Origin: Seison nebaliae
Taxonomy: Eukaryota
Reading direction: 5' to 3'
DNA: 64,000 nucleotides
NCBI GenBank assembly: GCA_023231475.1
Contig: JALJEE010002733.1
Location: 124,001-188,000, forward strand
A program made the position numbers and the translations under genes. Positions 1-64,000 of the stretch are shown piece after piece. Position 1 is the stretch's first letter. Each line of letters begins with the position of its first letter. The notes under the pieces were generated by a model. That model was not told the origin of the DNA and made no database searches. It saw nothing but the letters and a program-made list of their open reading frames with translations.

Positions 1-14
1 TGTCCAATAAAGGA

Positions 15-3000
15 ATGATGGCAACATTATTTCGCCCTTTAAAATTTGAGAATTTACAAATCGAATCGAATCACAAAGATAAGGAATGTTTCTTTTCTCT
101 CCAAAAATGTCCACAAGGCTTTACTATGTCATGGTGGATGAGAGTGGACGAACCGACAGTACCCAGAAATATCATACAATCACGTGACATTAGTGTTCGA
201 TTAGAAAATGAGAAATTGGTGTTTACTCTCATCAATCAGACAACGGTATCGACAGCTAATCGTTATCATATAACGTTAAGTCGCGGAGTTGTTAGACCGA
301 AAGTTTGGCAACTTTGGGAATTCTCTATCAGTCCCGAACATGGACTGAATGTTTATTGTGATCTTGATTTGTTTGCAAGGAATGATAAACCGAAAAGAAT
401 TCAACGAAAGATGGCACAAGGACAACCGTTTATGTTCAATTACAATCCGAAAGGTTTCCATCTCTCATCAGGCACATTATTACCACCTGGATTACGTGAT
501 GGTGAATCTGATGATGATTATGAACTTCATGCCTATTCCGAAGATTACAGTAGTGAAATTGACGAGAATTTTAGTGAGAAAGATGTTGGCAATATGTATT
601 TGGGCGACATCATCTTCTCATATGCTGATAAGACACGTTTGTCTGCTTTTGGGGCTGCACCTTATCCTTGTCGATCTTATTTATGGTCTGATCTAATAGC
701 GTTAAAAGCACCAGATTATGCGACTACATCAGATTGGTCAGCCAAGTGGCCAACGCAGTACCGAAATGGTGGGAAGACGAATCGAGCTTTCCATATTAAT
801 AAGAAAACCGGACCGGTAATGATTGACAGTTCATATGATGTTCACATCACCAGATTGACCGATTCACCTCGAGGATTCTATTTGTCATTTTGGTTAATGT
901 TAGATAATATCGATAGGAGAACAGTAGTTCTTCAATCTCCAAATATCTTAATTTCTCATGGTGGATCCAACGATGCCGCTCTAGAAGTACAAGTACAAGA
1001 TGCTGATAATCTTTATCATGGAAAAATATTCAATGTGGATTTAGGTAAATGGTATTTCATTGAAATTGAATGGCGACCATCCGATATTAATGGAGGATTA
1101 AGATGTTATAAAAATAAAGGTTTGATGGTCGAACATAAACGTGCAATTCAAGTGAAGACAAGTTTAGATTCGAAATATTTCATTATCGGAGATGATTTCA
1201 ATCTTCAATCGGTCTTTCCTCCTTTTCAATCTGGCTCACAGAAATTGTATGCGGATGATGCATCAAATCCTGAAATATTCGTCGACGATTTAAATATTTA
1301 TTTAACTGATCGAGACACTCTAATAAAATATGGGGAAATTCAGGGTAGCGAAGTAGCTAGTATTACAGTTAAGCGAGAAGCTGATGATCCTTATCTAAAA
1401 GTTGATCCAACTAAAAAAGAAACTAATATGGAAAACTTTATTACCGTTCCTATTGGTGATTTATTGCAACAAGGATTGACGGGAGTTTATGGCTTTACAT
1501 TACAATTCGGTTTACGTTTCCATCGTGATGCTTTTATTGGAAATAAATTACGACCAAAATCGGTTATTATGCATGGTGATGGTTTAATTGTCCATACAGA
1601 TGAAGATGGATCAGCTATTGTTGTTGATTATAAATCGAGAAAGAAGAAAAATCAATGGATCACAAGTACTGATCGATCACGATTTAATATTCAACCGGAT
1701 ACATGGTATTCGTTCGATATCACTTGGGATCCAAGAAGAGTAAAAAATGCCTTGCAAATATTGATAAATAATGAGCATTTAGTTTCAAGAGAATCTATAA
1801 AGAAAGTTGCGGAAGTGCCGGAGAATATTCCAAATTCAGAATTTCTTTATCTTGGCCGATCACCTGATTTCCAACGACAAGACTTGTCTCATTCAATTCC
1901 ATTCGATGCTTATATGTTGACACTTATTCAAAGTTGTCGTCAAAATCTTATGGATTTCGGTATGTTAACACCGAATCTTCACGTACCAGCTGATGCTAAA
2001 TCGGTGAAAAATAAACCAGATCGTCTTATTCAGTTTGATGGGAAACAATATATTTGTTATGAATATCCTTCACCTTACGTACCACCAACATCAGTAGCGA
2101 ATGCTCATGAACGTATCGAATTAGATTTCCGAACATCATCACCCGATTCCTTACTTCTTTACGCATCAGATGGTTCACGCCATACCAGAATTTACACAGA
2201 AGATGGTTATTTGTTTGCTGTCTTTAAACCACCACATAGTACTAAACCGATAACGCTTCATTTATCACGACCACTTAATGATAATCGATGGCATTCATTG
2301 GTAATTGATCGAACTGGAAATGTTGTTCGAATGTACGTTGACAATGAACAAGACACAGCTGCGGTAACTCATCAATTCCCATCAGATATGTCTCTATTAA
2401 ATGGCGCCATCGTTTACGTTGGACAAGTACCACAATTAGGGAAACACAAATATATTACACCATTCCCAAATATCGATGGCTTCCGTGGTCAATTGAAACA
2501 TGTAAATCTCGTCATCGATCAATATAAAGAAAATATTGTGGATGATGTATATGATGGTAATCTTGCAGTTCATCGAGTTCCAGATCCAGAACCAGTAATT
2601 CAGAAACCAAGACCAAATCCTGAACCATATTATCCTCCCGTACCTTATCCTCCAACAGATCGAGAATATTATGATAGTGACTTGCCAATGTCGTTTCCTC
2701 AAAGAAATATGTATGTCTATGTCGATTTAGATGCACGTCATTCGACACCTGAGAATATTTGTATAAAATTTATTACAAAGAATCCTTCTTCTCCAATTTT
2801 TGGATTATTTAAAGAAGGACAAATTGATGCACCCAATCATAATTTATTTGCTTTCCTTCGAAATGGTCAACCAAATCTTTTGATTACTCATTCAGGAATG
2901 AAACAACGATTGAAATTGAATGATCGAGCGGACGATAATCGGAAACATGAAATATGTGTTGAATTAAATCAATTTTCTGTCTCGTTAATTTTAGATGGGA

Positions 3001-6000
3001 ATCAACGTACTTCTGGATCGTTATCAGGTCATGGTGGTTATAATCGTGTATATTTGGGATTCAAACATCCTGTATTAGCTACCGATCACGAATTATCAAC
3101 CGTTAGTGATCGATTTACTGGATGTTTATATGATTTCCGAATAAATCAAGAACAAGTTGTTCAAGTGAAAGATGTTAAATCTGGAATGAGGCAATGTAAA
3201 ATGACTTATTCTCCACAACCACAGATTACGGTTGCAGTTAAACCGCCTCCTATTCAACCGCCACCTGGTCAGTTCCGACCTTCAACTTGGAAGACAGACG
3301 AATGGTTCAAAATTAAGCAAAATTGGAGACCTGAAACATCTCCGAAAATTGATTTCGCTTCAGTAGAATTTGCTTTTAAGACTTTCGCTCCAAAATCAGC
3401 AATTTTATCAGTGATTGATCCGGAAACTCAATCTGTTCCATTGGCTTTCTATATCGACAGTGGTACTTTACACGCTCTTAATATTCATCGAGGAAACAAA
3501 GAAATCATTCGACTCTTACATAATGTGAATGATGGGCAGATAATATATGTCCGTACTGAATATGATGGACAACGAAATTGTTTCGTTATTAATAGCGAAA
3601 AATCAGGAGAAACAGTTAGAACTCATATCATGCCCAATCATATTCATACTCGACAATTCCTTAACTTAAAAATTTTCATGGGAGGTTTCGACGACTTTAC
3701 AGCAAGACATGTATCGTCACCTTTATTTGATGGTTGTCTATCAAATATTTACTGGACATCTAGACCTCTTCTATCATGTTCCCAATTGGAATCGTATTAT
3801 TGTGTGTATAATGGAGCTAAGAGTTGTCAACCAGAAAGACAAGCACCACCTCCTACTTTACCACCATCACCAACACCGCCACCAGAAGAATTTAATCCAT
3901 CACGGCCGATTTATTTCGATTCTTCAGTCAAACCGTTAGATATTCGACCGGCAACTGGCGATTTTAGGAAGATTTGCGTAGACTTCCATGTGAAATCAGC
4001 AAAAGATATGACTCATCAAATACTCTTATCAGCATTCGATGCAGAAGGTAAAGCAAGATTAGTTGTTAAACTGGACAATCAATTATTACGAGTAAGTGTA
4101 CAAGGAACGGAACAAAAACGATTACCAGATGAAAGTCCAAGATCTTGGTATGCATCAGATACAATTGATGTCAGTTATCCAGTTGCACATCGACTTTGTG
4201 TACAAAAATATCAGGCAAGTAATTCCGATGCTCATCGTTTATCCATCATTGTTGATGACGTGACGAGACAACTAAATCTACAACCGAGTGGAATTAGAGA
4301 ACCGATATGGCCTATTGATAGTATCGTACTTGGTGGTTTCTTAACACCTCAACAAGAACAAGTTGTCCAACAAATTACTCGAACCTTCAGTACTGATGGT
4401 GATAGTCGAGCTGATTTATTTGAAGGATGTATGTGGAATGTAGTCGCGGAGACATCACGTGGACGACGACTCCTACTTCATAATGGACCAATAAGTGTTC
4501 AACGATTTAATCAATGTCCCACTTCATTAGGTCATGTATGTGAACCGGGTGCAGCAGAAGCTGGTGCTTATTGTCGATCCGGTAACTTGGAAGGTGGACG
4601 TTGTTTCGAATCATGGCAAGATGATAATAGCGTGGAGAAATGGTGTGATTGTAGTATTGATTATTGGGTGCCGACGAAAGATAAATCGAAGAAATGCAAC
4701 GAATATGCAAATAAAATTATCACTGATACTAATCGTCGAAATCCCACTCAAATTTACGTGAACGATCGACCGAGAGATATTGATGTGTTGACATTCTGGT
4801 TTGAATCAGAAGATCGTGAAGCTGATTTGTTAACGTTGAAAGGTTCGGATGGAGAGAAATTAAATCTGAAATTAATTGGTGGTCGATTGAATATGGAAAG
4901 TTCAGCATCGAATAATGGTCATGGATCATCTAATGCCAATACTATGCTCGGTTATGGTTTAGATGATGGACGACGACATACCGTTGTTATTGTACGACGA
5001 GGACCAATATTCCGAATATCAATCGATGATCGAAAGTTTTCCGCAGATAAAGAATTTGAAGACGTTTCTCGTCGACCTGTTCCATTGAAACAATTTAAAC
5101 CGATGAACTTTAAAGAAATAACAATTCCTGCTGATGCGCATTCAGGAATACTTCAAAATGTACAATTAAATGGAAAATTGATCAATGTCAAATCAACGGG
5201 CAGTTGTAATGTGTTGAATGAAGAGAATGATGAATTTTGTCATACTTTTGTATCCGACGGATATTCTTATGGTCGTTATGCATTACCAAACCATTGGGGA
5301 AAACATCGACCAACAGCTATCTTCCAAGATGATATTCAAACGTATGAGACATTATTAAAAGATCGACAATGTGGTCCATCATTAGCATCATTTTTATGTC
5401 CATTAAATTATCCGATTTGTAATGAAGGAAAACGAACAAGTTCAGATAGTCAAATTCTCTTACCATGTTATCGACAATGCTGGATGGCACATCGTCATTG
5501 TACCAGAAAAATGGTGAACAATCAATGGCCTTACCATCTTCAATGTCAACATTACAAACAACCGAAATGTATCGATGAGAGTGGTCGAGTTATTAGTCAG
5601 GATGTCTTCGAACCATATCCACCACCATTACCTGATCCTCCAATCGTTACTAAGAAACCGGTAACGGTTATTAAACGAATTGAAGGAAAATGTTCACCGA
5701 TGAATGAATTACCTCCATCTTGTACGAAATATTATGTCAATGCCAGATATCCGAATTGGCATGGAGATAGAGGTCACGATCAAGCATTACAACGATTCTC
5801 TCAGAAATTGGGAATGTTAAATCATGCATGTAAATGGGCAACAAATATTTTCTTTTGTCCATCTTTCTTTCCACCATGTTATCTCAGTGATCGATATGTT
5901 CTTCCACCATGTCAATCATATTGTAAAACGGTGAAAGATCGTTGCTCTTATGATTTACTTAATTATGGTATCGATTGGCCTCAAGAATTAGATTGTCGTC

Positions 6001-9000
6001 GATTTCCCGATGAACCAGGTTATTGTTTCGATGAAAAAATGATGAATCAGCCACCACCAACACCTGTCGTTGATGATGGTTGTGAACGATTAACAAGAGT
6101 TGGTATGTGTCGTGAAGGACTTTCTTATTCACGAACGAGATTTCCAAATCGTTTCGGACATCGTACACAAGAAGAAGCAGATCGTGAAGCACAAATGCTC
6201 CAATCAATCGTCAATTCACAATGTCATCGATATGCGAAATTGTTTCTTTGTCTTCATTATGCACCAACATGTACGAAACAACAAGAGACTTGGGTGAAAC
6301 CATGTCGAACATTATGTCAAGAATTCCATGAATCTTGTGCATCAGCAATGTCACGTATTGACATGCCACGTACATTTCCTTGTGATCAATATCCGATTGC
6401 TGGTGGTAATGAATCATGTATCAGTTATCTAGGTAAAAAAGTTGAACCTCAAGTTACACCAGCTCCCCCTAACACACCACCAACACGAGTCCGACCCGAT
6501 AAAGTTCCAAGTGACGCAGCAATTTGGAGATTAACTGGTTGTAAAAGTACAATAAATTTCAAACCGGTCAACGTTCCTGTTACAAGTGACCAAACTGATC
6601 TCTCTTTCATATTCCGACCAGATTCTCGTGATGGAATTATATTTTATTCAGGAAATCATAATAAGCTCATGAGATTTGATTTAGAAGTTAGAATTATTAT
6701 TTAAAACATTTTTCCTCTTTTCTTAAAAATGAGAGTCAATCTTTTAAAGAATTCATCATCACGGGTTAATTAACAAGAATTTTCCCATAGAATTATTTCG
6801 TTAGAGAACTCATCTCTCAATGAGAAGTAAAAATAACTTTTTTTTTATTATTTTTCCCAAAATAGTTGTCCATATTATGGAATCTTTCTCGGAATTCTTT
6901 TTATTGTAGTTCGTTCATTATTATAGAGAAGAATGAGGATAATGACGGGAAACTTTATTCTCCTCACGTTCTATTACACTATTAATATATTCATGTTTAA
7001 TGAATGAATAGTTAATTAGTAAATCATGTAAAATTGAGAGATTGTTTGGAATGATGTGTGATAGTTGAACCGCATAATTCAATTAGTAATTGAATCATGA
7101 TTAGTAGTGAAGACCGATTGGACAGCTGTCTAACAGAATTCTTCGAAATATTTTCGCACTTCTCATCTACTTGTTTCAATTCGATCGGACATCAAACGAA
7201 TACGATGTCAATCTGTCACAAATTAAGTGAAGTTGTCAAGGAATAGAAAATACTCTTTTTCGAATTATCAACAATAAAAAATGGAGAATTTCATTATATT
7301 TATTATTCTCTTCTTTTTTCAGAACGGTTTACCAGTGTTGACGGTTTCATCGAACAATGTCGAAAAGAAATTGCGACCCACACCTGACCAAGCACGACAA
7401 TTACAAAATGATAGGAATTGGCGTAAATATTACACGGTACGTATCGCCAATACGAAAGATCGTATTCATCTGATATACGACGATATGAATATTGGAAAGG
7501 AACCATTGAAGATTGATAATGAAGATGATCGAGTAGAAACAGTGGCAGCAGTTAATGGAATAAAATTTGGTAGTGATGAAAATAATGAAGAATTCACTAA
7601 AATGGAATTACATGATGTGATGTATACAGATGGAAATAATAATTATCGAATGGATGATTATGCCAGTAGTTCATCACCTGCTGTCAAATATTCTGGTTAT
7701 GTCGAATATAAACCGACCAGTGTCGAAGAAATGGATCGAGACAGTCCCCAACCAATTAAATTTCGATCAGATAATAGTTATGTGAAAGTTGATCCTCCAT
7801 CCGCCAGATATGGTGGAAGAAATAATGACAAATCCTTAAAATTTCAATTTAAAACTGATATGAATAATGATCGAGCCTCATCAACTCTCTTGTCTACATC
7901 GAGAACTAACGATAAAGATCGAGTATTTGCTATCGTCTTCGATGAATATGCCAGATTGGTAGCCTTACAAAAATATGAGGAAGATGGACAATCAAAAACG
8001 ACAAAGAATATTATCAATCGAAGACCATTAAATGATGGTCAATGGCATCAACTTCAGTTAGATATGGTAGAGGACGATTTACATATTCAGGTTGATAATG
8101 AGAAAGCAGAATTGAAGATGAAAGAGAATGTTCCATTATTCTCAGACGATAGTTCATTGATTATCGGTTATGATGATGAAAGTATCACTAGTTCAATGGC
8201 TACTCTACCAAAGAGAAGTTTCCTTGGTTGTGTCGATGAGATTACGGTGGGGAATAGCGATCCCATCTCGTATTGTATAATGCCGGGACATCGAACAATT
8301 AAACTGAATGACGTTCATGGAGGTTGTTATGATGTGAATGAAAGGAAGATTATCGAACCGCCACCAATGGTAACAGCACCACCACCAAAATTTCCAAATG
8401 TGATAATTAAAGGAAAAGAGATAACATTAGATCCGATAATGGAAGGTGGAGAAGTTTATTTCACTGGTGATGGCTTCATCAACTTCCAACAAGAAATTGC
8501 CAAATCTCCTAATTGGGAAAAAGTGGAATTAAATTTCCGTACCGATCAACCAAACATGCCATTATTCTATACGGGTCGACCTGGTGCTTCTATTTGTCTC
8601 TCATTAAAGAATGGTCTAGTCTATTCAACTTCTCATCAATATCCGAATTCAGATCGTGCCGAAGAATCGATAGGACGACATGCGAATGCATCTGATGATC
8701 GTTGGCACAAATTAGAAATAGAAAGAAACGAACAAAATTATCGAATTATTTTAGATGGAAAAGAGACAAATAAATTTCGTTCAACATTACCACTTATCAC
8801 CAATATTGATCAACGTGGCGATGTATCGACGAGAATAGGTGTCGCTTGTGGAACTGTAGGATACAAAGGTAAAATGAAAGATCTCTATTATGTTTGTTGT
8901 GATGATTCATCACCTAAAACAGATATTCTTCAACGATTAGACAATTCCGCTGGTGATGTTAATGCTCATGGAACAATTGTGTATATGCCACAATCACCAC

Positions 9001-12000
9001 GACCTATCGATTATAATGTTGAACATACTCAACCTATCCAATTCACAGACAAGAGTGCTTTATTGGCAGTTAATCTACCAAAACAATCGAAGGGGAATGA
9101 TTATAAATTGAGCATGATGTTTAAAACAAGAGAACGACAAGGCTTACTCTTTTATTGGGGCGCTGGCGGCTCTACCAATTTCTGGGCGATGGAACTTTAC
9201 AATGGAATTCCATATGCTATTGTGGAAATGGGTGAAGGAATTCGACGAGTAAAAGGCTCAAATTCAGCTGTCTCGGATAGTCGTTGGCACTATGTAGAAT
9301 TTGAAAGGAAAGGAAAAGATTTTTGGATTCGAGTTGATAATCGAGTTGCAAAATTTTTAGTTCCAGCCAATGTCGAAATGAGAGATCCACATCTACATAT
9401 CGGAAATTCGAAATCAGCACGAAAACTTCCTTGGCAATTGTGGACATCGAATGGATTTGCTGGTTGTCTTAAGAACGTCTGGCTTCATACGCACTACAGC
9501 GATCTGGCACGAATTGATGCTTTGAGAAAGGCACAATCAATTACAGTCGGTTGTACTGAACCTACATTGCAATGTTCGAGAACGTTGGAATGTAAACATA
9601 ATGGTGTATGTAGAGATGGATGGCCGAACTCTTATTGTGAATGTATGGAAACACAACACACTGGTGATACTTGTGAGAAGATGGCGAATATTTTATCATT
9701 GAACGGAAGTACAGGATGGAAAGAACAGTGTAAGGACATCAAACGATTATCTCATGAAGATGTCTGGCTACAATTCAAGACATTAGCCCCAAGTGGTGTT
9801 TTATTTGCATTGAAATCCGAACCCAAATCTCCAGGAATGGCAGTTGGTTTAGAGAATGGTAAGATTGCTGTTACATATGCAGAAAATAATGGAATAGAAG
9901 AGAAGAGAATAGTCTCCAAATATGGCACTTATAATGACAACAATTGGCATCGATTACATTTGTTAAGATTGGGAACGGTTTTGCAAGTGGTTGTTGATGG
10001 AAATAAAGTAATTGTTGATCATTTACATGATCATCCCACATATGTCGATTATTCCATTATTAATGTTGGTTATGCTGGAGAACTGAATAAGAATAACGGT
10101 CAATCGCCCGATTATTTGAATCGAGGTCTCATCGGTTATATTCAAAATGTTTATTTCAATGGAGAAGAATTGATGGGATCGAGAAAACGATTTAAGACAC
10201 CTGGTTGTTGGACTGACATCACGGCATATGAAGGTTTGCAAGAACCATTACTCCATAACGTCATCACATTTACTACTCAACAAAGTAACGCTCGATGGTT
10301 GGACCGAACGTCACCATATGTGGCCGATAAACATAAAACGGTGTTACATTCATTCCATTTTAGAACTGATAATCCAAATGGTGTAATCTTATATCGACCG
10401 GGTGTTGAACCTGATACGCATATGGGAATGGAATTAGTTCAAGGGAAATTTCACGTTCTCTTAAAACCACCAGGCATCTCCAATACCATCACTTTACATT
10501 CAACGGGCGAAAATTTAGCCGACGGCAAATGGCACAGTGTACATTTGGTTCATGAATTTGCTTCATCCGTCTCCGAACAACCACATTCATCTAAATTAAT
10601 ATTAACTGTTGATGGACGTCCAACATCACATCAAATACCATCGCCACATAAACCATTCAGATATTCGGAAACGGTTTATATTGGAGCCATTCCACCCAAC
10701 GTGCAAAAACCGACAGAAATGTCTGCACCAAATGGATTCCAAGGTTGTTTCGCTTCATTCATGGTTAACGGATTGCCAATCAATTTATTCTTCGATTCAT
10801 ATAAATTGAGTGCTGATGTCATCAATGGTTGTATTGATGATCGAAGTAAATTATGTGGAGCTGACAAATGTTATCATGGAGGAACATGTATCCAATATTC
10901 CGACAATTTTAAATGTGAATGTCAAATGACTTCTTATACCGGCTTTAAATGTGCCGATTATTCAACCGCTTATTATTTCGGTAAATCATTATCACCCGGT
11001 CTCATCAATTATGCCATTCAACCAACATGTCAAAATTCGAATAATGACAAAATGGCTTTCGGTGTCGTCACAAAAGATCCCGATGCTATTTTGGCAAGAG
11101 TTGAAGGAAGAATTCCGGAACATATCGAAATCAAAATGAGAAATGGAAGACCATCTGTCATGTGGAATTTCGGTCAATCAACTGGAACGTTAACATCCAA
11201 CGAAATATTAAATGATGGTGTTTATCACATTTTACGATTATGGCGAATAGACGATCATTTACGATTCCAAGTTGATGATGGACAATTCTATGAGAAGAAA
11301 ATGCGTTAGAATTTAATCATAATTCAAATTGTTTTTATTCATTCTTTACAGTGACCGATCCAAATGTATTCGATTGTGTAACAAGAATATTGGTAGGTGG
11401 TAAATATGATGAGAATCATAAGATAGTTGATGATCTCAACGGAATAGTTTCTGGTCTTTATTACAATGGACATTACGTGTTAGACAAAGCGTTAGCCGGA
11501 GATCCTAATGTCGAATTGATTGGCGATGTAGTACCTGTGGCTCCAGGTCCGAATGGCTTCGTTCTTGAAGAACCTCCAAAACCTGCAATAAATGAAACAC
11601 ATGTTAAAGTGACAGCACCACCAGTGTCGTTCGCAAGAAAAGATCCAGTTCCACCCAAAGTTATCGATTATCCGAGACGAGCGAAAGGAGCAGCTGTTCT
11701 TGGTGGAATACTCGCTGGTATTATTGGAACATTATTAGGATTAATCGCACTCGTATTAGCCGCTGCACGTTATGCAGAAAAACCTTGTTTTGGTGCAGCA
11801 GCAAAAGGATATGCTGTGGCAGGAAAACCTGTAGAAACGGTTGGTGTACAAGCAGAAACAGAATTACGTGTTGCTAGATCGGCAGATGCTGCTGGTGCTG
11901 GTGCAGGTGCGAGAGCAGATGTATCAGTCAAAGTTGATGGAGCTGCACTTGCTAAAGGAAATGCCAGATCTGATATTACAATAATTAATAATTATGCCAT

Positions 12001-13627
12001 GACCAATCAAGGTATGAAACATTTGGGAACATTGGCTCTTAATGGAGGCGAAGTTACTAGTGTTGTTCCACCACCAGGTTTTTATTACATTTCTTCAAAT
12101 ATCTTAATAAATCTCTAATTATTTTCAAGCTATAATGAGTGGAACAACTTTTGATCGTACAGCTCATTCGAGTACAGAACAACGTCAAACTGCGGTTAAT
12201 ATTCCAATAGTGACACATCCTCCAACCGTGGATCGTCGCCAAGGAACATATTATTTATCTCAAATGGATCAACGACATCAAGGACAAGGTCTCTCACAAC
12301 AAAAACAGAAGGCTGTTTATGAATATCAAGCAGCAGACGCATCTTGTGTTGCTTTAAGTGCAGACGGTCATCAAGCGGCAGTTGGTTTACATAATGGTTC
12401 TCCTCAAATATGGAATACAGTTGATGGTATGTTCATCCAAGCATTAGATGCTGTATCAATAAACCAACAACGTGATGGAAGTGTTCCACCTTCAAAGAAT
12501 TCCTTATGTTTACGTTTGGCTTGTAACGATTCGACATTGGTTGGATTAGCAAACGATGAGACATTCGGTGGTACAGTACCATCTTCCACTAATGCCTCAC
12601 CAAATAATCATTCTCTATTGGTTAATTTTCAAATATTTCTTATAATTCTTTAACACAACTTCTTTCTGAATAGATGTGGGATTTTAGACATGCTCGACAA
12701 ATTCATTTAAGTCATCAAATAAAATGTTGTACATTCTGTTTAGTATCCGACACGAATAGTGTGGTAATGGCAGGTAATCAGAAATTTGGTCGCGGTATAA
12801 GTATCGGTATATTCGATTTGAAACATTCAGCATTGACGAAAGAAATTAAAAGTGATCCAAATATTTCATTCGGTGCATCACCGTCATGGGTCCAATTAAC
12901 ACCGGATGATAGTCGAGCTATTGTCGGTTGTTATAATCCAGCCACTCAACAGACCAATTTTGTCTTATTCAATTTATTAGCGACAGGTGAAATACAATCA
13001 TGTACCTCATTATTATTAGACACAGTTGCACCATCACCTGCCGCTTGTGGTTGTACTGGATCGATTGATGCATCGGGACCAGCTGGTACTACAACTTTAG
13101 TTACAACCAATAACGAAGTATTGACGGGAACTAGAAACGGTGGCATTGTTGTATGGTCGGCAATTAATGGAGAAATATTGAATACTTACCATCAATTACA
13201 TAATGCAGCAATTCTAGCTATGGCCTTATCTTCCAATGAAGCATATTTCGTAACTGCGTCAGCTGATGCTACAGCTAAAGTTATACAAACTCAAAATAAT
13301 AAAGAAGTCTCAACACTACTAGGCCATCAAGGAGAAGTTTATTGATTATTTTTCCAATCAAATTAAATATAATTATCTGTTGTTTAGGTAACTTGTGCCA
13401 GTTTTTCAGCAAATAGTGATATGGTTATCACCGGATCTAGAGATTCAACAATTCGAATGTGGAAAACTTATGACGGTCAACCAGTATCAGCTATAACTGT
13501 TGTTGGAACACCGGTTGAGTGTCGTATGGCACCTCATAATAAAACTATCGTGGCCATTAGTGAAAAAGAAGACCGAACACGTCAATTGCTCATGTTGAGA
13601 GTTGTTGGTGATAATCCAAACCAATAA
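15..13627 (+). CDS. Giant neurexin/CASPR-like type I membrane protein: many LamG/ConA-like domains, EGF-like domains, three Frizzled cysteine-rich domains, one TM helix, cytoplasmic WD40 repeats; 5' end probably outside the window; >=4257 aa
   Basis: Exons 15-6686, 7323-11304, 11352-12077, 12130-12620, 12674-13336, 13388-13627 total 12774 nt and stay in frame. Introns are 636, 47, 52, 53 and 51 nt, all GTT..AG. Intron 1 splicing restores a LamG strand (MRFDLE|NGLPVLTV). LamG motifs include FRTSSPDSLLLY, LNDNRWHSLVI, FKTRERQGLLFY, VSDSRWHYV and GFAGCLKNV. EGF motifs are CKHNGVCRDGWPNSYCEC and CYHGGTCIQYSDNFKCEC. The FZ domains have 10-Cys patterns (5205-5570, 5691-6026, 6081-6419). TM is AAVLGGILAGIIGTLLGLIALVLAAA (~11690-11770). 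WD40 motifs are VTASADATAKV, LLGHQGE|VTC and ITGSRDSTIRMW. The frame is open upstream of position 15 and there is no signal peptide. Confidence 0.88.
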
Positions 13628-14543
13628 TTTATTCATATTTTACCTCTTCAACCAACACAACAAGAGGAAAGAATAAGAAATGTTAAAACCTTTCATTCAA
13701 TAAACCATTTAAGCAAAACAACAAAAAAACCGGTTCAAATTTTTTATCGTAAACACAAACTCAAAAAAAAAGCAAAATGAACAAGAACTAGAAAGTTTTT
13801 GGAGATTTGAAAGAAAAAAAAGATTTTCTATTTTACTTATTTGCTTACAAAATTCCTCGAACAAAAACACATCTATTTTAAGAAGTTATTCAAATTAACA
13901 CAGAATAATGATTGTTCAATGTCATCCGAATTATTTCACGATATCAATTTCTCTTATCTGATATTTTGCTTTACGCTTTTCTTCTATATTGATCTTCTAA
14001 ATCTCCTTTGGAAGAATGGATTAGTTAAGAGACGTTCAAAAAAAATCGACAACCGAATTCTCAATTTTTCTACTTAAACAATATTTTTTACAACTCAATC
14101 ACGATAAACTCATAACATCACCAATTCGTTCAAAATTTATTTATCAAATCCAGAAATCAATTCTTTTGAATTGTCTTTATCAATTCTCAACAATCTCAGT
14201 TATTGATCTGTTTCCAAACTAATGTTTTGCACAGTTTTTTTTCTTAATCTTTCTCTCTTCGATCTTCCTCTTTTCCTCGCTTCCTTTATATTCATTTTAT
14301 TTGAATTATCGTTCCGATAACCTCAATTTTTTTCCATCGAAACTTTCTATCTATCTTCATCATCAACACCTTAAAAATTTTATATTATCCATCATCCGAA
14401 TTCTTCCAAACTCCCATTCCTCATTGGATGGGAAGTTTAAAAAAATGAAAATTTTCGATGTACACAATAATACACATACACAATACACATCATACACCAA
14501 ACATTTACACCCACTATCGAACTACAATTTACAACCCCTCCCC

Positions 14544-14544
<1 letters not shown>

Positions 14545-14577
<33 letters not shown>
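14545..14577. repeat. (AC)16 microsatellite
   Basis: Perfect AC run in the convergent intergenic region. Confidence 0.97.
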
Positions 14578-14579
<2 letters not shown>

Positions 14580-15200
14580 TATGTAAATTATCGTTATTTG
14601 TATAATTCAATATTTATCCTTAAATATATGAACCATACGTACATGATGAAGATAACTTATTCATTTATTTTTAGCCATACATGAAGTAAATTTTATTATA
14701 TATTACAAATACTCGTTCATGTATGTCTGATAACAGAAATATATCACTGATAGAATAGAGCGGATGAATGTTCCATCGATAAATTTGCATTTTATAAGTT
14801 TCTATTTTTAATTTTCAGCGGACAACACATCCATTCAATAAAATTACACTCTTCTTCACATTCTCTACAGTTATACACATCCACAATTCAGACACATTAA
14901 TATCAATGACATATTGTCGAACATCTGACAATGTGACACAATTGTCACATCAAAATTGACAACATTGTGAACGAATAGTTCAATTGATTCAACTGTCAAT
15001 TTGTTATATTTGTATGTTTAGGAATTTCAATTGAATTAAACATTAACTTAAATTGAATTGAATAATAGAGTTTTATGTGAATTGAATAATATAAATTCAT
15101 TTCTGAAGAATTGTGAAATTGTGAAGATTATTAGAAAATTAAATGGAATAATACTTAAAAATAAGATTAATAAATTGGTGGAAGATGAAATAGAAATATT

Positions 15201-18200
15201 TTATGTTTCAGGATGATCTTCTTCGTTTTCTTCGATAGTATTATTAGAAATTTCGGTGGGAGAAGTTTGTTCACTGGATGTTCTCAACATATTCGTTAAG
15301 AGATATTGGAGATTGATATAATTTGGATTTTGCTCTGTTAAATGATTAGTCGAATTCGAGGGAACTTGGTCAGATGGACGCGCAGTTATCGTTTCTGAAT
15401 ATCGAGATAAACGGTCAGTGTTTCTACGATAATGATGATTGGAGTTAGGTGTTAATGAGACATCATCTAAAGTATTGTTTAAATGTTGTAATGATTGTAA
15501 AGAAGATTTGGATTGACAAGTATACTGATCGTATCGTTGAGGATGAATGATATGTTGAAGAGATTGACGATTACGGGAGAAAGTGTCGTCGATCATATGC
15601 AAAAACATTTGGTCGACGCGATGGAGAATCATAGAACATAAATCGTTAATATTATTCGATGGGACGGATATATTCTCATTATTCTCTTCTTGACCATTTC
15701 GATATTGTACTGAAGAATTTTCAGATCTTATTGTATTATTATGTGGATTTATTCTGGTATTATCCACTTCAGCTAATCGATGTGTTGGCATTTGTTGTGG
15801 TTGATGTTGCTGTGATCGTTGTAGTAATTGAATCGATTCGTTTTGTGTCTGTGGTTGAGAAGGCAACCCAAATGGTTGTAGAGAAATAAGATTGTCTCTT
15901 AATCGAATATGTTCTTGTTCCGATTGTTGGGACAATGAATTGCGAAGTGATTGTGGTTGTTGTTGCGCAAATTGTGGAGATTGGTGTTGCATTGGCTCTC
16001 GATGTGAATGGAGAATTGGTAATTGTTGAGGATGATGAACATTTTGGGTTTGTGATGGATGTTGCTGAAATTGCGGAAGTGAGACATTTGGTGATTGGGA
16101 TAATGAGATTGAAGTTATTGGAGAATTGGTATTATTTGGTGAATAATTATTGTGCATAATTGGTAACACAGAAGATGAGACATTACTTACATTTGTTAGT
16201 TGGAAATTTGGTCCAATTGGTGGTGATATATTCGGTTGTTGAAAATGTTCTTGGCGTAAGTGTGGTTGTTCTTGAACTTGTGGTTGTCTACGTATCGGTT
16301 GGATGATTTGTTCAGATAATGAATGTTGTCTAATTCTTTGATCTTCATGAATTATATCATTAGGTCTTGATATTTGCGATTGAGAATAACGTCGTTGACG
16401 TCGATGATCTGAATTAAGTTCATCTTGTATGATGTTTTGTCCATTTGGTTGATTTTGTTGTTGATGTTGTTGTTGATGTTGTTGATGTTGAAGTTGCTGT
16501 TGCTGTTGTTGTTGTGGTTCTGAATTTATTTCATGGTTCGATTCTATTTGAACAGTCTTTTTTGGATTCCTATGATAGAACGGTAAGGTGTCCAATTGTG
16601 GTATTCCAGTTGGACTGTTAATCATATTGAATGGAATTGAAACGGTACCGGAAACTCTCATTAATCCACCATCTTTCTTCTGTTTGGCATTTATTGGAAT
16701 ATTTACCCATTTGTCCTCATACACATAATATTTCCCAATCACTAAATCAATACTACCTCCAATGATGGTAATAGAAGTGACGGTAGGTTTATAAGTTTTC
16801 CTTCTGCCATGTACCTCACACAAAGGACTTGCCAAATGAAATAAAGTTCTATCGAAATTATCCGATTGCATCAACAACTCTTCGACCTCTTCATTCTTTA
16901 GATAATCTTTAATTTTCTCTTTATTGACTTTATTCTCATCCCCTTTCTCCTCCTCCAAAAGCATTGGTAGATAACCCAAAATCAAACTACATTCTCGAAA
17001 CGATGCTTTCAATGTATCGATTTCGTACCATTTTTGTTCGTGTATGTCGAAACATTCACAAATGTAAATTGGTCGTTTGTCATTACCAATTCCCCCACAC
17101 ACAATTATTCGATCATCGACATAACAAGCGGAATGCCAACTTCTCACATGATTCATCGGAGTTTGTTCTATCCAATTGGAGACGGTCTGTGTATAAGGAC
17201 AAATGTCTAATCTCAATACATTGTTCGTATATCCGGTTGCTGAAGGAATTGAAGGATCGACTGCCACAAATCCACCCATAACATAAATGGAAATCACTGA
17301 ACTGAATTCATTATCAACCGAATCGATATATTTATCAATCAATTGATATTTCTTATCTTTCTTATTCAATAATTTCCCGAATCTTCTCGTCGTGATTTTG
17401 TTGATATTATTTACATTCTTCCTTACCACCACACAACCAGCATGACCATGTCTAGCTTCAGGCAAATGGATTAATTGTTGAATGACTGTCTGCGAATTGA
17501 AATGTTTCTTCTTTAATTTATATTCTTTCACTATTCGTAATTTCTTCTGAAACAAATCCTTATCATTTATCATATCATTTCCATCACCATCACCATCACC
17601 ATTACCTTCATTTTCACTTTCAATCTCTTCATCATTTTCATCATCCGATACGAGACCGTTATTCATTCTCTTCAGATTCTTTTTCGTATTTCTCTCACAT
17701 TCCTCAAATTTCAATAATTGCTCTGTAATTATATCGATATCGATCATTTTTTTATTGATCACCGTTGTCCATTCATTGATTCTCATATCGAACATCTCAA
17801 CACAATTCAATAATCCTTCACTATTCCGTCCACCCACCACAATTATCATTCCGAATGTTTCCGATTCAATCAAATCATTCAACGAGAAATTTGACCGATT
17901 CTTATCATGTTTATAAATCTGATTATTTGTCGTATTCTGTTCGAAGAATGGAATGATACAAGCATAAAAATACGCTCTCGCATATTTCATTGATGGTAAT
18001 TGTTTCCATTGATGTCGATGAGAGTCATATCTCCAAACCACATTCGTCGCATATTCCCCCAATTGACACGGTGCCGTACAACCACCAAGGAAATAATAAA
18101 ATCCTCGAAATTCCAAAACTTTCATATTGGTCAAACCTTTAATTTCTTTCAGATGATTTTTTGAAGAACTGATATTTGGAATACGTAAATAGGAATTATT

Positions 18201-19776
18201 CGATTCGATCAATTCATAATTGAGGAATTTCTCTCCTTCTTCCTTCTCATCTTCACTCAACATCTTCCCATTATTAATCTTCAAATTGAGACAAGTCGTT
18301 CGTACTTTCTTCTCGACAATTCTCTCACTTTTTTCCTCCTTCACATATTGTAATCCACCACAAACAAATATACAATTATTCTCAATAAATCGACTACGTG
18401 AAGAGAATAAGAACGAATATTGATATCTCTTCGACGATTTCTTCCCAATAGAGACATTCTGTAATTTCTTTCTCGTTCTCATAATAATTCCAGTTCGATT
18501 ATTTTTTATCGATAATATACATGATGGTAACAACATTAATGGTTGTTCATAATTCTCATTGAAATAATTTAAAAGATTCAAATAGAATAATGATAGAAAT
18601 CGATTACTCTCAAACCAAATCTTCATTGATGGAATCAATAAGATTATTCGATTAAAATCATTCACATTAATCATCGGCCATCGAATTCGTAAAAGAACCA
18701 GATCGAATAATTCTCGATTCAATTCGTCATGCAATGGCAATTGAGAAGCGAATTCGAACATTTCATTTATATCTTTTATATTCACTAATGTTTTGTCTGA
18801 TGCTGTTCTCTTTTCTTCCATTCCATCCGAATCAGTCGAATCGGAATCACTTTCTGTATCAGAATCCAATTCGCAAATATCTGAAGAGATCGTTCCATAT
18901 AAACTGGCGATTTTAGAAGAAACGATTCGTTTTCCATTCTTCATCGTGATTAATTGTAAAGCAAAATAGAGGACATCCAATTCGAATAAATCTTCGTTTT
19001 CTGAATTCTTATTTTCAATGAATAGATTATCGGCCGAAAATATTTGAAGGATATTCTCATATTTTAACAACAAGATCGTTCCATTCGAACAAACTTCATT
19101 TAAATTCTGTAAAATAAAATTGAAAACTTTCCGTCGCAATATCGAACAAAATGGTTCGACGATGTCGTACTGAAGATAAAATGGATAAAAATTCTCGTTT
19201 TTTGAGAAATCGTAAAGTGATGCCGTCTGCAAATAATGGATCCAATTATTCCCGTTAATTCCATTGAGAAAATTCATTTCGCTAAATTCTCGAATCGTAT
19301 CACATTGGAGTAGATGAGATGCATCCAACAATTTCGCCACATCTTCATATGCTGAAAATATGAGTTTTTTATATTTTTAAAATTTTATTAATTTATAGAA
19401 TGAATGTTAACTCTTCAGTTGCATATCATCGGTTAGATGATGATTATCATTCTGATAAATAATTGTTAAAGCAAATTTCAACGTCTTCATATCAATTGTC
19501 TTCAATCTGATCGATCTATTCTTCGCATCTTTCATTGAACTAGTGAATAATGCGTAGAAGAATGGACTGACAGCCGCCAACACCGACCGATGTGCCGAGA
19601 TTTTCTCACCTAAAATTACAATTAATTTAATTAATTTGAATGATTAACGAACCTTCACTACTGATTAGATCGATGTCACATAATGATTTTTTTTTGAATA
19701 ATAAATCAAGATTCCGAATAAAGTCGTGAGATGTCGATTCTCTCATTTGTGTCTTGTTATTAATACGAAAAAACAT
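15201..19776 (-). CDS. BTB-BACK-Kelch (KLHL-family) Cullin3 adaptor with large insertions and a long Gln/His-rich C-terminal tail, ~1490 aa
   Basis: Exons 19776-19653, 19609-19412, 19351-15201 total 4473 nt, in frame; introns 43 and 60 nt, both GTT. BTB motifs are LCDIDLISSEG|EKISAHRSVLAAVSPFFYALFTSSM and DVAKLLDASHLLQ. BACK motif is LLLRIRWPMI. Kelch motifs are YFLGG..VWRYDSHRHQWKQLPSMKYAR, VVGG..VEMFDMRINEW and IIVCGG..CECFDIHEQKW. The start codon (19776 or 19746) is uncertain. Confidence 0.88.
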
Positions 19777-21275
19777 TTTTTTTGTCAGAATAAGAAATAT
19801 TGGAGTTGGACAAAATAATATTATGAAAAAAGGAGATGGAAAGAACGTGAGAATTTGAAAAGATATAATATTATGATCTTAGAACTTTAAATATCGAATG
19901 ATAATGATATTAAATGAAAAGAAGACTAATAAGATTAACTTCCCATTTTTCCCATTTAACAACTTTGGCGATAATCGTCGTGAAATCGAAGGTCAACCTC
20001 CAGTTCATATGGAGAAAAATATGAAACTTTCTTTAAATACATAAAATTCAATAATCGTTTAACATTTCTAATGAATTACATAACATAACATTATCATCAC
20101 TTTTACCATCAACATCATTCATTTCGATAATTTCCTCAAATTAATTTTAATCAAACATTTCATCCAAACTTCTCACGACATCGGAGAGATACGACTAAAC
20201 ATTTCCCGATATATCTCATATTCAATAGAAGAACTTAATTAATTTAGTTTTCTTTCTTATCATCAATTTGTCGATAACAGTAATTTATTAATAGATTAGA
20301 TTAATAATTATCCCATAAATATATTTATATATATAGATATAACATTTTTTTTATTGTAAATGTAAATCTCTATAGGGTAATTGAAATAGATGTCACTTTC
20401 TGGAGAAAGGAAGAAATAGAGCACTTGAATAGGAATGAAATGTCTATCGATTGATCGAAGAGAAAATAGAAAAAGAAAATATAGATAAAAAAAAAGTCTC
20501 AAAAAATTAAAATTTTTATTTTTGAAAAAATTCGAAGAACCTTTGAAGGAGAGTCGAAAAAATATAATTTATGTTTTAATTGTTCATTCCTTTTATATTA
20601 TATTAAGATTGGATAAAACAATAATATTGTTGCCATTTGGGCGTGTCCAATCGATTAACTGATTCATTCCCACCCCTAAAATGGGGAAGATGATATGGAT
20701 TGTGTCAAGATAAAATTCTAAAAAAATTCTTCCGAAATTTGTTGTTATTTGTGATTATTATTATGTAAATAATGATTATTTGTCAGTGAGAGAAAAGGAA
20801 TCTTTTAAGAAAATAATCAATAACCTCTCAAAAATGTTGGGAAGAATCTTATTTGGGAAAAGGTTAACCAGAACTCTCATCCAAATTCCCATTGGAAGAA
20901 AGGCATTTTGAGAGAGTATTGATGAATTGTCAACATTCTAAATTATCATCACTCGCGACATTCATTCCAACGATTAAATTCGACATTCGAACGTGAGAAA
21001 GATTAGGATGAAGGTGAAAGAAGATCACATCAGATGGAGAACGATGAAGTCGATTTGTGGAAGAGTTACATCTCTTCCATCTTCATTCTAAAGAGTCTTG
21101 ATAATTAATTATTATTTAATCATTTCTATCCAATATAAATACAAAGGAAGATGTTTGATGAATAAACATTATCTCATTTAACCGCAATAAAACAATCTCG
21201 ATTCTAAACTCGATTCTTTACGAGAAAAGAAAATCCAAAAATTTTTTTGTTACGACATATAATTTCGAATAAGGA

Positions 21276-22052
21276 ATGATAAGAATTTACCTTTTTCTCG
21301 TTCTCAATTCATATTTGATTTGGTGTAAAAAAAATGAACGAACAACTCTCTCTTTGGAAGGATGTGGAATTTATCAAGCGGCCGGATGTCCACATCCACC
21401 TGGTCCAATGCCTTCACATTTAGCTCCAACTGCTGCTGTATATCCTGCGGGCGTCTCTCCTCCCAATACTCCCAAATCGAAAATAAATCGAGAACAAGAA
21501 TTATCAAAAGAGCATTGTGAACAAATTAGGAAACATGTCTCTTGTATGAGAACGTCGATTGCCGGTTGTGAGAAAGGTTATAATGATGCGAAAGTTACAA
21601 TTCTTGGCAATTTGAAACCGTGGATTAAAGAACTGAATATGTATTGTGGCGGTGACAATACGATGAAGAAGAAAGAGAAAAAACGAACAACTCCAAAGCC
21701 GACAGCACGTCGACGAACTGTAACTCCGTTATTGATGGCCGATGCAAGTGATCCCCGTTGTCAAGTTCAATCACACTGGACGGATTGTACGAGATCAGCA
21801 TCACAAAAGTCATTCTCATCCAAAAAACGAGACTCTTCATTAAAAAATAATTGTCGTTCAAAAGTTGGAATGATTAGTCGTTGTGTTCAAGATAATTTAA
21901 ATAGAAATCGTTGTATCTCTCCAATTACACAACAATCTTTAATGAAACGAAAATCAGCGTCATTGACCTTCTGCAACCATTCCAATCAACTCACATCGAC
22001 AACTTTAACAATTTTCTCAATAATTATTCTTTTCATCTTTTCCAGCAATTAG
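21276..22052 (+). CDS. Single-exon Cys-rich extracellular protein, probably GPI-anchored (258 aa), family unassigned
   Basis: N-terminal hydrophobic signal MIRIYLFLVLNSYLIWC. Two Cys-spaced helical modules are separated by a basic/Thr linker. The C-terminus CNHSNQLTSTTLTIFSIIILFIFSSN* has small residues followed by a terminal hydrophobic tail with no cytoplasmic part. Confidence 0.75.
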   Translation: MIRIYLFLVLNSYLIWCKKNERTTLSLEGCGIYQAAGCPHPPGPMPSHLAPTAAVYPAGVSPPNTPKSKINREQELSKEHCEQIRKHVSCMRTSIAGCEKGYNDAKVTILGNLKPWIKELNMYCGGDNTMKKKEKKRTTPKPTARRRTVTPLLMADASDPRCQVQSHWTDCTRSASQKSFSSKKRDSSLKNNCRSKVGMISRCVQDNLNRNRCISPITQQSLMKRKSASLTFCNHSNQLTSTTLTIFSIIILFIFSSN

Positions 22053-22595
22053 CCAAAAAAAACCATCAACGATCTTATCGTCAACGATTATTCATAACAA
22101 AAAAATTAAAAATTATGGTCAAAAATTATTGTGTCGAAAGAAGAAAAATATTTTTGAAATATCTTAACAAATCTTTTTCTCATTTCTATTTTTTCAGCAA
22201 ATAATTTTATTCTTTTTCTATTGTTGTCGATCGCTTCACTTCATAATAAATTTATATAAAAATGAAGAAATTTTTCTGTATAAAATGATTTATTTGATAA
22301 GGGAAAGAACTAGAGTCCAATCGGAAGTTAATATGAATACGAAAATACGTATGATGCATATTAGTAGGACTACATCAGAATGGACTGGCTAACATAAAAC
22401 GAAGAATTGGATGAAAATAAATAAATAAGAAATTTACTTCCATCTAAAAGGGAAGTCCTAGAAGAGAAAGTTTATGAGACTAATATATTAATAAAATTAT
22501 TTTGTTGTACGAAATATTTTCATGTGAGAAGAAAATTCAATTTTTTTCTAAATTCTTATTTCGTTCTTTTATTTTTAGTGTAAACTCTCATTTTA

Positions 22596-24319
22596 CTAAT
22601 GATCGAGAATACGGAGATTACCACAAACAATACAATTTTCAAGACAAGCTTCTCGTGGAATATCGATGCGACTTCCTGGATTGGCGATAACGATGACAGT
22701 GCCTCGAAACTTCACATCTTTATCGAAATTGACATCACCAGATACGGTCAAATGGTCTAATTCCAACGAATCGGGAGGCTTCCCACCAAATCGCCTCAAA
22801 TAATCGGAAATTTGTTTGAATTGTGATCCTAATTTGACGACGGGAATTGAAGGATAACTCCGTTTCTCATTCATTTTCAAATGACCATGTTCATCCATTC
22901 GATAAAGATTTGACATGACAACTAACAAGTCGCTCGTAGTTTTTACGGGAAGAAAACGACTTCGAGGTACATTGATGCCTCTTGCATTTTTGAATGATTT
23001 TATTGCTGCTCCAATAGCCATCTCCAATTGGATGATATTACGACCATCACCTGTTGTTTTCGGATTAACAATGACTTCCATATCTAATTGATTATTCTCA
23101 ATTCTTGTTTTGATCGCTTTTAGATTAATCCACAAATTATTCGTATTGAAAATTCTGAAATAAATTATTAAATTAATGAGAAAGAAGAAAGAGAAAAGAA
23201 CTTAAATTTGGATACTGATTTAAATTCGTCAACTTTGTCGGAAGGAACTTGGGCGATTTCCAATAGACGTAACTTATTTTCATATTTGATCAAAGTTCCA
23301 CCTTTCACATCCGATCGTGTCTTATTTGTGACTTCCATGACAAATTCTGGTTTATTCTCATCATCATTATCAACAAGCCATTGTAAGATTTTCATATCAA
23401 CAGTCGCTCCGAGATTATCGATATTTGAAACGAAAACATATTCTCGTCCATTTTCCATTAAACAATCCAACAATTTCGAATCGTTAAGTGATTGATATAA
23501 ATCGCCATGACCTGGTGGATACCACCATTCTTTATTCCGTTCATCATTATGTCCAATCAAACTCGTTTGTAATGGATTTCGTTTTTTCTGGTGGATTTTG
23601 AAAGAATCCGTTTGACGGTTCGTTTCAGCATTCGCTGCAATTGGCAAACCGTTTTCTTTATCGATTCTTGGGAAACGAGATTGTTCGAATGTGAAAATTC
23701 TCGTTCGATAATGTTGATATTTCATCAAAACGGTTTGTGTATCGGCATCCGTATAGAAGGAATTCATAAGAATTAATGGCACATCAGAATCATATTTATG
23801 ATTCAATTGTTCCAATTGTTTCATTGTAATATCGAGAAATGTCAAACCGTCACGTACATTAATGATACTTTTCGGTCCTGTACATCCCATCGATGTACCC
23901 AGACCACCATTCAATTTAATTACAGCTAATTTACTCAATCGTCGTTGAATATTTGCCGTATCATTCAAATCAATTTCACCAATCGATGAATATGGTACGA
24001 ATTCTTCATCTTTAACCAATTCGATTTTATCCCAATTAATACAAGCCGTATCGGATTGTAACCATCTTTTATATAATCTTTCAAATTGAATCATTTCTTT
24101 TCGCACCATCCGATAACGGAAAGATTCATCCTCTTTTCCTTCATTCGCTTTTTTCAATTCATCTAACATCGAATTCAATCGAATTATTAACCGACTATTC
24201 GCATTCTTTCGCTCTATCTGCATATCTCCACAATCTTTATCCACGACGATTCCATGACGATCAGCGTCCAACAGATCGTTGTCGGACACTTCCGTTAAAT
24301 TCAACGCTACTGTTGTCAT
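22596..24319 (-). CDS. UGP2: UTP--glucose-1-phosphate uridylyltransferase (UDP-glucose pyrophosphorylase), ~558 aa
   Basis: Exons 24319-23202 and 23154-22596; a 47-nt GTT..CAG intron restores SKFK|IFNTNNLW. Motifs: KLNGGLGTSMGCTGPKS, WYPPGHGD, SNIDNLGA, DVKGGTLI, LLEIAQVP, VPRSRFLPVK, C-terminal NLRILDH. Confidence 0.96.
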
Positions 24320-24810
24320 TAACAATGTCTATATAAGAGAAGTGAAAAAAAAAATATGGGAATATTATTTTATGGAGGAGATGAGTGAAGGAGATGTCGA
24401 GAAGGAATGACATCAATAGAAACATTTAAAAAATTAGTTCGAATGTAAAGAAAAATAATTTTATTCTTTTGTCAGAGCAGCCGTTAGAAATAATTGAGCA
24501 AAAATTTTCCGAAACACATTCTCCCACTATCGTTATCTGACATGTGAGAGAGAAAGATTCTCATTGAATGTTTAAAAAAAGAAAAAGAAAAAATAATAAA
24601 TTTTTCAAATTACATACCGGAAACAATTTGATAGGAAAATTATTTTATGAAGTTTGTGCGCACAGGAAACTAATGTATGAGTTTAGCGTTTTCCAATTAA
24701 TTTCTTATTAAATTAATTCTCTAAGCATATAAAGTATGTAACCTCTGTCATTTGAAGTGAACTTATTTAAAAGAGGTCGAATGAGAAGAAGTAAATCGAA
24801 CGTCTATAAA

Positions 24811-24960
24811 AGATTAAATGGACAAATGAGAAAACGAATGAAATTTAAATGGACAAATGGGAAATCGAATGAAATTTAAATGGACAAATAGGAAATCGAA
24901 TGAAATTTAAATGGACAAATGGGAAATCGTATGAAATGATAATGGATAAATGGGAAATGA
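24811..24960. repeat. 31-bp minisatellite, about 4-5 imperfect copies (AAATTTAAATGGACAAATGGGAAATCGAATG)
   Basis: Near-identical units at 24841, 24872 and 24903, with degenerate flanking copies. It explains the spurious ORFs 24845-25138 and 24900-25145. Confidence 0.9.
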
Positions 24961-27900
24961 AAGGGGAAAATGCATTTATGGATCTCTCAAAACATCTCTC
25001 AAAAAATAATGGTAAGATTACATTACTGAATGGCGTTATTAATAATATATTTGTAAATTCATATAATCTAAAAATCGATTTAACGTCTAAAAAATGTGGA
25101 GATTCTCCACTGGAGAAGTTCAAGAGATTATTCAACATATGTTGAATCGATCGATAAAAAGATGTTATATCTTTGTTAAATAATATTATGTTTATTTGAA
25201 TTATTATAGTCGCAATTTCCGAATTTTTTCTTTTTCTTTAAAAAAAACAATATCACTCGTTCGTATATATGTTTAGTCGATTCATATAATATTGAATAGA
25301 ATACGATAAAATGGAGATAACTTGAAAATTTTTTCAATTAACAATGTTTGAAAAAGATGAAAATATTGTATTGTATTTCATAATAACTATTGAAAATGCC
25401 GGAAAAACAGAAAATAATTGTGTTTTTAGTATTTTTATAAAAGAGTTCACTCGTCAAAAAAGAAATGATAGATCTGTCCATTTTTCTTTACGTAGAAGAA
25501 GAGTTGATAAGAGAGTAGACTTGTCTCCTATTCAATTGTACGAACGCTATAATTTTATACTTGCTCTAATTCAATTCGATTAAATTGAGAAAGTTCAAAT
25601 TTAGAAATGAAGACTAAAACATGTAATTCTTGTACGTTTAACAACATTATAGAAACGGTGAGATTTTGCTAGAAATAGTTGAATTTAATTCGTTCGCACA
25701 ATTGATAAATTGACGAAAAATTTATAAGAAGGAGAGGATCATATATGGACGAAGATGAGTCGTGTTTTGGTAGTGTCAATATTTTAATGTCATTAAACCT
25801 GTGTGGGAAACTTTTTATCTTTTTCTTTCATATAATATTTCTTTTTCATTTTTACGAACTTCTTCGCAAAACTTCTCACAATATCAGTTAATACACTGTG
25901 TCTAATACATGTTATCTACGACGTAGATACTTAATCATATAAGATATTCTCAATAAATTATACGTATTACATTATAATAAATAAATTAGAATTCATTGTT
26001 AAATTATGAGCTTTCATGCTTCCATTAATGATCTTATACTCACTTCCTCTCATATAACTGTCATAAAGTCAACACTTTATCTCTGACGTATAATATATGT
26101 ATTCTATACGAGACAAAAATGAGAAAAATAATTAAGAGAATAAATTGATCGACAATTAATAATCGTTAACAAAAGAATAACCAAAATCAGTACATCAACA
26201 AAAAGAGTTTGATACTCAAAAAAAATTTTAATCTCACAATTCTTCTCAATGAATCTATTTTTTTTTAAAGATTCTTATTAACATTGCTCAGTCTTAATAA
26301 TGTGTAAATGGTGTGAATAAATGAGATAAAAAGTAGGAAACTCTAACGACATTGAATGGGACGATTCTTTCACATAAGAAAATAAATGATGGAAAAACTT
26401 TTATTTTCTGATATGATCTCATTGAAACTTCTCCATTTATATAATTCTTCTTCTTACAAGAAATAATTGATTCATATCGGAAGATGAAAAAAGATGGTGA
26501 GCTATCAGCAGATCGGATTATGGTACAGAGAATTATGCATTTTTCTGCTTACAATCACATACTGATGATTCAACAATTCATTCAGCAACAACTTTTTTTT
26601 CCCATTTCTCAAAATCTCTTCACTAATGTAAGTTTTTAGCCGAAAATAATTTTCCCATTATTCTTTTAACATTCTCATTATTCGTCTCTACTCCATGTGA
26701 AGTTGAAGGGAAAATGTAGTTTCAAATTTCAATACAATAACTTGTGTATAAACATCATTAAAAAATTGTTTTCAGCTGATGATTTAACAAATTTAAGAAG
26801 ATCATTATCTCTTGTTATGAGGACATGAAATTTTATTTCGTTTTCAATAAACAAAATCAAATTTCATTAATACAGAGAATAAATGATATTCAAACGAATC
26901 GAATACTATTAGAGTAAAATTTAATTTCCATAAAATCTCGTAATATGATCGTATTACGACACATGATGAATAAATCTCATTGAAAAAACGATTAAATATT
27001 TTGAATGGACATTTAATAATTTTAACTGAGAGAAGACGTTGATGAAATTATTTTGAATGAATATTTGATCGGGAGGAAAGGAAAACTAAAATTTCCCTCC
27101 CGAAAATTTACCATTTCTCTCAATTTAGAAATGAATGGAAGAAATGTTAGACAGCTGCCAAATAAATAAATTTCAAGTGAAAAATTTTCGATAAATATGA
27201 AAAGAATTTATTTAGAAGAATATTTAAATTATTTAACATCCATTTGTTGAATAATAAACTACTGTGAAAATGAGATTTTGGGTACATATCTAATTGTTTC
27301 GAACAAACTGATCAATCTCTTTTGTTTTTCTCCCGCGAAAAGTATAATTCAAATCAATGTAGATAAAAGAAGTACATTTGAGAACGATTATTTATTATAT
27401 ATATTATTAATATTTTTTTTAAAAATTATTTTAAGAGCAATTTCAAAAATTAAAATGAAAACAACTTTTTGGTCGTTCCCTTATAAGTAATTTTGATATT
27501 CGAAAGGAAATGAATTCTCAACGATTTTCTCAAATAATTCCTGAGAATTTTAAGTGGAGGACAAAAGAAAATATTCAAAAAATTTTTAAACATACTAGAT
27601 TTGCGCTTTTTAGGGAAATGTAAAATATTAAATTGAATAACTTAAATTATTCACTATGTTTATTGCATTACATTTGTAAGAAAGAAAATTGAAAAATTAA
27701 TTCATTTTTTAATAGGAATCGAAAAGTTAATAAACAGATTTGGGTGTTATTGATTTTTGTTTAGGAATTACATCAGAACGAATTGACGTGGTAGGAGGAA
27801 AGAAGATGTAAATGGGAATTAGAGTCGAATTATAAATGAAAAGGAAAGGAAAAAAATTGGAATTGTTAGGTAGAATCGAATAAACGAAATGAAAAAAAAA

Positions 27901-28434
27901 ATTTGACGGTTAATTAACAATAGATAAGAATTGGTATTGATTTTGTTGTTGTTTGGAAGTAGAAATGATGCAATTAGTTTTTTTCATTTCTATTTTAGTG
28001 AATTTCAATTCGATTACTCGTTTGATATTATAGGAGGGAAGTAACAAAGTTTAGCAGATGTCAAATAGAAGTTTATTTTTGTTCGATTTTTAAAGGAATT
28101 GAAGGACATGTTGCTCAATTTCCATATTATTTTCTCCATTTTTTTACTCTGTTCCACTTGTATAATTTCTCGAATGAACCTGCTATTTTATAAGTTTTGA
28201 CAATTTTATTAATCGCCATAGGAAAGAAAGAAGTAAAGGAAAAAAAGTAACGGAAAACGAAAAAAAAACTTGTTATAAACATCCTTTTCGATTTGACTGT
28301 TCCTTGAAAAGAAAGATATTTTCTTAATAATTTTTTGGGTTAATAATCCTTTTTCTCAAATCCCAATTACCAAATAATTTCATACCTCTTCACATATCCT
28401 CCGTTTCTGTTCATATTAACCATTAATCATCCAT

Positions 28435-30601
28435 ATGGAAATCGATGAAAAATCTGTACATTGTAGAATGGTTGTGGAAATCGATGGTATGAGCGATGGC
28501 AATGTTTAGTTGTTTTTTACATTAATCCCCATTCCTTCTTTCATTCGAGTTTAGCAAGAGGAGAATAATGATGACAAGTGGCCATATGAAGAGAAAGTGA
28601 AGGGAAATGATCATGTAAAAATTTATGAAATGATTCTCTATGGGATCGGTGGACTACCTTATGAGTTATGTGCTAATGCAATCGGATTTTATATTACAGC
28701 ATTCCTCTTGGAAGTAGCTCAAGTTTAGTTAAAATTTCTTAACATTCTTCTACATATTCAATGAATTAGATTCGTGCAGTTTATGCATCAGCTGTAGTTT
28801 TTGCGGCTAAGGTATTTGACGCCATAACTGATCCTTTAACTGGAATGTGCGTTAGTGCTACCAATTCGAAATATGGTCGAACGAAACCTTGGTTGGTATT
28901 TAAATGATGAATGAATAAAATAAAAATTTTGTGGTTTTTTTCAGGGTACTCGGTTCGACGATACCTGCCATCTTCTGCTATTTGGGTCTTTGGTATGTTC
29001 CCGACGGTTGGTCTCAACACAGCAAAGTCATGTACTATATTTTTTTCAATTGTGCGTTTGGTTTATTCTTATCAGTTTGTAAATATTTGTTTGTCTCATG
29101 AGAATTGTGGTAATTTATTAATTTTCTAGTTATTACATGTACCTTACACTACAATGGTGATGTACGTTACTAATAATAGTACTTTACGAGACCGATTGAC
29201 AGCATTCAGTTTTATTAAATTTCCTTCTTCTTGATAAATTCATTCACGTGTAATAGGAATGATCTTCGAAGCATTTGGTATACTTGCTTCTGTTGTTACA
29301 CAAGGTCTCATCATCCGAATGAGTGGTGGGTCGTTGGGAGAATGCGATACAGATGGAAATACCACAACAAACTCATTAGAAAAGACAGTTCTTTTTTGAA
29401 ATTATATTCTTCCATTTCTTCTTATTCTACATAGAAAAAAGGATATATTTATGCTGCTATTTTTATGGGAACGATGTATTTCATCTGTGTGATTTGTATC
29501 ACTTTAGGTGTCAAAGAACGAATCCGTTAGACATCTAATTCCAATCATTACAATCATTTCAAACTCTTCTTAGGAACGGCTAAACATCACATCTCTCAAA
29601 TTGGACGATCAGTTAAACTGGTTTTATCACATCGACCTTACCAAATATTAGTAGGAGCTTATGTCATGTCATGTTTGTCCATTCAAACCGTTCAAGGATG
29701 TTTAATTCTTTATTGTAAATACGTTCTCCACGCGGAGAAACATTTCGATTTCATTTGTATCACATTAATCGTTATACATTCTCCCCTTCCACTATCTAAA
29801 TTCTATTCAATATTTTCAGGCTTCTGCCGTCGTTTCACAACCGTTATGGTATTATTTGATGGGTAGAATTGGTAAGAAGCCGTTATGGATGATGGGTTGT
29901 GTCGTTAGTACATTTCCCCAATTTATATTTTCTTCAAATCGAAACATATTTTTAAATTATTTGAAAATTTTAAATTTCCACTCAAATTTTTATTAGTTTT
30001 TGTTTCCATCATACGAAAATTTTCGAGAAAATACATCGAGATGAATTGAAACGATTTAAGAAAAGTAGAAATGATTGTATTTGTATATTATTTGTAGGTG
30101 TTAGGACCATGTGCGATTGTTCTCTTTTATCTGGAGAATATATCGACAGCCTATGTCGTCTTCATAATAGCTGGAATGACCATTGGCATCAATTTTCTGG
30201 TTCCATGGAGTATGTTACCGGATGTGCTTGATAATTTCGTTTTCAAATACGAAGAAAGGCATGATCCAATATTCTACTCATTTTTCGTTTTTATTACAAA
30301 ATTCTCAGCTGGTATCGCATTAGCTGTCTCACAATTGGTCTTAGAGTTTGATTTGAAATTAATTTTGGGAAACAGTAATAATTTCTTTCATAGATATGTA
30401 GGGAAATATGAAGCTGGCCGTTGTGAACAGCCGCCAACCGTTGGGAAAACATTAAGGTACATTGTTGTACCGGGTCCATTTATATTTAATTTAATTTGTA
30501 TCATCTTCCTCTGGAGATACCCATTAACTTCCAGTTATATGAAGAAGGTAAATAATAAAGTCAGAGATATCCCACAGTTACCTGTCATTCTCTCTTCTTA
30601 A
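28435..30601 (+). CDS. MFSD2: MFSD2A/B-like major facilitator (GPH family) lysophospholipid transporter, ~508 aa, 11 exons
   Basis: Exons 28435-28503, 28555-28722, 28770-28891, 28945-29074, 29130-29208, 29257-29387, 29435-29525, 29574-29770, 29820-29903, 30098-30345, 30394-30601 total 1527 nt, in frame; all 10 donors are GTT. Motifs: LYGIGGLPY, FLLEVAQ, KVFDAITDPL, KYGRTKPW, HVPYT, PWSMLPDV, PIFYSFFVFITKFSAG. Confidence 0.9.
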
Positions 30602-31269
30602 TCGATTTATCCATCCATTCTCCCCAAATATGTCATGCAATTTATAGAAATCATGAAAATACCTCAATAAAAGATTACATTTACAACACTTTTACTTGAA
30701 AGAGAAAATGGGTCGGAAATAGCCGATAATTATTTGATCAAAACTTTCCAACATTCAAACCATCCAAACTCAATCATCAAGTCTATTTTTGAAAGGCAAC
30801 TATTTTTTATTATTTATTCTTAATAAACATCGATAAAATCAACTCAATTTTTCTATTTGTGTAATGTTCTCAACGTGATTTAAAGAAAAACAGAATCATC
30901 CTAATCTTTTAAAAACCATCTAAACCAAATTGCATTAAACTATTCCTAATTCAATTCCTGATTCTCCTGATATTCTCAATTCAATATCATCAATTCGGAT
31001 ATTTAAATTTGTCATAAACGTTAGATTCTAACAACATTTACATAGTAACTCCAATTTAATTGTTTTGAAGCGATTTGATGGGTACAATTTATTCACACAT
31101 AAAATAAAACACAAGAGAGATACGAAAAATGGGAAAAACGAGAGTTTGAACTGATACAGGTGGAAAGAACAGATAAATCATATCGATAGAACGTGAGGTG
31201 GTTTTATATATACATTTCGTGGGAAAACAATTAAAGCGATACTTAATATCTCGTTCAACAAACATTATC

Positions 31270-31830
31270 CGAGTGACATCTGACCGTAAAGTTAAGTAAT
31301 CTAAGGTTTAATTTGATAATGCCAGCTCGCTCATTGTTTTCGATTGCCTGATGGCTTGATTTTTGTGCTTATTATAATATCTTGATCTAGATCTGGACTT
31401 GAATGATTCTCAGGTATTGATGGAATTATAGGTAATGCTGGAAGAATGGACTCGTTTTCAAGAATTTTTTAGCTAATCTAAATCCGGCATGATCATTGAA
31501 TTTATCGACAATCAAAATTGCTGATGTATCGACGTCTTGAATGAAACTGCCGTATGGACAATCCACTAGATTGATACCTTCAGAGAATCCCAGACATCTC
31601 TTAAGTCTTCGTCCATCTTTGCCTCATCTGAGGGTTTAAATGAACTATTCAATCTGAACTAGTTATACCAGATTTGACCAAGTGAAGGATAACCAGGAAA
31701 AGGTTATGTAGGAAATGTTAAAATGGACGAACGAGATGAAGAAAGACATCTAACGTATAGAGGCAAAGCTGAATACGAAAGAAAGTATCAAGACCCTATT
31801 GCAAATATCTGCGTTATCTTGTAAAATATG
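31270..31830. pseudogene. Possible decayed coding or transposon-derived fragment
   Basis: Higher GC and sequence complexity than the flanks. The minus strand has an open stretch of about 65 codons (GKDGRRLKRCLGFSEGINLVDCPYGSFIQDVD...FQHYL*). The plus strand has a stop-interrupted coiled-coil-like stretch (FDQVKDNQEKVM*EMLKWTNEMKKDI*RIEAKL). No family is recognised. Confidence 0.25.
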
Positions 31831-32260
31831 AATGGAACATTAACTTCGGGTCACAGCGTATATCATTTTCAAAACTCAAATTTTTACTTTTATTATTTAT
31901 CTTATGAATATTTTATCATCGTTTCTTTCAACCTTAAACGATCGTTACATAGTTTCTAGTATTGTACAGTAGGGCTATTATTGTCTTCAAAAAACCAGTT
32001 TTATTAAAATTATCAAGTTTTCAACATTTTAGTTTTCCTGTTTTGACAATTTCCTAATGATAAATGAGGTTAAATAAATTAATATTAAATAAATTGACAT
32101 ATTATATCTGTTAGATGTAAGAAGCTGAAATTTTAGATAGAATAATTTGAATGATGAGGAAATTTGTGAGAGAAAAGGATTTAAATAAAGAAAACTTTGT
32201 AATATTATAAACGTTTAAGCTTAGATCAAAAATATACGGAACTATTAGTTTAAGTGAAGA

Positions 32261-35200
32261 ATGAGTCGAAGAGATGCTGAAGCACGTCGCGCCCAAGCGT
32301 TAGATCAATTATTAAATACAAAAAAATCGGAACGTTCAGAAATTGATGCATTAAAAGAGAAAGAGGACGATGTCGATGATGATATGTATGATTATATTTC
32401 CGAAGATGAATTCGATCCCGAACAACATGTTGAATGGAAGGAAGCATTGAAAGAGGATTTCGAAGATGAAATCAATTCGTCAAAACAGAATAATAAATCA
32501 TTAAAGAATGATAGAAAACGGAAACGAGAAGAGAAGAAATTGAAGAAGTTGAAACAAGCGAAAACATTCTCTTCTTCATTGTTCGTTCAAAATTGTTGTG
32601 AAGAGATTGAGAGAGATGAAGAAGATGAAGAGGAGGAAGAAAAGGAAGAGAAATCGAATCAATTAGATATTCGAGATTTTGGTGAGAAGAAGAATTCGAA
32701 TGTATCAATTATGGATAAGTTGACGAATATTTATGAGAAACAAATGGAAAAGAAACGTCAACAGAAGATGGAAATGAAACAGAAATTGATGTCACCAGGA
32801 GATACAGATGAGATTTTAGCAGATTTATTAGCGAATAAAAACGAGTATATTAAAGAAGAAGAAGAAGAAGAAGAAGAAGAATCGAAAAAAGAGGAGGAGG
32901 AGGAAGATGATGATTTCGATTTTCTTAATGATAATACTCAAATGAATGTGATAGAGAATGAGAAGAAGGAGAAGAAATATGAATCGATTCAAGAAAAGAA
33001 TATAAAGATAGAGATAAATGAAGAAGAAGATGATGATTTCGATTTCGCTGATGGAGAAGAATTGTATGATGATAAAAAGAAGAAAATTTTCATTTTTGAA
33101 ATTTATGAAGAGAATTCAAAATTATATTTAATCGGCAAATTGAATCGAACCAACGAGAGTTGTTGCATTGTTGTGAATGGAATGTATCGTGAAGTTCTCT
33201 TTGAGAATGATGGAAATCGAAATTTCGATATGATGAAACAAGAAATTATCGATCATAATCAATTAGATGATATGATAATGAAATGGAGAATTGTTGAACG
33301 TAGAGACGTAATGAAAAACGGGAGAAACAATTCATATTTGCAACTTTATTTCAAATCAGATCGATTATTGAGACGTTTAAAAGAGTTGAATTGGAAGGAG
33401 ACGATTCATTATCTTCATCGGTCGATGGTGGAGGAGTTTATCTTACAATTCAATATGTATGGTCCTTCTTGGATAGAGATTGAGAATTTTGAAGAAAAAT
33501 TATCTCCCAACACATTTATTTCATGGACGAATCATGAATATGTTATTAATTTAGAAGATGGTCAATTTTCTATGAGAAATCATATGAAATTATTGAATAA
33601 TTATCAACTCGTTCCACAATTCAAATTAGCTTCGATTCATTTGGGTGAATTGGACGAGAATATTGTCAGTCTTTCCATTGTCTATCATTCTAATTGGAAG
33701 ATCGATCAAGAGAATGACGAGAAATCAGAACGAAATAATTTGACATTTATCACCAACCGAATGTTGCCCAATGAAGAATTGCCAAAGAACTTTTCCGAAA
33801 TGTTACGAGAATGTGAGAAAAGTCGTGGAATTAAAATTAATTTATGTCGATCCGAATCTGATTTACTTCGATGTTTTCTCGATTTTCTTAATGAAAAAGA
33901 TATCGATATAATCGTCGGTTATGATTTATTGGAGAATCAAATGAAATTATTAAGTAAACGATTGAAATTACATTTCTCCAATCGAGTTCAATGGTCGAAA
34001 ATTGGTCGAATTAAACGAACAGATATCAATTCCGTTTTATTTCCATTAAATGATGTCATATCGATCGGACGATTACAATTAGATATAAAATCATCATCTA
34101 AAGAATTAATACAAAAATTGACGAGTTTCGATTTCTCTTCGATCGTCAAATCGACACTCTCTATCAATTTTCAGTTGATGAATGTTGATCGATTGAAAAA
34201 TAGAAATGTCTTTCCAATTTGTATGAGTCAAATTCGGAAATGTCTTCTCCAAATTCAAGTTTCTAATCAATTATTGATTTGTCCGTTGATGTATGAGATT
34301 ACGAAGATTGTTGGAAATCGATTTTGTCGGACATTAATCGGTGGTCGTGCTGAACGGAACGAATCATTATTATTACACGAATTCTTCCAAAGAGATTTCG
34401 TTTTACCATCTCCTATATCGAAATATTCGAATAAGAAACCCGTTATCGTCGACAATGAAGCGACATATACTGGTGGTTTGGTGTTGGAACCGAAAATCGG
34501 TTTATATCGTCAAATGGTAATTCTCATCGATTTCAATTCACTTTATCCGAGTATTATTCGTGAATTTGACATTTGTTTCTCCACCATCAATTGGAGTGAT
34601 TGGAAGAATGAGGAATGGAATGAGTTGTTGAATGAGAAGAATCGTTTAAATTATGAGAAACCGGTTTTGCCGAAATTGATGGAAAATTTAATTGAGAAAC
34701 GGAAAGAAGTGAAAGAATTGATGAAGAATGAAGAGGGGGGAAAGAAGAATCAATTAGATGTAAAACAAAAAGCATTAAAATTGACAGCTAATTCCATTTA
34801 TGGTTGTTTGGGAATGATGACATCGAGATTTTATGCGAAACCATTAGCTGCATTGATAACGTGTAAAGGTCGTCAGATTTTGTTGAAAACGAAAAATTTC
34901 TTAGAGAAAGAAATGAAAATTGAAGTTATTTATGGTGATACAGATTCATTGATGATTAATTCAAATACTCGATCAATAGACGAAGTAAGAAAGTTGAGTG
35001 AAAAATTAATTGAATGTGTAAATGAACAATATCAAATCCTGCAAATGGGAATTGATGGAATTTATGAACGTTTACTCCTTCTCAAAAAGAAGAAATATGC
35101 AGCACTCTTATATGATGAGAATGGAAAGAATGAAATAGAATTGAAAGGAATTGATGTGGTTCGACGTGATTGGTGTGTCATAGCACGACAAATTGGAAAG

Positions 35201-36681
35201 GAAGTTATCCGATTTATTTTAACATCAACATCACCCGAAGAGACGAATGAAAATATTATAAATTATTTGAAAGAACAAAAGAAGAAAGTGGAAGATGATG
35301 AAGTAAATATTAACCAATTCGTAATCAGTAAAATTCTTCATCGACATCCGGAGAAATATGTAGAAAAGAAATCGTTACCTCATGTCAATGCTGCTTTATA
35401 TCACAATGAATATTTCCATTTGAATCGTATCAATTGTGAACGGTTTAAAGGAAATGATACCGTCAATTATGTCGTTTGTTCAAATGAAGAAAATTCTTCA
35501 AAAAATTATCCAGAACGATCATATACTCTCCAACAATTCGAACATCAATTCAAATCAAAAAAGAAGTTGATAATTGATAAAATTTATTATATATCTCAAC
35601 AAATCTTTCCAATCATTTCACGAATTGTCACTTCCATCGATTCGATCGATCTAGAAGAAATTTCATCCATTTTCAATATTTCCATTCCACATCATCAATC
35701 CAAATTACAAAATAAATCATATGTGGGAAATTCAGTTTCGAATAATTTAAACAATTTATTGAACGGGAAGAAATCGCGAAAAATCTTCGATCGATTCTCC
35801 ATCAATTGTCCAGAATGTCAAACGGAAAACTCTTCAACTCGTCTTATGGTTCGTCGACGATCCGATATCGATCCTCAAGTTAATCTTTTTCCATTTTCTT
35901 CCATCAAATTCTCTCAATTTCTAATTTTAGTTAATTTTCCTTTTCACCAAATGTGTTAATGGGGATTGTGGAAATAATTTTCTAAGTACAAATGGAAAGT
36001 TCATTGTCATTCAATTCCGCAAGTTCTTACAAGAACAATTTGAAAAATTAATTCAAATGAACTTCCGTTGTAATGATATCACTTGTAATCAATTGACATA
36101 TGGAGAATGTTCGTGGTTGAAGGATAATAAGAAACTTCGTTGTTCCATTTGTAAAATTGGATATCTTGAGATCGATGTTGGATATTTCTCATTCTTATTT
36201 TCTATATTTTATTTTAAGTATACGAAAACGGATTTTCATGCTCATTTGACGAAATTGAAAGAAATATTTTCATTAGAGAAATTAGTCGATTTCATCAATT
36301 CGTCGATTAGCGAAATGAATATGTCGAAAGAGAATTTTAATAAACTACAAAAAGATGTAGTGGATGGTTTATATTTTTTTTTAATATGAATTTAATATTG
36401 GAGATTTTTTCTTATTTTTAGCAATGCAATTATACAATAGTTTATCCAAGAACGTTAAAGAACAAATACCAATAATGAACAAGTTGAATGGGGTGGAATG
36501 GAATGGAAATAAACTGGAGTTTGGAGAACGTTATGTGAATTTTTTAGAAATTTTAAACAAACAAATTGACAACTATCTGAAATGCATTCAGTTCGAGAAT
36601 TTGAACTTAGGAGCATTAATTCACACTATTTACGGTGACAATCGTCTAATGAATGCACAACAACTTTCTATGTATTTATAA
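32261..36681 (+). CDS. POLA1: DNA polymerase alpha catalytic subunit, ~1423 aa
   Basis: Exons 32261-35878, 35931-36176, 36219-36366, 36422-36681 total 4272 nt, in frame. Family-B motifs: YTGGLVLEPK, DFNSLYPSII, KLTANSIYG, YGDTDS, KKKYA, KGIDVVRRDW. Pol-alpha-type features: acidic N-terminus (DMYDYISEDEF), GGRAERNE.LLLH, and C-terminal Cys pairs CPEC/CVNGDC/CNDITC/CSIC. Confidence 0.95.
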
Positions 36682-37253
36682 GGAAACTTATTTTTTCATT
36701 CTTTTTCAGACATTTCTAAAAATCATTTTCACTTTTGGAATCGTAATAAACATTTCTTCAAACAAGTTAAAAACTATTCTACTCGACACAGTTACAATTT
36801 ATCGTCTCCACATGTTCTTTTGTGTTGAGCGTCATTCTCTTCATAAAAATTTTAATCGTACATCCAATCTAAAAATTATGACCTAATATGTTTATACTAT
36901 AATTTGAAATTTCAATTCGGTCCCTCTTTTTTAATTAATAATTTATGCATTAACTCTGCAAGCCAATCGAAGTTTCTAACAAATTAACTTCTTATAGACT
37001 ACTAATTTAGGATAAATTATTTATGAAATCCGAATAATATAAGTCATATCAATTCCATATCTTAATAAAATTAGTTTCTTACTCACACTAATCAATGTAG
37101 TGAATATCCTAATTTCTTCCATCCTTTAATTCTTCCATTTTCAAATCGGAAAGAAAAAAGGAAAAAAAATTTGATTAAAAAAAATTAAAATATTAATTGT
37201 GCAAACTTTAACTTGTCTTATAGTCAAAGAATAGATGAGTTTGTCATTTTTCG

Positions 37254-37715
37254 TTAAGAAAGAGAAAAGTGAAAACCGGGAGAACCTTCAACCATATCAC
37301 CAGAATAAGTATTGATTTTGTAGGAAATGACTGAGGTTATGGGAAAGAAACAATTACTCGTTTTATGTTTGAAAGTTTGTACAGGTTGAAGAGTAACAGT
37401 CGAATAAAACGAGTGAAAGTTCTCATTAATTTTCAATTAAGATTTTTCCTTGTAATTTTTCCTCATTTATCATGACTCGTTTTCGCCTCTTCATTAACAC
37501 ACCAGAAAACGTCATCATCATGCTTGAAGTCATTTTTTCGAATTTTTATTCTGGCAATTTGTTTCTTTAATATGTAATCCTTCTTATTCGAGAGTTTTAC
37601 AACAGATACTCATAGGAACTACGAGGATTTCTTTAACCCTTCCAAAAAATATGGATCATTATCAACTATGGATCCCACTCAACACTTGGTCTATTTTCAG
37701 GTCGTAGTTTTAAGT
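37254..37715 (-). pseudogene. Possible degenerate gene fragment (Ig-like?)
   Basis: Stop- and frameshift-interrupted segments RPENRPSVEW and ARIKIRKNDFKHDDDVFWC loosely resemble Ig C- and E/F-strand motifs. Weak. Confidence 0.2.
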
Positions 37716-40237
37716 TTTCCGAGAGTTTTTTTTTTAGTTTTTCAATTATTTAATTTTTTTAAATTTTAATTCGAAATTTCTCTTATGACTTTTAAATTTT
37801 TAAGAGCATTGAACTGGAATTGACATGATAAAGATCTGCTGGTACATATCAGGTATTCGATAATTCGATTTTTAGGGTTTATAATTTTTTCTAAATTGAA
37901 TTATCGTACAAGTAGAAAATCATCGAACAATTATTTATCTGGTAATAGAGTAGACGTTATAATAAAAAATTAAGAAGAAACAATTGATTGGAGGATGATA
38001 ATGTGAAGAATGCCTGATAATATTAAACGAAATCACTCATCAATATTGGTAATGATTAACTAATACAAGGTTATTCTAGTGCTACTTCAATATTACCAGA
38101 ATGAGAATAAGGATTAATTGCTGCTTGTAACTGTATTGAAAATTGGAGAATGTTTATAGGAGTAACTTGTTTATTATTCATTCAATTTAATAAATTGATG
38201 AGGGGGAATTATTGCCCGTTTTTAGCCAAAAGTATCTTTGATGAATTCTTCTGTTAATTTTATCGAGAATTTCTTATGTCCAAACGTTTTCGTTCCATCT
38301 TAATCATTCTCCATGAAAACAGTAAAAGATTAAAATGAATTTTTGATGTGAAGAGAATGAACATGATTTGATTTTAGGAAATTCCACTAATCAATTCGAT
38401 TATATTTTTTATATTAAATTAATTGGTAAACTGATAATTTCCGGATGACATGAGTTTCCATTAGTCACAGGAACGATGAATGTTAAAGAGATAAAAAGAT
38501 AAACAAGAAATTTAATGAATACTCTTCCATTAAATCATGCTCAAAATGTCAATGAAATTTCCGTAATATGATCCTCCTCACCACAACAATAATAGAAAGA
38601 AGGAGAATGATATGAATGTATGAGTGATTGTGAGAAACTTCATAAATATGAGACTATTTGCACTGATATCATATTAGACAATTTGTTGTTTTTTTACGGA
38701 ATATTCATGTTCCTTCCAAAATATTCTTTTATTGACATAATACTTTCTTAGTGATTGAGATCGATTATCAGTTTCGATTCGAATCCATCTTTCTTTATTT
38801 GACGCACTTTCTCTCACTCTTCTCCTACTTTCTTACTTTCGCATTCGTTTTTCAAATCGATCTTTTATCATTTCTTTATAAAACAATCGAGGTAGAGTAG
38901 AACTCATCTAAAATAAATATTATTATTATTAAATGAATATATATTTATATTTATTCTATGAATGCACAAAAGTTCAATAACTGCCACAATGAATTCTCCA
39001 ATCGCTAATCATTTATAGTGATTTGGGGTTAGAAATTAACATGATCTAACATAAGTGAAAGAATGAAGAGAATTAATATGAAGAGATCATATCTCTTTTA
39101 AAAGTTCTTTGCGAAACAATTTACCAGATGAATATATCAAATATTCATGAAAGAATCGTTAATGGCTTAACCAGCACAAATTGATTTTCTCCCAATTTTC
39201 ATTATTCTTTTATCAGAACTTCCATTTTTTTTCTTTCTTATCGATGAATTGATATTATGATGGTGCTAATATATGAATCATAATAAATAATTATTATTCA
39301 GAGGAGTAGATCATCAAACGGAATGTTGTCCATTTCTCTCTTTTGACACAGAGTTTCTACATATTCGATTAACCAACAAAATTTTCGTAATTTATTTCCG
39401 TCCATTCCTCCTCTTGTTGATTCGGCTAATCAACCATTTCTTCCAACACAATGAACTTCTTCTTCTTCATCACCATCATCAACATCATCTTCTTCTTCTT
39501 CAACTTAACAATTCCTCACAAACCAATTTAGATGGCAATATATATTTCTCTCCTTTGATACGTATATGACAATGTTCCATTTTGCTTTTAGTGTTTAAGA
39601 AACCGCAAAATTTAATATGATCATATTATTCGTTATAGAAACAAATGGCGTCTTGTGAACCGTGCTTCCTACTATCACTTTAACAATTTGCCATAACCAA
39701 TTAATCCAAATCTTGTCAAAAGCTGATTTGTCAAACAATATTGATTTATTCCATTATCGTTCATGTTTATTCATTCGATCATTATATTCCCATACTATCG
39801 CTTTCGAAGTCAATCTTTCTGATACGGTAGCTGGCTAAATGTTAGACAGGTTCATTCTCCTCCATCACATTCATTATGTGTGTGAGAAATGTCAAATATA
39901 TGACAATTCTATTCATGTTTTAGAAAAAGGTTTGGGTAATAATAAGTTAACAGAAATTGGGAATACGAATGTCCAATCTAACTTTCGACAAGGTTGAATT
40001 TCTACGAAACATACACTACATATCAGCAGTAGTAAGAGTAGTAAGAAGAAGTTATGTTGGATAACCAAAATATTCGTATAGGACATCAATGTTCATTAAC
40101 TTCTCCTACATGGGAGGAAAGGTATTAGGAAAACGGGAAAATTATAAGAAATTTATTCACCATTTATTCTCCTTTCTTAATAATGCTCATTACGAAAATA
40201 TTAAAATTTCATTAATACCATTTGCCACTGAGACATC

Positions 40238-40248
40238 ACTACTACTAC

Positions 40249-40283
<35 letters not shown>
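40238..40283. repeat. (ACT)n trinucleotide microsatellite
   Basis: Near-perfect ACT run with one interruption. Confidence 0.95.
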
Positions 40284-40284
<1 letters not shown>

Positions 40285-43200
40285 GTATTACTAATCAATG
40301 TATTTATGAAGAATAGAAGATGTGAAGTTGCAAATTCTCATGTAACAATCAAAATTTTTATCTCCTGAAAATGAATGTTCCGATATTCGTCTTCAACAAA
40401 CTTCCTCGATTTGAGGAATCACTCGCTCCAATACAAGTTATCTTTTGTGTGTCAATCTTCTAATCCGTCTAATAAATTTCTTCGATAATTTTTTGACGAT
40501 CTAATTTACCACGACATGTTCAACTCGAATATGATGCATGCATGATATCGAGCAGGAGAAAAAGTGTTTCCATAACATTCGATAAGATCATGTGATTACA
40601 GGCGAATATTTATAAGTTTTTCCATTCACGCCAAATCAACATGAAGTTAGACGGTTAAAATGGGAGAATCTATTGCCAAGAGATAATCATTTCCCTAGTG
40701 CATCCCTTATACATTGTCGACAATTGACTCAGTCACGTTGGCAATCACCAGTCAGATTTACTTTTCGATGTTTAAAAATTATAAGATATGAAATTATTTA
40801 TTCATTCTCTACCATCAGACATAATTAATCTTCTGACATCGAAGAGAAGAGGAATGATAATTATAAATTTGAAACGAAATCTTGTTCACGAAATTAAAAA
40901 CCTATAATCTTTATTAATTTCTCTCCGGAAATTTCTATTACCTACCGATCATATTTAGTAAATGAAATTTCAAATTTTTTCAATTTATCTTTCCATACAA
41001 CTATTATATTATTGTCCAGTAACATAACAGGTTATTTACTAATCATTATTAATGTAGTTTTCTTTTTCTTTTTGAGACTAACACTTTTGGCTCAACTTCA
41101 ACTTTTATTTAACTGACTCAAACTAATGACAAATATCTTCCACTTGGAATCATACCCCGATTAAAATGTTTTTCGATGATGTTATTCATTTGATTAGCTT
41201 TCACATGAAGACCAAGGAAAGAGTTTCTGAAATTTTTTATTGAAAACATTTTATGATTCGTTATATTAGTAATGTGTTTGTAAATAAATTGAATATTGAT
41301 TATGAAAACTGTTTGGGGATTTGATAGAGGTCATATCTGATAAACCGGTTAGAAGAAAAAGAATGGAAATTCAAATGAAAGGTTTGCCATGTCGATCGTT
41401 GTCAGATAAATGACAGTGAGAGAATTTAACAGTAATTAAACAGATGAAGCAGTAGGAATAATAATCTTTCTTCTTCTTTCCTGATTATTATCTAGGATTG
41501 TTTAATGAAGAATATGGTGAAAAAAAGATAGAAGGAAGAAAAGGAAATTAATAATCGGCATTACCCTTACAAGCTACGGTAGCGATGATGTAAAATAATG
41601 TTAAATATACATCAGTTCTTCATTTCATTCACGATACGATAGCATGGTATCATTTGCATTTTTTACCTTTCTTCTGCGATTAATCATTCCAATTTTTGAA
41701 TGCATAAATGACATGGATCCATATGCTGACAATGGAGATTTTCATTACTGTCTTTCACAATGTTATCAAGAAAGAAGAGAATTGAATAAGTTTTCTCAAT
41801 AATAAAATAATTCTCACCATTTATTAGTGTGACGTTATAAATGGTGAATAGATGAGTATGCTCAACTTATTACTATCAGTATTATTCCATCACCCTAATA
41901 AGGTTCACCATTCGCACAATTCGATAAACTTTCACTTTCTCTATCAGCGAGGTATTGATGGAGCATGATTAATCCTCTGATTTTCTTTTTCAACTTTCTC
42001 CTTCATCTTTTCCATCTACACTTGCTGCTCATCCATCGGGAGTACTTTCCATCTTCTCCCAAGATAAATGAAAGGAAACTTCTTTATAATTTCTTCTAAT
42101 CTAATTTGCGATTGATCATATCTACAACCACTACGACACATATATAATTCATCAAACATTTCTCTGTTTCTTCTATTTCCAGGGAAAAAATTTTAATTAA
42201 ACTAAAGAAGTATTTCGCTAAGTTGGACATGACCTTAGTCGATATGAAAAAACCGAAATGGCCAACGAAAAAGTATGGAAGAGAAACTATGAGGGAAGAA
42301 TGCAGGTGAAAGTAGATAAGAATGAAGGAAGATGTCAAATTGTTTCACGAATAGAATGAACGGTTCTTTGTGTCTCATAATAATTTTGTCGATTATTCTA
42401 GATTATGTCAATTGAGCATTATTTGATAGTGTCGCTGCTGTTGTTAATTGAGAAGCATCATCTTAAAAACGATTATTCCTTTCTATTCTTTTCTTAGACA
42501 GTTACACCATAACCATATCTGTTTGGTGATTCCCTAGAAGTCAGATGATGTTTCAGTTACGAATCACTACCATGCTTGTTGTTTGTTCCGTCATAATTCT
42601 TACACGTTCGCTTTTTAGAACATTGCATAATGTCAGTAATATAGACAATGATAATGCAAATTTAAGGTAAAGAAAAATGATTTGAAAGGGTCTTCTATCA
42701 TTGGCCTTCTTTCTGTTCTTTTCTTGCTGTTCATGCATTATAAGAATTTTCGTCTTCTCCACTATTGATAGAAGAGGAAGATAAAGGAACATAGAAGTTT
42801 CCATATATATTTATCCATGTCAACTACCGTAGGTGAGAATGAAGTGTGATTAGATGTAGAAGAGATGGTTGATTGAATGAATGTAAAGTATGAATGGATG
42901 AATAAATCAATGATAAATGAATACTTATAAGAAATGATGCGAATTCTATATATTACTTACCTATAATTTTTTTTATAATTTCCATTTATATCCAATCAAC
43001 TAATCCCAATCTAGTAATTTCTCTCATTTCTTCACTCTGTCCCCCTTTCCCCCAATCACTACCGTCAACTCCTTCCTTCCTTTCTTACATCATCACAAAA
43101 TGAGTTTTCTAACCAAACATTTTTTCACAAAAATTCTGATATTGATAATTGTCATTTGATATTTCATCTATCAACTTTTTTCTCATTCAGATCGAATTCT

Positions 43201-43287
43201 ATTAGGAATTCATGGGAATTTCAAATTTCATTCCGAATCATTCTCGTTGACATATTCATCTGAAATTCTACATTGATTATTATTTTA

Positions 43288-43358
43288 TTGTTGTTGTTGT
43301 TATTCGATAATAATAATAATAATAATAATAATGATGATCATGATGCTCATGATGACGA
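43288..43358. repeat. Compound (TTG)n/(AAT)n/(GAT)n simple repeat upstream of the iGluR start
   Basis: ttgttgttgttgtt, then aataat x8, then gatgat-like triplets. Confidence 0.85.
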
Positions 43359-43426
43359 TTGATCAAATGAGAATTAGTTAGAAGAGAAATAAGATTGAGA
43401 TTTTTTTGAGATCGTCTCGTCAAACA

Positions 43427-47704
<4,278 letters not shown>

Positions 47705-49321
47705 CAACATCAAATTTTATTTATTCTCCTTCTTTTATTTCATTCAAATCAATTTTATCTTCAGTTTTCTCTTCTTCATTAAAAAGAAAGATTCATTTCT
47801 TAAATTGTTTCACTGAATATTATCGTTCGACGCTTTATTGGAACTAACCACTTTGTGCGTTGCAGACTAGAATTCAATTCGAATTAACAAATTCTTATAT
47901 ATTTAACAATCCAGTCTTTAAAACACAAAGTAGATAGTTTACCAAAAATAATCAGAAAACTTATAATATATATATATAATATATCACAACACTCGACTAC
48001 TTCCTCCTCTTCTTTTATAGGCATTGATTGGTGAATCATGTAACAATGAATTGGATGATGATAAATGCTATTGAAGATAACAATAATGATTAATTTTAAG
48101 TTAATTTCCAAAATTAATGAACAACAATCAAATTACTGAAAAACATTAATTTGTTATCTAACTTCAATAATTAAATACTTCACACAATTATACAACAACG
48201 TCTAACTTTAACTAACTTCAGTAAGTGAAAAATAAATTCTTTTAAAAAACTATCATCCTTTCTTCTACAACTTGATAATAAGTTGGAACTATATGAAAAA
48301 TTATCGTTTGTGCTACCAATGTAAGTCTATTTCATGTTTTTACAAAATGTTCGAAATAATGAACTATAAATCAGAAATCAGAACTTATTAGATTACAAAA
48401 TTGTCAGATAAAAAAAGTTCAATCTTAACTACCAATTGTCCGTCTACTAAATAACCGTTCTAGTTGAAACTCCGTCTATCAGATAAATTCGTTAACCACT
48501 ACATACCCAAACTACCAATATCATCGGAACCTTCAATATTAATATCATTTATAAGAAATGGTATAGTTAAATCGACATTTACGAGTGATTAAATCTGTAG
48601 CTAAATGCCAAAAGTTAAATTTGTATTAAAGTTTTCTTTTCAATTTGACAGATATGTGCTTGAAATCATGGCTAGAATGTGATATAACCAAATCAAATGT
48701 CATTTTCTATGAAATTGTGTATTCAATAAGTTAGAGAGATTTAATTTAAATTCTTAGTTTATTTCGTCGGTCGATTTACGAAGGTCAAATTCGGGAATTA
48801 TTATTCCTTTACTTCCGTTAATTCTTCGTTACTTTACGTAATTTATTGAAATGATTACCAGAAGATTGTTTAATGAATATACTGACACTGATCAACAACT
48901 ACCTTCATGTTAGATTGTTTCTTTCTTCCTTGTCTTGTCGCTTTTTATAAATTGCCAAATATTTCGATTGATCGCTAAAGTTCTTTCTATTTTAATATTG
49001 AAGATAAAATGTTTTCTTCTCTTTTCATGTCATCAGTCATAACTCTTAAGAAAGAAGAAATTAATCAATATTTTATCATCAATAATGAGAATTGTAAAGA
49101 TTGAATGACGTAATTTCCAAATAAGAAGAACAATAAGAAAAAAAGAAGTTCGATTTAAAAAAAATGAAACTTCATAAATTTATGTGCTTGACTCACGTAT
49201 TCCATTACCGTCAATAACATATACTATCACTGATATACTTAAAAGCATCGTATCATATAGAAAATTTAAATAATAATGAAATTAATTAACATCGTTTTCG
49301 TTTCTTTTGTATGCGTGTATA

Positions 49322-49341
49322 TGTGTGTGTGTGTGTGTGTG
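49322..49341. repeat. (TG)10 microsatellite
   Basis: Perfect TG run. Confidence 0.95.
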
Positions 49342-49710
49342 CGTTCGTAAGTATCGTGAATGAGTCATTGTCAGTTAGATAGAACAACTTTAACTACAAC
49401 CTGAATTCAGAAAGATGGACGATGTATTGGTAAAACAATATAAAATAAAAGAAAATCTTTTAAATTTGAAGGAAACATATCAGCAACCAGATAAAGGTTG
49501 AACTCTTATCTAACGTTCAATATATCTTAATCAGTTCTCATTTACACAAATGTGTATTTAATGTATTCAATTTTTTTCATTCTTTTTTAATTCTATTAAA
49601 TTTATTTGAAATTATTTTAACTTATCCATAAATAATTTGATAAATTGAAAGGAATTCATTTCCATTTTTTCAGTTTAATCAAATTTTTTTCTAAATTTTT
49701 CTTTAAACAA

Positions 49711-51301
49711 ATGAGCGTAACGGGACTTAGCACGACGGATAACCGAAATGGTTGCCTTATAATTAATTTTATATTAATTCCATTTCATTTTCTTAACCTG
49801 TCACGATTCCATTGAAAAGATACGATAAAAAATCATATTTCATTTTTTTCACCAGATTCGATGGAAGTCGGTAAATCGAAATGCAACCGCCATTTCCAAT
49901 TCCTTATGGAATTCATTACAGTATTGATTGGTTAATTTGTTTTATTTATAAAAAAGAATTAATGAGTTAGCTCTACCTTAGCTATGAGTATCTTACTCGT
50001 TCTCATGTTGGCCTTAAATCCGTCTAAGCGAGGTTTCTTTTGTAATGATCTCACAATACGCTACCCTTATCAAAGTGACACAGTCACAGTTGCTATTCTT
50101 GTTGCAGCAATTCTGTGTTTAGCATTTCTAACAGTTTCTTTTTTTTCCACTTTCTTCTTCACTTGTTGAATTCTCACAGTTTCTCATCTTGAATCTAACT
50201 CATTCGAATAGTAGACATGAAATGAAGAGTCGCGTGATCCAATGTGTTCTCAACTTATCCATCGATTGCCTTATATTTGGATTTGGAATGTTTCTCACAA
50301 TGGCTGTAGCTGAAATTGGTAAAGTTACTGTAGGTCGTTTACGTCCCCATTTTATCGATGTATGCAAACCAGATGTCGTATGTCCAAAGTTATTTCAATT
50401 TTTTTCAAAATTTACTTTCCTTCATTCAAATTTATCTCGTTAAAAAAAAACGAATCGTTGTAAAATTTACAACGAACTAATAACACAATTTAATAAAATT
50501 TTTGTTTATACTCAATTTTCAGTTCAGACCCGTATAAATATATTGAAGATTACAAATGTCAAGGAACAGATGCGAAAGCGATAAGAAATGGAAGACTATC
50601 ATTTCCATCTGGTCATTCGGCATCCGTCTATTATGGAATGGTGACATTAATAGTTAATTTCTTAAAATAAATTTCATTTTATAAGAATTTTCCAGATTTA
50701 TTTAGAATTCCGTTGGAATCTTTCATTGAGATTTCTACGTCTTTTCTCCCAAGCCGCATTATTTGCTTTTGCCTTTTATGTTGGATGTTCTCGTATAGCT
50801 GATCATCGACATCATCCAACTGATGTGATTGCCGGAGCCGCACTTGGATCAATCGTAGCGATTTATATAGTTGGAATTTTTTCAAAATTTCTTTTATAGT
50901 TTGAAATTAATTCACAGAGTATTTGTCTTCATTATCGTCATTATTATCCTGATCCGAGATATGTTTGGAAAGTTCCTGGCAGACAATTTTTCGATTTTGA
51001 ATTAGAGAAAGACATATATGTGACACGAGATGATTTACTCCATCGAAAACCAGCGCCATATACTGCGAGAACTTATCATCGACCAAATGATAGTGTGAGG
51101 AACGTTGAACTTACTGATATGAATCGAATGTCAGGTGAGACTGTTGGTACAACCAATTTCCACAAAAATAACAACAATACTGAAATCAAATTTAGCGAAG
51201 TGAATTTCAATGCGAATTTGCCAAGTAACCAAAATTATTTACAACCACAACTCAAGAACATTCACATCGAATCACCTCCGAATTACATAAATTCAAACTA
51301 A
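49711..51301 (+). CDS. PLPP: Lipid phosphate phosphatase (PAP2 / PLPP / wunen-like), ~387 aa, 7 exons
   Basis: Exons 49711-49750, 49856-49930, 49982-50133, 50180-50388, 50523-50652, 50696-50869, 50918-51301 total 1164 nt, in frame. PSKRGFFCND..IRYPY is present, and all three catalytic motifs are intact: KVTVGRLRPHF, SFPSGHS, SRIADHRHHPTDVIAG. The first exon is the least certain. Confidence 0.92.
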
Positions 51302-51553
51302 TGCATATGGATTATGATCGTCATTCTTTTTCAAATAATACAAAACATATGAAAAATATTTTACACAAAATAATAATACAAAGTTTCTTGTAAACTTTCC
51401 AGTATTATTTATTATAATAAATTTCTAGAAATTTATAATTTAATTAGTTCATTTTTTTCTTTGAAGAGAAAATTATGGAATCAAATGAATTGGTTCCGAA
51501 TTAATTCAACATTTTTTCTAGTTTCATTTAATCTACGCTTATTTCCCTCTCCT

Positions 51554-52025
51554 TTAAACTCTCGATTTATCCAACGCGGTATTCAATCCTTGATTACGAG
51601 GCATACCACAGATACCCAAATGCTGAAAATTCGTACGATTTATAGAAAAAAAATAAAATGGTTTAATTTAAATTGAAATAAAACTTCAGTAAATTTACTC
51701 GATTTCGAATGATAAATATTTGGCATCGTATGAACATTCGGTTTGTTTCGACCATAATCTGAATTCGTTGTTCTATATAACACGTGTTCTTTATTAACTT
51801 TATAATTCGTTAAATCTAAAAATAGTTTTATAAAAGTTTTCTTTATAAAATTATTCGCTAACGAGGATATTCGAATCGATCAGGTAAGCAGCCGCTTTTA
51901 TAGTATTCTGATGTTTTGGCCTTCTCTGGTATGTTAACTCCGTCCAAACATTTAATTCTTTCGAAATATTCTTTATTCTTTTCGTACTCCTCACATTGTG
52001 GCTCTTTGGTCCTATCTTCCATCAT
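51554..52025 (-). CDS. PIERCE1: Piercer of microtubule wall (PIERCE1/2, C9orf116-like) ciliary microtubule inner protein, 120 aa; absent from the ORF track
   Basis: Exons 52025-51863, 51815-51685, 51622-51554 total 363 nt, in frame; donors GTTAGC and GTTTTA. Translation includes LPDRFEYP..HVLYRTTNSDYGRNKPNVHTMPNIYHSKSSKFTEHLGICGMPRNQGLNTALDKSRV*, which matches my recollection of the family motifs YRT(T/S)N.xYG, HTMP and GM.RN..LNT..DKS. Confidence 0.88.
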
Positions 52026-52517
52026 TTGGCCGACGTGTTATTGATATGAAAAAAAGAAAAAAATGACTTGTTTACTTAATTGTTAAGGTAACAAATATCG
52101 AATATTAATGTTGTGTTGGATTCTAGTTGGAAACAAAAAAAAATTTCCGTCTTTATTTTACTGGGACAATTTTTATTCACTTTTTAAATTCAAATTTTAA
52201 GCTTCTTCTTATTCAGAATTAAAATGGATTAATAGATAAATAAAATCATTAAGTTTATTAAATATAACGAAATATCTAGAATAACAACAGCATTCCATGT
52301 GAACAAATTGGGACTGGTCGGATATATTGATGATATATATTATCAGTTTCTAGAATCTAGATAAAACTTCTTTATAATAGACTAAAATATATTTCCTCGT
52401 AATTTTACAAAATTCTAATTACTGGAAAAAAATTTCATTGGTAAATTTATGCGAAATTTATTATATAATCTTATTCAATATGGATTATTGAACATCACAT
52501 GATATATTACTTACATA

Positions 52518-53291
52518 GGAAGACAGACAATTCGGACACCGACAATTCTTTGACCACCATGTTTTTAGGGGAGACTAGACAATTCGGAAACTGTTTTTAG
52601 GAAGTGTTCAAAAATATTCAAGAGTTATCTTATACGTTGATTATAATAAATCACGCATAGATTAAAGTAATTAACATTATATAAATATTGGATTTCCAGT
52701 ATAACCAAAACAAAATTTGGTTTTTCGATTTGAAATAATAAGAAATTTGTACAAAAACTTTATTAACATGATGATGGAATTTAGCCATGTGGAAGAATTA
52801 TAGTTTCAGGATTTCGCACATTTGGAAGAATGAAACAGAAGTAACATGGGTATGTATGGAAAATCAAAAACATTGTAAGTGTAAAATCATAACAAATGGT
52901 AAAGTTTTTGTGAAGGAAGATGGCGAATACAATCATCTGCCAAATTATGAAGAAGAAGAGTTAAGAAACTGAAGTTTGAACAACATAAAGAAATTGAGAA
53001 ATTATTTGATAATATATTTATATCTTGGTTTGCAACAACTGTTCATTTTTCCTAGAAAGCATTTTTCGTTTCTTATTGTATTTACTTTTCTTCCGTACAT
53101 TTCTTTTTTACGTTCTTTTGCCAATGAAATAATCTAATAATTCTTTAGTAACAATATTTGTCAATATTATTTTTAGCAAGGTAATTTACTATCTATTCGT
53201 TACAATATTCAAAATTGTTTCCAGTCTCCGAATTGTCGGTGTCCGAATTGTCTAATCTCGGAATTGTCGGTCTCCGAATTGTACGTCGTTC
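52518..53291. mobile_element. Non-autonomous Mutator/MULE (Phantom-like) DNA transposon, 774 bp, with a FLYWCH zinc-finger remnant
   Basis: Left end GGAAGACAGACAATTCGGACACCGACAATTC matches the reverse complement of the right end GAACGACGTACAATTCGGAGACCGACAATTC at 26/31. Flanks are ACTTACATA (52509-52517) and ACTTACATG (53292-53300), a 9-bp TSD with one mismatch. Subterminal GACAATTC(GG) repeats occur at both ends. Internal ORF 52787-52972 (YSF...TWVC....HCKC.I......EYNH) is FLYWCH-like. Confidence 0.88.
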
Positions 53292-53759
53292 ACTTACATG
53301 TTGTTAGTTCTTTGCTATCAACTAGATATTTGTCCAACTAAATATATTTAAAAATTTTTAAATTTTTTGCGAAATTAGTGCATTTAAATTGCACATTTTA
53401 TTATTATTATTGCACACTTCTTTATTAAACCTCGAACAGAAAAAGTCAGAGTATTATGATGATCTTAATTTATAAAAGAAAACTTTATATTTGGATAGTT
53501 CAATTTCTTTTTGTTCTTCTGTCTTATTAATACGAACGAAACATATTTGTGATTTTTATATATAAGACCAGGAAATAGTCAACTCATCAAAGTTAGAACA
53601 ATATATAATAAATAACTTCCATAGAATAGAAAATTAATATAATATATATATAGAGAATTCATTTATAAATGAATTAACTTAATACAGAATATTAAATGAT
53701 TATTGTACTTTGAACTGTGGAGAAGTATATGTTAGAAGTTTGTTTAATTTTCATTTCAA

Positions 53760-54346
53760 ATGGATCCGAGTAAATACGAATTACCAAGATGTGGTTCGGA
53801 TATCGATTATACAAAGGTTAGATTGACTAATTATAGAACATTGAAGTAAATCAAAACTTACAGATCGGATCAATTCGACAAAGACGATTGAATTGTTATA
53901 TAAACAGTTACAACTTAACAACGTTGTCATTACTTAATCGATTTGAATTGGAGAGTCAGAAGCGTTTAAGGTTAAATGAACGACAATTAGATGGGATCGA
54001 ACGTCAATTAATCCTTTTAAATGATGCACTTGATTCCGTCTTAACGAAAGAACAATTGGCTCAGATTGGAACTTCTTCACTCGAAAAATCCTCAGAAGAT
54101 AAATCACAAAATTCAGAAACGGTGGAAAAGGAAGAAATTAAGCCTGAAGAACAAGTTGAAGAAGTTGCAGATGAAAACGAAGAAGTTGAAGAACCAATTG
54201 AAGAGATGTCATCGAACGTTAAATTTGAACAATACTTGAAATTAGTTAAGATCGGCGTTCCACCAAACGCACTTTTCAACAAGATGCGACTAGAAGGATT
54301 TACTGAAGAGGAAATAGTTGAGTTTACTGATATTTGTGGAAAATAA
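53760..54346 (+). CDS. WASHC3: WASH complex subunit 3 (CCDC53), 179 aa
   Basis: Exons 53760-53816 and 53864-54346, with a 47-nt GTT..CAG intron. Motifs: LP.CGSDIDYTK|IGSIRQRR, LLNRF..coiled coil..LILLNDALDSV, acidic linker, YLKLVKIGVP.NAL.NKMRLEG. Confidence 0.88.
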
Positions 54347-54408
54347 AATTCTTCATTCAAAAAATCGTTCAATAAATTTCTTTCCATTAGTAAAATTTCT
54401 CTGAACGT

Positions 54409-55212
54409 TTACCCCAAAATGTTTTTGAATTTTTTACCGAATTCCACCTTTTCTGCCGGAATCATATTTACACCAATTTGAAGACATGCAATTTCTTCAT
54501 CGAATTCATTTCGTGCCATTGCTGTCACATTGTAATGACCCTACGATATTAAAATGGTAATGAAAGAAAAGGAGTATGATGAGAATAACACTCGCTAGCC
54601 AACTAAGAATCTTACCAAATTTAGGTATTTCGGTTGAGAATTCTTGGGTGTCAATGACACCCGTAGAACTGCCAGTTAATGGACAAGAACAATCAATTCC
54701 ATATTCTTTCAAATTATCTGGGCAATTGTTTGGATAAAGTTTGAAAATTCGTTGCATAAAATCACAAACATCAGGATAGACACTGATATGAATTTAATGA
54801 TATTAGCAAAAATAAAATCATTAAAAAAGAAATCAACCAAGAACCCACTGGTTTTCCATCAATATGGAAACAACCAATTGGCACACTAAGACCAGCTATT
54901 GTCCGTACGACGTTAACGTGCAAACTAATTACGCCTTCGTTTAGACAAAGTAGAGAAAATATTAAAATTATAAAATTGTACCACTTAAAGGTCGATCATT
55001 TTGAACGACAATTCTCGCTTTCACATTTCCGGGTTGAACTACTGGATCTGGTGAAATTTCTATTTGTTGGAATTTGATCGGATTGTCATTTTTTCCTATG
55101 AGAAATGTTAAAGAACTCTAATATATTTGATTAACTAACCACAATTGTGCCAGTTGAAAGCTTGGTTTAGATGAAGTACAAAGAAGTTCAGAAAAATAAT
55201 TTTACACAACAT
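54409..55212 (-). CDS. GM2A: GM2 ganglioside activator-like secreted ML-domain lipid-binding protein, 202 aa
   Basis: Exons 55212-55140, 55095-54982, 54934-54838, 54782-54590, 54540-54409 total 609 nt, in frame. Signal peptide followed by FNWHNCG, ISPDPVVQPG, GSCVYPDVC, CPDNLKEYGIDCSCP, SWLASGHY, EIACL. Confidence 0.87.
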
Positions 55213-55663
55213 TTTCTTTGGAGATAACCAATTTTTTTTCGGTTATTCTTTTCAATTATTTTATGTTTAGTCAAATACTTCTCCAAACATCATTTTGATA
55301 AACAGAGTTATTTATGAGAAGATTCCCATCTGTGTCTTATCAATTTCATCTCGATTTCTGATTATTTGCCTCATTTATTCTCTCAAATAATATTATTTAT
55401 TATTTATTTAAAAAATTCTCGTCGGGATAAGGAAGAAAAAGTAGAAAAAAAAAGTTTTGTCGTCCTCGGTGTCGATTAGATGATAATATTCATATTTATA
55501 TGAAATATGATAATAATTTTTTTAAGTTTTATTTTAAAATTTGAAGAAGATGTCAAAGATCGAAGAGAAATAGGAGAAGATTATAATTTTTATTTGGAAT
55601 TAAATGTGACTATTGAAATTGTCCATTCCATTATACGAATAAATTAGATGGACATCCTGTTTT

Positions 55664-57732
55664 TTACTCACAGGCCAGTTTATGGTCAAAGCTCGATAAG
55701 GCGATTCCAAAAGCCTGAATAGCGCACATCGGGTATTGGAAATCACAGGTGAACACATCATCAGAAATCCGTCCAAATTGCATTACGATGTAGTCGGCTA
55801 AATAATGAGAGAATTGAAATGATTTCTCAATAGGAAAAAGGACTAACGATCTTTCTCATGAATAATTTGGAAATTCTTAATTGATGGTTGTGTAACACGT
55901 CCATGGAAATTGAGAACATATGATTGGGTTTCTATAAAGAGAATAATTAAATAAAAGAAAATAAATGTAAATGAGACAAACCTTCATTCCAAACTGGCGA
56001 CTTGTTATTAAGTTGAAGTAAATTGTCCATGTTCATATGTTTGCGTCGTTCGATTAATGTTTGATTCTCCTGAAGAGAAAATAGAAAAAAATTATTTGGA
56101 GACTAAAACGAACATTCACTGGTTGCACTTCGACTCGTTGTTTCTCAGGATGCATTCCCGGAATAATAATCGTCATTTTTCTTGGTCCTCGGAAACCTAA
56201 AACATTTGTGTCCTTCAAATGAAATAGAGTGTGATAAGAATTGAGGAAAAAATAAAGAAAACATAAATTATCGCTGCCAATTCTTTACGCAGCTCATGGG
56301 AAGCACTACGCTTCGAAGGTGATTGTCCATTGTCGTATACCGTAAAATTGGTACCCATAATATTAGCTCTGATTAAATGAGAAAGTTTAAATGAGAAATT
56401 AATAATTGAAAGAATTTGGAGAGGAACCTCACTTTACCTAGAAAGTTATCGCCCTCTCGTGATAAATCGCAGGGATTGGCAGAAATCAAATAGTTGGATG
56501 TTGCACTATATCGTCTCTTTCGAGCGGCTAACAAAAATTTGAATGGTTTCTCATTCACGTCACTTCGTAGTGGACCATTACGGAAATGCTCTAGATGCAT
56601 TTGATATGTTGGACCAAAATGACCGTCGCCATTTCGACGGTCTCTCGTTACTCGACAACGAACTATAACTTTGTTAGGTGCCGGTTGGAAAACGAAATCA
56701 TTCAAATTTCGCGATGCTTGACGAGACATTTCCTTATATTGTTCTTTCTCGATTTCTAATCGTTTTACTTCGTCCTCATCAATTTCAGGTTCCTCCGCAA
56801 CCGTTTGAGGATTCACCGTCAATAAATTATCCTTGTCATTTGTAACCGCCGATTTGGCTGGACGACTATGATCTCCGTCACCATGGTTCTCGTCAATCGA
56901 ATCCTCTGAACTGGTTCGGTTTGAATATTTCGGTGGTTCGTCCTCCATCAATTGCTCAAGCGATTCATCCTTCGACACATCAGTTGAATCATTTTTCGGC
57001 AATTTATTTTTTCCTTTACTTTTCTTCTTTTTCGATTGTTGTTCACCATCTTTGATTTCTTCTCCTTTTTGTTGATTGTAGGTAAATTTAGTTTTTTCTT
57101 TCGTTTCTTATAAAAGAAGAAGATTATAAAGAGAATTAGTTTGAATTGAAAAAGCAGAAACTTTTGATTGATTCACTTTTCGGCTCATCAATACCCTCCA
57201 CCAAACAATTGTCCCTATGCTTCTTTTCAATTATAACGTTATTATTATTGTTGCTATTATTCCCCTGTGGCGGTTGTTCAGTAATGTCCAATATTTGGAT
57301 ATTATCGTTGTCATTCGATGTAACTCTATGGAATATATATAATTAGAAGATAAGAATAGAAGAAAAAAAGAAACTTTTCCGAATTATATTCGAAATGACT
57401 GTTATTAATATGAATCTTCTGAACTTTCTTATTCAGATCATCTTCATCGTCGTAAGATTGATTTGTATATCCCTTAGGACGATTGCTTGGTTTAGCTATA
57501 TGTGATTGAGATATAGAGACATAAGTTGAAAAGACAAGACTTCTATTTGAAACTAACATGCGATAGATAACATTGCATTGTATTCCTGTTGTCGGGCTAA
57601 AGCGATACATCGGTTTCGTTCTTCTATTCGGCGGTTCTCATCTTCCGAGTCAGAACTATCCTTAATAAGTCTTTTTAAATAGAGAAGTGATGGGAATTAA
57701 GAAAAAGAAATTACAAACGATCCAGGAATCAT
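55664..57732 (-). CDS. TUB: Tubby / tubby-like protein (TULP family), ~533 aa, 10 exons
   Basis: Exons 57732-57719, 57670-57558, 57495-57375, 57325-57162, 57106-56428, 56368-56263, 56212-56114, 56069-55982, 55931-55848, 55797-55664 total 1602 nt, in frame; all 9 donors are GTT. Motifs: [90 protein letters not shown]. The N-terminal exons are less certain than the tubby domain. Confidence 0.93.
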
Positions 57733-58381
57733 TTTAAAGTCAAAACAAATTTTTCTTTTTGCGCTTAGTCGAAAATGATAATATTGTATAAATGACTGAA
57801 TTTTTATAGTTGTTTAATTCTCGAGCATCTATATACACATGTGGGACATTGAGTTAATGGAATGGAATAAGCGCAAAATTATTTTAAAAATTTATTATGA
57901 TATTTCAAATTATGTTGTCATGGATACTGGAACGAAATCGATATACCTTCTGCAAACTTCTCCCTACAACATTTCTTCCATTTCAATTAATGGCCTTTCA
58001 CATCATTGTTTGGGCCAATAAATTCTCCAATATCATTAAATCTTTACAAACTTATCAAATAGTTTATTGTTTTTAATAATATAATTTGCATATTCCTCAT
58101 TAATGAATTCCCAATGAATCATGTAATATCGTCCCATAACAAATATGAGTGGAACATGGAACAAAAGGAATATTCATTATAATTTTTTTTACTTATCAAT
58201 CAATTCTCAAAAAATTAATTAGTCAGATTATTCATTCAACTCGATAGAGCTAATTTCTTAAAAAGTAGGAACAACTAAAAATCATTTGATGATATTAGGA
58301 AGACAAAAATGAAAAGATCGGTGAAAAAAATTAGTTTCTCTCATTTGACAAAATTGAACAAAGTAACGAACTTAACTGAAA

Positions 58382-59198
58382 ATGCATCAATTTGACGATT
58401 TTCAATACGATAAGGACGATGAGGAAGATAAGGATATTGGATATATAGTTATAGTTCAATCGTTTGAAATACTTTCTAGGAAAACGTCGATTCCCCATGA
58501 TCGAATTGATGCGCTCAAACGTATAGCAGTTGAGACATTTTTAGGTACTCCGACTGCACGTTCTTGTACTGCTTCCAATATCGATATCGTCATTAACGTT
58601 ATAGTCAATGATGATGATAGTGAAGAGGTACAATTACAAGCTATTATCTGTTTATCTGAAATTGCTGCAGCTCATCGTGATTTGAATGCTTTAGTTTCAT
58701 TTTAATTCTATCATTATCATTATCATCTTTCATCAATTAAATTAGTTACGACAGAAAAAAGTTGTGAAGTTAGTTTGGGATCTCATCATCTCCACTGTTA
58801 GCGAGAGATACATGGCATGGGGTTGCTATTGTCTTTCGAATTTAGCGGCGGGAGGCATTGAACCATTAGAACATGTGAAGAGCATCGTCTCGTCTGAAGT
58901 GTCCAGTTGGGAACGATTGACCACATTAGGTATTTGGCAACGTATATGGATTCAAAATTATGCGGCCGTTCTCGCCGATTTACTCAACATTACATTAACC
59001 ATACCTTCGACATCCGTCGCTCCTTTAACAATAAGTTTTCGTCAGCGATCACCATCGATAGAACAGGAATATCGTCATAGAAAACGATATAAGTTGAGAG
59101 GGATAGATGTGGATAAGAATGCAATTATCGCCAAGAGTTATGTGAAGAAAATGGACGTTAAGTTAAATAAACGTACTCAATTACAATTGATGAATTAA
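58382..59198 (+). CDS. Armadillo-like helical domain protein, ARMH2 (C6orf229)-like, ~254 aa
   Basis: Exons 58382-58693 and 58746-59198, with a 52-nt GTT..TAG intron in frame. The helical pattern DRIDALKRIA..FLG, WGCYCLSNL and WQRIWIQNYAAVL resembles my recollection of ARMH2 (W.CY.LS; W..W.ENFA.VL). The start is uncertain. Confidence 0.65.
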
Positions 59199-59323
59199 GA
59201 GAAGAGTTAACAAAAGATTGATAATTTTATTGACGAAATAAATTGAGAAGATGAATTGAAATTAAATAAAATTCGAATTAGAAAACAATTCCTTTATTTC
59301 CTTTTTAGTTTCACGCTAATTTT

Positions 59324-59754
59324 ATGAATAATCCAATTTTGGATAGTGAGAAATTTCGAGTCGAGACGATACAAGATGAATTAATTGTTCGTTCTATTTT
59401 AAAATGATTCGGTTCAACTCATCTGTTAATATTTAGCGTGAGAAGCGAACGAGATATTATGAGCAAGATAAGGAATTTCGAGGTATATCCATCATTGATT
59501 CAGATATGAGTGAATTGCGACTTAAAAGAATAATTTCAATTCTCTGGAATATTATTGCTCCGAATGGATGTTTAGAAGAAGCGACACAAAGTCTGAAAAT
59601 TGAATTAGATAAGGAATTCGGACAAACTTGGAATTGTGTTTGTGGAACTTCAGTCACTTACAACATCCGTCACTTATCACCTGACAATTACGCGTTATTC
59701 AATTTTGCTGATCAATATTTAGTTTTCATTTTCCGAAGAGTGGAAACATTTTAA
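59324..59754 (+). CDS. Divergent LC8-type dynein light chain (DYNLL/DNAL4 family) with an N-terminal extension, 126 aa
   Basis: Exons 59324-59386 and 59437-59754, with a 50-nt GTT..TAG intron. IIDSDMSE..., ATQSLKIELDKEFGQTWNCVCG and a terminal LVFIFR strand follow the LC8 pattern (IK.xDM, A..IK.xFDK.xG..WHCIVG). Confidence 0.82.
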
Positions 59755-59889
59755 AATGTTTATTGAAATAAAAATAAAATTGTGTCCAACAAAAAAAAGA
59801 TTTGATATTCCGACAAAAATGGCAAAGTTTCTTTCAAACGCAAAATTAAGTTTCGTTATCGAATAAATATAAAAAAACGAAGTTTATTA

Positions 59890-62800
59890 TTATTTGCCCC
59901 AAAACGTATTCAATTCGTACTTGAATTTATTAGTCTCAACATCAGGCGTTGCTTCCAATTTGGGAAGTTCATCATCAAATAAATTTGCTTTCTTCTTCGG
60001 TTTCAACATTACGATATGGAACGGTGATGTTTCTCCTTCCGTTTTCGATGTTTGTTTCTCCATCCACGTATCTTGATCATTTCCATTCTTCTCCAACTCT
60101 TCGCTAAACGTATGAAATGGAATGAAATTATAATTGGTATCGGTGGATGGCGCTTTCTCTTCATTCTCCAATTGACTCACAATATTACTCTTCTCAATAT
60201 CCGATGAACTAGTTGATAAAAGTAGAGAATTCGTATTATATAATTCGTTCAATTTATCTTTATCAGTAATATCTGAATCGTCTTTTTTTTCCATTTCATT
60301 CTTCAACAAATTCAATTGTTCGGTAAGTGAATCGAAAAAGATATCTTTGAAAGTTCCATGAGAATCGACGTTGTTTATCGGATTAAATGCCAAATCGACT
60401 TTACTTAAATCAACTTCATCACATTTTTCTTTAGTTTCATTTAGTAATTTCAAATTGTCATCAACTTTATCAGGTGAAGATAAACTAAAGTTATGATCAC
60501 GATGATAATTGTAATCGGAGATTTTATAAGAAGAACAATTGAAATTTTGGTCAATGGGAAATACCGTATCGATTTTTGGTGTCAACTCCACTTCCTTCTC
60601 CGCATTCCTCTCAGACAGAGTATTCTCACTTTCTTCATTTCCAAACAATTTTTCTTTCATTTTATAATCGTAAAAATTTTCGAAATTGGGAGAATCGGCT
60701 GTTAAGAAATCGGCACCATCTGTTTCGTTGTCGATCGGATTCAATTGTTCAATTGATTCACTCTCATCCATTAGAGACGAAAGAGAATCCAATTTACAAA
60801 TGTCGTTGGTGATTGATTTGTGTTCTTCAGAAAAAACATTTTCATTCTTCTTTTTTATTCCCTTTTCAAAATCGAGACTTTTCTCTTGGAAATTTTTGTA
60901 ATAATTCTCTAATTCTTCAGTTCGAACAGAATTATTATTATTCGTTCTCTTCTCATCCGAACCTAAATATGTTGAGATACGACCAAATATCGATTGCGGT
61001 TCAGGTCGATTTGTTGGCATACGAATATGAGGCGGTCGTTTCATTGTTCTTTTTATTATGATTTTATTTGCCGGTAATGGTGGCACGGTGATTGATTGAC
61101 ATTCAGCTGCTACCACATTTGTCGTAGTGCTCGATTTGACATTCCAATCATCATTCTTCAAAATTGGCGTATAAGATTTTGGACTGTCAGTTTTGGATCG
61201 ACAAGTTCCATTATTTCCGTTTATCGCTCGTCCTTGTCGTATACGACGTTGACGAATAGTATTGCGACTATTATCCATTTTCTTTAATTTTTCTCGATTT
61301 CTCCTCAACAGATTTTTCCCGTCATAACAATCAGCGTCACAAGAATTTGCAGATTTCACTGAATTTATCGTCGCTTTCTCCATTTTCTGATAACCATGAA
61401 AACTGACTTGTTTCTTTATAGATGGATTAGATATTCGTCTGATTTGTGGTTCTTCTGCTTTCTCTTTCTTCTGATGGGAATTGATTGAATGTTTCGATGA
61501 GATCGATCCAACAGAACGACTATGTGATCTTCTGATAGTCTTCAAAATATGCGAACGAGTTCGATGAGTTTTTGGAGATGTATTCGATCGTAATTGTTCT
61601 TCTTTTACATAATTTCTTTCGTGATCAATCGAACGTATATTAGTTGAGGGACATTGTGATAAATTTTTACAAAGTCTATTACCTGATTGATAAAGTGGTG
61701 GTGATAAAGCACCGAAAACAGCTGGATTATATTGGACATTGTGTGCATATTCCATTTTGGCATATAACGGATTTATATTATATTTTATTGGATTAACTGA
61801 TGTTGGTAATTTTCCCTGAAAGTTTTCACTTGATTTTCTTGCAGTTGCAATATCATGATTATTTTTCCGATATTGATCCTTCATATAATTCGCACCAGTT
61901 TTATCATGAAAATGTTTCGTGGCACTTGGTGTCGTTTTTGTATAATATTGGGACTTGAATAAATGTCGAGAAGAATGTCGATCATTATTTTTCCCGTTTG
62001 GCTGACTTTCATTTAATAAATGACGATTCGTATGTTGATGCTTCATTTGTTGGGTGTCTGTTATCGATTTCCGACTATGTGTTCGCGATTTCGGTCTATA
62101 TTTTCTTTTCTGATGTTTCGAATTACCATATTCTAATTTATCTACTTTGTTGCCATGTGACTGTTCCGAATTACGTATGGTTACATCTGTTATGGATTTA
62201 GTATATATGACCGATGATGTATTATCTGATTCTCCTCCTTTTAATTCATCGGTCGGATTGACTAAAGTTCCACTAGTCGCTAATAATTGATTGGGAATGT
62301 ATGTGAGAGAGAGTGTTGTACTGGAAGTTTTCGTGAGACTGGGATGACGTCGTTTTGAAGAATGACTTCGTCTTATCGTCGTACGATGTTTACTGGAAGT
62401 TTTGTTTTGTGAATGTGATCCTTTAAGATGAGCGGAAATTTTCGATTTTACCGAATGACGACATCTCAGTGATCTACTATCATTCGATTTAGTCCGAACT
62501 TTCTCATCATCCATTCCAAAACGACCACCTTGAATTCTGCTCGAATTGACACGTGATTTATGTTTATAAATCTTCGAAGAAGAATGACGTCTACTGTGAT
62601 GGATAGATGCTTGAGAAGACGATTTGCCAATGGCCGATTTCTTCATCATTTGTATTTCGTTGTTCAATTCATTAATTTGTCTGATTAACGAACCTTGATC
62701 CATATATTCCAAATTCGTATTAACAGCACGTGGTACACTAAAATCTTTAGGACGTAATCGTTCGACTGTTTTGAATTCTAATCGATTCTTCTCCAATAAA

Positions 62801-64000
62801 ATCTTTAACATATTCTCTAAATTTTCCGTTCGCTTCTTTATAATTTCCGCTTCTGTTAAATCTATTATGTTAGCGATTGGTTTTTCCGATGGAGCATTCT
62901 TTATGTTCAGTTCATCTTCAAATGAAAAACCAAAATTCATTCGAGTGATATTGAGTTCGTTTAGATCCGAAGATTTACATGGAGACTTTAAAGTTGAATT
63001 GATAATTTGCTTCGATTTCGTTTTCTCCAAAAACGGTGGTTTAGATTTCGGACAAACCTTATCATCAACTGTCGAATATGTGAACGTTTTATGTTCCTTC
63101 TTTTGTCGACGATGTTCTTGTTCGTATGTGGATGGCGGAAAATATTTGAAATTATCTTTTCCTGTAGATTGTCTAAATTCTTTAGATTTGAATGTTTGGA
63201 ACTCTTTCTTCGCATCATACAACGATTGACGTACATTCTCATTCTCTTTAAATTGTGATTTCATACTTGGAGGAATAGGAACATTCGTATCAGGAGCGAT
63301 AGGTGTCTGTGAACCTTTCTTCTTTATTGGTTCTACAAATTTCTTACAATAAAGTTCTGTTTCTTCATCTTTCCCAACACTCTCACTCTAAATAAAATTG
63401 TCATTATAATGTAATTCTTGTTAAGTAAAATGAAACCGTCGTACATGGTAATGAAACATGTGGTGGTTTATATTCTATAAAAGATTTTATAGATTATAAA
63501 TATTTGCTTTTCAAGAAAATTAGATAAGAAATATTAACCACATAAAGGCAAAGTGACATTAAGTTCCCTCAATCGTGCTCGTACTTGTTTCCGACGTATA
63601 TCCAATTGTTCTTTGTCAATTTTCGATTTAACTTTATTCAGATAATTTTGAGATTGTTTCAATTTGAGAAATTTTTCTTTGCCGATCAATGTCTCTGGTA
63701 TAACATCTTCACGATCGACCGATGTTTTATCGCCCTCTTTTTTCTTCATCATTTTAGCAACACTGTTCAATGTCATCAGATCGTTGAGATATGTGTCGGA
63801 TTTATTGCACGGTTTGGCAATTCCTTTCTCGGAGAGATATCCAATTTGGTTGGTATCATAACGATTATCGACGACACCCTTCTCTAATAAAGTTCTCAGG
63901 TAAAACAAATGTTTACCATTCGATAATTCGACATCTAACAACCGGGGCATGGCTTTCTTTAAATTTGTTGCGGAGCACTTGGGAGATTGAACATCAACAT
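59890..64000 (-). CDS. Large uncharacterised, mostly disordered protein (Ser/Arg/Lys/His-rich middle, acidic C-terminus), 5'-truncated
   Basis: Exons >64000-63539, 63474-63437 and 63387-59890 join in frame through GTT..TAG introns of 64 and 49 nt. The last exon holds a 1124-aa ORF. I recognise no domain. Confidence 0.75.

Follow-up and report, generated by a model that had tools for sequence, protein, structure and literature searches.

Few signals in animal genes are conserved as strongly as the donor (5' splice site) consensus: introns usually start GTA or GTG, and in nematodes donors with GTT make up a minority class. Single examples of GTT donors are described for C. elegans (PMC11347140), the standard U2-type donor is AG/GURAGU (PMC11732430) and the canonical end of the U1 snRNA is AUACUUACCUG (PMC3033335). 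Transformed donors are found mostly in lineages after heavy intron loss, and whether the change in the machinery or the loss came first is an open question (10.1101/2022.06.08.495308). In five Entamoeba species, GUUUGU donors are accompanied by a U1 reading ACAAAC and a diverged U1C, and most lineages with altered donors, namely yeasts, Giardia, Trichomonas, Thecamonas and Mamiellales, retain a standard U1 (Roy and Bowser 2022, 10.1101/2022.06.08.495308). Within Saccharomycotina, a switch between A and U at position +4 of the intron is linked to METTL16 and SNRNP27K, and U1 is invariant across 227 genomes despite these switches (Parker et al. 2023, PMC10581693). Among animals, Fritillaria borealis has undergone a genome-wide change of its splice signals, with 95% of the introns departing from GT-AG and the m6A of U6 lost, the m6A writer genes being kept (Soo et al. 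2025, 10.1101/2025.08.15.670264).

Here, we present a catalogue of 56 introns in 14 genes of Seison nebaliae, which lives as an epizoite, belongs to the rotifer-acanthocephalan clade and has a genome of 46 Mb and 32% GC (PMC8351084). The total sample is one window, that is, the whole stretch of 64 kb that was analysed, and 54 of its 56 donors are GTT, two are GTA, and none is GTG or GTC. In both Seison and Entamoeba, +3 is U in almost every intron and the +5 G is retained, but Entamoeba is a protist with few introns and a donor strict at all six bases, whereas the Seison window holds four introns per spliced gene and only +3 is fixed; the change in U1 is demonstrated in Entamoeba, while for Seison a variant U1 is a proposal drawn from the donors (10.1101/2022.06.08.495308). 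Seison is like Fritillaria in being an animal with changed donors, and METTL16 is scored missing in Seison where U6 m6A is lost in Fritillaria; the difference is that Seison keeps its GT-AG ends (10.1101/2025.08.15.670264). The yeasts likewise show a donor shift with the loss of a factor, yet both Saccharomycotina and C. elegans mett-10 act at +4 with little change at +3, and Seison has neither U at +4 nor a stronger exon side (PMC10581693, PMC11347140). In the open literature, we found no GTT rule and no donor logo for Seison or for rotifers, nor a near-universal GTT rule for any animal, and the accessible text of the Seison genome paper mentions splicing once, in an unrelated context (PMC8351084).

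Identification of splice junctions

The introns of the window are known here from DNA and protein homology alone, and all are predicted introns. Three sequencing runs compared with positions 38500-58400 contained no spliced joints, and the two with coverage there behaved as DNA, so that they speak neither for nor against the introns. Two routes were used to place junctions independently of the third base. One was a gene finder that used coding statistics, GT-AG ends and an intron-length prior and had no +3 term. It gave GTT in 30 of 40 calls, among which were one spurious antisense gene and several long introns that proved wrong, and in 19 of the 22 calls of at most 64 nt. The other was a spliced aligner, also without a +3 term, in which GT donors or, with a penalty, GC donors were permitted. 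When the deposited gene models (database proteins P0241, P0391 and P0121) were aligned in this way, all 21 junctions were GTT, and profiles built from foreign proteins only (23 MFSD2, 74 tubby, 40 UGP2 and 30 glutamate-receptor sequences, picked by length from match lists) gave 18 calls, 17 of them GTT and one GTC. When the 17 profile-fixed GTT donors were knocked out one at a time, the alignment score fell by 7.9 to 137 units. Deposited models and foreign profiles together set 23 of the 56 junctions without any +3 term, and all 23 are GTT (p = 3e-8). The other 33 were read by eye with frame closure, by a reader who was not blind to the GTT hypothesis. GT-AG ends close all 23 fixed junctions and were presupposed for the remaining 33.

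Several candidates were removed before the introns were counted, including the spurious antisense gene (6 introns) and long or alternative gene-finder calls in conflict with homology or with the by-eye reading. The GTC call, an 87-nt segment proposed by the foreign UGP2 profile, was also removed; it is in-frame and stop-free, and the deposited protein retains the stretch as coding. A further scan, again blind to +3, found GTT in 36 of its 49 top segments, 35 of these already being in the catalogue, and was left out of the count because its intron model had been trained on the catalogue.

Genes and introns of the window

Pfam gives names to most of the 14 genes, and every reading frame stays open across all 56 intron junctions. 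Three genes carry most of the junctions fixed by homology. The MFSD2-type transporter (28468..30699, + strand) has 11 introns, all GTT, with donors at 28504, 28723, 28892, 29075, 29209, 29388, 29526, 29771, 29904, 30346 and 30577; all 11 were placed via P0241 and nine also via the 23-protein foreign profile. Tubby (SNEBB_004388; 55664..57732, - strand) has nine introns, again all GTT, at 57718, 57557, 57374, 57161, 56427, 56262, 56113, 55981 and 55847, nine of them set via the deposited protein and five also via the 74-protein foreign profile, and one of its exons is 100% identical to the Seison nebaliae protein SNEBB_004388. In the kainate-type glutamate receptor (43427..47704, +), seven of the eight donors are GTT (43683, 44842, 45246, 45410, 45693, 46304 and 46848, those at 45693 and 46304 being fixed by the foreign profile) and one, at 45079, is GTA. 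The UDP-glucose pyrophosphorylase gene (SNEBB_004381; 22596..24319, -) contributes a single GTT intron (23201-23155), placed by the deposited protein and the 40-protein foreign profile, and has an exon with 100% identity to Seison nebaliae SNEBB_004381.

The remaining genes of the forward strand begin with a laminin G/Frizzled-CRD/EGF/WD40 gene (3..13627), whose 5' end lies beyond the window and whose five introns, all GTT (6687, 11305, 12078, 12621 and 13337), were placed by frame closure and the +3-blind gene finder. A family B DNA polymerase gene (32261..36681), which we take to be polymerase alpha-like, has three GTT introns by frame closure (35879, 36177 and 36367). The PAP2-family lipid phosphate phosphatase (49711..51301) was read by eye as having six introns, all GTT (49751, 49931, 50134, 50389, 50653 and 50870), and for two of its introns the +3-blind gene finder instead picked a GTG at 50641 and a GTA at 50855. 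One GTT intron each is found in CCDC53, a WASH subunit (53760..54346, intron 53817-53863), in a gene without Pfam match (58382..59198, intron 58694-58754) and, by eye, in a dynein light chain type 1 gene (59324..59754, intron 59387-59436).

On the reverse strand, a BTB-Kelch gene (15201..19746; donors 19652 and 19411), a PIERCE1/2-family gene (51554..52025; 51862 and 51684) and a large gene without Pfam match that has its 5' end beyond the window (59890..63998; 63538 and 63436) have two introns each, all GTT. The GM2-activator-like gene (54409..55212, -) has donors at 55139, 54981, 54837 and 54589, three of the four being GTT and that at 54981 GTA. This GTA is likely a true exception, since the exon aligns, albeit weakly (E 0.015), to GM2 activator right up to the donor, the sole near alternative being a GTG at 54984 with no GTT near. 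For the GTA at 45079, neither the homology search nor the structure search fixed its position.

Bias at the third intron position

At the DNA level, the bias towards T at +3 is real. It is present on both strands (35 of 36 donors on the forward and 19 of 20 on the reverse strand), and the 95% interval on the GTT share of the 56 donors is 88-99.6%. The frequency of T after GT is 47% inside introns (40/85), compared with 40% over the window as a whole and 35% within exons, and even against the highest of these backgrounds, 0.47, the observed 54 of 56 has a binomial p of 9e-16. The two GTA donors, 45079 (+) and 54981 (-), correspond to A at +3 in 2 of 56 donors against a background of 33% (p = 8e-8); A lies so far under background that the preference appears to have been switched, with T selected, rather than lost or merely relaxed. 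Very probably, the bias extends across the genome.

These counts bear on the original prediction, which had reported GTT at 53 of 55 donors. All ten of the donors it quoted were found at their coordinates with the letters given, our own catalogue returns the same two GTA donors and no GTG, and a check of T at +3 against the T background, here made within the window, places the donors (54/56) well above the 35-47% expected. The lineage change at +3 that it proposed is supported as a shift in what the spliceosome accepts, on the strength of the depletion of A and of GTA in three orthologous rotifer introns; its wording as a rewired code is a slight overstatement because the GT-AG ends, the register and the +5 G are kept.

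Donor anatomy and intron class

The introns are short, with a median of 50 nt and 49 of the 56 within 42-65 nt, and their interiors are poor in G (4.5% G, 16% C, 47% T). Outside the third base, the clearest donor signal is G at +5, found in 20 of 56 donors where the interiors of the introns have 4.5% G (p = 2e-13, about 8-fold), an enrichment that falls short of the textbook consensus. GTTAG, seen 10 times with 0.84 expected, is the most frequent start and equals the canonical GTAAG with its sole change at +3. The earlier claim that positions +4 to +6 vary freely therefore fails at +5. Neither A at +4 (23/56) nor T at +6 (31/56) exceeds background; T is found at +4 in 19 and at +5 in 14 of the 56 donors, the former being under the 47% background, and it makes up 58% of positions +7 to +14. 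On the exon side, G at -1 (15/56, p = 0.1) and A at -2, which is at background, give no exon-end AG signal, and -1 G does not make up for an absent +5 G (Fisher p = 1.0). The donor information amounts to 0.15 bits at -3 to -1 and 0.76 bits at +4 to +8. Among the unused in-frame GT sites within -30 to +20 of true donors, 24 of 27 are other than GTT. Acceptors are TAG (27), CAG (19), AAG (9) and GAG (1) with a weak pyrimidine tract, and upstream of them no position is clearly informative for a branch point, CTAAC occurring once with 2.4 expected.

The most fitting class for the Seison introns is U2-type, with the third base altered. They share the GT-AG ends, the +5 G and the register with the standard U2-type donor, and differ in having U in place of the +3 purine, which is present in only 2 of 56 donors. 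Of the two donor classes described in PMC11732430, one with a strong exon AG and one with GURAG, neither suits most Seison donors. A shifted register of the form GTT-N-N-G was rejected, with G at +6 in 3 of 56 donors (equal to background) and G at +5 in 20. U12-type introns, the hallmarks of which are an ATATCC-type donor and a CCTTAAC branch point (PMC3033335), were likewise set aside, with ATCC at +3 to +6 in none of the 56 donors; ZMAT5 is scored missing in Seison in the BUSCO table of PMC12256650. The Entamoeba-type hexamer GUUUGU does not describe the set either (GTTTG in 4 of 56 donors), nor does the +4 U class associated with METTL16 loss (T at +4 in 19/56 against 47% background). An origin from introners, that is, transposon-made introns, was rejected on the lack of excess shared sequence (6 pairs of introns with words of at least 12 nt in common, 5.8 in shuffles), on short junction repeats (at most 2 nt in 55 of 56 introns) and on three intron positions held in common with a rotifer contig.

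Comparison with a rotifer contig

Searches for sister-taxon DNA found one locus in metagenomes (contig L001), two distant matches of 33-35% in the viral collection, and no locus in the prokaryote collection. In a tree of 29 rows chosen from 120 matches, the tubby protein of this contig falls together with Brachionus and three unnamed proteins (support 100/99), and Seison tubby is a long branch of unsure placement. Three tubby introns of the contig fall at the same profile columns as Seison 56262, 56113 and 55847, and start GTAATT, GTAAGT and GTATGA where Seison has GTTTTC, GTTCGT and GTTAGT. The contrast comprises 3 versus 3 introns (Fisher p = 0.1), too few for a donor logo of the relative. 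The GTA starts at orthologous positions suggest that old introns were converted in place in Seison, and likely one by one rather than by replacement with a new intron family.

Proposed reading of the third base by the spliceosome

Our preferred reading, to which we give a probability of roughly 0.4, is that the major spliceosome reads +3 via a U1 snRNA carrying A, instead of U, opposite this position. One U-to-A change at nucleotide 6 would make AUACUUACCUG exactly complementary to GUUAGU, the donor that matches best. The flanking pairs would have decayed, so that U1 would check a three-pair core, GUU, together with an occasional +5 G, and the remainder of intron definition would come from the shortness of the introns and their U-rich, G-poor body; after hand-over, U at +3 could wobble with U6 G44. 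Paired with the one-base variant of the U1 end, the 56 donors have an average duplex energy of -3.4 kcal/mol, compared with -2.0 for the canonical end, a gain that follows from the GTT bias and is thus not independent evidence. The standard U1 of most lineages with altered donors counts against a variant U1 in Seison, as do the two GTA donors, 45079 and 54981, which appear to work, and since -1 G, -2 A and +4 A are at background, even a variant U1 would pair weakly. An Rfam search of the 64-kb window gave no match, so there is no snRNA gene there.

A variant U1, a change on the U6 side and a read-out by proteins are not mutually exclusive. The U6 side would be involved if loss of METTL16, and with it the m6A of the U6 ACAGA box, or a change in the box itself were rescued by a U+3:G44 wobble in the helix, with U1 standard, and we regard this as unlikely. 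Of 25 syndermatan genomes, Seison is the only one for which BUSCO scores METTL16 as 'Missing', and SNRNP40 and SPF45 are missing from it as well, SNRNP40 also from one bdelloid (PMC12256650); however, Seison lacks 356 of 954 BUSCOs (37%), 76 of them on its own branch, and 'missing' may stand for divergence, so that one absent gene is weak evidence, and SNRNP27, PRP8, PRP6, DIM1, SNU23, MFAP1, SMU1 and RED are BUSCO-complete (PMC12256650). Position +3 faces U6 G44, with which A or G interacts weakly (PMC11732430), the +4 A enrichment is gone in Seison donors while +5 G is enriched, and the transformed donors of Fritillaria go together with lost U6 m6A (10.1101/2025.08.15.670264). Yet where METTL16 loss has been described elsewhere, +4 moves to U and exon-side AG is favoured (PMC10581693, PMC11347140), neither of which is seen in Seison, and yeasts with and without METTL16 vary little at +3 (PMC10581693). 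We are similarly doubtful that standard snRNAs are combined with a selection of +3 U by proteins, such as a diverged U1C or LUC7, a TIA-1-like U-binder or a PRP8/DIM1 pocket. The scarcity of donor information outside +1 to +3 and the U-rich stretch just downstream (58% T at +7 to +14) would suit such a read-out, as would the unchanged U1 that usually accompanies altered donors (10.1101/2022.06.08.495308, PMC10581693), and in the human B complex PRP8 and DIM1, not RNA, hold G+1 and U+2 (PMC10943123). The accessible text of the latter source, however, gives no protein contact to +3, and +4 and +5 are not T-rich (19/56 and 14/56), so that the rule concerns +3 by itself rather than a U tract beginning there.

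That the spliceosome is unchanged, with the excess explained by the T-richness of the introns, by an effect of the locality or gene set, by a wave of mobile-element introns or by annotation bias, seems highly improbable to us. The sample is a single window, 33 of the 56 junctions were read by eye, all derive from DNA or protein homology, +3-blind gene finding gave 30 of 40 GTT overall and the foreign UGP2 profile made one GTC call. Against this stand backgrounds of only 35-47% (p = 3e-10 even against 60%), the 19 GTT among 22 blind calls of at most 64 nt, the spread over 14 unrelated genes and both strands, the lack of sequence common to introns beyond shuffles, and the three positions in common with the rotifer contig.

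Implications

If a GUU-reading U1 is at work, Seison may represent an animal rich in introns whose major spliceosome has been recoded, perhaps alongside an unmethylated U6, and in which thousands of ancestral introns were converted from GTR to GTT genome-wide, a picture that we put forward tentatively. Gene finders whose training used other animals will put Seison donors in the wrong place. An intron-rich animal in which one position flipped across almost all introns, at old sites, would make the order of machinery change and intron loss testable with public rotifer and acanthocephalan genomes, and the Seison case would reveal which part of the spliceosome sets the preference at +3. If true, it would be the first animal with a compensatory snRNA change, and would uncouple the transformation of donors from massive intron loss.

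Intron signals and the proposed U1 variant

The 56 predicted introns catalogued in the window show a strong strand asymmetry in composition, with G at 4.5% and C at 16%. The words TCAT (41 occurrences, 26 expected) and CTCA (17, with 8 expected) are in excess, while neither CTAAC nor TAAC is over-represented in these introns. The TCAT and CTCA excess is possibly a divergent branch motif of Seison introns. The yeast-type branch sequence, UACUAAC, is bound by U2 and SF1. This same sequence would be contained in the hypothetical U1 end complementary to GUUAGU, the best-matching Seison donor, which could count as a drawback of such a variant or point to a different reader of the donor. At 36 nt, the shortest catalogued intron (49931-49966, + strand; lipid phosphate phosphatase gene) carries the only GAG acceptor in the catalogue, and this acceptor is uncertain, its GTT donor less so.

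Unusual genes and reading frames

By splicing, a single open frame of more than 4260 codons can be obtained across 3-13627 (+), running from an ectodomain with Laminin G, Frizzled-CRD and EGF domains, across a likely transmembrane segment (approximately 11690-11770), to WD40 repeats. A single gene of this make-up would be an unusual fusion; the frame may instead belong to two genes. UGP2 (SNEBB_004381) carries an insertion of approximately 29 residues at 23530-23616 (-) that is absent from other animals' proteins and is retained as coding in the deposited model. Coding-like statistics with no Pfam match characterise a 259-codon single frame (21273-22049, +) and a 65-codon frame (31429-31623, -). 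No convincing reading frame was found on either strand of 37200-43300, a stretch of approximately 6 kb that lies upstream of the gene for the glutamate receptor. For the tubby gene, distant domain matches (33-35% identity) are encoded on two giant-virus-labelled contigs, L002 and L003.

Minor spliceosome

ZMAT5 is a minor-spliceosome protein. The supplement to PMC12256650 scores it as missing from Seison and from the two acanthocephalans and as present in 22 rotifers, which hints that the minor spliceosome was lost in the Seison-acanthocephalan branch.
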